IMG/VR virus record: IMGVR_UViG_3300009180_003294
Coordinates: 2,323 to 66,322 of that record
From: a virus
Reading direction: 5' to 3' (one strand)
Length of the DNA: 64,000 nt
Part shown: in pieces, positions 1-64,000 of the stretch
Layout: each line of letters begins with the position of its first letter
How positions within the stretch are numbered: position 1 is the stretch's first letter
Program-made: the position numbers and the translations under genes
The notes under the pieces: model-generated
Databases searched by the model: none
Seen by the model: the letters and a program-made list of their open reading frames with translations, nothing else
What the model was told of the DNA's origin: nothing

Positions 1-1
1 T

Positions 2-136
2 ATCAACGACATAGTCAAAAGAAGAGAACAAGAAAAGAATAAAACAGGTCCTGGAAGTAATACAAGACCTAGACCAACAAAATCGGATGTTGGTGTATTA
101 ATAAATCCGAGACATAAATTAGGTGATGGCGGCTAA
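2..136 (+). CDS. 3' end of an upstream gene truncated by the window edge (probably structural module)
   Basis: Frame 2 is open from the window start (INDIVKRREQ...HKLGDGG) to TAA at 134-136, 2 nt before the next ATG. Confidence 0.45.
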   Translation: MNDIVKRREQEKNKTGPGSNTRPRPTKSDVGVLINPRHKLGDGG

Positions 137-138
137 AA

Positions 139-3087
139 ATGGCAGATACATATTATTCGAGATTAACCATTGTTAATCCACAAAACGTAAACAAATTAGA
201 TCCTAGGCTAGGAGTAGTTATTTCAGAAACTGCGGCCACTGGTAGATTTGTCATGGGAGAGATCAATTGGGACAATTTAGTAAGTCCTAACTTTCAAACC
301 AGTGTAGCATACAACGGCTATGGAGATTTAAAAATCTTTGAACCCATGGGTTTTACATTCTTTGATTATATAAGAGCTGCCGCCTTTGAAGTAGGCTGTG
401 ATAATCATTTAGATGCAAGATTCTTATTGGAGATAGAAATACTTGCTGAAGATTTTATCAGCGAAACTGGCATAGACAGTCCTTTTAAATACGTTTGGCC
501 TATTATGTTGATAAGCACAGACGTTAAAAGCAGTGTCAGTGAAAAAGGCAGTGAGTATGTATTAAAGTTCATTCATGCAAATCATCACAGTCAAACGGAT
601 TTGGTACAGCCAATTAAAGATACTACTAAGATTCAAGTAGAAAATGTTAAAACATTCTTTGAACTATTATCTGTAGAATTGGAAAGTAAAGAATATAGAT
701 ATGCAGAAGCAAGACAAAAGGCTGGCAGCGGAGAAATTAAATCCGGTCCACATCCAGCGGCACTAGATGATTTCCACGACGAGTATCACTTTCTTGTACA
801 ACCGGATATAGAAAATTTTACATTTACCAGTAAAGGCAAAGCAGATCCAGCAGTAAAGGAATCGTTTTTATCTCGCTTTGGAATAGGCAAACAAAAATGG
901 GACATTACTGCTCGACCAGGAACAACTATTATTTCTTGGATTAACAGAGTGTTGATGAGTACTAAAGAAGTGTCTGACTTAATGCCTGGTAAAAAGCAAG
1001 GACAAAAGCAGGGTGCCAGCGGTAGTAGTGAAGCTAATAAAAAAATCATTGAAGACAATATGGGCAAGCCATATCAATTCTTTAGAATTGAAACTTATAC
1101 AGTCAATAAAAACTTTGACTACATTCGAGGTCGTTATGCAGTAAAACATATCTTTTTAATATTCTTAGCCGATCAGCCAAACATGTATCAGTATCCCGAC
1201 GAACTTGACTTATTGAATAGACAATCAAGCAAAGACAAAGTTATTAGCAAGCTGAGATATTATATTCAAGAAGGACTATTGCGAAAAGTATATTATCATA
1301 ACTACACAGGTTTGAATACAGATATTATTAAAGTAGATCTACAGTTTAATCAAAGTTATAGTTTGCCCAGTTTTCCAGTTATATGGACAGATCGAGGACA
1401 AACCGGACCAGGAGCAATGAATGTACAAAATTATAGAAAAGATGTAACACCTTATGTACAAAATGATAAGAATGGTGTTGCACGTAAAGAACTTAAAGAA
1501 TTACAACAAAGTGCTATTGTAGCATCTGCTGAAATAAACAGAAAAGGCACAGATAAAGCAAGAAAAGCCGCCTTGGAAAACTATATTCAAACAATTAATA
1601 AAGCGATTGTTGAAAAAGAAAATGTACTGAGAGCAAAAGAAAAAGCATCACAGCCGACTAACTCTATTAATAATAGAACAGAGTTATTAGAAACTATGTC
1701 TCCAAAGTTTGCCGAAGACGTAGACTTTAAGAAAATTTACAATGAAATTTTATCTATTAATTATTCTAGTCTAAGACCTAGAATGGAACCAGATGTAATT
1801 GGTGAAGACATAGACATCGCAAAATCAGAAAACGAAAAGTTAATGGAAAAAATCTTTACGGTGCTATTAGCGCCAAGAGATTTGATTGACTTGGAGTTAG
1901 AAATAATAGCAGATCCTTATTGGTTAGGCATGCCCAACGTTATGTTAGCGGGCAAAGACCAATTAGACAAAATAGAATTTTCCAGCAGTAATGATGAACA
2001 GATTAAAAATTTACTTATAGATAGCCTTGGCGGCGTAGATGGTAAGCCAGGATTAGATCCAGATTGGGGTACTAGAGGCAACGCATGGGGAGGCTACGGC
2101 CAAGCGCAATTTTACAAAGGTGCTAATTTATTTTATTTTAATAGTCAAGCGCCTACAGCAGACTGGGATAATAATGATACAATGCTGTTTAATACCACAG
2201 ATCAAATTCTTGGAATCTACCAAGTTTGGTCAGTGACAAATTCTTTTAAAGAAGGTAAGTGGACTCAGAAATTAAAAGCAAGAAAAGATCTTACTATACC
2301 TAGTTATATATTACCCAAAGGGGTAGTAGGTGAAGTTACATTTGAACAGTTTATGACAAGTGCCATAGAAAGCGATGTAAGGGAAGCAGACAAAGTAAAC
2401 GAATTACGACTACAAGCTCAACGAGAAAGAACAGGTGCCGCTCAACTGGATAATTTATCCGGCGAATCTGGCATGGGAGCCGCTGGCGTTGTTCGCGGCG
2501 ATGTTAACAATTCGTCCACTCCTGTACTAACTGCTTTAAATAGTTATAGGGAAAAAATTGCAAATAATCCACCTCCAGTTGTAAATGACCCAGTTGCAAA
2601 TGCTAAAAAACTCATGACAGATCGTCCGCAACAGTACGATAAAGAAACAGCATACTCTGCCGCCAAAGAACAATATATCGCAGAAACCAAAGCTCACTTT
2701 GAATATACTAATAAATTATCGGCAGAATCATATGCAGAGGCAGGCATTTCTAATTATAAACCATATCCAGCAGAAACACTGGCAGCAGAAGTATTACAAA
2801 AAAGTGGCAGCGGGGGATTAGAAGATTGGAAACGAAATAATACAATGCGTCCGGGACCGGCCGCTGTTAACAATCCTGGTGGGTTGGGCTACGATGTCAG
2901 AACTGGAACATATAATAAGTATGAAACATTCAATGATGGTGTTAAGGGAACAACTGAATATTATAACTTTGGCATTGGCGTTCCGCCAAGTGGTAATCAA
3001 GGTCAGGATAGATTATTATTACCCAGCGATTGGAAAGGCTCAGCCAGTGATTATATTATTAAAAAATCAAAAAGAGGAAGAATTTAA
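139..3087 (+). CDS. Putative baseplate hub / tail-associated structural protein
   Basis: 982-aa ORF directly upstream of the gp5-like gene. 'LEIIADPYWLG' and 'GIYQVWSVTNSFKEGKWTQKL' resemble hub (gp27/VgrG-like) proteins of large myoviruses. The call rests largely on synteny. Confidence 0.55.
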   Translation: MADTYYSRLTIVNPQNVNKLDPRLGVVISETAATGRFVMGEINWDNLVSPNFQTSVAYNGYGDLKIFEPMGFTFFDYIRAAAFEVGCDNHLDARFLLEIEILAEDFISETGIDSPFKYVWPIMLISTDVKSSVSEKGSEYVLKFIHANHHSQTDLVQPIKDTTKIQVENVKTFFELLSVELESKEYRYAEARQKAGSGEIKSGPHPAALDDFHDEYHFLVQPDIENFTFTSKGKADPAVKESFLSRFGIGKQKWDITARPGTTIISWINRVLMSTKEVSDLMPGKKQGQKQGASGSSEANKKIIEDNMGKPYQFFRIETYTVNKNFDYIRGRYAVKHIFLIFLADQPNMYQYPDELDLLNRQSSKDKVISKLRYYIQEGLLRKVYYHNYTGLNTDIIKVDLQFNQSYSLPSFPVIWTDRGQTGPGAMNVQNYRKDVTPYVQNDKNGVARKELKELQQSAIVASAEINRKGTDKARKAALENYIQTINKAIVEKENVLRAKEKASQPTNSINNRTELLETMSPKFAEDVDFKKIYNEILSINYSSLRPRMEPDVIGEDIDIAKSENEKLMEKIFTVLLAPRDLIDLELEIIADPYWLGMPNVMLAGKDQLDKIEFSSSNDEQIKNLLIDSLGGVDGKPGLDPDWGTRGNAWGGYGQAQFYKGANLFYFNSQAPTADWDNNDTMLFNTTDQILGIYQVWSVTNSFKEGKWTQKLKARKDLTIPSYILPKGVVGEVTFEQFMTSAIESDVREADKVNELRLQAQRERTGAAQLDNLSGESGMGAAGVVRGDVNNSSTPVLTALNSYREKIANNPPPVVNDPVANAKKLMTDRPQQYDKETAYSAAKEQYIAETKAHFEYTNKLSAESYAEAGISNYKPYPAETLAAEVLQKSGSGGLEDWKRNNTMRPGPAAVNNPGGLGYDVRTGTYNKYETFNDGVKGTTEYYNFGIGVPPSGNQGQDRLLLPSDWKGSASDYIIKKSKRGRI

Positions 3088-5412
3088 ATGACAGGTCCAA
3101 TGAATCCATTCGGACAGAAAAAAGTCCCACAAAACTATACTGGCAATACTAATAATAAAGGTGTTGCTAATAGTCCTGGTATATATGTCGGTATTGTTAA
3201 GAAAAATGACGACCCTCAGCACATGGGAAGACTACAGGTATGGATCGAAGAATTTGGCGGAGATCCCGATGTTGAAGCTAGTTGGATAGGAGTGAGCTAT
3301 GCCAGTCCATTCGGCGGATCGACCAGCATTTATGATCAAGGCACTAATGTAAAAGAATATGACGACACGATTAAAAGTTATGGCTTTTGGGCAGTACCTC
3401 CAGATTTAGACGCCAGGGTATTAGTTGGATTTGCGGCCGGAAAGTTAGATAAAGGTTTTTGGTTTGCTTGTTTATTTCAACGAGGTACACAAGTTAGTAT
3501 TCCTGGAATTCCTTATAAAAATACATTGACAGGAGAAAATAAACCAGCCGCTCCAAAGAATAGAAAAGACACTGATCCTGATTTAGAAAAATACGTAGAG
3601 CACAAACCAATGAGCAATGCTCTCAAGCAACAGGGTCTTGAAGGTGACACCATTCGAGGAGTAACTACCAGCAGTGTGACTAGAGAAACACCAAGCAAGG
3701 TCATGGGTATACTAACTCCGGGACAACATCAATTTGTCATGGATGACGGAGACAAAGACGGTAACAGTAAATTAATCAGACTTCGTACTACCAGCGGCAC
3801 CCAGCTATTATTAGATGATACAAGTGGACATGTTTATATTATCAGCAAAGCCGGCGAAAGCTGGATGGAACTCAGCGCCGATGGCAGAGTACATATTTAC
3901 GGCAGCAAAGATATCAGCATTAGAACACAGGAGAATTTAAATCTCTACGCAGACAAAGATGTTAATATTGAAGCTGGTATGAATGTCAATATCAAAGCTG
4001 GCGCAGATGTACATGCAGAAGCAGCCGAAAACGTAAGAACAAGAGCAGGGCTAGATACAACTATAACAAGTTTGATATCCAGTAATATCAACAGTTCGCT
4101 GGGACACTATGAAACAGCGGGAGTTATACATATGAATGGACCTGAAGCAAGTACCACAGATTCAATCGTATTAAATTCTTTAATAGTTAATCAAGGTGTC
4201 ACCGAAAGTATTTGTTCCACAGTTCCAGAACACGAACCTTGGTTTGGTCATAGCAGTAGTATAAATCCCGTGGGCCCAGGAAATCAACAAATGCAAAAAG
4301 ATCCGGCACCTGCACAGACTCCTCGACAACCTAAAGAAAACGAACAAGGTCTGCCTATTAATAAACAAGTATCAGAAGTTGTAGAAGTTGATGTAAATGC
4401 CGCTGTTACCAGCGAACAAGCACAGGCAAAGATAAAGGAGAATAATGGCTATTCTCCGGTTAATCACGATGATGGTAAAGGACAAAGTGCAGGATTTGCC
4501 AGCAAAGTATCTGATATGCCCGCATCAAATCCCAACCAAACAGATGCAGAAACTGCCAGGTTAAATAGACAAAATGCAGAGATACAGCGTTCACAACTAT
4601 CCGACGCAATAACCCGGGCTAATGTAGCTACAACTCAAGCAGAAGCAAAAGGTCTTGCAGTTCTAAACTCTTTAACTTCGCCATTCGTTCCTGGCGGCAA
4701 CACGGGCTCAATAGATCAGGCTATTAATAATTTAAATGATCCTAATGCAGAACCGTATACCGGAGATGATCCTATAGTTAAAGCAAGGCTTGCTAGAGCT
4801 AAAGGAAATGATAAATTTACAAATCCGGAGTTATTTACACAAGGTGTAACTGCTGATAAAGCTAATCAACTATTTGCCAATGATCTAACAAAGAATGAAT
4901 CAGGCGTTAAGACAATGCTGTCGGGAGCGGGTGTAAGCAAACTTCCACAAAACGCATTTGACAGTTTGGTAAGTTATCAAAATCAAACAGGCGATGCCAG
5001 TTATGCTTATGTCAAAGGTGAAAAGATTGACTTAACCAGTATGTATAAAAATGGTGAATGGGATAGGGCCGCTGGCTTTATTGCCGCAGATGAAAGAGAT
5101 CGTCCAAGAAGAATCCAAGAAGCCGCGATAATGGCAAACAACAACTATGGCAGAATTGCCACAGAAGAACAAGTAATTAATCAAGGACTGTCACAGTCTA
5201 ATGAGTTACTGCGTAAAGATCAGCTTAACAAGCAAACCGGTAATGCAGTTACTCCACAGCAGGCATTTGCTCTTGGTAGTAGCTATCTTGCACAAACCGG
5301 AACTGCTTTACCTAGTCTAAGTTTTTCAACTAACGCTGTTATTAAAGCAAATGCTTTAACGGGCGATATAACACAGGTCCTTAGAAAACAACGGGGACCG
5401 TGGCCCTATTAA
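3088..5412 (+). CDS. Baseplate central spike (gp5/VgrG-like) with C-terminal degenerate lysozyme-like domain
   Basis: N-terminal OB-fold signature 'GIVKKNDDPQHMGRLQVWI...VPPDLDARVLVGF', beta-helix-type repeats 'DVNIEAGMNVNIKAGADVH', and C-terminal GH24-like segments 'LPQNAFDSLVSY...RRIQEA'. Confidence 0.8.
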   Translation: MTGPMNPFGQKKVPQNYTGNTNNKGVANSPGIYVGIVKKNDDPQHMGRLQVWIEEFGGDPDVEASWIGVSYASPFGGSTSIYDQGTNVKEYDDTIKSYGFWAVPPDLDARVLVGFAAGKLDKGFWFACLFQRGTQVSIPGIPYKNTLTGENKPAAPKNRKDTDPDLEKYVEHKPMSNALKQQGLEGDTIRGVTTSSVTRETPSKVMGILTPGQHQFVMDDGDKDGNSKLIRLRTTSGTQLLLDDTSGHVYIISKAGESWMELSADGRVHIYGSKDISIRTQENLNLYADKDVNIEAGMNVNIKAGADVHAEAAENVRTRAGLDTTITSLISSNINSSLGHYETAGVIHMNGPEASTTDSIVLNSLIVNQGVTESICSTVPEHEPWFGHSSSINPVGPGNQQMQKDPAPAQTPRQPKENEQGLPINKQVSEVVEVDVNAAVTSEQAQAKIKENNGYSPVNHDDGKGQSAGFASKVSDMPASNPNQTDAETARLNRQNAEIQRSQLSDAITRANVATTQAEAKGLAVLNSLTSPFVPGGNTGSIDQAINNLNDPNAEPYTGDDPIVKARLARAKGNDKFTNPELFTQGVTADKANQLFANDLTKNESGVKTMLSGAGVSKLPQNAFDSLVSYQNQTGDASYAYVKGEKIDLTSMYKNGEWDRAAGFIAADERDRPRRIQEAAIMANNNYGRIATEEQVINQGLSQSNELLRKDQLNKQTGNAVTPQQAFALGSSYLAQTGTALPSLSFSTNAVIKANALTGDITQVLRKQRGPWPY

Positions 5413-5777
5413 TTTTTTAAGAACTGCGCCAATTCAGGTGCAGTCCATCCTTGGGGCTTGAGAACTTTACCATCTTCACGTTTGCGAACCTTCCCGGTTA
5501 TGGGATCAATCTTGGCAAAGTTAGTTCGCATGACTTCATTCCATGCACCTTCGCCGTCAGCACCCATGCTATGGATAGCACCAACTGTAACGACCAAAAT
5601 GTCAATAAGTGCATCTAGTTGTTCCTCACGATCGTCTGACAACGTTGCCTCTAGTAATTCTTGATGTTCTTCGGTGATAAGATTAGTATACAAGGCAAAC
5701 TGCCCTTCATTAAACTCACCCACTGTTTGATCGCAGGCAGTCATAAATCGTTCTTGGTCTCTAAAAGGATTTGTCAT
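5409..5777 (-). CDS. MazG-like / PRA-PH-like nucleoside triphosphate pyrophosphohydrolase
   Basis: 'LITEEHQELLEA...EQLDALIDILVV' (EExxE...D motif) and 'EVMRTNFAK...RKREDGKVLKPQGW'. Start moved to ATG 5777 (ATGA overlap with the upstream stop). Confidence 0.8.
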   Translation of the reverse strand: MTNPFRDQERFMTACDQTVGEFNEGQFALYTNLITEEHQELLEATLSDDREEQLDALIDILVVTVGAIHSMGADGEGAWNEVMRTNFAKIDPITGKVRKREDGKVLKPQGWTAPELAQFLKN

Positions 5778-6004
5778 TTTGTTAGTTCTTCCATAAAGTG
5801 TTCGTGTACGGGTTGATGTGCTACTGGCTTCAACCATCCATTGTTGATACATTCAACAATGATTAGTTTATATTCCCTGGGGCATTTATCGTCGATTTGA
5901 AAACCAGCCCTGGGTACTATAACAATATTATCTGGACTAAAATGAAATCCAGGTTCTTTATTTGTATAGGTCTTATACTTTAGTCTTGAGTTTGTTGTAA
6001 ACAT
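5774..6004 (-). CDS. Hypothetical phage protein
   Basis: 76-aa ORF coupled by a 4-nt overlap to the downstream gene. Confidence 0.6.
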   Translation of the reverse strand: MFTTNSRLKYKTYTNKEPGFHFSPDNIVIVPRAGFQIDDKCPREYKLIIVECINNGWLKPVAHQPVHEHFMEELTK

Positions 6005-6134
6005 TTTTAATACTTTGAAAAAGATTATAAAATCTCATAGAATGAGAATTAATTATAGGTCTGTGAAGAGGACATCGTCCTTGATTGTAATCACAGAGAA
6101 TCGAATATTCTTGGCGGCAAGTAGTGCATTTCAT
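5973..6134 (-). CDS. Small Cys/His-rich (zinc-finger-like) protein, absent from the ORF track
   Basis: Manual translation gives MKCTTCRQEYSILCDYNQGRCPLHRPIINSHSMRFYNLFQSIKNVYNKLKTKV (53 aa). ATGA overlap with the upstream stop, and it fills the gap in the operon. Confidence 0.65.
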   Translation of the reverse strand: MKCTTCRQEYSILCDYNQGRCPLHRPIINSHSMRFYNLFQSIKNVYNKLKTKV

Positions 6135-6367
6135 TTTTTAAGATTATCCATGATAAGTTGCTCGGCCTCTTCTTGCCTGCGTTTTGAATCACATTCAATT
6201 GCTTTGATAAACATTAGTTCTACTAGTTCTGACATGATTTTTTTACCAGGATCGTATAAATGTGAATATTGGGAACCCACACTGCTTACATAAGACTGCT
6301 CTTTATTTCGAATAGTGGCCATTAGCTGTGCCGCTAGTATTTGGCCTATTTCTTTTTCAGTGAACAC
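6131..6367 (-). CDS. Hypothetical phage protein
   Basis: ORF 6131..6520 overlaps the upstream gene. The probable start is GTG 6367, just after that gene's stop. Confidence 0.55.
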   Translation of the reverse strand: MFTEKEIGQILAAQLMATIRNKEQSYVSSVGSQYSHLYDPGKKIMSELVELMFIKAIECDSKRRQEEAEQLIMDNLKK

Positions 6368-6371
6368 GGCA

Positions 6372-6689
6372 TTACCCTTTTTTAAGGAGTTCGATGAACG
6401 CAATCTTTCCAATGCTTTCTCCAAAATCCTCGTCATTGTTAATAATATGTAAGCTCGTATTGTTTCGATCTGTTTTTTGATCATAGTGACTGATTTCGAC
6501 AATTTTGCCTCCTGAAGCATTGTATATTGTAAATCTCAAAGGTTCGGTTGCACTGCTTAATGTACTATGACCGTGATGTCTAGCACTATTAATAGAATTC
6601 ACTTTTATATCGCTGCCATAAGGATCCCTTGATGCCTCTTGCATTGGCCATAAAAAGTTGTGTAGTTTTGTTCGTAACCAGTTTTTCAT
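6372..6689 (-). CDS. Hypothetical phage protein
   Basis: 105-aa ORF with ATGA coupling and a GGAGAG RBS-like sequence upstream. Confidence 0.65.
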   Translation of the reverse strand: MKNWLRTKLHNFLWPMQEASRDPYGSDIKVNSINSARHHGHSTLSSATEPLRFTIYNASGGKIVEISHYDQKTDRNNTSLHIINNDEDFGESIGKIAFIELLKKG

Positions 6690-6985
6690 AATCTCTCTCC
6701 TTGATTGTCATAAATCACGTATCTATTCTTTTCATAGTCCCAGTGCCTGTTATCGTATATACTTGCATTAAAACTGTAGCCGAACAGTCCCAGACGGAGC
6801 GTGGCGCCTGCATGATCGCATCGAGTTTTTATAGTAAAGTCAATCTCGACAATGCAGCCATTCTTTATCAGCTCAAACTCCCAAAACTTGTTCTTTAAAG
6901 GAGTACTGCCGGACCAATTGCGAATGTTCTTAAAATTCCAATCTCGAAAGCTGGGATTTTGTATAGCTATTATAATGGCTATCAT
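6686..6985 (-). CDS. Hypothetical phage protein
   Basis: 99-aa ORF with ATGA overlaps at both ends. Confidence 0.6.
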   Translation of the reverse strand: MIAIIIAIQNPSFRDWNFKNIRNWSGSTPLKNKFWEFELIKNGCIVEIDFTIKTRCDHAGATLRLGLFGYSFNASIYDNRHWDYEKNRYVIYDNQGERL

Positions 6986-7203
6986 ACAAACTTGCCGAGA
7001 CCTAACCAGATCAGTTGTTCAAGTTCTGTTTGATAGTCTTGACCTAATCTACGTTTTTCATAGATAGACATCAAGATGCTTTTGCCATCACCGTAGTCTG
7101 TGGCACCGGCTCCACGTGAGTCTAGTTCTTCAATTAGATCATCGGTTTCAAAGTCTGACAAGTCGACATCCACTTCAACTTCTTTGTACATAGTTTTATA
7201 CAT
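6982..7203 (-). CDS. Hypothetical acidic phage protein
   Basis: 73-aa ORF with AAGGA RBS upstream. Confidence 0.65.
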   Translation of the reverse strand: MYKTMYKEVEVDVDLSDFETDDLIEELDSRGAGATDYGDGKSILMSIYEKRRLGQDYQTELEQLIWLGLGKFV

Positions 7204-7223
7204 ATATTTCCTTATACAGTTCG

Positions 7224-7475
7224 TTAATCTGTGTATTCACGCAATGCCTTAATATCCCTGTGTTTTACTATTATAACATGATGTATTTGTTTGTCAAACC
7301 TGATGGGCAAATCCAAATGCACACTAATACGCGGCCCTTCTGTGTGATTGATTACTGTGTCGTTGCCAACTGTTCCGATAAATGGAATTTTATTCCAATA
7401 ACCAAACACTCGATCTCCAAGGTACCATGTTGGTTTGTATCCAATTTTTTCAAAGTAATCAGTTTGATTGCCCAT
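7224..7475 (-). CDS. Hypothetical phage protein
   Basis: 83-aa ORF overlapping the ligase stop by 1 nt (TAATG). Confidence 0.6.
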   Translation of the reverse strand: MGNQTDYFEKIGYKPTWYLGDRVFGYWNKIPFIGTVGNDTVINHTEGPRISVHLDLPIRFDKQIHHVIIVKHRDIKALREYTD

Positions 7476-8791
7476 TATAGTTTTTCTCCTGCTTCAAATC
7501 CGCGGAAGCGTAGAAATCTAGGAAATCGCAGACTATATGTGCCGTCTTGGTTCTGTGTAACAGCATCTGCTCTTACTTCAACCACTGCTCCAAAAAGTGT
7601 ATTACGACTAGTCCAATAGTCAATGCGGTCATTATCAGTGAACCCGCTACCACAATTAACTTGAATAAACTTGCCTCCGTCGTCTCCACTGCATATGAGC
7701 GCACCCAATCGTCCTTCATTTCGTCCTGTACCTTCTTCAACACCCTGTACCTCCAAACTTACTTCAATAAAAGGCTTTAGTTTTAACCAAGCATGACTTC
7801 GCTTGCATTCATAAGGAGCCATAGGATCCTTGATCATAATGCCTTCATAGCCGCCTTCGATGGCCAGTGCATTGATCTCTTTGTATTTGCGTTGTCCTGC
7901 TTCAGAGTCCAAATCTACAAGTTCTTGTCCCACCATTGTCATATTAGGCAATGAATCTTGATGATGATTCATAAACTCTGTTAAATGATTACTGCGGAAT
8001 TCCTGTGTAGCATTCCAAGTGCCTCGTTCAAAATGTACCAACGGAATACAATCAAACAAATGTAGCACAGCATCCTCGGCTTGTACGTCACTTTTACGAT
8101 GCACCTGCTTCATTAAGTCCTGGAAACTACTGCTCATGATCTCGCCATCAAATACCCAAGGCTCTAATAATGTGTCTGCAATAGCGGCAAACTGCTCTGC
8201 TATATGTGGAAAATTGACAAACTCTTTGCCATTGCGACTAAACATATTGACACGGCCATCAGGGTGTACAATAGTGATAACACGAACACCATCAAGTTTA
8301 ACTTCGATAAATCTCTTCCCTGTGACTTTGCTTTCATGGTTAGCACTATCGTGAGCAAGCTGACAGCCAAAAACAGGAATAGCATAATCAGCATATTTCT
8401 TCTCCACTACTTTGTTAATTGTTTTTTCGCTGACACCACAGCGTAGATCTTTGATAAGGATACGACGATACCAATCGTTCCATTGTGCATTAGTACAGTT
8501 AGACATTAATTGGTCAATGGTATCGCGAGCAAGATTGCCAGTGATTTGACGAGTAACAAAACCAGTGAGTACTAGGGTAAATGAATCCCAATCAACACCA
8601 GGACCATCAGGACCACTGCGTTCTGGAACTTGTTTAATACCAAATGTAATTGTACTGTCTAGTGCAAGACGACAGCCATGAAAAAATTCATCGTTACCTG
8701 CTTCTGCTTGAGCCAGGATAATTTGTTCTTTGTTAGTGCGAAGATTGTGGTCTTCTAAACTACTGATAACATAATAGCAGGGATCGGACAT
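7475..8791 (-). CDS. lig: ATP-dependent DNA ligase
   Basis: Motif I 'EVKLDGVR', motif III 'VFDGEI', motif IV 'EGIMIKD', motif V 'WLKLK' and OB-fold 'SLRFPRF'. GGAG RBS. Confidence 0.95.
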   Translation of the reverse strand: MSDPCYYVISSLEDHNLRTNKEQIILAQAEAGNDEFFHGCRLALDSTITFGIKQVPERSGPDGPGVDWDSFTLVLTGFVTRQITGNLARDTIDQLMSNCTNAQWNDWYRRILIKDLRCGVSEKTINKVVEKKYADYAIPVFGCQLAHDSANHESKVTGKRFIEVKLDGVRVITIVHPDGRVNMFSRNGKEFVNFPHIAEQFAAIADTLLEPWVFDGEIMSSSFQDLMKQVHRKSDVQAEDAVLHLFDCIPLVHFERGTWNATQEFRSNHLTEFMNHHQDSLPNMTMVGQELVDLDSEAGQRKYKEINALAIEGGYEGIMIKDPMAPYECKRSHAWLKLKPFIEVSLEVQGVEEGTGRNEGRLGALICSGDDGGKFIQVNCGSGFTDNDRIDYWTSRNTLFGAVVEVRADAVTQNQDGTYSLRFPRFLRFRGFEAGEKL

Positions 8792-8800
8792 GTTGTCTCC

Positions 8801-8840
8801 AAAAAAAGTCTCTATGCCATATTATAACAGCATAGAGACT
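8801..8840 (-). terminator. Intrinsic terminator-like hairpin overlapping the ligase promoter
   Basis: 11-bp inverted repeat AGTCTCTATGC (8807-8817) / GCATAGAGACT (8830-8840), followed on the minus strand by a T-run. Confidence 0.65.
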
Positions 8841-8849
8841 CTGTGTCAA
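8821..8849 (-). promoter_or_regulatory. Sigma70-type promoter for ligase operon
   Basis: Minus strand TTGACA-17 nt-TATAAT, perfect consensus with TGn extension. Confidence 0.85.
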
Positions 8850-9140
8850 TTATTTTTTGGCAATTTGTTTTGCTGCCTCAAAAATACGCATGGCATCTTG
8901 CAAACGAAAGTTTTCCTGACGATAGTGCCAATCTTTTTTACGTTGTGCTATGTCTAGCGCATCCATTAATGTATATTTGTCTTTTAAATTATTTGTTTGC
9001 ATTAACATAGAAGACATATCTACAATATCTAACGCATACTCTACCCATTTGTGTGTGCTATTAATTTTATCTTTTTTGAGAAAAACTAATTTACTTGAAC
9101 CCGTTTTTGCATACTTTTGTTTGTAATTTGCTACATTCAT
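8850..9140 (-). CDS. Hypothetical phage protein
   Basis: 96-aa ORF with its own consensus promoter upstream. Confidence 0.65.
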   Translation of the reverse strand: MNVANYKQKYAKTGSSKLVFLKKDKINSTHKWVEYALDIVDMSSMLMQTNNLKDKYTLMDALDIAQRKKDWHYRQENFRLQDAMRIFEAAKQIAKK

Positions 9141-9171
9141 AAAATACTCGCTTGTTGTGGTACAAGCAAGT

Positions 9172-9200
9172 ATTATACAATATTATCGAATTTGTGTCAA
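9172..9200 (-). promoter_or_regulatory. Sigma70-type promoter
   Basis: Minus strand TTGACA-17 nt-TATAAT, perfect consensus. Confidence 0.85.
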
Positions 9201-9410
9201 TTATTCGTAGTGATGTTCTTGCATAAGCTCATGCCGTTTCCGGTAAAGCATGGTTAGCTCGTCTTTGAGTTTGAGTTTTTCTTTTTTAAGTGTTTCTACT
9301 TGATATTCGTCCCAAGATTTTTGGGACACGATTTGTTCGATTTGTCTTGCTACTTGGGTGTGACGATTGTCCACAGTTCTGATGTGATGTTCCAGTGAGT
9401 CGATGTCCAT
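9201..9410 (-). CDS. DUF465/YdcH-like small coiled-coil protein
   Basis: 'VETLKKEKLKLKDEL' matches the DUF465 signature. AAGGAG RBS before ATG 9410. Confidence 0.7.
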   Translation of the reverse strand: MDIDSLEHHIRTVDNRHTQVARQIEQIVSQKSWDEYQVETLKKEKLKLKDELTMLYRKRHELMQEHHYE

Positions 9411-9436
9411 TTCAATCTCCTTAAAAATTGTCATAG

Positions 9437-9465
9437 TTGACAATACATATTTAATGCTGTATAAT
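9437..9465 (+). promoter_or_regulatory. Sigma70-type promoter for the HNH gene
   Basis: Plus strand TTGACA (9437-9442)-17 nt-TATAAT (9460-9465). Confidence 0.8.
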
Positions 9466-9505
9466 TATTTTTACGGCTTACCGATTTATAAGATTAAATA
9501 AAAAT

Positions 9506-10045
9506 ATGAGTGATACACTACTACTAAACAGCGACGGCACTCCGCTGTCGATGTTGCCACCCAGCGTTGTTGATTGGACCATGGCGATCAAACTTACTTT
9601 TTTAAACAAAGTTTCAGTGATCAAAGAATATGATGATTGGGTAGTACATAGTCAAAAGCTGTCAATACCAGTGCCCAGCATCATAATGACCAAGCGTTAT
9701 GTACGACCAAAAAACAAGGTTTTGTTTAATCGTAAAATGGTTTATCTGCGGGATAACTATACCTGCCAATACTGTGGAGATCAGTTCCAAGCCAAAGACT
9801 TGACACTGGATCATGTCACACCAAAAAGCAAAGGTGGCAACAGTTCTTGGAGTAACTTAGTCACTTGTTGCGGCACATGTAACTGGCTCAAAGGTGCTAA
9901 AGTAATAGAGCCGTTGTCCAAGCCCAAAGAGCCAAATTACTGGCAAATGGTTAAAGTCGTCAAACAACATAACCCTTATCAAATGCGAGATCCTGCGTGG
10001 GCAGAGTATCTAGGCTATGACAGTAAGCTGATAGCAACAGGATAA
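9506..10045 (+). CDS. HNH endonuclease (McrA/HNH_5-like)
   Basis: 'LRDNYTCQYCG...LTLDHVTPKSKGG...WSNLVTCCGTCNWLKG'. Confidence 0.92.
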   Translation: MSDTLLLNSDGTPLSMLPPSVVDWTMAIKLTFLNKVSVIKEYDDWVVHSQKLSIPVPSIIMTKRYVRPKNKVLFNRKMVYLRDNYTCQYCGDQFQAKDLTLDHVTPKSKGGNSSWSNLVTCCGTCNWLKGAKVIEPLSKPKEPNYWQMVKVVKQHNPYQMRDPAWAEYLGYDSKLIATG

Positions 10046-10071
10046 AAAAAGGCACATAAAGTGCCTTTTTT
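10044..10071. terminator. Bidirectional intrinsic terminator
   Basis: AAAAAAGGCAC-ATAAA-GTGCCTTTTTT immediately after the HNH stop. Confidence 0.85.
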
Positions 10072-10115
10072 GTTGACTCGTTATCTACATACATTATTCT
10101 ATAATAAATACATGT

Positions 10116-10496
10116 ATGAGAAAATTCAAAGGTTACAGTACTGTTGATAAAACGTGGGGAAATTTCAAACTCTACGATATTAACCTTGCAAAACGCGACT
10201 TGCTTAACGAGTTCTATACTCGCAAAGGTGAACGAGTAATGAGTCCTGAGTTCGGAAGCATTGTTTGGGATCTATTGTTTGATCCATTAACTGATGAAAC
10301 TATAGACACTATTAGAGCAGACTGTCTGCGTATTGTAACTAAAGACCCTAGACTAGATTTATTGGACATAGATATAGTAGACAACGAACATACAATTATA
10401 GTAACTATTATTTTAAGATATGTTCCAACAGCCACAGAAACAGAATTAGTAGCGGTGTTTAACAGAAACTTGACCGCAGAACGAGAACTCGGATAA
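10116..10496 (+). CDS. Baseplate wedge subunit, gp25-like
   Basis: 'TRKGERVMSPEFGSIVWDLLFDPL...DPRL' is the GPW/gp25 signature. Confidence 0.9.
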   Translation: MRKFKGYSTVDKTWGNFKLYDINLAKRDLLNEFYTRKGERVMSPEFGSIVWDLLFDPLTDETIDTIRADCLRIVTKDPRLDLLDIDIVDNEHTIIVTIILRYVPTATETELVAVFNRNLTAERELG

Positions 10497-10506
10497 AGGA
10501 CAAACT

Positions 10507-13500
10507 ATGCCAAAGGCAATTAGACAAGAAAACTTATACGGAGCAGAAGACTGGACAGTAGTCTATTCTAGTTTTAAGAACGCAGAATTCCGTAGCTACG
10601 ATTTCGACACACTGCGCCAGTCGATGATCAACTATGTGCAATTCAACTACCCCGAAGAGTTCAACGACTATACGCAAAACAGCGAATTTATTGCATTAGT
10701 GGACTTGGTTGCTTATGTAGGTCAAAATCTAGCATTCCGTATGGATTTAAATGCCAGGGAAAATATTTTAGACACAGCAGAAAAACGTGAAAGTGTGTTG
10801 CGTATTGCACGTATGCTTTCATATAAACCCAAGCGTGTTCGTCCAGCACAGGGCTTTATGAAAGTCGTTGCAATCAATACGTCAGAGTCGATATTAGACA
10901 GTACTGGTGTGAATCTTTCTAATAAGACAATTATGTGGGGAGCAGATCCCAGTGAATTAGAATACGAACGTTTCATTAAAGTAATGAATGCGGCATTTAA
11001 TTCCAACAATCAGTTTGGTACACCCACAAAAAGAAGCACTAATACTTCCACAGGGAATTTATTTGAAGTTTATAATTTTAATAATTTAGGTACAGAGTTA
11101 TTAACAAACTACTCTATTGGTGGAAACGTAGATGGTTTAAATTTAACTTTCGATATATTACCCATCGATATCAGCACAGACGGCATGTTAACTCAGTCTG
11201 AACCAAATTTAGACAGTGCATTCAGTGTCATGTATAGAAATGACGGCAAAGGTGTGGGCAGTACAAAAACTGGTTTTTTCTGTTTAGTCAAACAGGGAAC
11301 ATTGGTTAGTATTGTAGAACAAATTTATAGTCCTAGTGCTAATTTAGTCATCGACATTCCCAGCACAGGAAATATCAGTGAAGAAGATTTTTATGTGCAA
11401 TCAATCGACGACACAGGCGCAATATTAAAATCATGGAAAAAAGTCGGCGACTTAAACTTCTCTAATATTGTGCTCAACGAATACAACGGCAGCGAACGAG
11501 ATTTGTATGAAGTAATTTACAGCGATGCTGATATAACAAGTATTAAATTTGGCGATGGCGCCTTTACTAATGTTCCAACAGGACAAATAAAAGTTTGGTA
11601 TCGAATTGCCGAAAATGATTTTGTAAGAGTTAAAGCAGGTGATGTAACTAATATTACTTTCAACATTGGTTATGCCAATGCTAATAATCAAGCGCAGACG
11701 TTGACAATGACCTTGGAACTACAGGACAACATGATCACTGGTCTGCCCAGTGAAACAGTTGATGAAATCAAACGCAATGCGCCTGAAGCATTTTACAGTA
11801 AAAATAGAATGGTCACCGGCGATGACTACAATGGATTCTTGCCCACATTAAACAGCGATGTATTAATTATGAAAGCTGAAAATAGAACATTCAGTGGACA
11901 CAGTCGCTACGTTGATCTAAGCGACCCAACAGGTAAAAGCCGACCATTAATCGAATTCGGTGACGATGGTTACATGTACAAAGACGAAGTGACCAAGAAC
12001 ACATATATTGCTGATGATGCAAGTCGCCGCTCAGTTGATCTATTAGACGAATACATTGAAAAACAGTTGACAGACATTGGATTACTGAACTTTTATTACG
12101 GCAAGTTAAATCTTTCAGGAATCACTGGCAGTGCCAGCACACAATATTTTCCCAGCGTAAAATTAGAAAAAACAATATATTATGCCACTACAGTTGATGC
12201 TATGGATGCAACATCTACTATTATAACTATTCCGGTAGAAAGCCTTAATACGCTGAACGCATTTGATAATTTTGACATTGACGGCGGCATGTTACAAATA
12301 GATAATGAATTGTTTACATATACTAACATTATTAATAATACATTCACAGGAGTGCGTAGAGCACAGCAAGGAACAAGCAAAGCGGCACATGCCAGTGGAT
12401 CACAGGCATTTAAAGTCAGCGACTATCGTTGGAGATATTCGTACAATGATTTAACTTCGAGTAACGGCTTTATATCGGAGTCATTGGCATCCAAAGTTCC
12501 TATGAAACTGGGATTCACCACAGGCGGCGAGCTACGAGCAATGCGCCCTGGATCATTAATTAAATTAAAGAACGATACAGGCGATACTCGTTGGGTCACT
12601 GTATCTGATATTCGAGGCGATGGACTTGGTATAGAAAACATCGACTATGTTTATACAGGTTTATTATCTAATGGCCATGGTCCAGTGGAAATTAACGCAT
12701 CTGTCACAGACACTGAAAGGCTTGTTGAAATATTACCGCCATTTGCCAGGGTATTTGATACTGTTACACGAGAATTAATTATTGAAAAATTAGAAGAAAA
12801 AGTTTCGTTTGCATTAAAATTTGACAACTTAACTCCTAAATGGACTATAATAACTACGCCAGTAAATACAACTGCCAATTATAATTCAAACAGCAACAGC
12901 ACAGGCTGGATATTAAATGTAACGCGGGAAAGCAATGGTTGGTCTATTACCAGTCGTCAGTTAGACTATGTATTTGGCAGTGAAGGATTGATTCGTTTTT
13001 ACAACATTAATTTTGCAGCCACGTTTAATCCCAACTTTAAATCAGTTAGCAATGATTACATCAGTTTAGTTACATTAGACTCTAGTTCCAAATTATCAGT
13101 ACTTAAGAAATATCGCATCAGCGGATATTATGTCTACGACGACGGATACACTGATAACAGTAAAGTCAAAGTAACTCCATTGGATTTAGACAATAACTTT
13201 TTGCCTGACGATCCGGACCATTTTAATGCTATTATAGGAGCCAGCGAAATTGCGTTAATCAACTACGAAGAAGGAAGTTTTTCTTACAATGTTCCAGCGC
13301 CACTGACCACCAACGAAACTATTTTAGAAACAGTTAATGGAAAAATGGATCTTGCGTTTAAGTGGGAACACAATACTAATATTGACCAAACGTTGAATCC
13401 TAGTTTAACTAATATTATAGATGCATATGTGTTAACTAAAACATACAATGATGATTATGTATCATGGAAAAAGAAAAATGATGCAAACATTGTTGCACCA

Positions 13501-13968
13501 CTACCTCCTACTACTGAAGAACTACGAGACAATTTTGCAAATCTAGTTGAATATAAAATGATCACAGATGAAGTGATATTCCATCCCGTTAAGTTTAAAC
13601 CTTTATTTGGAACACTTGCAGATCCAGAATTTCAAGCACAGTTTAAAGTAGTCAAGAGTCTTAAAACAAAACTAACAGACAGTGAAATCAAAAGTAAAGT
13701 CATTGATGCAATAGATACTTTCTTTACTCCAGGAAACTTTGGCTTTGGAGAAATCTTTTACTTCACAGAATTAGCCGCATACATACACACTGCATTGAAA
13801 ACAGAACTCAACAGTGTTGTCATAGTTCCAATAAGTGCAGAAGGTAGATTCGGTACGTTATTTCAAATACAACCAGACAGCAACGAAGTTGTAACAAGTG
13901 TTACAGGAGTCAGCGATATTATTGTTATTAGTGAAATTACAGACAGCAACATTAGGATCAGTCGATGA
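10507..13968 (+). CDS. Baseplate wedge protein, gp6-like
   Basis: 'DFDTLRQSMINY...FNDY...DLVAY...LDTAEKRESVLRIARMLSYKPKR', 'IKFGDG' and 'ETVDEIKRNAP...NRMVTGDDY'. Follows gp25. Confidence 0.88.
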   Translation: MPKAIRQENLYGAEDWTVVYSSFKNAEFRSYDFDTLRQSMINYVQFNYPEEFNDYTQNSEFIALVDLVAYVGQNLAFRMDLNARENILDTAEKRESVLRIARMLSYKPKRVRPAQGFMKVVAINTSESILDSTGVNLSNKTIMWGADPSELEYERFIKVMNAAFNSNNQFGTPTKRSTNTSTGNLFEVYNFNNLGTELLTNYSIGGNVDGLNLTFDILPIDISTDGMLTQSEPNLDSAFSVMYRNDGKGVGSTKTGFFCLVKQGTLVSIVEQIYSPSANLVIDIPSTGNISEEDFYVQSIDDTGAILKSWKKVGDLNFSNIVLNEYNGSERDLYEVIYSDADITSIKFGDGAFTNVPTGQIKVWYRIAENDFVRVKAGDVTNITFNIGYANANNQAQTLTMTLELQDNMITGLPSETVDEIKRNAPEAFYSKNRMVTGDDYNGFLPTLNSDVLIMKAENRTFSGHSRYVDLSDPTGKSRPLIEFGDDGYMYKDEVTKNTYIADDASRRSVDLLDEYIEKQLTDIGLLNFYYGKLNLSGITGSASTQYFPSVKLEKTIYYATTVDAMDATSTIITIPVESLNTLNAFDNFDIDGGMLQIDNELFTYTNIINNTFTGVRRAQQGTSKAAHASGSQAFKVSDYRWRYSYNDLTSSNGFISESLASKVPMKLGFTTGGELRAMRPGSLIKLKNDTGDTRWVTVSDIRGDGLGIENIDYVYTGLLSNGHGPVEINASVTDTERLVEILPPFARVFDTVTRELIIEKLEEKVSFALKFDNLTPKWTIITTPVNTTANYNSNSNSTGWILNVTRESNGWSITSRQLDYVFGSEGLIRFYNINFAATFNPNFKSVSNDYISLVTLDSSSKLSVLKKYRISGYYVYDDGYTDNSKVKVTPLDLDNNFLPDDPDHFNAIIGASEIALINYEEGSFSYNVPAPLTTNETILETVNGKMDLAFKWEHNTNIDQTLNPSLTNIIDAYVLTKTYNDDYVSWKKKNDANIVAPLPPTTEELRDNFANLVEYKMITDEVIFHPVKFKPLFGTLADPEFQAQFKVVKSLKTKLTDSEIKSKVIDAIDTFFTPGNFGFGEIFYFTELAAYIHTALKTELNSVVIVPISAEGRFGTLFQIQPDSNEVVTSVTGVSDIIVISEITDSNIRISR

Positions 13969-16900
13969 GCAAGCAAACAAAAAAGCCAGCAGAACTAGCC
14001 GCTAAAAAAGTTAAAAATATAAACCTTTTACCGCAGGTATTTGTCACAGAGCCTAACAAGAAAATGTTAGATTCTAGTTTAGATTTAATGACCAGCAAAG
14101 GCCAATTATCTAACTTTAAAGAAACACTGGGGTTGAGGTCTGCTACAAACGGTGTCACTGAATTCTTCAAAGTAGAAAGCAATGAAGTTCGTCGAGAAAG
14201 CCAAGCTAATAACATGCTTGTTATGAGAGACGGCGAAGATGCTTATTTGGGCAAAGCAAGTTACTTGGACATTGAAAATTATTTCCGAGTAAAAGGCTTG
14301 GAACTAAAAGATGGCATTCAATTAGATAAAGATATTAATATTTTAGACTTGCCGATAATCTCTGCAAGATTATCTGACTATCATTTATACTATTGGGTTG
14401 CCAATGATTTACCTGCGATGAGACTGCATTTTGCAGAAGCAGTTGGAGGCGGAAATAAATTTTCCATGGCCACTGATGTTATCGGGAAGCCAAGTGTGAC
14501 ACTGGTAGACGATGAAACTGGTAAATCATTAACATTACAAAACGGCATGGTTGTTTACTTCACTGGTTTTGTTGATTCGGATTATAAAACAGATGACATA
14601 GACGATCCGAAGACTTATTTTGTTACGGGCACGGGAGAAAATATTTCTTTATTAAGAACAACAAATATAGATAAAAGAATTCCAAACAGCTATCTTAAAA
14701 AACGTCCTTGGGATAAATCAGACCCATTAGTCGATGCGCCTGCCATTAAATGGGACAGCGAATTATGGGACGGAAGTCAAATTGTTACTTCAGAGCCGGA
14801 ATATATAACCATGGACAAATATATCGCCAATGAAAATCATTGGGGTGTAATCGATCACTGGTATCATATTAATTTAATTAAAACTGTGGCAGATTTTTTA
14901 GATGTTTCTGTTAATAACATTGTAACAGAAGCTAATAAAGCAAAACGTCCTATTATTACTTTTAATAGGCATACAAAACTTTATAATTGGCCCAATAACT
15001 TAAGAACAGCAGTGTCAACAATGCTCACCGGACAAGTTTCAGATTATACAGGAAAAGCCGGTATTAAAGATTTGTATGGTTACACATTGGTCAACGGCGA
15101 CAGATTAGTATTTGAAGAATCACCTGGAATTTATACAGTTTCTAATCCTGATACAAATGCAAGTTTTGTGCAAACAACTTCGACTGTAACAGGTGATGGT
15201 GCGTTAGTTGCAGTCGATTCTGATATTAGATATTATAGATTAATTTATAAAAACAACAGATGGCAGTTTGCACAGAATAAAACAACAAAAAATCAATGCC
15301 CTAGATTTGAATTTTATACCAGCAATGACGAACACTTAGAAACATTTAATGAAATTGATTATAAGGGCGGGGTTATTCTCGACTTTGCTCCGGGTCCAGT
15401 CTATGATTATACATTAGACAGAAGCATACAAGTCAGTAGCATCGATTTTGATATAATTAATGAAAATAATTCACTGAATATTAGTCCTAATCAAATAAAG
15501 TTTACAACTGATATAGATAAAATGTTTTCCTATAATGATGAAATCACTGGAGAAGAAATAGAAATTAAAGGGCCGTTTGGCTACAAGTATTTGTCAGCTT
15601 CTGCAATATCGTTTTATCAGCCTCGACGAGGTTTGGATATTACAAAGCAAACACAGGATTTGTTCTATAATGATAATACAGAAACTCAATGGAGCGAAGA
15701 GATAATCCCCACTGCTAATGGATTTGATACTATTCATATATTTTATGATGAAACAGAAAAGTTAAAATTCTATTTTAATGTGCAAGGCCACGGTTTAATC
15801 AGATTTTCTAGTAAAAGAGGATTTCACAATCTTGAACAAGTTATGCCTTTGATATCTGGCAGCAATTTTAAAATAGTTTGTCATGATTTACCTTACCCAA
15901 TAACTTTTTATCGAACAGAAGTAATAGATAATATTTCTAGACCTGTATTATTAGAAGAACCATATTGCTTTAATAATGGAGTCAGCAATGGTGTCATCGA
16001 ATTAGATCTGTCCGCCAGTATTTTAGAAGATTCTAGTTATATCGATAATTTATTAAACATAGACACTACTAGATTATTCTGGACAGCCAACAACATAACT
16101 AAATCGGCGATTATTCGTCCTGTAAATAAATGGAGGTTCTTACAGTTTGCTTATCTACGAGACAAGACTAATCCGATTTATGAAAGCTACGATTATACTA
16201 TCAGTGATATAACTCTGGAAGACGGCTCGTTGAGTTATTATCAGCAATTGATCTCTACACCCATATTAAATCAAAAATCAAAATACGGAGATAAGATTTG
16301 TTTGGATACTTTGATATCCGATCCAGTGAGTAAAACAGCTCCGTTGAGTTTAACTACGAATCCGTTGAATGCTAAACTCAACGTTATTAATTATTATTCA
16401 TTGTATCAACATACAATTAATCTAAAGTCAAATGCTTCAAATGCAAAAGAAGCATTGCAAACTGATCCTTCATTGATTATCTCTGGCATGGGCGGCGGCA
16501 CATTATTAAAACATAATAGTCCGTTGGCAAAAGCGGCAATTGTTGCAACCAACTTGCCCTATGACTTCAGTGAAATCATTATTAAACAAGGCAAGCACTA
16601 CGACTCATTTTTAAATAAGTTAACATTTGAACTTCAACAAGTCATCGATAAAAATAACACATCTATTATGTCTAGTTTAGATATTTTAAATTTAGCAGTC
16701 AGTAACATCTTTTTAAATCAAACTAATAATGAGAACTTTTGGTATCACAGTAACATGTTAGGCTGGGGAAATTCTATTAATTATATTGAAAAGAAAATAA
16801 CAGTTACCAATGTTTTTGCTATTCCACTTGACAATGGATTAAGTTTAATCGATCACGGTGCTGGCAAAGAAACTATACTACACCTTATTGCTGATAATAA

Positions 16901-19900
16901 ACTATTGACACGTGGTGTAGATTATACACTATCATCATCAGAAGACTATTATACTAGTATTGTATTGGACAATAAATTTGCCAACACAGAATTAACTATT
17001 AGACAATGGACTGACGAATTCAATTCTAAGATTCCTGCCAGTTTGGCAAAAATTGGATTGAACCCAGTTTATCAACCTGAAATTTACGCAGACACAAGTT
17101 ATGCCGATACAAAATACTTCTTATGCAGACACGATGGCACACGTTTATATTTAGAAGATGGTGTAGACGAAAACAATTATCCAAACAACAGCATTGAACA
17201 GTTATTATTTGAATATGAAAAAGCTGTGTGGTCAAGTATTGCATATGACATAGAAAATAACAGCAATGCTTCTTTGCTGGAAGATCAACCTGGTTATTTT
17301 AGATCAGGCAGATACACATGGTCAGAAATAAGAACTGTGGTCAACAGCGAAGTCTTATCATGGATGGCAGAAAATAATATTTTCACAATGTCTAATGATA
17401 CATACAGCGAAGCTGATCCTTTTACTTACACATATCAACTAGGCAGCGATGACGGTAACACTACAATGACTGGCTCTTGGAGAGCAATCTACAAATATTT
17501 GTACGACACTGATCGTCCACATTCACACCCTTGGGAAATGTTAGGTCATACACTAAAGCCAACATGGTGGGACACTTACTACTCTTGGACTGATTCAGCT
17601 AAAAGAACAGCATTGGAAAAAGCACTGCGTACAGGAAACACTAATACACCGACACAGCCTAAAACCAATCCATTCTTTGCTAGAGTACGCAATGTGGATG
17701 ATATAGAAACTTTTCCAGTAGACTCTGCTGGTAAATTACTTGCGCCCACAGAGTTATTATGGCTAGATGCAGAGCCATTGAATAGCGGCAATTGGGTAGT
17801 AGGAGAACAAGGTCCATTCGAAACTGTGTTTCTTAATACTCAAAGAGGTCTAGCCGCAGAAGCGAAATTAAAATTCTTAGCCAGTCCTGCTAGATATGTC
17901 AACACAAACTGGGTGCCTGGACAATTAACAACCAACAAATGGGGAATTAAATTAGATTCCACTAGTAAATTTTGGCAGACAAGTAACATCGAACACAACT
18001 ATCATAGAAAAGTTGTCAACGGAGTCATAACATATACTGCCGGTATAGAAAGTTTGTATGCAGAATTTTGTGCGCTCAATAACCGAGATTTTAAATCAAC
18101 TGTTATAGATAAATTTAACAACTTAGCAGTTAACAAAGAATTCTTACTCGGCGGATTCAGTAATAAAAATAATATTAGAATTGAAAGTACAAGTATTGCA
18201 AGTCAACGCAAAACATTATTCGTACCCGAAGAAAATTATGCAGTTAGATTAATTAAACATTATTCAGATAGAGAAATATTCTATTCTGCAATGCGAATAA
18301 TTTGGAACGGAACATCATATTCTGTTCATGGATTTGCCAATGAACAGGGATATTTTAATTATTTTACTCCTGTGGCAAATAGTGGTGTTACTGCCAAAAC
18401 TATAGGCAATATTGTAGTCAAAGAAAAAAATGTTTACAGCAACGAACTAACATCTCTGACCTACGGACAAGAGTTTGCGAGCAGACAAGAAATATATGAC
18501 ATCATTGTCGGCTATGGAAAATATTTAGAAAGCCAGGGATTTAAATTTGAAGAAGTTGAATCCTATGATCTACGTAATTGGCAGTTGAGTGCAAGTCAAT
18601 TTATATATTGGAGCAATGAAATTATTGCTCCCGGTAATTACATTGATTTAAATCCAGCGGCTTCTGGTATTGTATTGACAATGCCTCGGGGACAATTAGA
18701 AAATTTAGAAGGCACCAACGAAAACGTTGGACAATGTGTGGATCGCAAAAATAAACCATTGTTCAGCAAAGATTTATTAGTTGAGCGCAGTGATAATATC
18801 ACAGTTAAAACCAAGGATACTGGCAATCCAATTTATGGCATTAAATTAACATTTGCTACCTACGAATCGGTTGTACATTTAGATTCCATCAGCGTGTTCA
18901 ATGACATATACTTCCTGCCGGATCAGTGTACAACCAAGCGTAGTTTTGTAATAGGCGGCAAAAAGAGTCAAATTTGGGATGGGAAATATTTTGTTCCTGG
19001 GTATGTTGTCAGCGATGATTCTATTATTCCCAACTACGACACGTTCTCTGAAGTTGGAAGAAATTTATTAGACATAGAAAACGTTGTCGACGATAAAACA
19101 ATACTGGCTGCTAGCAGAGCTCAATTTGGATTAACTAGAAATCCAGAATTACGCCAATTGTTTTTGCAAGAAGAAACAGAGACGCTGTTTAAAAATGCGA
19201 TTACTTATACAAAAGGTACCAAGCAGGTATTTGCAGGCCTGGAGCCACTGACTCACAGCGACGGAAGTTCGACCAAACCCCTGGAAGAATACATGGTACG
19301 CATAGGCGAGTTTGGAAATACTAAAAATATTGAATTCTATGAATTTGAATTAGCATCTGATGACTTGGCCCGCAATCCACAGGTTATTAGTTTTGTAGCC
19401 GACAATGATGATAGAGTAAGTCCTTATATTCACTATATAACTGATAATTCACAGAAATGGGTGCATAAACCGTATAGAAAAAATTTAACATTTAAACCAT
19501 TAGATAGAACATACACTGATTTAAAAACCAGCGGTCCTGTCATCGAAGGAGATACTAATTTTAGTGTTGCTACATTAGATGATCTGCCTGCATTGTACAG
19601 TGATTTTTCTGAACTATATAATATAGAATCATATTCAGCCAATAAATCTTATAAGAAAAATTCGCAGGTTCGATACAACGGATTCTTGTACTATTCGATA
19701 ACCACTGTTAGTCCAAATACATGGACTAATAACAGCGATAAATTTACTCGTATAAACGAACCATTTTTGCCTAACATATTTGTTGCAAATTATAATAAAC
19801 CTAACCCTAATTTACTGGGCACAAGCAACAGTATGTTCACACCCGGCACTTGGCAAGTATTACAAACGATAGACAGAAATATTGCAGTAACAGAAATATG

Positions 19901-22220
19901 CCCAGGCCCCACAGATGTGAGTAAAGCTAGAGTTACTTGTAATTTCCCTCACAGAGCAGAAGTTGGCGATTATGTATTAATTATTAACGCAAGCTCTGTA
20001 AATTCCTCAGTCAATGGTATATGGCGTGTAGATTCCATTGAGAATAATTTTGGATTTTATATTAACACTAGAGTCACAGAAGCTATTACCACAGGTAAAG
20101 TATTTGCATTTAAGCCAATTAGATTTAAAAATCTTGCTGAATTAAATGCTGCCACTGGTGCAAATGCAGGAACATACGGGTATGCGTGGAAGAGAAAATA
20201 TAATCCTTTTAGCAACGTGATAGGTACTACTAATTTTACATTACCGATTACTCCCAGCAAATATAATGCCGCTTTTCCTATTGCAATCATCGATGACGGC
20301 ATGGGCAATAGCAAGGGCGACGTCAGCTTTGACTTTGGAAACTATAAAGTCTACGAAATAATTCAAACTGATGTCATTAGAAAAACAGTTGTTAAAACCG
20401 ATTCACTGCCATTAGACCTCAGTGACATAGAACATTTGATAATCTACGACTATGATTCCAATAAAGTCATGGCCAAGTTAGAATTATTCGATCCTAGAAA
20501 AATGTATCTACCAAAAGCGTTTAAAGACGACATAGAAGTTATAAGTCGTGTGGATCCTGCAAAATATACTCGCACTACAGATGAATATAAGAGTGCTTAT
20601 GCAAGTCTCGGCTGGTATGAAGAATATGTGGGACGCCGCTGGTGGGATACCAGTACTACACAGTTCAGTGACTATGAAAGTGGCGACGCATTGACAAGAG
20701 CAAGATATTGGGGAACAACTGTTGACAGTAAACTACCAGATATCTATGAATGGACCAAAAGCCCGGTGCATCCCACACAATGGAATAAGTTAGTAGAAGC
20801 CAAAGGCACTGCATTTGGTCAACGTGCTTCGGGTGAAGTTTATGTTGACACTACTTCTGGAAAAGATAATTACCACTGGGTTGAAGAACAAGATTATGTC
20901 AACGGTAATACTTATAATGTGTTTTATTTCTGGGTAAAGAACAAAGACACTATCAGTCCAGAAAGCAAAGCTGTGAGAATTTATTCTACTAAACAGTTGA
21001 GTAAAATAATATTAAATCCAAGTGCAGCCGGCTTGGCATGGTGGGCACCTATTAACAGTAACAGCATTATGCTAAAAGGTGTTGAACATCTTTTAAATAA
21101 TTCCAGCACAGTAGTTCAAATCAAGAAGAAATTAAAAGGCGAAGAAAAACATCAACAATGGTTATTTGTGTCTGAAGCAAACACTTCTGAAACCATACCG
21201 CAGTGGATACACACACGTTTTCGAGACAGTATTGCTGGTGGCATACACTACGAATTAACACATGAAGGCATTGATTATTCTGTGACTACAAATGTTCCGG
21301 ATGCTGCCAAGTTGCATAGATATTCTCGAGCAGGAAACACTATTAGACCATACCCACAGAGTTGGTTCAGTGATATCTACGAAGCAAGAAGAACATTTAT
21401 TAAAAAAACAAATCAGTTATTATTAAACGTTGACATCAGTTCCTTGCCAAATTGGGGAGACATTTTAAATCAAACTGCGTATTCATTGTTTGATAATATA
21501 TACGACATGACCAGCTATTGGACATTTGTAGATTACCAAAGCGAAGACTATGATCCTACAAAAGAAATATCCTTGACTATATCCAAATTAGCTGAAATTT
21601 ATACATCTTATGTAACAGCGAATTCATATATCAAAGTATTGGAAGATAATTCTATATATGAAAAAGATGTTGCTGGAGGATTCAAAGTAGTTTATAGAAC
21701 TGCTGATAAAACAAATCAACGTGGTGCCATTAAACTCAGCGACGAATTGTTTGATCCCAAAGGCACATGGGATGGCTCTAAATGGGACGCAATTAACATT
21801 CCATGGGACTTTGACTTCTGCAATGTATTTTATGCAATAACAGAAGCACTGCGAAATAATCTTTTTGTAGATACATACAAAGTCGGTTATTCTAAAATGA
21901 TGTGTGCCATGTTTAGGTATGTGTTAAGCGAACAAACTAATGTAGATTGGCTACAAAAGTCCAGCACAATAGAACCTATTAATTTAATAAACAAGGTCTT
22001 GGATAAAACAAATACACTTCGTCGTGATGATATTGACGTATTTTTAAACTTTTATACCAGTGTAAAAAGTTATAGAGATAAAATTCGAAGTTCCACAGTT
22101 AATAAACAATTGATAGAAAATACCAATTTGTCCATGGATGAAACATTGTCGATAGAAGACACTGAAATTAACATTGGATATGGCGGCGAACTTGCCGGAG
22201 AAGGCACTGTCTTTAACTAA
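13965..22220 (+). CDS. Very large virion structural protein (baseplate wedge/tail associated)
   Basis: 2751-aa ORF coupled to gp6 by ATGA. N-terminal 'NLLPQVF.TEPNKKML' is similar to wedge-type proteins. Trp-Asp rich segments. Confidence 0.7.
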   Translation: MSKQTKKPAELAAKKVKNINLLPQVFVTEPNKKMLDSSLDLMTSKGQLSNFKETLGLRSATNGVTEFFKVESNEVRRESQANNMLVMRDGEDAYLGKASYLDIENYFRVKGLELKDGIQLDKDINILDLPIISARLSDYHLYYWVANDLPAMRLHFAEAVGGGNKFSMATDVIGKPSVTLVDDETGKSLTLQNGMVVYFTGFVDSDYKTDDIDDPKTYFVTGTGENISLLRTTNIDKRIPNSYLKKRPWDKSDPLVDAPAIKWDSELWDGSQIVTSEPEYITMDKYIANENHWGVIDHWYHINLIKTVADFLDVSVNNIVTEANKAKRPIITFNRHTKLYNWPNNLRTAVSTMLTGQVSDYTGKAGIKDLYGYTLVNGDRLVFEESPGIYTVSNPDTNASFVQTTSTVTGDGALVAVDSDIRYYRLIYKNNRWQFAQNKTTKNQCPRFEFYTSNDEHLETFNEIDYKGGVILDFAPGPVYDYTLDRSIQVSSIDFDIINENNSLNISPNQIKFTTDIDKMFSYNDEITGEEIEIKGPFGYKYLSASAISFYQPRRGLDITKQTQDLFYNDNTETQWSEEIIPTANGFDTIHIFYDETEKLKFYFNVQGHGLIRFSSKRGFHNLEQVMPLISGSNFKIVCHDLPYPITFYRTEVIDNISRPVLLEEPYCFNNGVSNGVIELDLSASILEDSSYIDNLLNIDTTRLFWTANNITKSAIIRPVNKWRFLQFAYLRDKTNPIYESYDYTISDITLEDGSLSYYQQLISTPILNQKSKYGDKICLDTLISDPVSKTAPLSLTTNPLNAKLNVINYYSLYQHTINLKSNASNAKEALQTDPSLIISGMGGGTLLKHNSPLAKAAIVATNLPYDFSEIIIKQGKHYDSFLNKLTFELQQVIDKNNTSIMSSLDILNLAVSNIFLNQTNNENFWYHSNMLGWGNSINYIEKKITVTNVFAIPLDNGLSLIDHGAGKETILHLIADNKLLTRGVDYTLSSSEDYYTSIVLDNKFANTELTIRQWTDEFNSKIPASLAKIGLNPVYQPEIYADTSYADTKYFLCRHDGTRLYLEDGVDENNYPNNSIEQLLFEYEKAVWSSIAYDIENNSNASLLEDQPGYFRSGRYTWSEIRTVVNSEVLSWMAENNIFTMSNDTYSEADPFTYTYQLGSDDGNTTMTGSWRAIYKYLYDTDRPHSHPWEMLGHTLKPTWWDTYYSWTDSAKRTALEKALRTGNTNTPTQPKTNPFFARVRNVDDIETFPVDSAGKLLAPTELLWLDAEPLNSGNWVVGEQGPFETVFLNTQRGLAAEAKLKFLASPARYVNTNWVPGQLTTNKWGIKLDSTSKFWQTSNIEHNYHRKVVNGVITYTAGIESLYAEFCALNNRDFKSTVIDKFNNLAVNKEFLLGGFSNKNNIRIESTSIASQRKTLFVPEENYAVRLIKHYSDREIFYSAMRIIWNGTSYSVHGFANEQGYFNYFTPVANSGVTAKTIGNIVVKEKNVYSNELTSLTYGQEFASRQEIYDIIVGYGKYLESQGFKFEEVESYDLRNWQLSASQFIYWSNEIIAPGNYIDLNPAASGIVLTMPRGQLENLEGTNENVGQCVDRKNKPLFSKDLLVERSDNITVKTKDTGNPIYGIKLTFATYESVVHLDSISVFNDIYFLPDQCTTKRSFVIGGKKSQIWDGKYFVPGYVVSDDSIIPNYDTFSEVGRNLLDIENVVDDKTILAASRAQFGLTRNPELRQLFLQEETETLFKNAITYTKGTKQVFAGLEPLTHSDGSSTKPLEEYMVRIGEFGNTKNIEFYEFELASDDLARNPQVISFVADNDDRVSPYIHYITDNSQKWVHKPYRKNLTFKPLDRTYTDLKTSGPVIEGDTNFSVATLDDLPALYSDFSELYNIESYSANKSYKKNSQVRYNGFLYYSITTVSPNTWTNNSDKFTRINEPFLPNIFVANYNKPNPNLLGTSNSMFTPGTWQVLQTIDRNIAVTEICPGPTDVSKARVTCNFPHRAEVGDYVLIINASSVNSSVNGIWRVDSIENNFGFYINTRVTEAITTGKVFAFKPIRFKNLAELNAATGANAGTYGYAWKRKYNPFSNVIGTTNFTLPITPSKYNAAFPIAIIDDGMGNSKGDVSFDFGNYKVYEIIQTDVIRKTVVKTDSLPLDLSDIEHLIIYDYDSNKVMAKLELFDPRKMYLPKAFKDDIEVISRVDPAKYTRTTDEYKSAYASLGWYEEYVGRRWWDTSTTQFSDYESGDALTRARYWGTTVDSKLPDIYEWTKSPVHPTQWNKLVEAKGTAFGQRASGEVYVDTTSGKDNYHWVEEQDYVNGNTYNVFYFWVKNKDTISPESKAVRIYSTKQLSKIILNPSAAGLAWWAPINSNSIMLKGVEHLLNNSSTVVQIKKKLKGEEKHQQWLFVSEANTSETIPQWIHTRFRDSIAGGIHYELTHEGIDYSVTTNVPDAAKLHRYSRAGNTIRPYPQSWFSDIYEARRTFIKKTNQLLLNVDISSLPNWGDILNQTAYSLFDNIYDMTSYWTFVDYQSEDYDPTKEISLTISKLAEIYTSYVTANSYIKVLEDNSIYEKDVAGGFKVVYRTADKTNQRGAIKLSDELFDPKGTWDGSKWDAINIPWDFDFCNVFYAITEALRNNLFVDTYKVGYSKMMCAMFRYVLSEQTNVDWLQKSSTIEPINLINKVLDKTNTLRRDDIDVFLNFYTSVKSYRDKIRSSTVNKQLIENTNLSMDETLSIEDTEINIGYGGELAGEGTVFN

Positions 22221-22261
22221 GTAGTTAAAAAAACAGTTAAATATAGTATACAGGAAATAAA

Positions 22262-22873
22262 ATGATAGATTCGACAAATATTAACATCGATGGTCACGTA
22301 AAGATTTGGGATCCAAAGACTCAAGAAGTCTTTGTCAGTGAGCATAACGCAATTAATCCTGAGACAATGACGTTGATTATTGCCACTATGTTACAAGGAA
22401 ACAATAATTCTTATGTATATGAAATGCATTTCGGCAACGGTGGCTTGATCATAGACGAAACTGGAAACATCACTTACAACGATGTCACTGATAATTTATC
22501 CACAGGTTTAGAAGCAGGACTGTATAATCCAACGTATTTCAAAGTTGTTGACAAAGTCGACACTGCAAACAACTCTGATATTATTAATAACAATGTGGTG
22601 GTAAATCATACAACTGGTTTAAACTACACCGATTTAGTGGTTACATGTACGCTGGAAGAAAATGAACCAAATGCAGACAGCGACGATAGTTTAGTGGTCA
22701 GCCCTGAAGAATACAACGGAGATTATATTTTTAACGAATTAGGCTTAAAAAGCCGCGGCAGTAATGGAAAAAACTCAGGATATTTGCTGAGTCATATTGT
22801 GTTTGACCCAGTGCAAAAGTCCGCAAATAGAGTAATACAGATTGTCTATACTTTAAGAATTAGACTAAACTAA
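22262..22873 (+). CDS. Baseplate / tail-fibre attachment protein
   Basis: 'IFNELGL...LLSHIVFDPVQKSANRVIQIVYTLRI' resembles tail-collar/baseplate proteins. Synteny supports this. Confidence 0.6.
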   Translation: MIDSTNINIDGHVKIWDPKTQEVFVSEHNAINPETMTLIIATMLQGNNNSYVYEMHFGNGGLIIDETGNITYNDVTDNLSTGLEAGLYNPTYFKVVDKVDTANNSDIINNNVVVNHTTGLNYTDLVVTCTLEENEPNADSDDSLVVSPEEYNGDYIFNELGLKSRGSNGKNSGYLLSHIVFDPVQKSANRVIQIVYTLRIRLN

Positions 22874-22908
22874 AATAGATAAATAATGCAACAAAGGAAT
22901 TTTTAAGA

Positions 22909-23847
22909 ATGGCATATGATGTTACAAAAACAGACGGAACACGATTAGCTATTGTACGCGATAGGGAAATAGATACCAGTACTCCCATTAAACTGCTGGG
23001 TAAAAATTATTCTGCTTATGGCGAAATAATGGCAGAAAACCTAGTTCAAATGTTAGAGCACTTCAGCAATCCAGTTGCTCCAACAAACCCAATTACCGGT
23101 CAATTTTGGTGGAACAGCAATACACGAGTTGTCAGCGTCTATGACGGCGTAAAATGGAATCCCATTGGCGGAACAGATTTAATAGGCGGTCCAGTAGACG
23201 GATTCAGTACAGCACTAATTAAAGACGTTGCAGGAATTTTTCACCGTGCTATTAAAATTCACGTCGGAGCTTCATTAAATGCAACCGTGGGCACAATAGT
23301 TGCTATTATCAGCAGTGAAGCTGCCACTTATACCCCACATGCAGATACCGGACTACAAAATAGATTTCCAACTATTGGCTGTGGCATTAACATGAATGAC
23401 GGTCGAGATGTTGGTTCTGAATATGGTAACTTTAAAATACGTGGCCGTGCAATGGAAGCAGAATTTGCTGACATGGCAGAAATATACAGAAGTGACGTTG
23501 AGCTAGTCCCAGGTAATATTGTTCGTCTTGGCGGCGAATTAGAAATTACTAAAACAATTAAAGCCTATGACGAAGAAGTATTTGGTATTATATCAACTGC
23601 TCCTGGCTTCTTACTAAACAGCAAAATGAAAATGCAGGAAAATGCTTATCCTGTGGCATTGAAAGGTCGAGTACCTTGTTTAGTAACGGGCACAGTTCGA
23701 AAAGGTCAGCGTATTGTATCCAGTGAGATACAGGGCGTGGGAATGGCTACAAATGAATATAATCCTATAAACATTATCGGCAGAGCATTAAACGATAAAA
23801 CCAGCAGCGGCATTAGCGCAGTAGAAGTAGCTGTCGGAGTAAGATAA
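22909..23847 (+). CDS. Tail fibre-like protein with C-terminal peptidase G2/IMC-like chaperone domain
   Basis: N-terminal 'LLGKNYSAYGEIMAENLVQMLEHFS...P.NPITGQFWW'. C-terminal 'ADMAEIY...GIISTAPGFLLN...PVALKGRVPC'. Confidence 0.7.
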   Translation: MAYDVTKTDGTRLAIVRDREIDTSTPIKLLGKNYSAYGEIMAENLVQMLEHFSNPVAPTNPITGQFWWNSNTRVVSVYDGVKWNPIGGTDLIGGPVDGFSTALIKDVAGIFHRAIKIHVGASLNATVGTIVAIISSEAATYTPHADTGLQNRFPTIGCGINMNDGRDVGSEYGNFKIRGRAMEAEFADMAEIYRSDVELVPGNIVRLGGELEITKTIKAYDEEVFGIISTAPGFLLNSKMKMQENAYPVALKGRVPCLVTGTVRKGQRIVSSEIQGVGMATNEYNPINIIGRALNDKTSSGISAVEVAVGVR

Positions 23848-23848
23848 A

Positions 23849-24898
23849 TTGGCATCAAAAGGGCAATTAATCACAGCCAGTGACTATAATTTGTTGGTTA
23901 ATAATACCAACAAAGTTTTTGCCGACATTTATCCCAGTAGTATTCCCAGAACAGTATTAGCTGATAAAATTAGACAGGGTTATGGATGGGGAAACACATC
24001 TGCTAGTTTAGCCAACACCGGAACAAAAATTACGGCAGCACTGGTCAATGAAATGATTGACCGTATTAATTTAGGCGCTGAACACACAGGTAGTGTCTAC
24101 GAATTAGATCGTGTTATAATCGGACAAAAGATCACTGCCAGTATTTGGAATGATATAGAAACAGTGTCATCTGATGTTGACACAAGACATAATTTATCAG
24201 CCATTGGACAACGGGCATTGGCTACTTTGGGAAACATTCCAAGAAACACACCATGGAATTCTAACTTAACATACACTGTGACTTTAAATTTTCAAAATTA
24301 TGACAAAGCCCGTTATTTCTTCAACAGTGACAGTAGCATTAATTTAAGTTTAACAGGCACCGGATCCGGAGCGTCTGGATTATGGCAATCAGTGTACGCT
24401 AGATTTGGAGTTGTTAGTGTGAAATTAACCAACACAGTTTCAACTACTGCAAATATTATCAGCGAAAATAAAGGCTTTAGAGACTTGAACTCTACAGAGC
24501 AGTTATTACTAACTTGTAACAGTTCAGGCGGCGGCGGGTATGGCTACGGATATGGCTACGGATATGGCTACGGATATGGCTACGGCAATGGCGGCGGCTA
24601 TGGATATGGTAATGGCGGTGGTTATGGATATGGCAATGGCTACGGATATGGCTACGGTTATGGTGGCAGTAGAAGAAGTATACGAGTGTATGGTTCAATT
24701 GTAGCGGCAAACGGAAACTATACAACAGGACCAGTTCAGTTGGTATTGCGGGTCGTGTTACATAGCGCGGATTCAACGGAAGTAAATGGAATTCATACCT
24801 TGCACGTTGAAAGTAATAAAGCTACTACAAAATCCAGTGGCAGTGCAACATTCTCGATTGCCCAGCCTGCCTTTTCTGGAATAGCTACTTCTCCTTAA
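23849..24898 (+). CDS. Putative virion fibre/structural protein with internal Gly-Tyr repeat
   Basis: TTG start. Repeated 'G.KITA' motifs and 'ARYFFNS' resemble phage structural proteins. Last gene of the structural run. Contains a 47-aa G/Y/N tract. Confidence 0.65.
   Translation: MASKGQLITASDYNLLVNNTNKVFADIYPSSIPRTVLADKIRQGYGWGNTSASLANTGTKITAALVNEMIDRINLGAEHTGSVYELDRVIIGQKITASIWNDIETVSSDVDTRHNLSAIGQRALATLGNIPRNTPWNSNLTYTVTLNFQNYDKARYFFNSDSSINLSLTGTGSGASGLWQSVYARFGVVSVKLTNTVSTTANIISENKGFRDLNSTEQLLLTCNSSGGGGYGYGYGYGYGYGYGYGNGGGYGYGNGGGYGYGNGYGYGYGYGGSRRSIRVYGSIVAANGNYTTGPVQLVLRVVLHSADSTEVNGIHTLHVESNKATTKSSGSATFSIAQPAFSGIATSP
24527..24667 (+). repeat. Low-complexity coding repeat GGGG(YG)8NGGG(YG)2NGGG(YG)2NG(YG)4G
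   Basis: Tandem TATGGCTACGGA units from about 24539 and degenerate copies, encoding 16 Tyr-Gly pairs. Confidence 0.95.
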
Positions 24899-24916
24899 AA
24901 TATTTCATTTTGCTAC

Positions 24917-24924
24917 TATAAATA
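24917..24924 (+). promoter_or_regulatory. T4-type late promoter motif TATAAATA heading the enzyme island
   Basis: Exact TATAAATA in the 54-nt intergenic gap, with a GGAG RBS before ATG 24953. Confidence 0.65.
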
Positions 24925-24952
24925 CATTATACTAGTATATAATGGAGTCAAA

Positions 24953-25306
24953 ATGGATGACAAACTCAGAGAAGCGTTAGAGTTCAGTAACTATCGCTTA
25001 ACTTTAAACAATCAAAAACTAAACCTTAAACAGCGAATGAATACCATGTTAACCATTGGTTATTCAAATTCAATGTTTACAGCCACACTGGAACTAATCA
25101 ATTTTGTTCAGCACTTGTTAGATAGAAAAGTCGAACAATTTGTTTTTATAGATGACAATGAAAACCCAATACTAATAACAGCATTACAAGACTTTCATGT
25201 CAAGTTGTTCAGTGCATATACAGAAGCACTGAATGAGTATTACAACGACTACGAAAAACTAAAAAAGAAAAGGGACACTAAAGGATTGGTAGGTTTAGAT
25301 GTCTAA
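24953..25306 (+). CDS. Hypothetical protein (first gene of island)
   Basis: 117-aa ORF with RBS, overlapping the next gene. Confidence 0.7.
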   Translation: MDDKLREALEFSNYRLTLNNQKLNLKQRMNTMLTIGYSNSMFTATLELINFVQHLLDRKVEQFVFIDDNENPILITALQDFHVKLFSAYTEALNEYYNDYEKLKKKRDTKGLVGLDV

Positions 25307-26195
25307 ATTTGATAAAGGTGTTTTGCTGATTGCGTATAACAACGGCAAAATAGCCTACGAAAAATTAGCAATAATAGCGGCAGCAAATGTAAAACTGCAC
25401 ATGAAAAACAATCATGTCACTTTGCTCACAGATTTAAACACTCTCAATGCTTTAACTGCGGAACTCACTCCCGAGCAATTATCTCTTACATTTGATCATA
25501 TCATTGTGGAAGATATTCAGCACGAACGTAATACAAGAATGCACAGGGACAGTCCTTGGACAGAATTCAGCACACAGTTCAATAATAAAAATAAACACAG
25601 CATTTTTCAAAAAAGCCCTTACCGACAAACATTGATGATAGACGTTGACTACATTGTAGGCAATGACAGTTTAGATGCAGTGTTTGACACCGACTATGAA
25701 CTTGCAATGTACAAAGACGCTGTCAGTGTTCGTAATTACAAGCCCAGAATCTGGGAACAAAAATTGCATCCGGACGGTATAGACATGTGGTGGAGCACCG
25801 TTGTGTATTGGAGAAAAGACAGTGAAATCGCTCGCTTGTTCTTTGGCGTGTGGGAACATGTCAAAGAGAACTATCATTATTACAAGTGGTTATACAAGTT
25901 TCCCGGAGTGTTATTCAGAACAGACTATGCTGCCAGTATTGCCGCACATATCTTAAATGGACAAACAGTGGGAAATACAGTGGCAGTGCTGCCAGGAAAA
26001 GTAATGCGTTTCAGTGAGCAAATTGATGATATTGTAGAGTTTAAATCTCTCAATGACTACGTGTTATTATGTCCAGATCCCAAAGAGCTATGGAAAAATA
26101 TTTGCAGTAGAATAATAAATGAAAACATACACTTGATGAATAAAATGGCAATTTTAAGACACTACACTAAACTCAAGGAGTTGATTTATGAGTGA
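25299..26195 (+). CDS. Putative GT-A fold glycosyltransferase
   Basis: 'GVLLIAYNN...' start and 'SPYRQTLMIDVDY' DxD motif. Confidence 0.65.
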   Translation: MSKFDKGVLLIAYNNGKIAYEKLAIIAAANVKLHMKNNHVTLLTDLNTLNALTAELTPEQLSLTFDHIIVEDIQHERNTRMHRDSPWTEFSTQFNNKNKHSIFQKSPYRQTLMIDVDYIVGNDSLDAVFDTDYELAMYKDAVSVRNYKPRIWEQKLHPDGIDMWWSTVVYWRKDSEIARLFFGVWEHVKENYHYYKWLYKFPGVLFRTDYAASIAAHILNGQTVGNTVAVLPGKVMRFSEQIDDIVEFKSLNDYVLLCPDPKELWKNICSRIINENIHLMNKMAILRHYTKLKELIYE

Positions 26196-27003
26196 AGGTT
26201 ATTTAATAGTTAATGGAACTGTTGAAAACTCTACGGAAGTAAATCTATTAATAACCAGCATTAAAAAAATAGATCTCAATAGACCTGTCAGCGTCATTGT
26301 TAATAGCACAAATGCAAAATTTATAGAAGCAGACAATGTCATTTTTTTAGCGGAAAAAAATCCAACATTATGTTATTTCAAATCAATGTTAATGAGTCCG
26401 TATACCAAGACCATTGGATTACTGCCCGATCAATTGCTGACTTATTTTGATCTGGGAATATGGGAAAATCTGCGAAGTTTAGATCCCATTGTTCTTCCAA
26501 AGCATCGCTATTTGTTTAATAATGAAATCGTAGATCCTTTGATGTATAGTACTGCTGGCATCGAATTTAAAAATTTTGGAGTCAGCAGTATTCCAAATGC
26601 AATATTTTTTAACAAAGACAAGGGCTGTGATTACATATTTGGACTGGCCAGCGTTTTATGTTCTAGTTATGATCAAGATAATTATATAAAGTTTTTTGCA
26701 GATAAAGAACATGAAATGCCACCGTTTCCCAAATATATATGGCCTAGTTGGGTGCTATCCCTATTGCAGTCTATAACTGAGAAAAAAATATCAACTTTTG
26801 ATTTTATGCATTGTATAGATTTGTCTAAACAAGAAAATAATTACATTAATAACAATTGGACCAAGCGTTGGAGCGAATTTTTAACATACTGGGTCAATGA
26901 TGAATGTACTCTTAAAATTGAAAATTTTGTACAACATGGTTTGGTTAAATATGAATCCAAGGGCTGGCTCACTGATGAGATATTAGAAAATTTTAAAAAA
27001 TAA
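26188..27003 (+). CDS. Divergent glycosyltransferase-like paralog (DxD degenerate)
   Basis: 'EGYLIV...SPYTKTIGLLPDQL' aligns by eye with the preceding gene, but the first Asp of DxD is lost. Confidence 0.5.
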   Translation: MSEGYLIVNGTVENSTEVNLLITSIKKIDLNRPVSVIVNSTNAKFIEADNVIFLAEKNPTLCYFKSMLMSPYTKTIGLLPDQLLTYFDLGIWENLRSLDPIVLPKHRYLFNNEIVDPLMYSTAGIEFKNFGVSSIPNAIFFNKDKGCDYIFGLASVLCSSYDQDNYIKFFADKEHEMPPFPKYIWPSWVLSLLQSITEKKISTFDFMHCIDLSKQENNYINNNWTKRWSEFLTYWVNDECTLKIENFVQHGLVKYESKGWLTDEILENFKK

Positions 27004-27996
27004 ATGAGTGACTTCGTAAGTGACAAGGATGATCAAGTTGAAGAATTTGACATACAAAAAAGAGTTCTTAAAAGTAGAAATACAGATAAAGAACAACGAG
27101 TGTATGTTGAATATAATAGACTTACAGGTTTACCTGTTGTTGCTTCACCCATGGAAATTTTTCCATCAGAGAAAAGAAATTCTATAGCTGTCATAACTGC
27201 TTCTACACTGACAAAAAAATTATTCGAAAACAAATTATCACTGTCCAAGCTCATAGTTAAAAAAAATCAAACAACCAATGAATTTGAATTAACGCACAAC
27301 AAGCAACGCAGAAAAGGAGAATTTGATTTTATTTTCGCTACAAATGCAGAACGGTCTTTTATACACTTACACTGTGATGTAGTAACTAAAAAAATACAGC
27401 TAATTTTTGATTATAATATTTTTAAATTAAATATGTTATTGGAAAAAATCTCAGAAAAACACTTGGAAGAATTGCCTGATTACATAGAAATATATTGCAT
27501 TGATAAAAATGAAAGATCCAAGCTGTTTGGAAAATTTACAGTGTCTTCCAGGGAATTATTTGAAAAACATGACATCAGTTTTAAGTGTAGTTGGTTACCC
27601 GATGACGTGTCTGGATTAAAGAACATTGGATTTTTATATTACAACGACAACCAAATTATATCATACGACTATAAATCAAATGAAAACTTGGTTGCAGAAA
27701 ATAATTTAGATTATCTTCCAAATTTGCTTTACAAACAGGAAGGTAATATGTTAAAATTACAAAGTACAATACAAGACATCAACACGTTTAGATTAAATGA
27801 AGACATAGAATTATATATTTGTGAAAAACATGACCCGACAATGATGTTGGGTTCTATCAAGTTAAGTAGTAACCAACTTAACAACTATAATAATTTTGAG
27901 ATAAAATTAACAAGTGAAAAAGAAGTTAAATTAGTATGTAACTATTTTCATTTACATGCAAAGGAAGAAGATGCTAGCACCGATTACCAGTTTTGA
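27004..27996 (+). CDS. Hypothetical protein
   Basis: 330-aa ORF in the operon with no recognisable motif. Confidence 0.65.
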   Translation: MSDFVSDKDDQVEEFDIQKRVLKSRNTDKEQRVYVEYNRLTGLPVVASPMEIFPSEKRNSIAVITASTLTKKLFENKLSLSKLIVKKNQTTNEFELTHNKQRRKGEFDFIFATNAERSFIHLHCDVVTKKIQLIFDYNIFKLNMLLEKISEKHLEELPDYIEIYCIDKNERSKLFGKFTVSSRELFEKHDISFKCSWLPDDVSGLKNIGFLYYNDNQIISYDYKSNENLVAENNLDYLPNLLYKQEGNMLKLQSTIQDINTFRLNEDIELYICEKHDPTMMLGSIKLSSNQLNNYNNFEIKLTSEKEVKLVCNYFHLHAKEEDASTDYQF

Positions 27997-28941
27997 TATT
28001 ATATTTTTAAGCTACGACGAACCCAACGCTGATAAGAACTATTCTGATCTATGTAACAAAGCTCCTTGGGCCAAGCGTGTACATGGAGTAAAAGGCTTTG
28101 ATGCGGCACACAAAGCCGCTGCCGCTGCCGCTGAAACAGATAGATTCATTACAGTAGATGCAGATAACATTGTACGTGATGACTTTTTAAGCATTGAATT
28201 AGACATGTCGAAAATTAGTCGCCATGACGTTATATCATGGGCAGGCAAGAATGTTGTCAACGGACTAGTATATGGCAATGGTGGTATTAAACTTTGGCCC
28301 AAACATGTGGTAGAACAAATGCGTACACACGAAGCCGCAGAAGATCCCAAAGCACAAGTTGACTTTTGCTGGGACATTTACTATCATCAAATGAATAACA
28401 TCTACAGTGACGTTTTTAATAATGCCAGTGCTTACCAAGCATATCGTGCAGGCTTTCGAGAAGGTGTTAAACTAGCATTAGAAGGTGGCGTAACAGTGGA
28501 TCCTCGACAACTAAAACAGCGAGTACACGATAGAAACTATAAACGTTTATTAGTATGGCCAGTGTCGGCGCTGATGTGTACAATGGGCTATGGGCCATGT
28601 ATGGAACTAGATTGGGTTGCTACATGTCTAATATCGCCAGAAATGACTTTGATTTTACGTTGGTGCGTGATTTTGAATGGCATGATGATTTTTGGAAAAA
28701 TGCTGTTCAGCCCCGGTTTGCTGGAGAGTCAGAAAAATGTTTGACCAGCGGTTGGACATACGATAAGAAAAAACTACAAGACGAAATATTCAAACTGGGA
28801 GAATCATTGAGAACAAACCTAGGATTAGAGATTGCAGAACTTGACTATAACGGAAGTAAAATGTTCAAGGAAAGCTGGATTAACCCACCAAGACTTGGTG
28901 CACAGGTCAAAGAAAATCAAGTAGATAACTCAATAAATTAA
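27971..28941 (+). pseudogene. Frameshifted glycosyltransferase-like gene (DAD family, paralog of 41661..42665)
   Basis: ORF 27971-28744 matches the paralog up to 'KRLLVW'. Similarity continues in ORF 28555-28941 ('ASVGADVYNGLWAMYGTRLG' vs 'MSVGRDVENGDWVIYGARLG'). One base appears missing at about 28558. Confidence 0.75.
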
Positions 28942-28942
28942 T

Positions 28943-30343
28943 ATGGAACACAATAAAGATATCATTGCATTTCAAAAAAAGATTAACGATGTTAGTCCTA
29001 GTTTTTGTATTGCCAAATGGAAGCAGGTAACTCTGCATCTACAAACAGGTCACAACCACAGTTGTCACCATCCCACTACGCACAAAATTCCCTTGGACGA
29101 ACTGGCCGCAGATCCCAGTGCATTGCATAATACACAGTTTAAAAAAGAACAGCGTAAAAAAATGTTGGAGGGCGACCGTCCTAAAGAATGTGACTATTGT
29201 TGGAAAGTAGAAGACAGCGCACCAGATGCACTCAGCGATAGAATCTATAAGAGCTATGACGTATGGGCAAAGCCTCACTTTGACGAAGTTCGTAACTTAC
29301 CATGGGACAGCAACGTTGTTCCCAGTTATCTCGAAGTTAGTTTCAGTAACGTCTGTAATTTTAAATGTAGCTATTGTAGTCCGCAGGTCAGTAGTTTGTG
29401 GATGGAAGAAGTTAAACAGCACGGCCCATATCCAACACATGGTAAATTTAATGACATTGCTGGACTTAAACAAATTGACCAAATGCCTATTCCGCATAAT
29501 CAATATAATCCCTATGTTGAAGCATTTTGGAAATGGTGGCCCACTGTTTATAAAGAACTTCAGCACTTTAGGATAACCGGTGGAGAACCTTTATTGTGTA
29601 AAGACACATTTAAAGTTCTCGACTACGTAATCGAGAATCCTAATCCAGATATCCATTTAAGTATCAATAGCAATTTGTGTGTACCACCGCAGTTATTTGA
29701 CAGATTCCTTGAAAAAGTTAAAATTATCTGTGAAGAAAAGAAAGTTAAAAAGTTTAAAATCTTTACAAGCTGTGATGCTCATGGCAAGGCCGCAGAATAT
29801 ATTCGCGACGGCATGAATTATGAACTTTGGTTAAGTAATATCCGTAGGGTATTAAAAGAAATCCCCCAGTGTACTATTACTATCATGAGTACCTATAATG
29901 TTCTCAGTGTACCTACATACACATTGTTCTTACAAGATGTGTTAGACATTAAAAACGAATTCGGCGGGCACGATGCAGTTCATGCTCCGTTGATTTTAGA
30001 TGCACCTTTCCTAAGACATCCTGCACATCAAAGTATCTTTCATGTAATGCCTTCGGCATGGGCCAAGGAATACATTTTCAATCAAGTAACAATGATGTAT
30101 CGTAATTTAGAAAACGGTGAATGGTACGGAAGTGCTAATCAGGGATTTTTCAAATGGGAAGCTGAAAAATTTAAACGTATATACGAATTAACAATGAATC
30201 AAACAGATCTAGAAGAAGTCACAGTATATCAAAAAGATTTAGTTGCGTTTGTAGACGAACATGATCGACGCAGAGGAACAAACTTTTTGGCTACATTTCC
30301 TGAGTTTGAACCTTACTATACTAAATGGAAAAATGCCAAATGA
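28943..30343 (+). CDS. Radical SAM protein, subfamily A (N-terminal Cys-rich twitch-like region)
   Basis: CNFKCSYC (CxxxCxxC), 'ITGGEP', and N-terminal 'FCIAKW..HSCHH..ECDYCW'. Confidence 0.9.
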   Translation: MEHNKDIIAFQKKINDVSPSFCIAKWKQVTLHLQTGHNHSCHHPTTHKIPLDELAADPSALHNTQFKKEQRKKMLEGDRPKECDYCWKVEDSAPDALSDRIYKSYDVWAKPHFDEVRNLPWDSNVVPSYLEVSFSNVCNFKCSYCSPQVSSLWMEEVKQHGPYPTHGKFNDIAGLKQIDQMPIPHNQYNPYVEAFWKWWPTVYKELQHFRITGGEPLLCKDTFKVLDYVIENPNPDIHLSINSNLCVPPQLFDRFLEKVKIICEEKKVKKFKIFTSCDAHGKAAEYIRDGMNYELWLSNIRRVLKEIPQCTITIMSTYNVLSVPTYTLFLQDVLDIKNEFGGHDAVHAPLILDAPFLRHPAHQSIFHVMPSAWAKEYIFNQVTMMYRNLENGEWYGSANQGFFKWEAEKFKRIYELTMNQTDLEEVTVYQKDLVAFVDEHDRRRGTNFLATFPEFEPYYTKWKNAK

Positions 30344-31188
30344 AAGTGGCTATTTGCATCAGTGGACAACCTCGAACATGGGAAAAGTGTTATCATACGT
30401 GGTTTAAACTAATTGATAAAATTAAACAATCATATGAAGTCGATGACATAGATATATTTTGTCATTTATGGGATTATAATTCTCCGCCCCATCGTTTGCT
30501 GATGCATGAAGGCTGGGATTATAATACTGTGCCCGGGGACAAAATATCCGATGATGAAAAGAAAAGATTCGTAGACGCAATAAAACCCAAAGCGTGTATA
30601 TTTGAAGATGAAATTTCTAACAAAAATAAAATCAAAGACCTGCGCGAACAAAATGCTGTGCATCTCAATGAGCACGGAGAAACTAAATTAGATTGGGCCG
30701 CAGGACAATTCTATAGTGTAATGCGAGCGGCACATTTAAAGAAAATCCATGAGTTTGAAAATGATTTTCATTATGATCTATGCATTAAGATAAGATGTGA
30801 CATGTTTTTTGATGACTATCAAATTGATCATTTTGTAAAGTATGATCTAGTATATCCAGAAGTCAACACTTTTTACACTTGTCATACTACCAAGGATGAT
30901 GTACAGTTTCCTTTTCACAGATTGGGTGATGTATTTTGGTTCGCTGACACTGTTACATTTAATCGTATCTGTGAATTTTATAGATGGTTGCCTGTAATAG
31001 GAAAGAGAAGCTTCAACAGTAATAATCTAGTGGGCACAGAACATGCATTGTATTTTTATGCAAAGATGTTAAACATGGAAATATCTCCATTGTCAGTGGA
31101 TCCTAAAATATATAGGGCGCAGGATTATTTAGATAGAAAAATAAAATCAGGTTTGGAAGGAGAATTAGGCGGTCATGAGCTTATTTAA
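30340..31188 (+). CDS. Putative glycosyltransferase-like protein ('SGQxR' family)
   Basis: 'KVAICISGQPR...DIFCHLW...YDLCIKIRCD'. Start at ATG 30340 (ATGA overlap). Confidence 0.55.
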   Translation: MKVAICISGQPRTWEKCYHTWFKLIDKIKQSYEVDDIDIFCHLWDYNSPPHRLLMHEGWDYNTVPGDKISDDEKKRFVDAIKPKACIFEDEISNKNKIKDLREQNAVHLNEHGETKLDWAAGQFYSVMRAAHLKKIHEFENDFHYDLCIKIRCDMFFDDYQIDHFVKYDLVYPEVNTFYTCHTTKDDVQFPFHRLGDVFWFADTVTFNRICEFYRWLPVIGKRSFNSNNLVGTEHALYFYAKMLNMEISPLSVDPKIYRAQDYLDRKIKSGLEGELGGHELI

Positions 31189-32020
31189 TATAGAAGAACA
31201 ACCTAAAAGAAAATTCAGAATTGCAGTTTGCTTCAGTGGCCAGGCACGTTATTGGCAAGAAAGTGCTGCCAATATCAAACGTTTTTTCGAACACGAATAT
31301 CCTCATCCAGAAAACGGTTTAGATGTAGAAACTGACTATTTTATTCACACATGGGATACAAACTCATGGCGCTTACCTAAAACAGATCACAGCGTGTATG
31401 AGGATGTAAAACACAACGACAGAGATGCCATCATAGAAACATATAAGCCCAAGGGTTTTATACAACAAGAATTTCATAAAGATGATTTTAAAAGAGCATG
31501 GGATCCTATGTTTTATAGTTTTGCAAGAAGTTTAATGCTTAAAAGAGACTATGAATTGCAACAAAGTTTTCAATATGATTTAGTTATTAAAGCAAGATTA
31601 GATGTAGTTTATAACCCCAGTCATCGATTCCCTTTACAACGAGTTTGGCCAGGCGTTTGTTACACAGCCACACCTATAAGCAAATTTGCCTCAGAATTTA
31701 ATTCTAATAATTTTGATGATGTATTGTTTTATGGCGATAGTCCTACCATGGATTTAATAGGAGATTTATATTTGTCTCATTTAATTGCTCGACCCATGGA
31801 ATATCAATATAAAAATCAACAAGGGCTGAACCTGGATAAAGTATTATGGCTTGGCCCTGGTTGTTTATTATATAATTATATGATGAACCTGTCTATACAT
31901 CCAACCTGTGTAAATCCATTTGAGTATGCAGTGATGCGAAGTACAGCAGTTGAAGCAAAACTGAATTCAATTTATAACTATGAAGAAATTAGGAGAAAAT
32001 GGTTTGAGTGGTACATCTAA
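31175..32020 (+). CDS. Putative glycosyltransferase-like protein ('SGQxR' family)
   Basis: 'RIAVCFSGQAR...DYFIHTW...YDLVIKARLD'. Paralog of the previous gene. Confidence 0.55.
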   Translation: MSLFNIEEQPKRKFRIAVCFSGQARYWQESAANIKRFFEHEYPHPENGLDVETDYFIHTWDTNSWRLPKTDHSVYEDVKHNDRDAIIETYKPKGFIQQEFHKDDFKRAWDPMFYSFARSLMLKRDYELQQSFQYDLVIKARLDVVYNPSHRFPLQRVWPGVCYTATPISKFASEFNSNNFDDVLFYGDSPTMDLIGDLYLSHLIARPMEYQYKNQQGLNLDKVLWLGPGCLLYNYMMNLSIHPTCVNPFEYAVMRSTAVEAKLNSIYNYEEIRRKWFEWYI

Positions 32021-32024
32021 ACGA

Positions 32025-32936
32025 ATGATTGACATCATCGATGTCAACATAGAACCAGAAATTATATGTGATGGTGACAGCTGGACATTTGGCTGTGAAA
32101 TCGTCGATCCTGATATTGCAAAAAGATATCCAGACACTACGCATCCAGGGCAATATGATTTTGTAGAAGAAAATGATGCTTATAGAACGCCTAAAATATA
32201 TCCAACTCATTTGGCAAAACTTTTAAATGTTCCAGTGACTAATCTCAGTTGGCCAGCTGATGACAACGGTACTATTCTGCGTAGAACTATTAACTATATT
32301 TCTCAAAAATACATAGCAAATAATATTCCAACTGATAAGTTGTTTGTTATAATTGGCTGGACAAGTCCTGAACGCAACAGTTTTTGGTACAAAGACGATG
32401 GATTATCGCATCTATTTAGATTGTGGCCTCAGGTCAAACATTTTGACGCAGTTGCACAAGAAAAGTTTTGGGAATTATATGTTGCATATCTATGGAATGA
32501 AGAAGAATATATTCCTAGATATGTATTAAATGTTTTGCAGTTACAGAATTTTTGCAGAGTCAACAATATTAAATGGATGTGCTTTAATGCGTTCTATCAA
32601 ACGCCCAATGCTAATCCCAATGATTGGCAAGATTTAAAAATCAACGAGGAAGTTAAAAAGTTAAAAGGCCGTATTGGTGGTCATAGATACCAACAGTCTA
32701 AAAATACAATGATTCGCGAACTGCACGTCAATGATTATACTGCTCTATGGGATAGTATAGATCCTGTTAGATTTTATAAAAAAGATTATTCTAATAATAC
32801 TTTTAAGAGTTACATAGAAGATCCTGTTAATAATGTCAATCCTCCTTTGACTGGATGGCATCCCAGCCCGGAAGGACATGAAGCATGGGCCAATGAATTA
32901 GTTAGATATATTAAAGAACATAAGTTGTATGTCTAA
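32025..32936 (+). CDS. SGNH/GDSL-like hydrolase or acyltransferase
   Basis: 'CDGDSWTFG' block I and C-terminal 'GWHPSPEGHEAWA'. Confidence 0.7.
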   Translation: MIDIIDVNIEPEIICDGDSWTFGCEIVDPDIAKRYPDTTHPGQYDFVEENDAYRTPKIYPTHLAKLLNVPVTNLSWPADDNGTILRRTINYISQKYIANNIPTDKLFVIIGWTSPERNSFWYKDDGLSHLFRLWPQVKHFDAVAQEKFWELYVAYLWNEEEYIPRYVLNVLQLQNFCRVNNIKWMCFNAFYQTPNANPNDWQDLKINEEVKKLKGRIGGHRYQQSKNTMIRELHVNDYTALWDSIDPVRFYKKDYSNNTFKSYIEDPVNNVNPPLTGWHPSPEGHEAWANELVRYIKEHKLYV

Positions 32937-33729
32937 CACTGCGGTTATTATTTCTGGAGTGATGCGACATCTAGTCGAAGCGTCCGGTAGTTGGATAATT
33001 GATGCTGATTATTATTTGGTCACTGAAGATAAAATCTATAAACCACAATCTATTACAGTTGATGAAAAAACAGCAGTAAAAAGTATTGCAGACACAGTTA
33101 ATGCATGTAGTGTGACATTTTCGTCTATTAATATTTTATTAAATAATACAATGATGTTTTCAGAATATCAACTGAAATCACATCCAGAATTTTCATATCA
33201 TCCAATTATAGCAATGGCATTTAAATGGAAATATGCTTTTAAATTATTGAGCATTGTTCAACCAGTTAAGCAGTATAATAAAATACTGTTACTGCGCCCG
33301 GACCTTTATTTAAGTTTTAAAAAACCTATTAAACATTTTGATAAACAGTTGCCAATACCCAGGCACTTTCATGGAACCAACAATTTACATATAGATCCTG
33401 TTTCTAATTATCCATCAATAGGCGATACTTGTTTGATGGTAGACTGGGAACTATTTGGACTATTATCTGAATTTTTTGATTATTACGTTCAATTTTACAA
33501 CGATACAATTAATCATAAGTATGATGTTCATAGTTTATTAGCTAGATATTTAACAGAACGAGGAATTACCATGGACAAGTTGTTGTTTGATTATTTAGAT
33601 TATATAATACTGCGAGACAACTCCACTGATATGTTTTTAAATGGAATGTTACAGCCCCAGTATAGTATCAATGATCTACGAAATAGACAACAGGAATGGT
33701 GGAAGGAAAATACACACAATGAACAATAA
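32929..33729 (+). CDS. Divergent 'SGxxR' family glycosyltransferase-like protein
   Basis: 'AVIISGVMRH...YNKILLLRPDL' is similar to 30340 and 31175. Confidence 0.45.
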   Translation: MSNTAVIISGVMRHLVEASGSWIIDADYYLVTEDKIYKPQSITVDEKTAVKSIADTVNACSVTFSSINILLNNTMMFSEYQLKSHPEFSYHPIIAMAFKWKYAFKLLSIVQPVKQYNKILLLRPDLYLSFKKPIKHFDKQLPIPRHFHGTNNLHIDPVSNYPSIGDTCLMVDWELFGLLSEFFDYYVQFYNDTINHKYDVHSLLARYLTERGITMDKLLFDYLDYIILRDNSTDMFLNGMLQPQYSINDLRNRQQEWWKENTHNEQ

Positions 33730-34516
33730 ATTAATAATCTGCGGTGATAGTTTTAACATAGGCATAGGCTGTATAGATCTATACACAGAACCATATGGTA
33801 TATTATTATCAAACACGCTGAATAGAAAATTAGTAAATCTAGCCAAGGGGTCTAGTACAAATTTAAGCATTTACTTACAAGCTGAATACGCAGTTAATAA
33901 CATTGCTGGTCCCAATGATATTGTAATTGTAAGTCATACCAGTTATGATAGAGTGGATTGGTTTCCCTGGGATGACGATATTAAAGGTCAGTTAACGAAC
34001 ACGGATGTTAACTATCATCAATATCCTCCCTATGGAGATTGTACATATCATCAGCTACTAGAAAATCATCCCATGTCCAAAGATAATAGATATAAAGGAA
34101 GAATGTTTACAGAAAACTTCATGGGTGTAATCGACTTTTGGGAAACATTTAGAAAACATGATAAAGAAAGCGGTTACTATGCTAGGTTTATCAATGAGCC
34201 AAAAGAAAGAATGAAAACATTGTACGACTTTGCCACCACTATACATGACAGTAGAATAAATCGATTACAAAGTATTGGTGTAATGACCATGGCACACCAA
34301 TTGTTAAATAAACATAACATTAAGCATTTAATTCTTACACATGAACCGAAAGAGTATGCTAAATTCATGGATGAAGAGAATTTAGTTGAATTATCTTGGG
34401 GCAAGTTAAGTGTAGATTATCCCGACGAAATTAAAAGTATGCATTCAAGTCCAGAAGGACATAAACAAGCATATAATATTATATTAAATAAATTAAAAGA
34501 AAATGGATGGGCATGA
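33719..34516 (+). CDS. SGNH/GDSL-like protein
   Basis: 'IICGDSFNIG...NLAKGSSTN...MHSSPEGHKQAY'. Confidence 0.7.
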   Translation: MNNKLIICGDSFNIGIGCIDLYTEPYGILLSNTLNRKLVNLAKGSSTNLSIYLQAEYAVNNIAGPNDIVIVSHTSYDRVDWFPWDDDIKGQLTNTDVNYHQYPPYGDCTYHQLLENHPMSKDNRYKGRMFTENFMGVIDFWETFRKHDKESGYYARFINEPKERMKTLYDFATTIHDSRINRLQSIGVMTMAHQLLNKHNIKHLILTHEPKEYAKFMDEENLVELSWGKLSVDYPDEIKSMHSSPEGHKQAYNIILNKLKENGWA

Positions 34517-34956
34517 TGGAAATTAAAAAAGTAACTAAACACTGGGGCTACGAGCTTTGGATTGCAGACGGTTCAGCGACTCCTTATGCCAGTAAACGTA
34601 TTTTATTCAAAGCGGGCAATAGAACCAGCTTACAAGTACACGAATATAAGATAGAAACTAACTATGTTCTAAGTGGCACAGGCATGTTACATCGCAGTCG
34701 AGAACCACTGGACATTGCCAAATTTTTAGAACAAGGTATGACTAGTCGACAAGTAGAAGCCTACGAATATACATTTGAGCGTATAGAACTTAAAGCCGGC
34801 GTTGTATTCAATGTACAACCAGGCTATGTACACAGAGTAATCGCTGACACTGATTTAGAATTCATGGAAACCAGCACCACTGAATTAGACGATGTAATTC
34901 GATTACAAGACGATGCTGGAAGAACACATGGCAGAATTAGCTACGAACATGAGTAA
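34513..34956 (+). CDS. Cupin protein (mannose-6-phosphate isomerase type II C-terminal-like)
   Basis: 'KHWGYELW...SLQVHEYKIETNYVLSG...PGYVHRV...ETST..LDDVIRLQDD'. Confidence 0.75.
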   Translation: MMEIKKVTKHWGYELWIADGSATPYASKRILFKAGNRTSLQVHEYKIETNYVLSGTGMLHRSREPLDIAKFLEQGMTSRQVEAYEYTFERIELKAGVVFNVQPGYVHRVIADTDLEFMETSTTELDDVIRLQDDAGRTHGRISYEHE

Positions 34957-36487
34957 TATTGTTGTTATTCCCACAGCCGGGCTTGGCAGTAGAATGGGAA
35001 ATTATACTAAGAATCTCAATAAGGCATTATTGCCTTATAAAGATAAACCAGTTTTGGCACATATCATAGACAATTTCCCCAAAGACAGCAAATTTATTAT
35101 ACCTGTTGGACATTTAAAAGAACAAATCATAGATTTTTGTAGTGTAGCATACAGTGATAGAAACATAGAGTTTTTACACATCGACGACTGGACCAGTGCT
35201 AAGTCAGGAACTGGGTACACATTGCTACAATGTAAAGAGTTAATAGATACACCCTTTTGGTATGTGCCTTGCGACACTTACTTTGATGAAAGTATATTGA
35301 ATAAAGTTGATAGGTCAGACTGTTACTTTGTCAAAGATGTCAGTGAAAAAGATTCACACTTGTACACAATGTTTGAAACTGATATGCAGTGGAAAATCAC
35401 AGACATCAAGTTTAAACAGTCATGTGACGACTCGTGGAGAGCATTTACCGGTTTAATGTATATCAAAGACTGGGAATTATTCTTTAGAGATTTATCCAAC
35501 ACAGACAGTAATGAATTTATTGGCATAATTAGGCATGGCAGTGAAGTGGCTTCTTTGGACTCCTGGTTAGACTTCGGAAGTCCGACAATATATCAAACTG
35601 AATTAAGTAAAAGCCAAAAATTCGACTTTACAAAAAAAGACGAAGTAATATATATCTGTAACAATCGTGTAGTTAAATGGTGGTTAGATAGCACAGTTGC
35701 TAAAAAGAAGTATGACAAAGTATTGGCCAATCCACATGTGTTCCCTGCCAACTGTACGCACAGCGGCAATTATATGGCCTATGATTTCTTTCCAGGCAAA
35801 ACACTCTATGAATTTAATAACCCAGTGGCATTTAATGAATTGCTTAATTGGCTAGAAACAAACGTGTGGCGAGACATAGATGCTGATATACATGACGCCA
35901 GCATTGAGTTCTATAAAACAAAATCACTGTCACGTATCAACAAGTTTTTAGAAAAGTATCCTAGTTTAAAACCAGTGACCAACATTGACGGCGTAGAAGT
36001 CCGAGACCACAGTTATTATTTAGATAAGATAGACTGGGAATATTTTGCACAAGTTACACGTCCGGGATTCCTACACGGTGATTTACAGTTTGATAACATT
36101 GTTATCAGTGACAACGGAGAGTTTAAGATCATAGATTGGCGACATGAGTTCGCAGGCCTAGTCGAGTACGGCGATATATACTATGACTTGGCTAAAATGG
36201 CCGGGGGATTGATCATCAATTATGCCAACATTAAGAATCATAATTTTAACATAGAGATTGACAACGGCAGTGTAACATTGAGTATTCCCAATGTTGACCA
36301 TATCACTGTATATCAACAGCGTTTGAAGAAATATATCATAGATAATAATTTAGACTATAATAAAGTACAGCAATTGGTACCTATAATCTTTTGGAACATG
36401 AGCCCGTTGCATACTGCACCATTTGATATATTCCTGTGGTACTTGGGAATTAAATTATTTGCGGAATTAGAAAGCGGTGATGTTTAA
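34949..36487 (+). CDS. Fused sugar nucleotidyltransferase + choline/aminoglycoside-type kinase
   Basis: N-terminal 'IPTAGLGSRMG...NKALLP' (NTP transferase). C-terminal 'LHGDLQFDNI...IIDWR...GDIYYDLAK' (APH/choline kinase fold). Confidence 0.85.
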   Translation: MSNIVVIPTAGLGSRMGNYTKNLNKALLPYKDKPVLAHIIDNFPKDSKFIIPVGHLKEQIIDFCSVAYSDRNIEFLHIDDWTSAKSGTGYTLLQCKELIDTPFWYVPCDTYFDESILNKVDRSDCYFVKDVSEKDSHLYTMFETDMQWKITDIKFKQSCDDSWRAFTGLMYIKDWELFFRDLSNTDSNEFIGIIRHGSEVASLDSWLDFGSPTIYQTELSKSQKFDFTKKDEVIYICNNRVVKWWLDSTVAKKKYDKVLANPHVFPANCTHSGNYMAYDFFPGKTLYEFNNPVAFNELLNWLETNVWRDIDADIHDASIEFYKTKSLSRINKFLEKYPSLKPVTNIDGVEVRDHSYYLDKIDWEYFAQVTRPGFLHGDLQFDNIVISDNGEFKIIDWRHEFAGLVEYGDIYYDLAKMAGGLIINYANIKNHNFNIEIDNGSVTLSIPNVDHITVYQQRLKKYIIDNNLDYNKVQQLVPIIFWNMSPLHTAPFDIFLWYLGIKLFAELESGDV

Positions 36488-37322
36488 TAAAGATTTTTAT
36501 TATAATAATGAAATTGCAAACAGGGCGAATACTGAGAGTAATTGGCATGCATATGATACGCCGGAAAACTATTTAGAAGTTAATAGTAAAGGTTCGAATA
36601 CATATCTCAAAGATTGCAACGATATTTGTTATACTTTTAACAATCACGGTTTCAGAAGTGACGAGTTTGACAGTCATTCTGATATCCCAATTTTATTTAC
36701 TGGTTGCAGTTATACCGAAGGTGTGGGCTTGCCTGTGAATAAAATATGGTCAACTCGATTATTAAATAAACTAAAAGTAAGAACAGGTAAAACAATTCCC
36801 CATTGGAATCTTGCATTAGCAGGCGCCGGATTAGATTCTATTGCCAACGGTCTTTATTGGCATTCTGTGAAGTTTAAACGTAAGTTAGATTACATTGTAA
36901 TATTGTTTCCGTCATTTACTAGAAGAGAATACTGTTATAATACCAAAGAAATAAAAACATGGTTTCATCCTGGAAGTCCAGGATTATCATCCGATAGTAA
37001 CATAGTAGATAAACTGTTCATAGATAGGGAGTTTATCGAATATCAATCAATTAAAAATTTAGCATTAATAGATGCTGTGTCGAAAAGTTTAAATGCCAAA
37101 GTGATATATTCTGTGTGGTCATTCCTAGGAGTAGCCGCAAAACGTGAAATCGATATTATTCAAGAAAATTTTACAAATTTTCAATATATTAAATATCCGG
37201 ATTTAGAATATGACATCGACTTTGCAAGAGACAGTGTACACCCCGGACCATCTATGCATGAAAAAATCAGCGAAGTATTTTTCGAAGAGTATTTTAAAAA
37301 AGAAATTATAGGAAATAAGTAA
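36477..37322 (+). CDS. SGNH-like protein
   Basis: 'FNNHGFRS...FTGCSYTEGVG...NLALAGAG...ARDSVHPG'. Confidence 0.65.
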   Translation: MMFNKDFYYNNEIANRANTESNWHAYDTPENYLEVNSKGSNTYLKDCNDICYTFNNHGFRSDEFDSHSDIPILFTGCSYTEGVGLPVNKIWSTRLLNKLKVRTGKTIPHWNLALAGAGLDSIANGLYWHSVKFKRKLDYIVILFPSFTRREYCYNTKEIKTWFHPGSPGLSSDSNIVDKLFIDREFIEYQSIKNLALIDAVSKSLNAKVIYSVWSFLGVAAKREIDIIQENFTNFQYIKYPDLEYDIDFARDSVHPGPSMHEKISEVFFEEYFKKEIIGNK

Positions 37323-37661
37323 ATGGGTAAAGCCACACAAAGCCAAATTGCCATGCTATACTTAAAGGCCTTCAGTGAAAAGGACTTGACCGGCTTGGAA
37401 ACAATGTTTGCTGACAATGTGATACTAACAGACTGGGACGGACAAATGATTGGCAGAGAAAATGTATTAGCATTTAATCAAACATTGTTTTCACAGTTAG
37501 GGAATATTCGAATAGAAATTGATAAAATTGCCATGGGTCACAATACTGTTATAGCAGAAATTAAAGTTATATTAGATAATAAGGTCGTAATTCCAGTAAT
37601 AGATGTTATAGACTTTGATCAAGATAATAAAATAAGAGAAATAAGAGCGTACAAACGATGA
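37323..37661 (+). CDS. SnoaL/NTF2-like protein
   Basis: 'YLKAFSEKDL..LETMFADNVILTDW...VIDVIDFDQDNKIREIRAY'. Confidence 0.8.
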   Translation: MGKATQSQIAMLYLKAFSEKDLTGLETMFADNVILTDWDGQMIGRENVLAFNQTLFSQLGNIRIEIDKIAMGHNTVIAEIKVILDNKVVIPVIDVIDFDQDNKIREIRAYKR

Positions 37662-38398
37662 AAAAATTTATAAGTTTAAGTCAATTCCCAGGAAAGACTG
37701 GGCAATATTTTTACACAGAATTCTTTAAACATTATAATATAGATGCAACATATGAACCATTGGCCTGTACTAACATTGAAAAAGCAATAATTCAGGCCGT
37801 CGAAGATGGCGTCTCTGGAATCAGTGTTAGCATGCCTTTTAAACAGTCTACTATATCATACTTGAATAAAAAACATCCCTATGTAGAACTTTATAATAGC
37901 TGTAATACTATTAAAATAAACAAAGGTCAAACTCATGGATATAATGCAGACTTGGCCGGCGTTGAGAAGGTCGCAAAGAATATTTTACCCGGCGACAGAA
38001 TTACTATATTAGGTGCCGGTGCAATAGGTTCAATGTTTATTAAGTATTTAGAAGATAGTCACTATGATGGTCTGAATGTATGTGCGAGAAATTTAAGAAC
38101 ATGGAATGAACGGTATAAATCTGCAGACGTTGTAATTAATTGTACAGCATTGGGAACAAGTACGGAAGAAAGTCCATTTAAGCTGGGACAAATACCTCCT
38201 ACTACAAGGTTAGTAATAGACTTGGCCATCAAAGACAACGAGTTTAAACAACAATGTCAGAATTACAATATTAAATATGTATCTGGGCGTGAGTTTTATC
38301 GCAGTCAATTCTTAAAACAATTTGAGATTTACACCGGGATAAAACCCAGCGAACAAGTTTATAACGAAATCGAAAGCAGACAATATGAAACAATTTAA
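37658..38398 (+). CDS. Shikimate dehydrogenase-like NAD(P) oxidoreductase
   Basis: 'SVSMPFKQ', 'SCNTI', 'GYNAD', 'ILGAGAIG' and 'INCTALG' match the AroE family. Confidence 0.8.
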   Translation: MKKFISLSQFPGKTGQYFYTEFFKHYNIDATYEPLACTNIEKAIIQAVEDGVSGISVSMPFKQSTISYLNKKHPYVELYNSCNTIKINKGQTHGYNADLAGVEKVAKNILPGDRITILGAGAIGSMFIKYLEDSHYDGLNVCARNLRTWNERYKSADVVINCTALGTSTEESPFKLGQIPPTTRLVIDLAIKDNEFKQQCQNYNIKYVSGREFYRSQFLKQFEIYTGIKPSEQVYNEIESRQYETI

Positions 38399-39452
38399 GT
38401 TGGGCTTCGGACCAATGAGCAGGGAAATTATAGAAATCCTTGCCAAGCACACAAAAGATAATAATTATCCATTGATGATTATTGCCAGCCGCAATCAAGT
38501 TGACTATGCCACTGGTTATGTTTGCACTACTGCGGAACTAGCAGAACAAGTAAAACAATATAAGAATCCGAACTTGCTGTTGTGCAGAGATCACTGCGGA
38601 CCTTACTTCAGTGATTTAGATCGTGGCCTGTCCATTGATGATGCAATTATTCGTTGTATGAAAACAATTGCCACCGACATTACGGCTGGATTTGATTTAA
38701 TACACATCGATGTTAGTCGTATTAAGGATAATCAATTACATTACGCAAAAAAATTAATTGAATATGCTATAAGTTTGAATCCTGATATTATGCTGGAATT
38801 TGGCAGTGAAGACAACACCGGCATTGATATTAACAGCAGTATTGCTAGAATAGACATACAACTAGGATTTTTAAATCCTTACAAAAACAACGTTAAATTC
38901 TTTGTAACACAAACAGGCAGTTTGACCAAAGACGGTCAGGCAGGAACATTTGATGTTGACCGCAATCACGCAATAGGTGAACAAATACGTGCCGCAGGCT
39001 TTTTGTTCAAGGAACATAACGCAGATTACTTTACTGCCAGTGATATTAAAAACCGCATTGATGCCAGCGTCGACAGCTTGAACATTGCTCCTCAATTAGG
39101 TGTTATGCAAACAGACTTATTAAAAGAATTTGCACCCAAGGATCTATGGGCAATATTTGCTGACTTAGTTTATAATCAGAATTACTGGCAACGATGGGTT
39201 CCTGAAGGTGTCACTGATAAAGATGTGGCGGTAAGTGTCAGTGGACATTATTTATTCAGTAGCCAAACATACAAAGATATTATTGCAAGCATAGATGCTA
39301 ATGCGTTCAATTCTGAATTAAACAAAAAAATAGAAGATTTATTAAATCATTATAAAACATTTGATCACGAGCATCCTGAAGTACAGTTTCAAGTCAAATT
39401 AAAGAAACGCTTAGAAGAACTACGCCAACGAGATCCTTTTATATACAGATGA
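38385..39452 (+). CDS. GatZ/KbaZ-like (tagatose-phosphate aldolase/C4-epimerase family) protein
   Basis: 'IIASRNQVD..GY...CRDHCGP...AGFDLIHID...KEHNADY...NIAPQLG'. Confidence 0.75.
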   Translation: MKQFKLGFGPMSREIIEILAKHTKDNNYPLMIIASRNQVDYATGYVCTTAELAEQVKQYKNPNLLLCRDHCGPYFSDLDRGLSIDDAIIRCMKTIATDITAGFDLIHIDVSRIKDNQLHYAKKLIEYAISLNPDIMLEFGSEDNTGIDINSSIARIDIQLGFLNPYKNNVKFFVTQTGSLTKDGQAGTFDVDRNHAIGEQIRAAGFLFKEHNADYFTASDIKNRIDASVDSLNIAPQLGVMQTDLLKEFAPKDLWAIFADLVYNQNYWQRWVPEGVTDKDVAVSVSGHYLFSSQTYKDIIASIDANAFNSELNKKIEDLLNHYKTFDHEHPEVQFQVKLKKRLEELRQRDPFIYR

Positions 39453-40921
39453 ACATTTGGGGAATTAGTGCCAACAGTCACGATGCTGCCGTGTCAGTCT
39501 GGCATGATAAACAATTACAATTCGCAGCACACAGTGAAAGATACTCTGGAATTAAAAACGACGGAGATCTCTGTGCAGGTATCATCGAAGATGCTGAACA
39601 GTACGGCAAGCCAGACTTAATCGTTTGGTACGAAAATCCTGTATTAAAAACTGCCCGCCAGTTTCAAGCCGGCCAAGGCAACCGTACAGTGGAAAATGAT
39701 GTACGATCATATCTAGCAAAATACAATCTAAATCAGCCTTTGGTAATAGGCGAACATCATAAAAGCCATGCTGCCGCAGGTTATTATACCAGTGGGCTAG
39801 CAGATGCCACTGTAGTAGTAATTGACAGCATAGGCGAGTTTGAAACGCTGACTGTTTGGCAAGGCATTGGCAATGACCTAAAGAAAGTATATGCACAGGG
39901 ATACCCAGATAGTCTGGGACTATGGTTCAGTGCTATGACACAGCGCATTGGACTAAAGCCCAACGAAGAAGAATATATTCTCATGGGCATGGCGGCTTAT
40001 GGTGACGCCAACAAATATAAAGCAGACATATACAATGATTTCTTTGCTGTGATCAACGGACCCGAAGTTAAATTCAAACGTAACCTGCATCGTGGCTGTC
40101 CAGATTGGCGTTTAGATTTATTAAAAGAACAAGATACTTTTGATCTAGCTGCCGCTACTCAACAAGTGTATACTGAAATACTACAAGGTATCAGTCGTTG
40201 GGCTAGAGCAACGTTACCTAGCAAGAACATTGTATTAATGGGTGGATGCGCCCTTAATTGTGTGGCCAACAGTGAGATCACAGGAGACTGGGATCGAGTT
40301 TGGATTATGCCAAACCCCGGAGATGCTGGAAGTAGTGTTGGTGCAGTTGCTGCCTTCTTTGGCGAACAAGTTACGTGGCCGGGGGCATATCTTGGCACAA
40401 ACATGGGCAAAGAATATCCAGTTGAACAGACTATTGACATACTTACAAAAGATAAAATTGTAGGTGTTGCCACAGGACGTGCAGAGTTTGGACCAAGAGC
40501 ATTGGGACACCGCAGTTTATTGGCAGACCCCCGAGGCCCAGAAATCAAAGACACAGTCAATGCTATTAAACGCAGACAACAATTCCGTCCATTCGCACCA
40601 GCAATCCTAGAAGAATACGTGCATGAATATTTTGACATGCCCACAAACATAACAGCCAGCCCATTCATGCAATTTGTTGCTAAATGTACAAAGCCTGAAG
40701 AGTTTCCTGCTATTATACATAAAGATGGCACTAGTCGTGTACAAACTGTGAGTAAAAATGACAGTCCTGGATTTAGAAAGCTGTTAGAAGATTGGCACAG
40801 CTTAACTGGATGTCCAATGTTACTTAATACTAGTTTGAATATCAAAGGCCAGCCAATGGTTAATAATATTGAACATGCTAGAGATTTTTATTTAAAGTAC
40901 AATGTTCCTGTAGTAACGTGA
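39449..40921 (+). CDS. Carbamoyltransferase (NodU/CmcH family)
   Basis: 'HDAAV', 'SERYS..KND', 'HHKSHAAAG', 'GGCALNC', 'GDAGSSVG', 'EFGPRALGHRS', 'RPFAP' and 'LLNTSLN'. Confidence 0.95.
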   Translation: MNIWGISANSHDAAVSVWHDKQLQFAAHSERYSGIKNDGDLCAGIIEDAEQYGKPDLIVWYENPVLKTARQFQAGQGNRTVENDVRSYLAKYNLNQPLVIGEHHKSHAAAGYYTSGLADATVVVIDSIGEFETLTVWQGIGNDLKKVYAQGYPDSLGLWFSAMTQRIGLKPNEEEYILMGMAAYGDANKYKADIYNDFFAVINGPEVKFKRNLHRGCPDWRLDLLKEQDTFDLAAATQQVYTEILQGISRWARATLPSKNIVLMGGCALNCVANSEITGDWDRVWIMPNPGDAGSSVGAVAAFFGEQVTWPGAYLGTNMGKEYPVEQTIDILTKDKIVGVATGRAEFGPRALGHRSLLADPRGPEIKDTVNAIKRRQQFRPFAPAILEEYVHEYFDMPTNITASPFMQFVAKCTKPEEFPAIIHKDGTSRVQTVSKNDSPGFRKLLEDWHSLTGCPMLLNTSLNIKGQPMVNNIEHARDFYLKYNVPVVT

Positions 40922-40945
40922 GTAAAAATATTAAATACTAGTACA

Positions 40946-41689
40946 ATGCTAGATGTTTTTTTCCTCAGTTACAACGAGCCATATGCAGATGAAAATTATG
41001 CCCGACTTAAAGAGCTTGTTCCTAATGCTCGTAGAGTAAATGGTGTAAAAGGATTTGCAGCCGCACATCAAGAATGTGCTCGAAGAAGTTTTACCAACAA
41101 TTTTTATGTAGTTGACAGTGACGCGATTATTGTCGACGATTTTGATTTCTCTTTTACTCCCAGCAAATATAATACATGGTGGTATAAACCAGAATGTGAT
41201 TATATATGCATATGGTCGAGTATAAATCCAATAAATGACTTGATTTATGGTCACGGAGGTGTTAAAATATTACCTAAGCAACCGCTGATGTGTGAAAATA
41301 AAGATGTCATTGATTTTACAACTGGGTTTGGATTAAGTACCAAAGTATTTGACGAAGTCAGTAATATCACTGCATTTAACTACGACGAGTTTAGCACATT
41401 TAGAAGTGCATATAGGGAATGTGCAAAACTAGCAGCCAACTTGACTAATAAAGAATTAGTAAATAAGCTGGACGTTGAAACAAGTATTAGATTACGCAAT
41501 GAAGCGGAACATAGATTACACGCTTGGACCACAGTTGGTGCAGGGAGAAGATTTGGTGAGCAATCTTTAATAGGGGCTCGACAAGGTAAGAAATATGGTC
41601 TACAATATCAAGACGATGATGTAGCGTTAAAAATGATCAATGACTACGAATGGATGCAAAATGAGTTTAATAAATTCTTTAGAAAGTAA
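40946..41689 (+). CDS. Glycosyltransferase-like protein (DAD family)
   Basis: 'DVFFLSYNEP..RVNGVKGFAAAH..FYVVDSD..NDLIYGHGGVK..FRSAYRE'. Confidence 0.6.
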   Translation: MLDVFFLSYNEPYADENYARLKELVPNARRVNGVKGFAAAHQECARRSFTNNFYVVDSDAIIVDDFDFSFTPSKYNTWWYKPECDYICIWSSINPINDLIYGHGGVKILPKQPLMCENKDVIDFTTGFGLSTKVFDEVSNITAFNYDEFSTFRSAYRECAKLAANLTNKELVNKLDVETSIRLRNEAEHRLHAWTTVGAGRRFGEQSLIGARQGKKYGLQYQDDDVALKMINDYEWMQNEFNKFFRK

Positions 41690-42665
41690 AAGTAAAAATA
41701 ATATATTAAAACTAAAAGATATACCTGTTATATTTCTTAGTTTTGATGAACCTAATGCCGATGAAAATTTTAATTTTTTAAAAGACAATCATCCTAATCC
41801 TAATTTAGTAAAACGTGTACACGGTGTAAAAGGCTTTGATGCCGCACATAAAAAAGCCGGCGAAGAAGCAGGCAGTAAACGATTTTTTACAGTAGATGCA
41901 GATTGCAGAGTAGATTCAGAAATATGGAAAAAGAACATTGAAATTACCAATGACATCAAACACGCTACACTGAGCTGGAGTAGTCGCAATATTGTCAATG
42001 GCTTAGTATACGGCAATGGCGGTGTCAAGCTATGGTATGCCGAGCATGTCATGAACATGAAAAGTCACGAAGCAGCCGACCCAGAAGATGGTACAAACAA
42101 TGTAGACTTTTGCTGGGATCCTGAAAATTACAAACAAATGAATAACACATACGGTGTCGTTCATAACAACTCTAGTTCCAAGCAAGCATTCAGAGCGGGC
42201 TTCCGTGAGGGTGTTAAGATGGGTTTGGATCAAGGCAAAAAAGTTAAAATAGAAGATTTTAAAAATAAAATGTATCCTGCAAACTTTGCCCGTTGGTTAA
42301 TATGGATGTCAGTGGGCCGTGATGTTGAAAACGGAGACTGGGTTATATATGGTGCTCGCTTAGGCGCATATAAGTTATATGTAGAAAACTTTGATCATAC
42401 TGTGATTTCTGACTATGAATGGTTTGATAAGTTTTGGCAAGAACAGTTAGAACTATTAGATCAAGGTGAATTCATCAATGATCATAGCCATAAACTAATG
42501 TTGGACTTGACACATAAACTAGAATTACCTTTAGTTGAATTGGACTCTAACCAAAGTGTTTGGTTTAAACATGTTCATTTTAGTCCAACAAAAGGACAGG
42601 GCTGGCCTTCATTGTTAAATCAAAGTGCGTTGCCGTTGTATGGATTCGAGCTACCTAGATATTAA
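41661..42665 (+). CDS. Glycosyltransferase-like protein (DAD family)
   Basis: 'IFLSFDEPNAD..RVHGVKGFDAAH..FTVDAD..NGLVYGNGGVKLW..FRAGFREGVK'. Confidence 0.6.
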   Translation: MSLINSLESKSKNNILKLKDIPVIFLSFDEPNADENFNFLKDNHPNPNLVKRVHGVKGFDAAHKKAGEEAGSKRFFTVDADCRVDSEIWKKNIEITNDIKHATLSWSSRNIVNGLVYGNGGVKLWYAEHVMNMKSHEAADPEDGTNNVDFCWDPENYKQMNNTYGVVHNNSSSKQAFRAGFREGVKMGLDQGKKVKIEDFKNKMYPANFARWLIWMSVGRDVENGDWVIYGARLGAYKLYVENFDHTVISDYEWFDKFWQEQLELLDQGEFINDHSHKLMLDLTHKLELPLVELDSNQSVWFKHVHFSPTKGQGWPSLLNQSALPLYGFELPRY

Positions 42666-42666
42666 T

Positions 42667-43347
42667 ATGACACCTGTTTACTTTTTATACACAGACGAAG
42701 CAAACCTAAACGAAAATTGGGAACGTTTACAGACTAAAACTAACCATGCAGTTGCAGTTGCAGCCGTGGGTAATATATTCGAAAGTCACAAACATATTGC
42801 AAGTTTGTGCAAAGGCGACAGATTTTATGTCGTGGATGCTGATTCGTGGATAGTAGATAGTTTTAACTTTGATAAAAATATAGATATAACAGCAAAAAGT
42901 GTAGCAGTATTTCGCAGTAAGAATCCCATTAACGGATTGATTTACGGCCATGGCGGAATCAAACTATTCAGCAAAGATTGTTTTAGTGCAGAACGTTTAG
43001 ATCGACCTGACATGACTACTACACTGGCAGATAGTTATATTAAAGTAAATGTTCTCGCTACGGAGCATAGATTTAATTATAGTCCATATGCTACTTGGAG
43101 AACTTCGTTTCGTGAAGCAGTTAAATTAAGTGCTGGCATTAATAAAAATAATAATGACCAAGAAAGCCAAGAACGTTTGACAATGTGGTGTGAAGCCGGC
43201 CTTGAAACAGAACATGGCTATTTCGCTGTATACGGTGCCAGACAAGGTGTTGCTTACGCTAAATCAAAGGACTGTGATTTTACACTGGTCAATGACTTTA
43301 AATGGTTAAAAAATAAATTTATAGACTGGACTGGCTGTAATGGATAA
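42667..43347 (+). CDS. Glycosyltransferase-like protein (DAD family)
   Basis: 'FYVVDADS..NGLIYGHGGIKLF..WRTSFREAVKL'. Confidence 0.6.
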   Translation: MTPVYFLYTDEANLNENWERLQTKTNHAVAVAAVGNIFESHKHIASLCKGDRFYVVDADSWIVDSFNFDKNIDITAKSVAVFRSKNPINGLIYGHGGIKLFSKDCFSAERLDRPDMTTTLADSYIKVNVLATEHRFNYSPYATWRTSFREAVKLSAGINKNNNDQESQERLTMWCEAGLETEHGYFAVYGARQGVAYAKSKDCDFTLVNDFKWLKNKFIDWTGCNG

Positions 43348-44194
43348 TGATAATTTAACATGGTTGTTTGGCATTGAAAAGTTTTTCAATTTTATCAATG
43401 AATCCGAAAAAAAGAAATTTATCAGGAATATTATCAATATGAAATATTCCGAAGCTAATTCTAAACCATGGCCATTAAAAGATTTAATTTCTTCGGACTA
43501 TGAGCTATATCCTGACTCATACAGAAGTGATCGTTTGAATTTTTATGCAAATATCTGTGCCGAAGATAAATTGGTTACTAAAGAATTGATTTATATTATG
43601 AATTCAATATGGACAGATGATTCTGTACTTCAGAAGTTACATAAAATAACATTATTAAATGACAGTATACTTGCAACTATTTTTAGTAAAAGTCAAATAC
43701 TCAGCAAATTATGGATGGCAGAAACACTGAGTAAACATAATTTATCGTTTAACAATATTTTGTTAATTGGTGGCTGGCTGACTCATCACAGTCTATTTCT
43801 AAAAGATATAAATTATAAACATTTGTACAGTATAGATCCGGATGTTAGTATGAATCCTTTAATTAATATCATGAATCCAAATGCATTTATCTGTAATAAA
43901 AATATCGAACACTGTTTTAATGGAAACGACGACATCATCTTTAATGATAGTATAATTACTCCGGACTTGGTTATTAATACCAGTGCAGAACACATGGATA
44001 ATACTTGGTTCGAAAAGTTAAAGCCTGGCACTACAGTATTATTGCAATCTAACAGCAGTCCGGATTACCAACATATAAATTACTGTCAAGACTTTGGTGT
44101 GTTTTTAAAAAAATATCCAGTAACTAAATTGTATTTTAGAGGAGAAACTGTTCTTCCTAGTTACAAACGTTATATGTTATATGGAGTTAAATGA
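43340..44194 (+). CDS. Class I SAM-dependent methyltransferase-like protein
   Basis: 'SQILSKLW..ILLIGGW..SIDPD..DLVINTSAEHM..LQSN' follows the Rossmann MTase motif order. Confidence 0.6.
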   Translation: MDNDNLTWLFGIEKFFNFINESEKKKFIRNIINMKYSEANSKPWPLKDLISSDYELYPDSYRSDRLNFYANICAEDKLVTKELIYIMNSIWTDDSVLQKLHKITLLNDSILATIFSKSQILSKLWMAETLSKHNLSFNNILLIGGWLTHHSLFLKDINYKHLYSIDPDVSMNPLINIMNPNAFICNKNIEHCFNGNDDIIFNDSIITPDLVINTSAEHMDNTWFEKLKPGTTVLLQSNSSPDYQHINYCQDFGVFLKKYPVTKLYFRGETVLPSYKRYMLYGVK

Positions 44195-45366
44195 TGTATA
44201 AATCGTCTGAAATTACCACAGTTCATTTAGAAGTCACCGAACGTTGTAATGCCAGCTGTCCGCAGTGCGCCAGGAACATCAATGGCGGAGAAGTAAATCC
44301 GCAGTTACACAATGCTGAATTAAGTTTAGACGATGTTCGAATAATCCTCAAGCCCGAATTTATCAAGCAATTAAAACGTTTGTATATGTGCGGTAACTAC
44401 GGCGATCCTATCAGCGCCAACGATACACTGGAAATATTTGAATACATTCGCAGTCACAATGCCAAAATGCAACTGAGCTTTCACACAAACGCCAGTGCTA
44501 AAACTCCTGAATGGTGGAGCAAGTTGCCAGCAGCCATGGGCAAAAGTCATTACGTTGTATTTAGCGTGGATGGATTAGAGGATACCAATCACTTATATCG
44601 TCAAGGCACTGTTTGGAAAAAGATCATGGAAAATGCTCGAGCCTTTATACAAGCTGGAGGCAGAGCACGTTGGGACTATATCGTATTTGGACACAATGAA
44701 CATCAAGTAGAAGAAGCCAGAGCATTGGCAACCAGCATGGGCTTTGAAAAATTCAATGTTAAAAAATCCAATAGATTCTTTAGCAATACCAAAGGTGCAG
44801 TCAAGACAAATCATCAGGCCGGAAACCGTAAAGGCAGTACTACTCAAATGTTAAGCATGCCGACTAATCCAGAATATCAAAATGCCGCACTAAAACAATT
44901 AGAAAGCCTAAGCAAAGATAAAGGCGAAATTAAAATTGATTTCATGACAACTGTGGCAGAGTTAAAAGGTAAAATAGGACAACAAAAATTTAATATAAAT
45001 CCTGCTGAGAAAAAAGACATGGAAAAGTATTGGGACTCTGTGGAAATCAAATGTAAAGTTGCTGAAGAGAAAAGCATTTATATTACAGCAGAAGGATATT
45101 TACAACCATGTTGCTGGACTGCGGGTCAGATGTATGTTTGGTACTGGAAAGAACGTGGCGGACAGATCTGGGATGCAATTAATGCCGCCGGGCTAGATTC
45201 TTTAGATCTGCGAGTACATGATTTAAATGAAGTCATTGACGGCAAGTTTATGCAAGAAATTATTCCAGAATCATGGAATAAACCTAGTTGTGCTGAAGGT
45301 AAACTAGCAGTATGTGCCAAGACCTGCGGGAATAAATACGATGCGTTCAGTGAACAATTTAAATAA
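44191..45366 (+). CDS. Radical SAM protein, subfamily B (CPQC, C-terminal twitch-like)
   Basis: CNASCPQC, 'CGNYGDP', 'FSVDGLEDTNHLYR', and C-terminal 'KC..PCCW..CAKTC'. Confidence 0.9.
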   Translation: MMYKSSEITTVHLEVTERCNASCPQCARNINGGEVNPQLHNAELSLDDVRIILKPEFIKQLKRLYMCGNYGDPISANDTLEIFEYIRSHNAKMQLSFHTNASAKTPEWWSKLPAAMGKSHYVVFSVDGLEDTNHLYRQGTVWKKIMENARAFIQAGGRARWDYIVFGHNEHQVEEARALATSMGFEKFNVKKSNRFFSNTKGAVKTNHQAGNRKGSTTQMLSMPTNPEYQNAALKQLESLSKDKGEIKIDFMTTVAELKGKIGQQKFNINPAEKKDMEKYWDSVEIKCKVAEEKSIYITAEGYLQPCCWTAGQMYVWYWKERGGQIWDAINAAGLDSLDLRVHDLNEVIDGKFMQEIIPESWNKPSCAEGKLAVCAKTCGNKYDAFSEQFK

Positions 45367-45410
45367 GTTAATGTAAAAACTTAAACAGGCATCGGAAATT
45401 AAATACTAAT

Positions 45411-46811
45411 ATGGCAGAACCAAGCAAAACTTTTTGTATCTTACCGTGGGTACATCTGAGCACAAGACCCAACGGGCATATGCGTGTGTGTTGTACCGCA
45501 AATGCAAGCAGTGTAGGACCTACAAATGATAAACTACATGGCGGAGAAGTAGGCATTCTTAAAAATGCCGACGGTAAACCTGCTAACTTAAATCACACAG
45601 ACTTTCTAAGTAGTTGGAATAATGACTACATGAAGAATACAAGACTTAAAATGCTGGCCGGCGAAGAACCAGATAGTTGTACCAAGTGCTACAAAGAAGA
45701 ACGCGAAGGTCATAAATCTAAACGACAATGGGAAACCAAGTACTGGAGTCAGCGTGTTGATTTAGATAAGCTATTGGCAGATACTCAAGAGGACGGCAGC
45801 GTTCCTCCTCATATTGCTTATATTGACATGCGCTTTGGTACTAAGTGTAACTTGGCCTGTGTGATGTGCAGTCCGCATGACAGTAGTTTGTGGGTACCGG
45901 AATGGCAAAAGATGTATCCTAATGTTACTAACCCTGTGCTTAAAGATAGTATGCAGTGGGGCAACAAGGGACAGGAAAACGGTGCCAGTTACAATTGGCA
46001 TAAAAACAATCCTCAGTTCTGGGAACAGCTATGGGAACAGATCCCTAACATGAAACAGTTATACTTTGCTGGTGGTGAGCCTTTGATCATTGAAGAGCAT
46101 TATGCTATTCTAGAAGAATGTATTAAGCGCGGCTATGCCAAAGACATGGAAATTCGTTACAACAGTAATGGTGTTGAATGGCGTGAAGATTTGTTTGAAC
46201 TATGGAGTCATTTTAAACTGGTTCGTTATCACTACAGCGTTGATGCAGTGGGCGAACGCAATGACTACATTCGTTATCCCAGTGTGTGGGAAAGAAACTT
46301 GGAAGCATTTAGACAGTTAGACAACGAAACTGGAAGTAATGTGGAAATTTCGATTGCCTGTGCTGTACAAGCACTAAACATTTATTACATTCCTGAGTTT
46401 CTAAAATGGAAACTAGAGCATGGCTTTAAGAAGATTAACATGTGGCCGTTTGGCGCGGGCGGCATTAACTACCACTTTGTTTATCATCCACCACACTTAA
46501 ATGTTAAGATATTGCCAGCCTGGTTCAAGGATGAGATCGAGCGTAAGTACGAAGAGTTTATTCCTTGGTGGAAAGAGAATTGGAAACTAGGTGTACCTGC
46601 ATGGTATGAAGGTAAAGTCACAGAAGAGATGTGGTTGAACGCTGACTACGGCATTGACCGTTTGCGCGGCATGGTTAAATTTGCCAAAAGCGAAGACTGG
46701 AGTGTACGTTTACCAGAAATGAAAGAATATTTAGAGTTACTGGATAAACAGCGTGGTACCAATTTCTACGAAACATTCCCCGAGATGAAAGACATCTTCA
46801 AAGGACTATGA
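45411..46811 (+). CDS. Radical SAM protein, subfamily A
   Basis: 'FCILPW..RVCC..CTKCY' followed by CNLACVMC and 'FAGGEP'. Confidence 0.92.
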   Translation: MAEPSKTFCILPWVHLSTRPNGHMRVCCTANASSVGPTNDKLHGGEVGILKNADGKPANLNHTDFLSSWNNDYMKNTRLKMLAGEEPDSCTKCYKEEREGHKSKRQWETKYWSQRVDLDKLLADTQEDGSVPPHIAYIDMRFGTKCNLACVMCSPHDSSLWVPEWQKMYPNVTNPVLKDSMQWGNKGQENGASYNWHKNNPQFWEQLWEQIPNMKQLYFAGGEPLIIEEHYAILEECIKRGYAKDMEIRYNSNGVEWREDLFELWSHFKLVRYHYSVDAVGERNDYIRYPSVWERNLEAFRQLDNETGSNVEISIACAVQALNIYYIPEFLKWKLEHGFKKINMWPFGAGGINYHFVYHPPHLNVKILPAWFKDEIERKYEEFIPWWKENWKLGVPAWYEGKVTEEMWLNADYGIDRLRGMVKFAKSEDWSVRLPEMKEYLELLDKQRGTNFYETFPEMKDIFKGL

Positions 46812-48139
46812 CCATGCAATTAAATCAAAAAACATTTTGCATAGTTCCTTTTGTACAACTTAATACTCGTGGCAAAGGTGATGCTAGAGTATGCTGTAGT
46901 ATTTCTAATGTAGACCGTGGTATTCCTAAACACATGACTATAGACGAAATCAACAATGAATCGTATAACAACGACACTGAAGTTTTTAACTTATTCAATG
47001 ACAGCATTTCTGATCTTTGGAACAGTAAGTTTATGAAAGACTTTCGTATTAAGATGCTCAACGGCGAAACTATTCCAAATTGTAGCTTTTGTTATCGCAT
47101 GGAAGAAAGCGGATTAGGCAGCAAACGCACAGGTAAGAATAAACGTTTCTTAGATAAAGTGCTACCTTTATTGCAAAGTTATTACGACACAAACGGTTAT
47201 GTTGATGTAATGCCACAATGGTGGGAAATACGTTTGAGTACTAAATGTAATTTGTCTTGCATTATGTGCAGTCCTAACTTGTCCAGCATGATGTACAAAG
47301 AATACACCAAGTGGGAACCGAGTTTAACCAAGCAAATGAAGGGCAGTTTAGATATTGCACGTTCATTTGGTGAAGAATATTTAAGCGAAAGTCAATTCTT
47401 TAAAGATCAAGTTTTAGACAATTTAAAGAATGTGTTGTACATGGAGTTTAGAGGCGGAGAAGTATTTGCAGATAAACACAGCGTAGACTTTATGCGAGAA
47501 ATATCACTGACAGAACATGCCAAAAACATATCTCTGGATATCAGTACTAACGCAACATTAATCGATGATGATATTGTAGAGTTGTTGAATAGATTCAAAG
47601 GCGGATTGCTTCGCTTTAGCATTGATGCATACAAAGACGCAGACGAATATATTCGCCCACATACAAATTGGGATCATGTAATCACTAGTATTAACAATTC
47701 AACTAACTTGCACAGTGAATGGGAAACAGTTACGCAAACTTGTTTGCAAACACTGAACTGTATTGGTATAACAGAGTTAATGAAATTCTTTGATAACTAC
47801 TGTGAAACCGCTAATAATACTAGATTCCATTTAGGTGTTACCAGTGTTAGGGGTAAAGAATGGTTGAGACATGAGCTTGTGCCATTAGAACTTAGATTAG
47901 AAGAAGTCAGTAAGCTAGAAGAGTTTATGACTACCAGCTGGTTATGCACAAAAAGCCCGCATAAGAAACGAGAAATTAAAGCAGTACAAGGTTTAATTGT
48001 AGCATTACGCACAGAAGAAATCAAAGATCAAAGTCTCAACGATAAAGCAAGAGAATATTATCTCAAGTTAAATGAGTTGAGAAATGTCGATTACTGGGAA
48101 GTATTCCCGCACATAGAATTTTTAGGAACGAATAAATGA
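46808..48139 (+). CDS. Radical SAM protein, subfamily A
   Basis: 'FCIVPF..RVCC..CSFCY', CNLSCIMC and 'FRGGEV'. Confidence 0.9.
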   Translation: MTMQLNQKTFCIVPFVQLNTRGKGDARVCCSISNVDRGIPKHMTIDEINNESYNNDTEVFNLFNDSISDLWNSKFMKDFRIKMLNGETIPNCSFCYRMEESGLGSKRTGKNKRFLDKVLPLLQSYYDTNGYVDVMPQWWEIRLSTKCNLSCIMCSPNLSSMMYKEYTKWEPSLTKQMKGSLDIARSFGEEYLSESQFFKDQVLDNLKNVLYMEFRGGEVFADKHSVDFMREISLTEHAKNISLDISTNATLIDDDIVELLNRFKGGLLRFSIDAYKDADEYIRPHTNWDHVITSINNSTNLHSEWETVTQTCLQTLNCIGITELMKFFDNYCETANNTRFHLGVTSVRGKEWLRHELVPLELRLEEVSKLEEFMTTSWLCTKSPHKKREIKAVQGLIVALRTEEIKDQSLNDKAREYYLKLNELRNVDYWEVFPHIEFLGTNK

Positions 48140-49509
48140 ACATAGATAATAAAGCAACACTGTGTCCGGTACCTTGGATGAGTCAAAGTTTAAGAGCCAA
48201 CGGCGACATTCGTATCTGCTGCCAAGCACAGCACGGACCCACTGGCGGTATCTTAAAAGATGAAAACGGCAAAGTCTTAAATGCAAGAACTTCCGAACTT
48301 ATCACTGCAAGAAATAGTCCATTGGCCAAAGAAATTAGAAAAGACATGATGGAAGGCAAATGGCATGATGAATGTGTCAGATGCAAAACTGAAACAGATT
48401 CTGGTATGCGTAGCCGTTTAGAATATGAAAACGAAATTTGGGTTGAACGAGGAAGATTTGACTGGGATGATCTTTTATCTAAGACTCAAGCAGATGGTAC
48501 CATTGACACTGAAGCAATAGATTGCACATTCTATGATCTACGTTTTGGTAACTTATGTAATTTAAAGTGCCGTATGTGTGGACCCACTGACAGCAGCCAA
48601 TGGTATGACGATCAAGTAGCATTGTGGAGTGACACGTACAAAGACAGTCACGGTAAAGTTAAGTTAGTTCTAAACGACAAGGACAAATACGAGCCTGAAG
48701 TCAACGTATACAACTGGCACGAAAGCGAAAACTATTGGGCACAAATGGATGCCAACATTCCGCAGATCACCAAGTTATACATTGTAGGCGGTGAGCCGTT
48801 GATGATTGACAGACACTACGAGTTTCTGCAAAAATGTGTAGATGCTGGTCAAGCTAAGAAAATGATTGTCGAGTATAACACAAACTTAACAAACATTCCT
48901 CCTAGAGCATGGGAAGTATGGAAGCATTTTAAACAAGTTAATATCGGAGCAAGTGTAGATGGTGTGGGAGATATTAATCATTACATGCGCTATCCTGCAG
49001 ACTTTGCAACAATACACAAAAACTTATTAAAGCTAAGTCAAGCCGAAGGTAACTTTAAAGTTTGGATTGCGGCAACAATTAATGTATTCAATGTATTACA
49101 CTTTCCAGAATTCATGGAATGGATACTGTTAAACAAGATGCCACGAATCAATGACGACGAATGGCGCCCAGTGATAACTCCGCATCCGTTGCATGGACCA
49201 AAGTTTTACAATGTTCGAATGTTGCCCAAGTTTGCCAAAGACGCAGTTAAAGCAAAGTACGAAGCATATAAGCCCAAGTTATTAAAAATAATCGACGACA
49301 GTGATTTCGCAGAAGAACGAAAAGTCAGTAGTAGAAAAGAAGTAGTATCATTGTTAGATCAATATGTTGATTACATGTATGCACAGGACTTCAGCGAACA
49401 CGTTCCTGCGTTCTGGCATGCAACTAGAAAGCTGGATAAAATTCGCGGACACAGCATAGAAGATTATATTCCAGAACTATATGAATTAATCAAAGGAACA
49501 GAACCGTGA
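48136..49509 (+). CDS. Radical SAM protein, subfamily A
   Basis: 'LCPVPW..RICC..CVRC', CNLKCRMC and 'VGGEP'. Confidence 0.92.
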   Translation: MNIDNKATLCPVPWMSQSLRANGDIRICCQAQHGPTGGILKDENGKVLNARTSELITARNSPLAKEIRKDMMEGKWHDECVRCKTETDSGMRSRLEYENEIWVERGRFDWDDLLSKTQADGTIDTEAIDCTFYDLRFGNLCNLKCRMCGPTDSSQWYDDQVALWSDTYKDSHGKVKLVLNDKDKYEPEVNVYNWHESENYWAQMDANIPQITKLYIVGGEPLMIDRHYEFLQKCVDAGQAKKMIVEYNTNLTNIPPRAWEVWKHFKQVNIGASVDGVGDINHYMRYPADFATIHKNLLKLSQAEGNFKVWIAATINVFNVLHFPEFMEWILLNKMPRINDDEWRPVITPHPLHGPKFYNVRMLPKFAKDAVKAKYEAYKPKLLKIIDDSDFAEERKVSSRKEVVSLLDQYVDYMYAQDFSEHVPAFWHATRKLDKIRGHSIEDYIPELYELIKGTEP

Positions 49510-50171
49510 TAGTAAATTGCATTAATAATAAAACTATTGAATTTAATTTACCCCGGCATTTTAAGAATGTTGGCTTGAAGATTTCCGGCGGCGCCGATAG
49601 TGCTCTAATTGCGTATATGCTGGCAAAATACATTGTAGAAGAGCGACCCGATCTGACTATTATTCCTATAACAGTTACTCACGCTGACAAAAATTATCAA
49701 GTAGAATTTTCTAATAAAATAATTAAATTTATAGAAGCACAGTTTGGTATTAAATTTGGCGAACAGTTTACCAGCATGGCAGAGTCTGAAGAGACATATA
49801 CACAAACACAGGTAGAATTAGTTAATAAAGTATTTTCAGAAAATGCTATAGACTGTTTGTACATGGGTTTAACTCACAATCCTCCCATGGAAGTCATGAT
49901 GACATTTGCACCAATGGTAGTTGCTTACGGTTTTCCAGACAGAAACCATACTTCGCCTAAAAGTCAAAAAATCAGTACAAGCAGATATGCACCATTGATT
50001 AATATGGATAAACAAGAAATAGCAGAGTTATACAAGCAATTTAATCTAATGGATACATTGTTTCCGTTAACAAGGAGTTGCGAAGATGTTACTACAGATT
50101 TTAGCAAACATTGTAAAATAAAATGCTTTCATTGTCACGAAAGATTCTGGGGCTTTGGTAGATACGAATAA
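49506..50171 (+). CDS. QueC-like PP-loop ATPase
   Basis: 'ISGGADSA' PP-loop and C-terminal 'TRSC..HCKIKCFHCHER' Zn-site-like motif. Confidence 0.7.
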   Translation: MIVNCINNKTIEFNLPRHFKNVGLKISGGADSALIAYMLAKYIVEERPDLTIIPITVTHADKNYQVEFSNKIIKFIEAQFGIKFGEQFTSMAESEETYTQTQVELVNKVFSENAIDCLYMGLTHNPPMEVMMTFAPMVVAYGFPDRNHTSPKSQKISTSRYAPLINMDKQEIAELYKQFNLMDTLFPLTRSCEDVTTDFSKHCKIKCFHCHERFWGFGRYE

Positions 50172-50180
50172 AGGATTAAT

Positions 50181-50864
50181 ATGATAATAAACACATCACA
50201 GGGCAATTTAGAATTTAATTTGCCAGAAAATTTTAAAAATGTCGGCATTCGACTATCGGGCGGCTGCGACAGTGCTATCATCGGATATTTGTTGGGCAAG
50301 TATGTAAAAGAAGAACGCCCTGACATATCTTTAGTTGCCATCAGTTTAGATGTGCAGGGCAAGGATTATCAAATCAATATTGCAAAAAAAGTAATGAACT
50401 TTATTGAAAATGAATTCGATATTAAATTTAAAAATCATTTTACTGGTTTAATAGAAGATCAACGAATATCTGGAAAGATGCAAACAGATCTATGCAGTCG
50501 ATTACTAGCCAACAACGAGATAGATTGTTATTTTACAGGCTTAACACGCAATCCTCCAGACGAAGAAATGAGAAAATTTGCAGTTAATATTTTTGATATT
50601 CCAGCAGCCGAAAGTACGATTCATAGAAGTCACAACGGAACAAAACTCACTGTTGATGGCAACAGATATTTTCCTTTGATTAACATAGATAAAAAAGGCG
50701 TTGCTGAGTTATATCAACAGTTTGATTTATTAGATCGTTTATTTCCATTGACAAAAAGCTGTGAAAATTTTTCACCAGAATCAATGGCAGCAATCAGTGT
50801 TCACTGTGAAACATTGTGCTGGCAATGCTGTGAAAGAGGCTGGGGCTTTGGTAGGTTCATTTAA
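50181..50864 (+). CDS. QueC-like PP-loop ATPase (tandem paralog)
   Basis: 'LSGGCDSA' and 'TKSC..HCETLCWQCCER.WGFGR'. Confidence 0.7.
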   Translation: MIINTSQGNLEFNLPENFKNVGIRLSGGCDSAIIGYLLGKYVKEERPDISLVAISLDVQGKDYQINIAKKVMNFIENEFDIKFKNHFTGLIEDQRISGKMQTDLCSRLLANNEIDCYFTGLTRNPPDEEMRKFAVNIFDIPAAESTIHRSHNGTKLTVDGNRYFPLINIDKKGVAELYQQFDLLDRLFPLTKSCENFSPESMAAISVHCETLCWQCCERGWGFGRFI

Positions 50865-52033
50865 TGAAATATTTAGATATCAGTGAAATCGAAAGCGTAC
50901 AGATTGACCATACAAGTCGTTGTAATCTGGCCTGTCCACAGTGTGCAAGAATATACAACGGACAGCCAAATCCGGAAATGCCGCTGGGTGAGTTGAGCTT
51001 AGACGACTATAAAAACTTCTTTACTCCCACGTTAATTAATAATGTAAAGCAAATAACACAGTGCGGTAACTACGGTGATATAATATCTAGTTCTAATATA
51101 TTAGAATGTTTAGACTGGCTACGTTCAGCAGGCAGTCGAGCCAACATCACAATCATGACCAATGGCAGTGCTAGAACAGCAGACTGGTGGAAAGACTTGG
51201 CTAGAATATTGGGCAAAGAAGGCAAAGTTGTTTTTAGTATAGATGGTTTAGAAGATACAAATCATTTGTACAGAGTTAATAGCAATTTTAACAAGATTAT
51301 CGAAAATGCTCGAGCATTTATATCAGCGGGCGGCAGAGCTCGCTGGGACTATCTAGTGTTTGCACACAATGAACATCAAGTAGAACAAGCAAAAAAAACA
51401 GCACAAGACTTGGGCTTTATACAATTCTCCGTTAAGAAAACAAATAGATTTATCAACGAAAAGAATTATCAAGGCTGGGTCAAAACTGAATTAGCTGAGC
51501 CTGTTATTAAAAGACAAAAAGCACCTCCCGGTGTTATGTCAATGATGACGTTGCCGCAGGGAGCAACACATATAATTCAAAGTCCCACAACAGACAAGTA
51601 CAAAGCACAGAGTAGTTTGCAGTTTGATGACATTGTAAAAGAACATGGTAGTTGGCAGGGATATATTGATTCTACTTCAATTAGCTGTAAATTTAAAAAA
51701 CAAAAAGCAGTCTTCTTAGACTTCGAAGGTAGAGTTTGGCCCTGCACTTGGACTGCCAGTGGAATATATCACTATGGAGAAAATACTCAAAAAGAACAGG
51801 CAAAACGTTTGTTGGATCATTATGGCTGGGACTTTAATTCCATTAGAAGCCACAGCATAGAAGATATAATGAATCACGAGTGGATGTCAAAGACATTGGT
51901 AGAAAGCTGGGGACTAACTTCGGATAGTAGACCAATTGAAAAGCTAATGTGCTGTGGCAGAACCTGCGGAACCAGCTATGATTTTTCTAGTTCCAGTAGT
52001 GCCAATAGGGAGGTAATCAGTTTACAAAAATGA
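50864..52033 (+). CDS. Radical SAM protein, subfamily B
   Basis: CNLACPQC, 'CGNYGD' and 'FSIDGLEDTNHLYR'. Close paralog of 44191..45366. Confidence 0.9.
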   Translation: MKYLDISEIESVQIDHTSRCNLACPQCARIYNGQPNPEMPLGELSLDDYKNFFTPTLINNVKQITQCGNYGDIISSSNILECLDWLRSAGSRANITIMTNGSARTADWWKDLARILGKEGKVVFSIDGLEDTNHLYRVNSNFNKIIENARAFISAGGRARWDYLVFAHNEHQVEQAKKTAQDLGFIQFSVKKTNRFINEKNYQGWVKTELAEPVIKRQKAPPGVMSMMTLPQGATHIIQSPTTDKYKAQSSLQFDDIVKEHGSWQGYIDSTSISCKFKKQKAVFLDFEGRVWPCTWTASGIYHYGENTQKEQAKRLLDHYGWDFNSIRSHSIEDIMNHEWMSKTLVESWGLTSDSRPIEKLMCCGRTCGTSYDFSSSSSANREVISLQK

Positions 52034-52596
52034 ATAACATTAAAATATTAAATAATTTTCCAAAAGAACTAATGGACGAGTTTAAAAATTACTACGAATT
52101 AAAATACAAGGGCAAGGATCCTGAAAACGTATGGAGTGATAAACACAGTGCTTCGGTGATATCAAATAGAGATATAAATTATTTCAACAAATTTCTACCC
52201 GAAAATGCCGACACTATAGACTTGTATTTTATTTACAAAGGAAGAATGATGCCACACATTGATAGAGGACGCAAAACTGCATTTCAAATTCCCATAGACA
52301 TAGATTTAGAAAATAGTTATACATACTCTTTAAAAAATAGAGACCTTTCTATATTAACACCTTCTTCTATAACTTTCAGTAGAAAAAACAATGAATCTAT
52401 TAATCGACCAGAACATTGGTTTTATGAATGGAACGAAGATGCATTTGATCGATACAATTTAGAAAAACCCATTTTACAAAATGCAGGAATGCCGCATGGT
52501 GGAGCAAATTTTGGAGACACTTGTAGAATATTTTTCTCCGGATCGTATACAAATGATTTCGACGACATGGTTGAAAAATTTAAGAATTGGCTATGA
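52030..52596 (+). CDS. Putative 2OG-Fe(II) oxygenase / cupin-fold protein
   Basis: 'MPHIDRGR' HxD and distal 'MPHG...RI' facial-triad pattern. Confidence 0.5.
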   Translation: MNNIKILNNFPKELMDEFKNYYELKYKGKDPENVWSDKHSASVISNRDINYFNKFLPENADTIDLYFIYKGRMMPHIDRGRKTAFQIPIDIDLENSYTYSLKNRDLSILTPSSITFSRKNNESINRPEHWFYEWNEDAFDRYNLEKPILQNAGMPHGGANFGDTCRIFFSGSYTNDFDDMVEKFKNWL

Positions 52597-53738
52597 CAAT
52601 TTCTAAATCATTCTGCATTATGCCCTGGACAGGGATATCCACCGAAGCCAGCGGAGGTTATCGCCCCTGTTGTTGGATGGATGGCACACATCTGTATAGA
52701 GGTTCTATCGACGATTACGAAACCAGTAAATATTTGTCTGATATGAAAGAAGATTTTTTAGAAGGCCGATATCCCAGTACTTGCAATCGCTGTAAATGGA
52801 ATGATGAAAATGACATGGTGTCTAAACGTCAACGCGAAAATAAAAAATGGTTGGAAAAAAATAACATAGAAGATTATGCAGTCACTAATTATTCTATTAT
52901 CGATCTAAGGCTTAATAACAAATGCAATTTACTGTGTGTAAGTTGCGGACCAAAAAGTTCTAGTTCTATATTTGAAGAAGTAGAACAGAATCAAGACAAG
53001 CACTTAACGCATTATAAATTTATATACAACAAAGTTAAAAATATGAATTTGTCTACTCCATACTCTGACGAAGAAGTAGATAAACTTATAGAACGTATCA
53101 ATCCCACTAGCAGAGTATATTTCACAGGCGGTGAGCCTACACTAGTTAAGCCTGCATTTAGAGTGCTGGAAAAGATGCTGGAAAAAGGTTATAACAAAGA
53201 TGTACCCATTGAGTTTAACAGTAACTTTCAAGCACTGAATAAAAAGTGGATAGAGCAATTAAAACAGTTTAAAGGCTTGATGATGCCTAGTATTGATGCT
53301 GTTGGTTCACAAGCAGAATTAATTAGATATGGATCGAAGTGGGAAGACGTAGACTACAATTTTAGATATTTTTTTAAAGAGTGTACGGGCTTTAGAATTA
53401 AAATTTGGCCCACTATATCGACATTAAACATATTGTATATCAAAGATATTATTAATTGGGCAGAAAGCTTTGAATCTGACAGAATAGAAATATCATTGGA
53501 TAATCGTTTGTCGGCACCTGCCTGGCTTGATATAAAAAATATGCCGGATAGTTTAAAAGATAAAGCCCGAACATATTTAAGCGACGATCCGAGATTCTCG
53601 GATATATTAAGACACTTAAATGAAGTTTCAAATGTCGCCGAACAAAAAAACTTTATAATTAATATGGATAAATTAGATGCCATACGAAATACAAATTGGA
53701 GAGAAACATTAAATGAAATTGCTAATGGCTGGGAATGA
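52593..53738 (+). CDS. Radical SAM protein, subfamily A
   Basis: 'FCIMPW..RPCC..CNRC', CNLLCVSC and 'FTGGEP'. Confidence 0.9.
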   Translation: MTISKSFCIMPWTGISTEASGGYRPCCWMDGTHLYRGSIDDYETSKYLSDMKEDFLEGRYPSTCNRCKWNDENDMVSKRQRENKKWLEKNNIEDYAVTNYSIIDLRLNNKCNLLCVSCGPKSSSSIFEEVEQNQDKHLTHYKFIYNKVKNMNLSTPYSDEEVDKLIERINPTSRVYFTGGEPTLVKPAFRVLEKMLEKGYNKDVPIEFNSNFQALNKKWIEQLKQFKGLMMPSIDAVGSQAELIRYGSKWEDVDYNFRYFFKECTGFRIKIWPTISTLNILYIKDIINWAESFESDRIEISLDNRLSAPAWLDIKNMPDSLKDKARTYLSDDPRFSDILRHLNEVSNVAEQKNFIINMDKLDAIRNTNWRETLNEIANGWE

Positions 53739-54282
53739 AGAATATGGACTGGCAAAGTCCTTGAAAATGCTGTATCCTGACACAGTGAGCCTAAGTAGAA
53801 CCACAGGCTATGACATTAAAAAGTTAGAAACAAAAAAGCAAATTGCTGAAATGAGTTTAGACTATGATGTTTTCTTTTGCGTAAGTGCATTGGGAGACTT
53901 CCATCAATCTTTGTTAGTTGAAAAGATCATGGAAAAATGGCAGGAAAAGAACCACACAGGATACTTAATTGTATTAGGCTCTAGTGCAGATACTCCGGTC
54001 AATGGAACGTTAAGAATGTATAACGTGGAGAAAAGAGCGTTAAGAGCATATTGCAGGCAGCTCAGTCAAATAGCTGCCAGCGAAAAACCCAGTAATTGGA
54101 AAGTAACATACGTTGCTCCTGGCAATTTGCATACGCCAAATCAGGATGCAAAGATGCCTTCTACTCTTAAATTGGACTGCGATTACGTTGCCGGAGTTAT
54201 AAGTTGGTTATTAGAACAGCCCTTTGATATTAATATCAGCGAACTGTGCTTGGACAGAAAACAACTTATCTGTGAAAAGTGA
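53713..54282 (+). CDS. Short-chain dehydrogenase/reductase-like protein
   Basis: N-terminal 'MAGNEEYGLA', 'LGSSA', YxxxK 'YNVEK' and 'VAPG'. Confidence 0.7.
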   Translation: MKLLMAGNEEYGLAKSLKMLYPDTVSLSRTTGYDIKKLETKKQIAEMSLDYDVFFCVSALGDFHQSLLVEKIMEKWQEKNHTGYLIVLGSSADTPVNGTLRMYNVEKRALRAYCRQLSQIAASEKPSNWKVTYVAPGNLHTPNQDAKMPSTLKLDCDYVAGVISWLLEQPFDINISELCLDRKQLICEK

Positions 54283-54994
54283 CATTGATAGGTTGTTTTA
54301 TTTTAGTCGGATACACAAAGTCTCCCAATGACTGACTTGCATTCCTTATTTTAGTGTCATCTGGATATCCTACTCCTACCATTAACAATGGAAGACGTTT
54401 TAATCCTAGAACTTTTTTAATATCTTCCTGCTTCATACAACTGCAAAAGCCAGTTGAATAACCGGCCTGTACTGCAACTAGTGCAAGATAAGCAGAGCCG
54501 ATTCCAATTGCAACATCTCTATCAAAGTGTACTACTTGTTGGTTAACACCAGTGGGATCATTGCCGTGTTCAATAGAATAAAATTGTTGATAATTCTCAG
54601 CGTATTTTAATTTGTCAACATCTCTCCATAACGTCAAATCGGTGTTGTCTTCAAATATAAACAAAGCATTAGCAAGAACTTGATCATTTGGTATGAATTC
54701 TACAGGATCTTCGGGTCCTAACTTTACTGTGGGAATTAGTACATTATTTTCGTCACGCCTGGCTGCAAATCCAGCGGTGTGACTATGTATTTGTGCTATT
54801 AAATCTTGATTTGTCACAACATGTACATTATAAAATGCAATGTTCTGTTTGCTTGGGCAATGACTTGCCGCGGACACTAACAATCCTATATCTTTGTCAG
54901 GTATCTTTTTTGACAAATCCCAGTTTCTCTGACAATGTTGGCTTTTGTTAATTGCATTAATTAGCTCTATGCGTTTTTCTGAAGAGAGTTCCAT
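54266..54994 (-). CDS. Nitroreductase-family flavoprotein
   Basis: 'QRNWD...HCPSKQN...AIGIGSAYLALVAVQAGYSTGFCSC...VGVGYP'. Confidence 0.8.
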   Translation of the reverse strand: MELSSEKRIELINAINKSQHCQRNWDLSKKIPDKDIGLLVSAASHCPSKQNIAFYNVHVVTNQDLIAQIHSHTAGFAARRDENNVLIPTVKLGPEDPVEFIPNDQVLANALFIFEDNTDLTLWRDVDKLKYAENYQQFYSIEHGNDPTGVNQQVVHFDRDVAIGIGSAYLALVAVQAGYSTGFCSCMKQEDIKKVLGLKRLPLLMVGVGYPDDTKIRNASQSLGDFVYPTKIKQPINVTFHR

Positions 54995-55007
54995 AATAGC
55001 AATTTCC

Positions 55008-56114
55008 TTAGTTTGTTATATATTTATATATATTCCTGAAATCTTGTCCTCTGGAATTATCTAAGAAACTTGTTATACGCATGAACTTTGCTGTCAAATG
55101 ACTATCGTCTCTAGATAGCATTAGCTTTGAAATATATTCGCATTGACTTCGAACATTTTCGTCAGAATAATTAAAGTTTTTAAACTTATCAGCAATAAGC
55201 TCTTTTGATTCTTTTGGCAGCACAGTTATACATAAAAAATCCGGAAAGCTAAGGTGAGTTGTATTGAATTTAATTTTTTTAGCTGTAAGCCATTCCAAAG
55301 TCTCGGGCAAGTGAAGTACATTAAAAATACTGATAGTCGGTCGTGCTTGCAATCGAAGATCAAACTCATCTTGTAATGTAATGAATTTTTCTATGTTAGT
55401 TATAACAGCATCATAGTCGCTGGGGTAACGAAGATATTCGAATTCCTCCTTGACAATGCTGTCCATGCTGACCACTAATTCAACATGTTTAAATTGTTTC
55501 AATCTATCTACAATTTCCGCTTTTGGATATACTGTGCAGTTGGTACTGTAATTAAGGAAAATATTTTTACTGTGTCCAGAGTCTATAATATAATCTAATA
55601 GGCGCCAATGATCAGGAGTTACAAATGGTTCGCCTCCAGTGATTTTTAAATGTTTTAAATTTGGAACAAACGGGAAAATGTCTCGTATGTCTATTTTTGT
55701 TGTTTTTGTGGCAAAGCCCTTTAATGCAAGTTCTTCTTCGTACCACTTATCGCTGTACTTACTATCGCACATGCGACATTTCAAATTGCATTCGTTGCTG
55801 ATTGCAAGCTCGAGCCATTCTATCTTTGGATTGTCGGTGTCTACTTGACCCAGTAACTGATTTTCGTTGTAACGTTGTCTCAAACTCTTCTTACCGTTGT
55901 CTTCTTCTTCGTTGCAACGAACACATCCTGCAATTCTTTCTCCGGCGAAACTTGCTCTGCGTAATTCGTTCATTTCCTCGCTGAAGAAATTTCCTTCGAT
56001 TGTATTTTGAAAATACGGAACGTTATTTGATTCAAATCGGCAGCAGGGTTTAATCCTGCCAGTGCCATCAACAAATTGATGATTCCAAAAGGCAGAGCAT
56101 ATATTATTGTTCAT
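55008..56114 (-). CDS. Radical SAM protein, subfamily A (inverted)
   Basis: 'ICSAFW..KPCC..CVRC', CNLKCRMC and 'ITGGEP'. Start ATG 56114 lies 5 nt after TATAAATA. Confidence 0.9.
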   Translation of the reverse strand: MNNNICSAFWNHQFVDGTGRIKPCCRFESNNVPYFQNTIEGNFFSEEMNELRRASFAGERIAGCVRCNEEEDNGKKSLRQRYNENQLLGQVDTDNPKIEWLELAISNECNLKCRMCDSKYSDKWYEEELALKGFATKTTKIDIRDIFPFVPNLKHLKITGGEPFVTPDHWRLLDYIIDSGHSKNIFLNYSTNCTVYPKAEIVDRLKQFKHVELVVSMDSIVKEEFEYLRYPSDYDAVITNIEKFITLQDEFDLRLQARPTISIFNVLHLPETLEWLTAKKIKFNTTHLSFPDFLCITVLPKESKELIADKFKNFNYSDENVRSQCEYISKLMLSRDDSHLTAKFMRITSFLDNSRGQDFRNIYKYITN

Positions 56115-56151
56115 ATTAGTATTTATAGATAGCAAATAATAAATATCATAT
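56115..56151. promoter_or_regulatory. Divergent late-type promoter pair
   Basis: Minus strand TATAAATA (56127-56120) and plus strand TAAATA (56140-56145) in a 37-nt gap between divergent radical-SAM genes. Confidence 0.6.
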
Positions 56152-57285
56152 ATGAAACCAGTTGCAAGTTATTTTAAATTTAATCCAACGGGTGCTTTTT
56201 CGGTAGATTGGTATATAGGAAAACGTTGTAACTTTGCTTGTAGTTATTGCGTTGATTACTTACACGATTATACAAGCCCGCATGTTCCTTTAGAGAACAT
56301 GAAAAAATTAGTTGATGTACTATACGAAAAACACAAGTCGAATATATTATGGAGCCTAACAGGCGGAGAACCCACTATCAATCCTGGATTTATGGATCTG
56401 TGCAAATACATAAAAGAAAAAGGCAGCAGGTATGTCAGTTTGACTACTAACGGTACACGTACATTAGACTATCACAAAGAATTATTTAGATATATTGATG
56501 GTGTAACATTAAGTTTTCACTTTGAATTTATGGAACAGCGCATTGAAGAATATATTCACAAGTGTATAGAACTAGACAAGTGGCGACTTGAACTTAATAA
56601 AAATCTAGTTCAGGGTCAGCCTAAAAAAACTCTAATACTTAGATTTATGGTAGAGACCGGTCAGTTACCCAACGTTGAACGCATGGAAAAGGCTTTCAGA
56701 GACGCAGGCATTACTAATATAGAACATCGTTATATTCGTCCTCCTAGTGCAAATGCAAAGAACATGCAAACTGAGGAGAAGTATGCGTTTACAGATGAAA
56801 ACGATCCTAATCAGATTGTTAATCCTGAACAAGTACAACGCATAGAAACTAAAGAAGCAACTTTTTATAAAAAAGAAGAATTAGAATCCCTTAGCACAAT
56901 ATATAAAAGTACCGCAGATCCTGACAAACGCAAACTTAAATTTTGGTTTCAAGATGAACAAGGCAAGTACGCTGACACAGATTATCATTACAATGAGTTA
57001 AACTTTGACAAAAAGAATAATTATCAAGGATGGCTATGTTGGGCAGGCGCCAAGCATTTAAAAATCATTCCTGATGGCGGAATTTATATTGGTAGTTGTC
57101 ACGTGGGCGGACGTCGAGGCAACATATATGATAAAGACAGCATAGACTTGCCAGACGATCCTATTCGTTGCAATAAATGGCGCTGTACCGATAACACAGA
57201 TTTAAAAGTACCCAAGATCAAAGACTGGGAACATTATCATTTAGTCAAGGATATGATAGAATGGGAAAAGAACAATGACAAATAA
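56152..57285 (+). CDS. Radical SAM protein, subfamily C (C-terminal SPASM/twitch-like)
   Basis: 'DWYIGKRCNFACSYC', 'LTGGEP', and C-terminal 'WLCWAG..GSC..RCNKWRC..D..VPK'. Confidence 0.9.
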   Translation: MKPVASYFKFNPTGAFSVDWYIGKRCNFACSYCVDYLHDYTSPHVPLENMKKLVDVLYEKHKSNILWSLTGGEPTINPGFMDLCKYIKEKGSRYVSLTTNGTRTLDYHKELFRYIDGVTLSFHFEFMEQRIEEYIHKCIELDKWRLELNKNLVQGQPKKTLILRFMVETGQLPNVERMEKAFRDAGITNIEHRYIRPPSANAKNMQTEEKYAFTDENDPNQIVNPEQVQRIETKEATFYKKEELESLSTIYKSTADPDKRKLKFWFQDEQGKYADTDYHYNELNFDKKNNYQGWLCWAGAKHLKIIPDGGIYIGSCHVGGRRGNIYDKDSIDLPDDPIRCNKWRCTDNTDLKVPKIKDWEHYHLVKDMIEWEKNNDK

Positions 57286-58516
57286 CAATCCGTATTCGGT
57301 AATATCAAACAGTCATCCAGAGACTATGCACATAGAATGGGTGGTTAATAATGTTTGTAATTACAAATGTAGTTACTGTATGCCAGATCTACATTCTGGA
57401 TCCAGCGGACAGCCTCATTTCGAAAATAGTTTAAAGTTTTTGGACTTTGTACATGAAAAGGTTAACCCCAATTATAAGATGCTGACACTCAGTGGCGGTG
57501 AGCCCACTATGTGGCCTAGACTAAGTGAGTTTTTGCAAAAAATGAATCCTAACTACTACACGACTATTGTAACTAATGGAAGTAGAACATTAAGATGGTG
57601 GGAAGAATTTGTAGTTGATGCAACAAATTTGTCAGTTGTTACTATCAGTATACATTTAGAATATGCCGACATGGAACATATTATAAACGTTTGTAAAATA
57701 CTTCACAAAAAGATAAGAACAACAGTGTTGATATTATTTAATCCTGCCAAGAGAGAACAAGCAAAAATGTTTGCAGAAAGATTCAAGGCCGAACAATTAA
57801 ATATAACTTACACGATTAAACCAATAACCACACGCTATGAAGAAGACACTGATAATGCTTCTTTAGAGTATACCGCAGAAGATAAAAAATTTATCAAAGA
57901 CAATACAGTATATTCACAAAAAGGATTTCCATCGTTGCCAACTTCTGCAGAGATGGTAGTCGACGGTGTTAAAAAAGATTCGTTTTTCGCTGGTAGAATG
58001 ATCGCAGATAAAACTAATAAATTTACAGGTTGGTGGTGCGAAGCTGGAAGAAAACGATTGACTATATGGCATGATGGCAATGTTTATGGAGCACAGTGCC
58101 ATACTGCCAAGAAAAATGTGTTGGGGAACATCAATGACGGCGAAATCAAAATTATCAACGGATTAGTATGTGATATTATGCACTGCGCTTGCTTGCCTGA
58201 TCTACGAATTCCGAAAAGAAAACATTATGATTTGAAAAAAGAACTGCAAGGAGATTCTGCGGCAATTGTTGCATTAGATGCAGCCGGTAGCTTAACTACT
58301 ATGCCTTTGCGTCAATTACAATTAGAAGCAGCCAGGGTGATAAGTAGCATGGAAGCTACTAACGATAATATACATAAATTTAATGTAGAAAGCAGACACA
58401 ACAGCCAACTATGGTATAGGTCTGCTCTTATATGGTATATTAACAAATATGGAAATTTACCAAGTATTACCGGTCCAGGAAAAGAAATAAAATTTATCTA
58501 CGAACAAAATGAGTGA
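57275..58516 (+). CDS. Radical SAM protein, subfamily C, with extra C-terminal domain
   Basis: 'EWVVNNVCNYKCSYC', 'LSGGEP', 'WWCEAG..AQC..CDIMHCAC.PD..IPK', plus an extension of about 95 aa. Confidence 0.9.
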   Translation: MTNNNPYSVISNSHPETMHIEWVVNNVCNYKCSYCMPDLHSGSSGQPHFENSLKFLDFVHEKVNPNYKMLTLSGGEPTMWPRLSEFLQKMNPNYYTTIVTNGSRTLRWWEEFVVDATNLSVVTISIHLEYADMEHIINVCKILHKKIRTTVLILFNPAKREQAKMFAERFKAEQLNITYTIKPITTRYEEDTDNASLEYTAEDKKFIKDNTVYSQKGFPSLPTSAEMVVDGVKKDSFFAGRMIADKTNKFTGWWCEAGRKRLTIWHDGNVYGAQCHTAKKNVLGNINDGEIKIINGLVCDIMHCACLPDLRIPKRKHYDLKKELQGDSAAIVALDAAGSLTTMPLRQLQLEAARVISSMEATNDNIHKFNVESRHNSQLWYRSALIWYINKYGNLPSITGPGKEIKFIYEQNE

Positions 58517-59675
58517 TTTAAAAACAAGCGAATATGACTTTACTAAGATTCCTTACAGTGACTTAGTTAGAGTTGGACAAAGAACAATGCTGTACCGTGA
58601 CTTGTTCACAGTAAGCTGGCTACTGGGACGTTACTGTAACTATCGATGCAGTTATTGCTGGCCTTATGCCCGCAGTGATACCAAGGATCACCGCCCCACA
58701 CCGTTGATGCTACATACAGTAGACGAGATCAAACGACAGGCTAGACAAAATGGATTTAATAGTTTCCACTTTAGTCTAAGTGGCGGCGAACCTACATTCC
58801 ATCCTGCTTACATTGACATACTTAATCATTTAAACGATGACGCAGGGAATACAAACTATACCAGCGTACACATGACCAGTAATATGAGTCGACCGATTAA
58901 ATGGTTCGAAGAAAAGTATGTGCCAGCAGTTCGTGATTTCCATCGTGCTAGTATTACTGCTAGCTGCCATTTGGAACATGTGGACACTGATAAAAAGATA
59001 GAAGAGTTTGCTGACAAGCTAGTGTTATGCCAAGAATATGATACACAAATCACAGTCAATCAAGTCATGGTACCCGAACAGTTCTATAAAATTTATGACC
59101 TGGCACTTTACTTTCATGAACGTGGTATTAATGTTACATTAAAACCGCAGAGTGATCCCACTGCTAGTCGTGTAGTGGATGGTTATACTGATGACATGTT
59201 GGAAAAACTACACAATGGAATGCCGCAACGTGCATTTACAGAAAAGAAATCTCTTAAAGCTGGTTTAGTTAAACGTCCTAAACCGACATATTTGATACAT
59301 GTTGCTGATCCAGGTTTTAAACAACAATCAGAAGTAGATGCACATTACCAAATTGAATTCATCGACAAAGACGGCAAGGCATGGTTCATGGATCAAGCGG
59401 AACGTTTCAATGCATTTAACTTTAATAATTTTAAAGATTGGGAGTGTAGTAGTGGTTATCGCAGTATTATTATTCGCGAACCAGATGGCACAATTAAAAG
59501 AAGTTATAGCTGTGCCGAAGTTCCATTGGGTCAAATTGAAACGGGATTTAAATTATACGACAAGCCTATGCCCTGCGGAAGTAAAAGTTGTGTGAGTAGT
59601 GCCGACAGTAAGATACCTAAAAGATTCCCCGGTACCAAACTTCCATTATTTCCCGGAGATACAACATTCTTATGA
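58509..59675 (+). CDS. Radical SAM protein, subfamily C
   Basis: 'SWLLGRYCNYRCSYC', 'LSGGEP' and 'WECSSG..YSC..PCGSKSCVSSADSKIPK'. Confidence 0.9.
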   Translation: MSDLKTSEYDFTKIPYSDLVRVGQRTMLYRDLFTVSWLLGRYCNYRCSYCWPYARSDTKDHRPTPLMLHTVDEIKRQARQNGFNSFHFSLSGGEPTFHPAYIDILNHLNDDAGNTNYTSVHMTSNMSRPIKWFEEKYVPAVRDFHRASITASCHLEHVDTDKKIEEFADKLVLCQEYDTQITVNQVMVPEQFYKIYDLALYFHERGINVTLKPQSDPTASRVVDGYTDDMLEKLHNGMPQRAFTEKKSLKAGLVKRPKPTYLIHVADPGFKQQSEVDAHYQIEFIDKDGKAWFMDQAERFNAFNFNNFKDWECSSGYRSIIIREPDGTIKRSYSCAEVPLGQIETGFKLYDKPMPCGSKSCVSSADSKIPKRFPGTKLPLFPGDTTFL

Positions 59676-60226
59676 AAATATTAATATCAGGTAATCCTGC
59701 TTTTGGCCTAGCAGAAGCATTAAATTTAGAATTAGTAGATTACGAACTTACGTTTGTAAGCAGAACAACACATGATTTGGATTTAACTAAAATAGAAAAT
59801 CAACAAAAATTTGCAGATATGAGTGTTGATTATGATGTAGTAATTATTAACAGTGCATTATGGAAGTTTAATCAAGTTTTGTTACTTGAAGCGGTGTATA
59901 AGAAACTCAAGACAGCCGGTAAACAAACTTTGATTATCTGTATAGGCAGCACCACGGACAGAGTAATGAAAGCTACTGATTGGTTATATAATGCTGAAAA
60001 GAAAGCATTACGTGATTATACCAATAGCTTGGGTATGACTGGTGTATGGGCAAAGAATCCCAGAGTTACATTGATTAGTCTTGGTACTTTATCTAATAAT
60101 CAAACTAAACATCCAGACAGAAAAACAATGCCAATAAGAAAAGCTGCCGAATATGTTAAATGGATACTCGAACAGCCCGCTGAGTTTCACATAAATGAAA
60201 TCAGCATAGATCCTTTACAGGCCTAA
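59672..60226 (+). CDS. Short-chain dehydrogenase/reductase-like protein
   Basis: 'ISGNPAFGLA', 'IINSA', 'IGST' and YxxxK 'YNAEK'. Paralog of 53713..54282. Confidence 0.7.
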   Translation: MKILISGNPAFGLAEALNLELVDYELTFVSRTTHDLDLTKIENQQKFADMSVDYDVVIINSALWKFNQVLLLEAVYKKLKTAGKQTLIICIGSTTDRVMKATDWLYNAEKKALRDYTNSLGMTGVWAKNPRVTLISLGTLSNNQTKHPDRKTMPIRKAAEYVKWILEQPAEFHINEISIDPLQA

Positions 60227-61099
60227 TTTTTCTTTAAACTCTTTTAATTCACGAACACCAAGCCCTGCGTCCAAACCCAGGGCTTTTTCGTCATTGCCAT
60301 ACTTGGCAATCAATGTTACCCACTTGTCCTGACTAATTAAATTCTTAACTAGATCATATTCTCCGGCACTTAGCTTAACTGAGTTAACAGCATAGTCTTC
60401 GAATGCAGAGCAGGCTTCTGGAAATAATGGCTTAACCAAGTCATACATAGCGCCAGCAAACTCTCTGATCTCCCATTGTGCATGTGGATCCATACGCAAT
60501 CGAGCCATGTGTAGAAAGTTCTTCAAGTTGGCTTTCCAATACAATTCTGTATATCCGCCTACTGGAAGCACACTTCTAGCCAACTCACGTGCAAGTCCAG
60601 AATCTTCCTTGCCCAGCAAACTTGCATATTCTTTGTATGCATTATGAAAGCTACGTTGGAAGGCATGTTGAACACTGCGCTTTTCATCAAAGCCCCACTC
60701 AGCATCTTCACGTCCCTGCTTGTTAGTTGTGCTCTGCTTTTGGATTTGTTCAAACTCAGGAATGTAAAACTCATCTGTGAGCACACTATAACGAGCACTA
60801 TATTCGTTCATGCTGGCAGTACGATGCCGTACCAGTTGCCGCATGACAAAGATAGGAAGTTTGATGTGAAACTTTACTTCACACATTTCAAATGGTGTAG
60901 TATGTTCGTGACGCATTAAGTACCGAATCAAGTTACGGTCGTCTTGAACTTGTTTTGTACCATCGCCATAGCTAACACGAGCGGCCTGCACTATTGCACT
61001 ATCACTGCCCATGTGGTCTACAAGACCTACAAAACCATGATCCAATACTGGAACATAGTTTTTGTCTGTTTCAAAATTAATTTCAGTTCTTAGTGTCAT
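60215..61099 (-). CDS. thyX: Flavin-dependent thymidylate synthase
   Basis: 'AARVSY', 'HTTPFE', ThyX motif 'RHRTASMNEYSARY' and 'HAQWEIR'. Confidence 0.96.
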   Translation of the reverse strand: MTLRTEINFETDKNYVPVLDHGFVGLVDHMGSDSAIVQAARVSYGDGTKQVQDDRNLIRYLMRHEHTTPFEMCEVKFHIKLPIFVMRQLVRHRTASMNEYSARYSVLTDEFYIPEFEQIQKQSTTNKQGREDAEWGFDEKRSVQHAFQRSFHNAYKEYASLLGKEDSGLARELARSVLPVGGYTELYWKANLKNFLHMARLRMDPHAQWEIREFAGAMYDLVKPLFPEACSAFEDYAVNSVKLSAGEYDLVKNLISQDKWVTLIAKYGNDEKALGLDAGLGVRELKEFKEKLGL

Positions 61100-61401
61100 T
61101 TTTCGTCGCCGAATTGAGTAGATAATATACCACGTACATACTTTATAACGCGATTTTTGATTTTACTGCTATCAATAAAAACCTCGATGTCTTGAATATT
61201 ATCACGCAAGTGCTCTAGACCTTGTGCTTTGAGAATTTCGCTGGCATCTTTTAAGCCTTCTAGTTCTTCCTGATTAAATTCAAGAACATCTCCAGATACA
61301 AGTTTAAGTTGAATGTGTGTTATGTATTCTATAGGAACTTCTTCCATGACAACATCTTTAAGGATTTCTTCAAAACTTCTATCCTTTTTCCTAATAGCCA
61401 T
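61096..61401 (-). CDS. Hypothetical phage protein
   Basis: 101-aa ORF with AAGGA RBS, coupled to thyX by ATGA. Confidence 0.7.
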   Translation of the reverse strand: MAIRKKDRSFEEILKDVVMEEVPIEYITHIQLKLVSGDVLEFNQEELEGLKDASEILKAQGLEHLRDNIQDIEVFIDSSKIKNRVIKYVRGILSTQFGDEK

Positions 61402-61417
61402 GGCTCGGGTTCCTTAC

Positions 61418-61999
61418 TTACTTTTTTTTGTTGTATGCTCGCTTAGGCTTCAAAGCCTCAGCAACGGGCGAGGCAGTTACCGCTGTTGGATCTAAATTGT
61501 CTGCTTCTTTAAGCAAACGTTCTGCTTCCTTGCGAAAGAAGGCAGCTTGTCCACGCATTTGATTAGCAATGTCTTTTTCATCCAATATACCTGCAGGCTT
61601 GCCTTCTGGTGCTGGCTGACTAATATCACTGCTAGTTGTTCTACCTGCTTGATCTAATTTTTGGTTAAGATCGCTGAGTAGAATTTTATGTTCTAATGTT
61701 GGCAACATCATAATTTCAGTGGTTGGATATTTCACTATCCAACCACTCTGATGACTACCTTCTAGGATAGTTCTTCCATCATGGAATTGTGTACGTTGAG
61801 CATATTTGTAGAAATCCATATCTTCTTGGGCACTATCACTTTCAACAGCGTTGATTAAGTCATCGTGATAAAGACTGGGAATATCTTCTGTTTGTATAAC
61901 AAGGCAAGAAGATGTGTCATTTGGTATTGTTCTAAATACAACAACACATTTCTTACCTGTGCTAACAACTTGCCCTACGTGTTTAGTAAACTTAGGCAT
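61418..61999 (-). CDS. Hypothetical phage protein
   Basis: 193-aa ORF with AGGA RBS and a basic C-terminal tail. Confidence 0.7.
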   Translation of the reverse strand: MPKFTKHVGQVVSTGKKCVVVFRTIPNDTSSCLVIQTEDIPSLYHDDLINAVESDSAQEDMDFYKYAQRTQFHDGRTILEGSHQSGWIVKYPTTEIMMLPTLEHKILLSDLNQKLDQAGRTTSSDISQPAPEGKPAGILDEKDIANQMRGQAAFFRKEAERLLKEADNLDPTAVTASPVAEALKPKRAYNKKK

Positions 62000-62012
62000 A
62001 GTCGATTCCTAA

Positions 62013-62243
62013 TTAGGCTTGCTCTACTGGAGCTTCTGGTGCGGCTTCAGCAGGTGCTTGACCTTCTGCGGCAGCTTGTTCTGCTTCTTGAGCAGCCTTG
62101 GCTTGTTCGTTGGCTTCTTTTAAGAATGCTCCCAAACGGTCAGCGGCTTGCCCGACTGTACCAATTTCAAAAATACTGAATGTTCCACGTTTGACAGCTA
62201 GTTCGACAGCCGCAAATAAAACGGAAAGATCGTTAATGTTCAT
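62013..62243 (-). CDS. Small hypothetical protein with Ala/Glu/Pro-rich tail
   Basis: 76 aa with AAGGAG RBS, downstream of tandem promoters. Confidence 0.7.
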   Translation of the reverse strand: MNINDLSVLFAAVELAVKRGTFSIFEIGTVGQAADRLGAFLKEANEQAKAAQEAEQAAAEGQAPAEAAPEAPVEQA

Positions 62244-62282
62244 TTAAATACTCCTTAAGGTTGATATATTATATACCTATTT

Positions 62283-62331
62283 TATTTATAGTGTATGTTC
62301 TTATTATAACACACTTCTTGCACATAGTCAA
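62283..62331 (-). promoter_or_regulatory. Tandem sigma70 promoter and T4-type late motif
   Basis: Minus strand TTGACT (62331-62326)-17 nt-TATAAT (62308-62303), then TATAAATA (62290-62283). Confidence 0.75.
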
Positions 62332-62357
62332 AAAAATAGGACCCAAAGGTCCTATTT
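62330..62357 (-). terminator. Intrinsic terminator after the vWA gene
   Basis: AAATAGGACC-CAAA-GGTCCTATTT hairpin with a T-run on the minus strand. Confidence 0.85.
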
Positions 62358-62371
62358 AAAATTTATTAAAC

Positions 62372-63568
62372 TTATACAGTTTCGTTGTCAAAAGTGTAGT
62401 GAGCAGTGACACCAAATGGTGCTTCAATTTGCTCATTGCCATGTATAACAAATAATGTGTCGCAGTAGTTTTCATCACCCCAGCTGTCATAAGGATATCC
62501 GTCTGTAAACATGATAAACTGTTTGGGCTCAATGTCGTTGTCCTTCATGTATCTCCAGCAAGCATCAAAGTCTGTGCCACCACCGCCCATTGTTTCATAT
62601 GTGGCGATGTCATCGCCGTAGTCATCGCTGAACGTTACAGGATTATATACTTCTGTGTCAAAACAGAATACATGGATTTTGTAACTATTGTACAAGTCCA
62701 TCATGCCTTTAACTTCGGACAAGAAATCCTGTGCCATTTCATTGCTGATACTACCCGACATGTCAATGGCAACTACAATATCCAATTCTTCTGCTGGCAA
62801 CATGCCGGGCAATACTGCACCGGTATGCCAAGCCTTACGGCTTGGACGCATAAAGGAATAGTTATTTTTAAGACTAGATTCCAATTGGATACGCAACAGG
62901 TCTTGCCAGCGCATCTTAGGAGCAGTAAACTGGTTAATAAGACGTTTGATACCACTTGGGACGTTACCTGCGCCTGCCGCTTGGGCACTTTGCAGTATAG
63001 CTTCCTTCATCTCGTCACGCATCTTTTTAGCAGTTTCTTCGTCTACTTTGATACCACTGGACTTGCTCTTGCCGTCACTGCCTTTACCTTCGCCTTCGCC
63101 TTCTTCACCACTACCGTCCATATGCATGTCCAAAGTAACTTGGATCTTGACAGCGTTCTTAAACAAGTCGTCATAGACTTCTTCTGTGGTCATGTCACGG
63201 AATTTAGGATCCCAAAGAATTGGCACCTTGGTAATCTTCTTACCTACGTTGTTTTGGATAAGCATGTCGTTGATAAGATAGTCACCGGCCATGTTCCATA
63301 ACTGTGGATCTCTATCTCCACGACGTCCCATGTGGTCATAGACAATGTGTCCCACTTCGTGTCCAAACAAGAACACTAGTTCTTCGTCGTCTAGACTTTC
63401 AATAAATTTCTCGCAATAGTAAAAGTGGCGACCGTCAGTGGCGGCAGTTGTCAGCCAATCACTGTTCTCTACTAGCTTCAAACGAGTTGCCAAGTTACCC
63501 CAGAACGGATGTTTAAGCAACATCTTAACACGGGCTTTTGTGAGTCTATCTTTAACTGTGAATTTCAT
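62372..63568 (-). CDS. DUF2201-type metallopeptidase-like + vWA domain protein
   Basis: 'TAATDG', HExxH 'HEVGH', 'WNMAGDYLIN', MIDAS 'AIDMSGS', 'GGGGTDF' and 'FTDG'. Confidence 0.88.
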   Translation of the reverse strand: MKFTVKDRLTKARVKMLLKHPFWGNLATRLKLVENSDWLTTAATDGRHFYYCEKFIESLDDEELVFLFGHEVGHIVYDHMGRRGDRDPQLWNMAGDYLINDMLIQNNVGKKITKVPILWDPKFRDMTTEEVYDDLFKNAVKIQVTLDMHMDGSGEEGEGEGKGSDGKSKSSGIKVDEETAKKMRDEMKEAILQSAQAAGAGNVPSGIKRLINQFTAPKMRWQDLLRIQLESSLKNNYSFMRPSRKAWHTGAVLPGMLPAEELDIVVAIDMSGSISNEMAQDFLSEVKGMMDLYNSYKIHVFCFDTEVYNPVTFSDDYGDDIATYETMGGGGTDFDACWRYMKDNDIEPKQFIMFTDGYPYDSWGDENYCDTLFVIHGNEQIEAPFGVTAHYTFDNETV

Positions 63569-63588
63569 ATTTGCTCCTGTATGTATCT

Positions 63589-63617
63589 ATTATACACTTA
63601 AACTTATTTAATGTCAA
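63589..63617 (-). promoter_or_regulatory. Sigma70-type promoter
   Basis: Minus strand TTGACA-17 nt-TATAAT, followed by an AGGAG RBS before ATG 63568. Confidence 0.85.
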
Positions 63618-63983
63618 TTAAAGACCAAATTTCAAACGACAAAGAAAAGCCGACTCTGGCTCTTTAAACCAAATGGTTTTGGCACCTAAAGGTGCATAGT
63701 AATGCAAAGGTTTGATACTCATTGATCTACACCATTTGACTATCTCGTTTCTTGTCTTGCCGTGTGTATAGTCTATCTCTGACCAAGTAGTCCTTGCATT
63801 GTCAAAATAATCAATGATTAGATCCCGTGTAAGTTCACCCGGACCAAACACACTTCTAACATAATCCATATTGCCGTAGACCAATTCCAACATTTCAGAC
63901 CGGAAAGGGGCACCCCTTTCCTTGTCTATAGTCATAGACTCCAAGTGAGCCCTGAGCACTTCTTCAATGTCAATTGCTGACAT
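63618..63983 (-). CDS. Hypothetical phage protein
   Basis: 121-aa ORF in the minus-strand block. Confidence 0.6.
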   Translation of the reverse strand: MSAIDIEEVLRAHLESMTIDKERGAPFRSEMLELVYGNMDYVRSVFGPGELTRDLIIDYFDNARTTWSEIDYTHGKTRNEIVKWCRSMSIKPLHYYAPLGAKTIWFKEPESAFLCRLKFGL

Positions 63984-64000
63984 CCACTACCAAGTGAGCA

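What the first reader, a model, noticed from the sequence alone, without database searches (positions are those of the whole stretch)
24917..60226. ~35-kb phage island with 11 radical-SAM enzymes plus glycosylation/tailoring genes fused to the tail module: candidate virion-decoration system
Seen: immediately after the fibre genes, about 35 nearly all co-oriented, tightly coupled genes encode 11 CxxxCxxC radical-SAM proteins and about 9 GT-like proteins. They also encode 3 SGNH proteins, a carbamoyltransferase, an MTase-like protein, 2 QueC-like enzymes, 2 SDRs, a nitroreductase, a 2OG-like oxygenase and a nucleotide-sugar cassette. The island opens with TATAAATA and has internal TAAATA motifs like those before gp25 and the fibre genes. 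Known: such enzyme sets build and tailor glycans or modify peptides in bacterial biosynthetic clusters, whereas most characterised phages carry very few radical-SAM genes. Inference: this is a late-expressed pathway that installs complex glycans or radical-mediated modifications on virion proteins, for receptor binding, stability or defence evasion.
Basis: partly seen in the sequence, partly recalled or inferred. Interest (0 to 1): 0.92.

Follow-up and report, generated by a model that had tools for sequence, protein, structure and literature searches.

The report
Giant-phage radical-SAM sugar-tailoring island
A fragment of an uncultured freshwater giant phage carries, right behind its tail-fibre genes, a 35-kb block of soluble sugar-transferring, sugar-activating and eleven iron-sulfur "radical SAM" enzymes that probably builds and edits an unusual sugar decoration, but what gets decorated is untested.

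Summary
The island is real. 39 ORFs lie in 24953-60226, 37 of them on the + strand. All 11 radical-SAM genes are confirmed. Six belong to NF033640 (N_Twi_rSAM), a family for which I found no assayed member.

Structure models show a GT8-type glycosyltransferase (25299) and a four-member GT-A family with a DxD motif ("famA"). The carbamoyltransferase, nitroreductase and sugar-activation genes are supported. The 2OG oxygenase, the methyltransferase and several "GT-like" or SGNH labels are not confirmed.

- No island protein has a membrane segment.
- T4-late-type ATAAATA motifs precede both structural and island genes, while neighbouring non-structural genes have sigma70-type promoters.
- The fibre-adjacent start is conserved in 3 of 3 uncultured relatives, and the cultured Ralstonia phage RsoM2USA has a mini-version at the same place.

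Against a virion-specific role, the same core (famA, 43340, three radical-SAM types) sits in Bdellovibrionota chromosomes. One relative also keeps the core 80 kb from its baseplate.

Best reading: a late, cytoplasmic pathway that builds and tailors a glycoconjugate, with virion proteins the leading but unproven acceptor. This scan has already found this island type on other DNA.

The parts
10116..24898 (+). Upstream context: gp25-like wedge (10116), gp6-like wedge (10507), 2751-aa giant protein (13965), three fibre-type genes (22262, 22909, 23849).
   Evidence: PHROG hits. The gp6-like protein matches jumbo myoviruses Atu_ph07, PA5oct, SCTP-2, CBB and GAP32. RsoM2USA ORF361, which shows only two short local matches (about 25-27% identity over about 150 aa each) to the giant protein, and ORF356 and ORF359 are MS-confirmed virion proteins (PMC8504454).
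23849..24898 (+). Last fibre-type gene, with a length-variable (Tyr-Gly)n tract.
   Evidence: Translation. The tract is conserved in G007, G001 and G002. No match in 50,697 phage records.
24917..24924 (+). TATAAATA late-promoter-like motif, 36 nt before 24953.
   Evidence: ATAAATA sits at the same distance in the G007, G001 and G002 orthologous spacers, but not in RsoM2USA.
24953..25306 (+). 117-aa conserved protein of unknown function.
   Evidence: No family hit. Orthologs in G007, G001, G002 and RsoM2USA ORF354.
25299..26195 (+). GT8-fold glycosyltransferase.
   Evidence: AF2 pLDDT 89.4. Foldseek top hits are glycogenin, the UGGT catalytic domain, LgtC and GlyE, from E 3.5e-7, with 319 hits at E<=1e-3. 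D115 and D117 are invariant. RsoM2USA ORF353 is 32% identical.
26188..27996 (+). Two unassigned proteins (26188, 27004).
   Evidence: No family hit. 26188 weakly matches RsoM2USA ORF352.
27956..28941 (+). famA paralog (GT-A family) split by a frameshift near 28558.
   Evidence: The gene lies in one frame, without the shift, in G002 (a single 333-aa ORF) and in G007, where its two parts abut.
28943..30343 (+). N_Twi radical SAM (NF033640, 337.6 bits).
   Evidence: RsoM2USA ORF349 is 40% identical.
30325..32020 (+). DUF7796-like pair (30325, 31175).
   Evidence: The Atlas gives name leads only.
31980..34516 (+). DUF6071/SGNH-like 31980, unassigned 32929, SGNH-like-by-motif 33641.
34507..39452 (+). 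Sugar cassette: cupin, NTP-transferase+APH kinase, 36477 (SGNH-like by motif), SnoaL-like, AroE-like, GatZ/KbaZ-like.
   Evidence: The cassette is absent from the G002 island.
39449..40921 (+). NodU/CmcH-type carbamoyltransferase.
   Evidence: 45% identical to RsoM2USA ORF199.
40946..43347 (+). Three famA paralogs (GT-A fold, DxD).
   Evidence: By paralog, 72 (40946), 52 (41640) and 60 (42625) of the 93 loci scanned (80 centred on 45411) hold a copy.
43340..44194 (+). Conserved core protein; methyltransferase-like as a lead only.
   Evidence: Homologs in RsoM2USA ORF347 and Bdellovibrionia L183/L180.
44191..45366 (+). Type-B radical SAM (paralog of 50864).
   Evidence: Found in 74 of the 93 loci scanned, 80 of which are centred on 45411.
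45411..49509 (+). Three N_Twi radical SAMs (433, 277 and 374 bits).
   Evidence: 188 IMG/VR stretches encode a 45411 relative; the 80 kept are at least 69% identical.
49506..50864 (+). Pair of PP-loop ATPases with a QueC-like C-terminal Cys motif.
50864..53738 (+). Type-B radical SAM 50864, unassigned 52030, N_Twi radical SAM 52587.
53713..54282 (+). Short SDR-like protein (paralog of 59672).
54266..56135 (-). Nitroreductase (54266) and N_Twi radical SAM (55008), each behind a TATAAATA on the - strand.
56152..60226 (+). Type-C radical SAM triplet (56152, 57275, 58509) and a short SDR-like protein.

Best explanation
The island is a variable-length accessory block, about 35 kb here and about 20 kb in G002. 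It sits between fixed flanks (fibre genes on the left, the thyX operon on the right) in an uncultured freshwater jumbo myovirus.

Inferred pathway:
1. Island genes are transcribed with the structural genes from T4-late-type promoters (inferred from motifs).
2. A kinase/nucleotidyltransferase cassette activates a sugar or polyol (inferred from family hits).
3. Soluble GT8-type and GT-A-type transferases attach it to a cytoplasmic acceptor (folds shown, activity inferred).
4. The product is then edited by carbamoylation, by esterase/acyl-type SGNH enzymes, by PP-loop adenylation-type chemistry, by redox enzymes, and by 11 radical-SAM enzymes of three architectures whose reactions are unknown (inferred).

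Because every protein is soluble and the block follows the fibre genes, the leading candidate acceptor is a virion surface protein. This last step is the weakest and is not shown.
For: - Radical-SAM count and subtypes.
- GT8 fold of 25299.
- GT-A fold with invariant DxD in famA. The top Foldseek hit is the PBCV-1 capsid-glycosylating GT, at a weak E of 5e-4.
- Carbamoyltransferase and sugar-activation hits.
- 0 of 39 island proteins have a TM-like segment.
- Promoter contrast: 4 of the 5 + strand ATAAATA sites lie 12-35 nt before the starts of 10116, 22909, 24953 and 56152. Six strict TTGACA-N17-TATAAT sites lie beside the non-structural genes (five within 120 nt of a start: ligase, 8850, HNH 9506, 62372, plus the thyX-operon site) and a seventh, weaker match lies inside radical-SAM gene 28943.
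- The ATAAATA before 24953 is conserved in 3 of 3 uncultured relatives.
- The fibre-adjacent module is in place in G007, G001, G002 and RsoM2USA.
- The core is conserved in the 93 loci scanned, 80 of them centred on 45411: 52-72 hold each famA paralog, 74 hold 44191 and 80 hold 45411.
- Relatives carry 8-19 PF04055 hits each.
- No PqqD/RRE hit in any island ORF.
Against: - No chemistry is known for NF033640, and I found no solved relative.
- The core also lives in Bdellovibrionota chromosomes amid housekeeping genes, so its ancestral acceptor is cellular.
- In G005 the 45411 core is about 80 kb from the baseplate gene.
- RsoM2USA has the GT8 gene but no (YG)n tract in the 37 kb examined.
- Many family assignments are below curated cut-offs.
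- Late timing rests on motifs only; whether the clade encodes a gp55-type factor was not tested.
Confidence: 0.5

Rival explanations
1. Host-envelope remodelling. The enzymes make or edit nucleotide-sugars, or glycans that the host's own membrane machinery exports. This would alter LPS or capsule during the long infection, for example to block superinfection. The same reading has been proposed for jumbo cyanophage clusters.
For: Iyer et al. 2021 (PMC7824862, section 3.4.10, read in full) interpret the P-SSM2 and S-SSM6a clusters of sugar kinases, nucleotidyltransferases, cupins, GTs and carbamoyltransferases in this way. Cellular counterparts exist in Bdellovibrionota.
Against: The island has no flippase, polymerase, priming transferase or any TM-like protein (0 of 39). 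Its promoter motifs are the late type shared with structural genes.
Confidence: 0.15
2. A free small molecule. The island would be a biosynthetic gene cluster for a sugar- or cyclitol-derived metabolite (antibiotic, signal or cofactor) made in the infected cell.
For: AroE-like, GatZ-like, SnoaL-like, cupin, carbamoyltransferase, nitroreductase, PP-loop and SDR enzymes are typical of natural-product clusters. Iyer et al. offer this option for the cyanophage carbamoyltransferase cluster. Bacterial arrays stand without structural genes.
Against: There is no exporter or resistance gene in the island. The four to five transferase paralogs and the fixed position behind the fibre genes fit a macromolecular acceptor better.
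Confidence: 0.12
3. Radical modification of a protein or peptide without a glycan as the main point. An example would be radical-SAM chemistry on the (Tyr-Gly)n tract of the last fibre-type protein.
For: The YG tract is conserved directly upstream of the island in 3 of 3 uncultured relatives despite only 55% protein identity. SPASM/twitch enzymes include peptide maturases, which give weak NCBIfam hits.
Against: No RRE/PqqD domain was found in any ORF. There is no YG tract in 464 kb of Bdellovibrionota loci that carry the same radical SAMs, nor in the RsoM2USA region.
Confidence: 0.1
4. Hypermodification of phage DNA (deazapurine-type or glycosylated/carbamoylated bases) to evade restriction.
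For: The island has two QueC-like PP-loop enzymes, QueE/viperin-like weak hits for the type-C radical SAMs, and a carbamoyltransferase. thyX lies next door. QueD-family genes occur in 2 of 4 relatives.
Against: - QueC equivalog score is 23.1 against a cut-off of 150.3.
- TGT/DpdA was found in 0 of 4 phage relatives that are 65-72% complete.
- A ThyA/hydroxymethylase-family gene was found in 1 of 4.
- The QueD genes lie far from the island.
Confidence: 0.08

Closest known systems
RsoM2USA ORF347-354 (cultured Ralstonia solanacearum jumbo phage, MG752970)
   Same: Same order directly after the gp6-like, giant-protein and fibre genes: 24953-like, GT8-like (32%), 26188-like, famA (56% to 27956), N_Twi radical SAM (40% to 28943), famA, 43340-like. 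Neighbouring ORF356, 359 and 361 are MS-confirmed virion proteins (passages of PMC8504454).
   Different: It has one radical SAM here, plus one beside a carbamoyltransferase and the DNA ligase elsewhere. It has no sugar cassette, no PP-loop/SDR array and no YG tract. All these genes are annotated as hypothetical, and the paper's main text has 0 occurrences of 'radical'.
Jumbo cyanophage 'LPS' and carbamoyltransferase clusters (P-SSM2, S-SSM6a/S-SSM7)
   Same: Large phage-borne clusters of sugar kinase, nucleotidyltransferase, cupin, several GT paralogs and NodU-like carbamoyltransferases, variable between relatives (PMC7824862 section 3.4.10). Their carbamoyltransferases are 27-29% identical to 39449.
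   Different: No N_Twi radical-SAM relative was found in those phages. tblastn with 45411 hit only RsoM2USA and two Vibrio phages among 50,697 records. That paper does not mention radical SAM (0 occurrences).
NCBIfam NF033640 (N_Twi_rSAM) arrays in Bdellovibrionota
   Same: Six island proteins are full-length members at 277-433 bits against a cut-off of 170. Bacterial arrays hold the same partner families: 58509 at 58-69% identity, 45411 at 61-68%, 44191 at 42-54% among its clearest copies, plus an SDR, a PP-loop enzyme and sometimes famA and a 43340-like gene.
   Different: The bacterial arrays sit among housekeeping genes and are not next to virion genes. No member with an assayed function was found.
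Chlorovirus PBCV-1 capsid glycosylation enzyme (PDB 2p6w/2p72)
   Same: A virus-encoded, soluble GT-A enzyme acting in the cytoplasm on a virion protein. It is the top Foldseek hit of the famA model and scores VIA Z 8.6.
   Different: The match is weak (E 5e-4, 13-15% identity). Other GT-A enzymes and nucleotidyltransferases score as well or better (Z 10.9 to 8). No radical SAM is involved there; that point is recalled, not checked here.
GT8 retaining transferases (glycogenin, UGGT catalytic domain, LgtC, GlyE)
   Same: The 25299 model matches them at E 3.5e-7 to 1e-6, and a DxD is invariant.
   Different: No Pfam hit even at E<=5. Identity is 13-17%. Donor and acceptor are unknown.

Membership tests
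Radical SAM superfamily (PF04055) | CxxxCxxC cluster motif and a Pfam score over the cut-off | tested here: met
   The motif is present in 11 of 11. 10 of 11 are over 29.5 bits; 50864 scores 23.7-25.2.
NF033640 N_Twi_rSAM | Full-length match over the 170-bit cut-off, with the Cys-rich twitch-like module N-terminal to the core | tested here: met
   Six proteins at 277-433 bits cover model positions 1-2 to 393-398. C9, C28, C90 and C93 are invariant before the CxxxCxxC motif. The other five score 28-49 bits and are not members.
GT-A glycosyltransferases (famA: 27956/28555, 40946, 41640, 42625) | GT-A Rossmann-like fold with a DxD motif | tested here: met
   Model pLDDT 82. VIA Z 10.9-8 over residues 21-198. 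D86 and D88 are invariant in 22 sequences. Nucleotidyltransferases of the same fold score Z about 9, so the fold alone does not prove transfer.
A curated GT family (Pfam) for famA or 25299 | Sequence-profile match | tested here: inconclusive
   No Pfam or PHROG hit. The famA profile finds no PDB sequence at E<=1.
GT8 (25299) | Fold match to glycogenin/LgtC and a DxD motif | tested here: met
NodU/CmcH carbamoyltransferases (39449) | Both Carbam_trans_N and Carbam_trans_C domains | tested here: met
   114 and 183 bits. The NodU equivalog cut-off is not reached (140 against 1000), so it is not NodU itself.
RiPP radical-SAM maturase system | RRE/PqqD-like recognition domain and a precursor peptide gene | tested here: not met
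   No PqqD/RRE family among the Pfam hits of the 39 ORFs. All peptide-maturase NCBIfam scores are far below their cut-offs. No precursor was identified; small ORFs under 80 aa were not examined.
7-deazaguanine (QueC/QueE/DpdA) DNA modification | QueC equivalog score; a DpdA/TGT transglycosylase in the genome | tested here: not met
   QueC scores 23.1 against 150.3. TGT is found in 0 of 4 phage relatives, all incomplete at 65-72%. FolE was not searched.
Lipid-linked O-antigen/capsule pathway | Membrane priming transferase, flippase, polymerase or ABC exporter | tested here: not met
   0 of 39 island proteins have a 19-residue Kyte-Doolittle mean of 1.6 or more. This is a crude predictor and covers the island only.
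T4-type late transcription unit | TATAAATA-like -10 element before genes; a gp55-type late sigma factor in the genome | tested here: inconclusive
   The motif is present and conserved. gp55 was not searched. The T4 consensus is recalled, not taken from a call.
Virus-encoded virion glycosylation | Glycan demonstrably attached to a virion protein | not testable with these tools
   Only position, promoter class and solubility could be examined.

The most novel reading that the evidence does not exclude
The island would be a phage-encoded protein glycosylation-and-radical-editing system. The glycogenin-like GT8 enzyme encoded two genes after the fibre gene would prime tyrosines of the conserved, length-variable (Tyr-Gly)n tract of the distal fibre-type protein. 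The famA transferases would extend the glycan. The swappable battery of twitch-first radical-SAM enzymes would then rewrite it, giving each phage lineage a different fibre coat. Bdellovibrionota would use the same toolkit on a cell-surface protein.
Probability: 0.1. Interest if true: 0.9.

Novelty: new variant of a known kind. Interest (0 to 1): 0.72.

Why it matters
Phage-borne glycan clusters are known, but none has been described with a battery of radical-SAM enzymes. My searches found no paper on such arrays in phages or in Bdellovibrio.

The family involved (NF033640) has no assayed member that I could find, yet it is abundant:
- 188 IMG/VR stretches encode a 45411 relative, and the 80 kept are at least 69% identical.
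- Large relatives carry 8-19 radical-SAM genes each.
- 31 of 151 Bdellovibrionota genomes hold members, some with 11 or more copies.

Working out its chemistry would open a new branch of radical-SAM carbohydrate or protein chemistry. It would also show what giant phages spend about a tenth of their genome on.

Tried and rejected
- Near-identical DNA in phage records: none for either half of the island.
- PHROGs gave nothing useful for 10 unassigned ORFs. Pfam at E<=5 gave only chance-level hits.
- PDB sequence searches found nothing for the famA profile, 33641 or 45411, and only chance-level hits for 43340.
- TATAAATA as a statistically enriched word: rejected, 4 found against 9.2 expected. 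Only its positions are informative.
- A complex of the GT8 enzyme with the YG-tract protein (complex prediction) gave 'no answer' (score 0.00). It counts neither for nor against binding.
- RNA evidence: one lake metatranscriptome run held six short contigs at least 99% identical to 46808, 48136, 58509 and thyX. The tool warns that DNA can be present in such libraries, and contigs show no strand, start or level. I do not count this as proof of transcription or timing. Parts without RNA cover mean nothing.
- Cluster names for NCBI-sourced homologs gave nothing informative.
- A host assignment to Bdellovibrionota was considered. It was not adopted because shared genes alone do not show a host, and one 'bacterium' MAG contig of 349.5 kb (L105, GC 0.33) looks like a mis-binned phage.
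- Supplementary tables of PMC8504454 and PMC7824862 were not seen. They may annotate RsoM2USA ORF347-354 or list radical-SAM genes.

Full report
WHAT THE WINDOW IS
The window is 64,000 of the 66,322 bases of an IMG/VR virus record that CheckV rates 18% complete, which implies a genome of roughly 350 kb. Its gp6-like baseplate wedge protein matches jumbo myoviruses at 36-43% identity: Atu_ph07, PA5oct, SCTP-2, CBB and GAP32. PHROGs recognise a baseplate hub/lysozyme, gp25-like and gp6-like wedges and fibre-type proteins upstream of the island. Near-identical DNA stands in freshwater and lake metagenome runs from several studies (four runs laid).

CHECKING THE OBSERVATION
- Between 24953 and 60226 there are 39 ORFs, 37 on the + strand. 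Nearly all overlap or abut.
- Eleven proteins carry CNxxCxxC. All eleven match PF04055, ten of them over the cut-off.
- NCBIfam splits them into three architectures:
  - Six full-length members of NF033640, the 'twitch domain-containing radical SAM protein' family, at 277-433 bits against a cut-off of 170: 28943, 45411, 46808, 48136, 52587 and 55008(-).
  - A pair, 44191 and 50864, 39% identical to each other.
  - A triplet, 56152, 57275 and 58509.
- In the six N_Twi proteins, four cysteines are invariant ahead of the radical-SAM motif.
- The carbamoyltransferase is unambiguous and the nitroreductase passes its cut-off.
- The PP-loop pair, the two short SDR-like proteins and the sugar cassette are weaker.
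- No ORF hits a Pfam or PHROG glycosyltransferase family.
- 52030, the supposed 2OG oxygenase, has no support.
- 43340 has only an Atlas lead to methyltransferases.
- Two of the three 'SGNH' genes rest on motifs alone.

THE TRANSFERASES
I spent both structure models on the transferases.
- The four-member paralog family that I call famA has 6,399 homologs in the protein collection. None of the 120 listed carries a name or a Pfam domain.
- The model of 41640 (pLDDT 82) has an N-terminal GT-A domain. VIA Z scores run from 10.9 to 8 against many GT-A enzymes. The best Foldseek hit, though weak, is the PBCV-1 capsid-glycosylating enzyme. A DxD is invariant.
- 25299, the second gene after the fibre genes, models at pLDDT 89 as a GT8-type enzyme. 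Its top hits are glycogenin, the UGGT catalytic domain, LgtC and GlyE, with 319 hits at E<=1e-3. It also has an invariant DxD.
- Five transferase-fold genes are therefore supported, not nine.

FEATURES THAT BEAR ON MECHANISM
1. None of the 39 proteins has a membrane-like segment. The island cannot by itself run a lipid-linked, exported polysaccharide pathway.
2. Promoter classes differ:
  - Strict TTGACA-N17-TATAAT sites stand before the ligase, two small ORFs, both HNH genes and the thyX operon.
  - ATAAATA or TTAAATA lies 12-35 nt before the starts of the gp25-like gene, two fibre-type genes and the island genes 24953, 34507, 40946, 45411, 56152 and 54266(-).
  - Four of the five + strand ATAAATA words are in such positions.
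  - The exact octamer TATAAATA is not over-represented in the window.
  - The ATAAATA before 24953 is kept at the same distance in three relatives whose proteins have diverged to 50-90% identity.
  - That this motif marks late genes is an analogy with T4, which I recall rather than tested.
3. No RRE/PqqD domain was seen.

RELATIVES
- 188 IMG/VR stretches encode a 45411 relative, and the 80 kept are at least 69% identical.
- Across the 93 loci then held (80 of them centred on 45411), the conserved core is the famA paralogs (72 loci for 40946, 52 for 41640, 60 for 42625), 44191 (74) and 45411 (80); 43340 passed the filter in only 15. The other genes vary.
- Five large relatives, 60-72% complete, have 8-19 PF04055 hits each.
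- Five others, 15-66% complete, have 6-12 N_Twi matches over the family cut-off (9-16 at E <= 1e-5).
- The 45411 core lies downstream of the gp6-like gene on the same strand in 6 of 7 large records. In G005 it is about 80 kb away, although another radical-SAM cluster sits downstream of that baseplate gene.
- I read the island start directly in G007, G001 and G002. In all three the YG-tract fibre gene is followed by 24953, GT8, 26188, 27004 and famA.
- G002 lacks the sugar cassette. Its island ends, as here, at an SDR-like gene next to thyX.

THE CULTURED PHAGE RsoM2USA
This was the most useful result. RsoM2USA is the only one of 50,697 phage records with famA or the GT8 gene. It has a seven-gene mini-island directly after its gp6-like gene, giant protein and fibre genes, in the same order as here. 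The published virion mass spectrometry confirms ORF356, 359 and 361 beside it as structural proteins (passages of PMC8504454). That paper does not mention radical SAM.

THE CELLULAR COUNTERPART
- A genome scan with an N_Twi alignment found 142 relatives; the 80 best were kept. The 22 closest (26-44% identical over most of the query's length) are almost all Bdellovibrionales or Pseudobdellovibrionaceae MAGs.
- Their flanks hold the same partner families.
- One 936-kb contig carries famA, a 43340-like gene and 44191-, 45411- and 58509-type radical SAMs side by side.
- famA is present in 5 of 5 such genomes.
- In a 2.49-Mb chromosome the array lies between housekeeping genes, and famA stands alone beside sucCD and mdh.
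- 31 of 151 genomes sampled from that phylum have N_Twi members over the cut-off. None of 14 control genomes does.
- The toolkit therefore has a cellular target, which argues against machinery dedicated to virions.

THE DNA-MODIFICATION RIVAL
- No TGT/DpdA in 4 of 4 phage relatives.
- A ThyA-family gene in 1 of 4.
- QueD in 2 of 4, far from the island.
- All of these genomes are incomplete.

COMPARISON WITH WHAT IS KNOWN
The nearest published idea is the jumbo-cyanophage 'LPS' and carbamoyltransferase clusters. Iyer et al. read these as surface-polysaccharide diversification or secondary metabolism (PMC7824862, section 3.4.10 read in full). Those clusters have no radical-SAM battery. I found no paper describing such arrays in phages or in Bdellovibrio (search listings and abstracts only).

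Earlier agents of this scan reached the same reading on other genomes. I found the Bdellovibrionota link, before reading those notes.

VERDICT
The island is a real, conserved and unusual glycoconjugate-type tailoring island. Virion decoration is plausible but unproven.

Noticed in passing
window 27956-28941: One famA paralog is split into two overlapping ORFs by a frameshift near 28558. In G002 the ortholog is a single 333-aa ORF, and in G007 its two parts abut without the shift. This is either an assembly error or a recent pseudogene.
   Followed up: partly
window 24527-24667 (within 23849-24898): The (Tyr-Gly)n tract varies in length between relatives: about 47 aa here, longer in G007 and about 18 aa in G002. 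It lies between conserved flanks. No such tract occurs in 464 kb of Bdellovibrionota loci or in the RsoM2USA region.
   Followed up: yes
window 7297, 8849, 9200, 9437, 62331, 63617: Near-perfect TTGACA-N17-TATAAT promoters stand beside the ligase, small ORFs, both HNH endonuclease genes and the thyX operon. They form a clean early-type class, opposite to the ATAAATA class.
   Followed up: partly
L105 (genome contigs; 349.5-kb contig of a 'bacterium' MAG, GC 0.33): It carries famA, a 43340-like gene, 45411 (64%) and 58509 (58%). Its size and content match a complete jumbo phage genome mis-binned as a bacterium.
   Followed up: no
L181 (Bdellovibrionales chromosome, about 8764-10117 of the locus): A stand-alone famA gene lies next to an EVE-domain gene and the succinyl-CoA ligase and malate dehydrogenase genes.
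   Followed up: no
L103 8451-9968: The Bdellovibrionia array includes a B12-binding radical SAM, and a phage-type integrase lies about 5 kb away. The array may sit on a genomic island there.
   Followed up: no
L094 (Vibrio phage K566, about 161.5-166 kb of the record): Three annotated radical-SAM genes cluster in a 255-kb Vibrio phage. One is a distant relative of 45411 (21% identity).
   Followed up: no
L001 (RsoM2USA 123.4-130.4 kb): A second small cluster lies next to the DNA ligase gene: carbamoyltransferase (45%), a DUF6071-like gene and an N_Twi radical SAM (34%). It is separate from the fibre-adjacent mini-island.
   Followed up: partly
window 9506-10045 and 62372-63568: Two HNH endonuclease genes. 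One is wedged between the early-type genes and the gp25-like baseplate gene.
   Followed up: no
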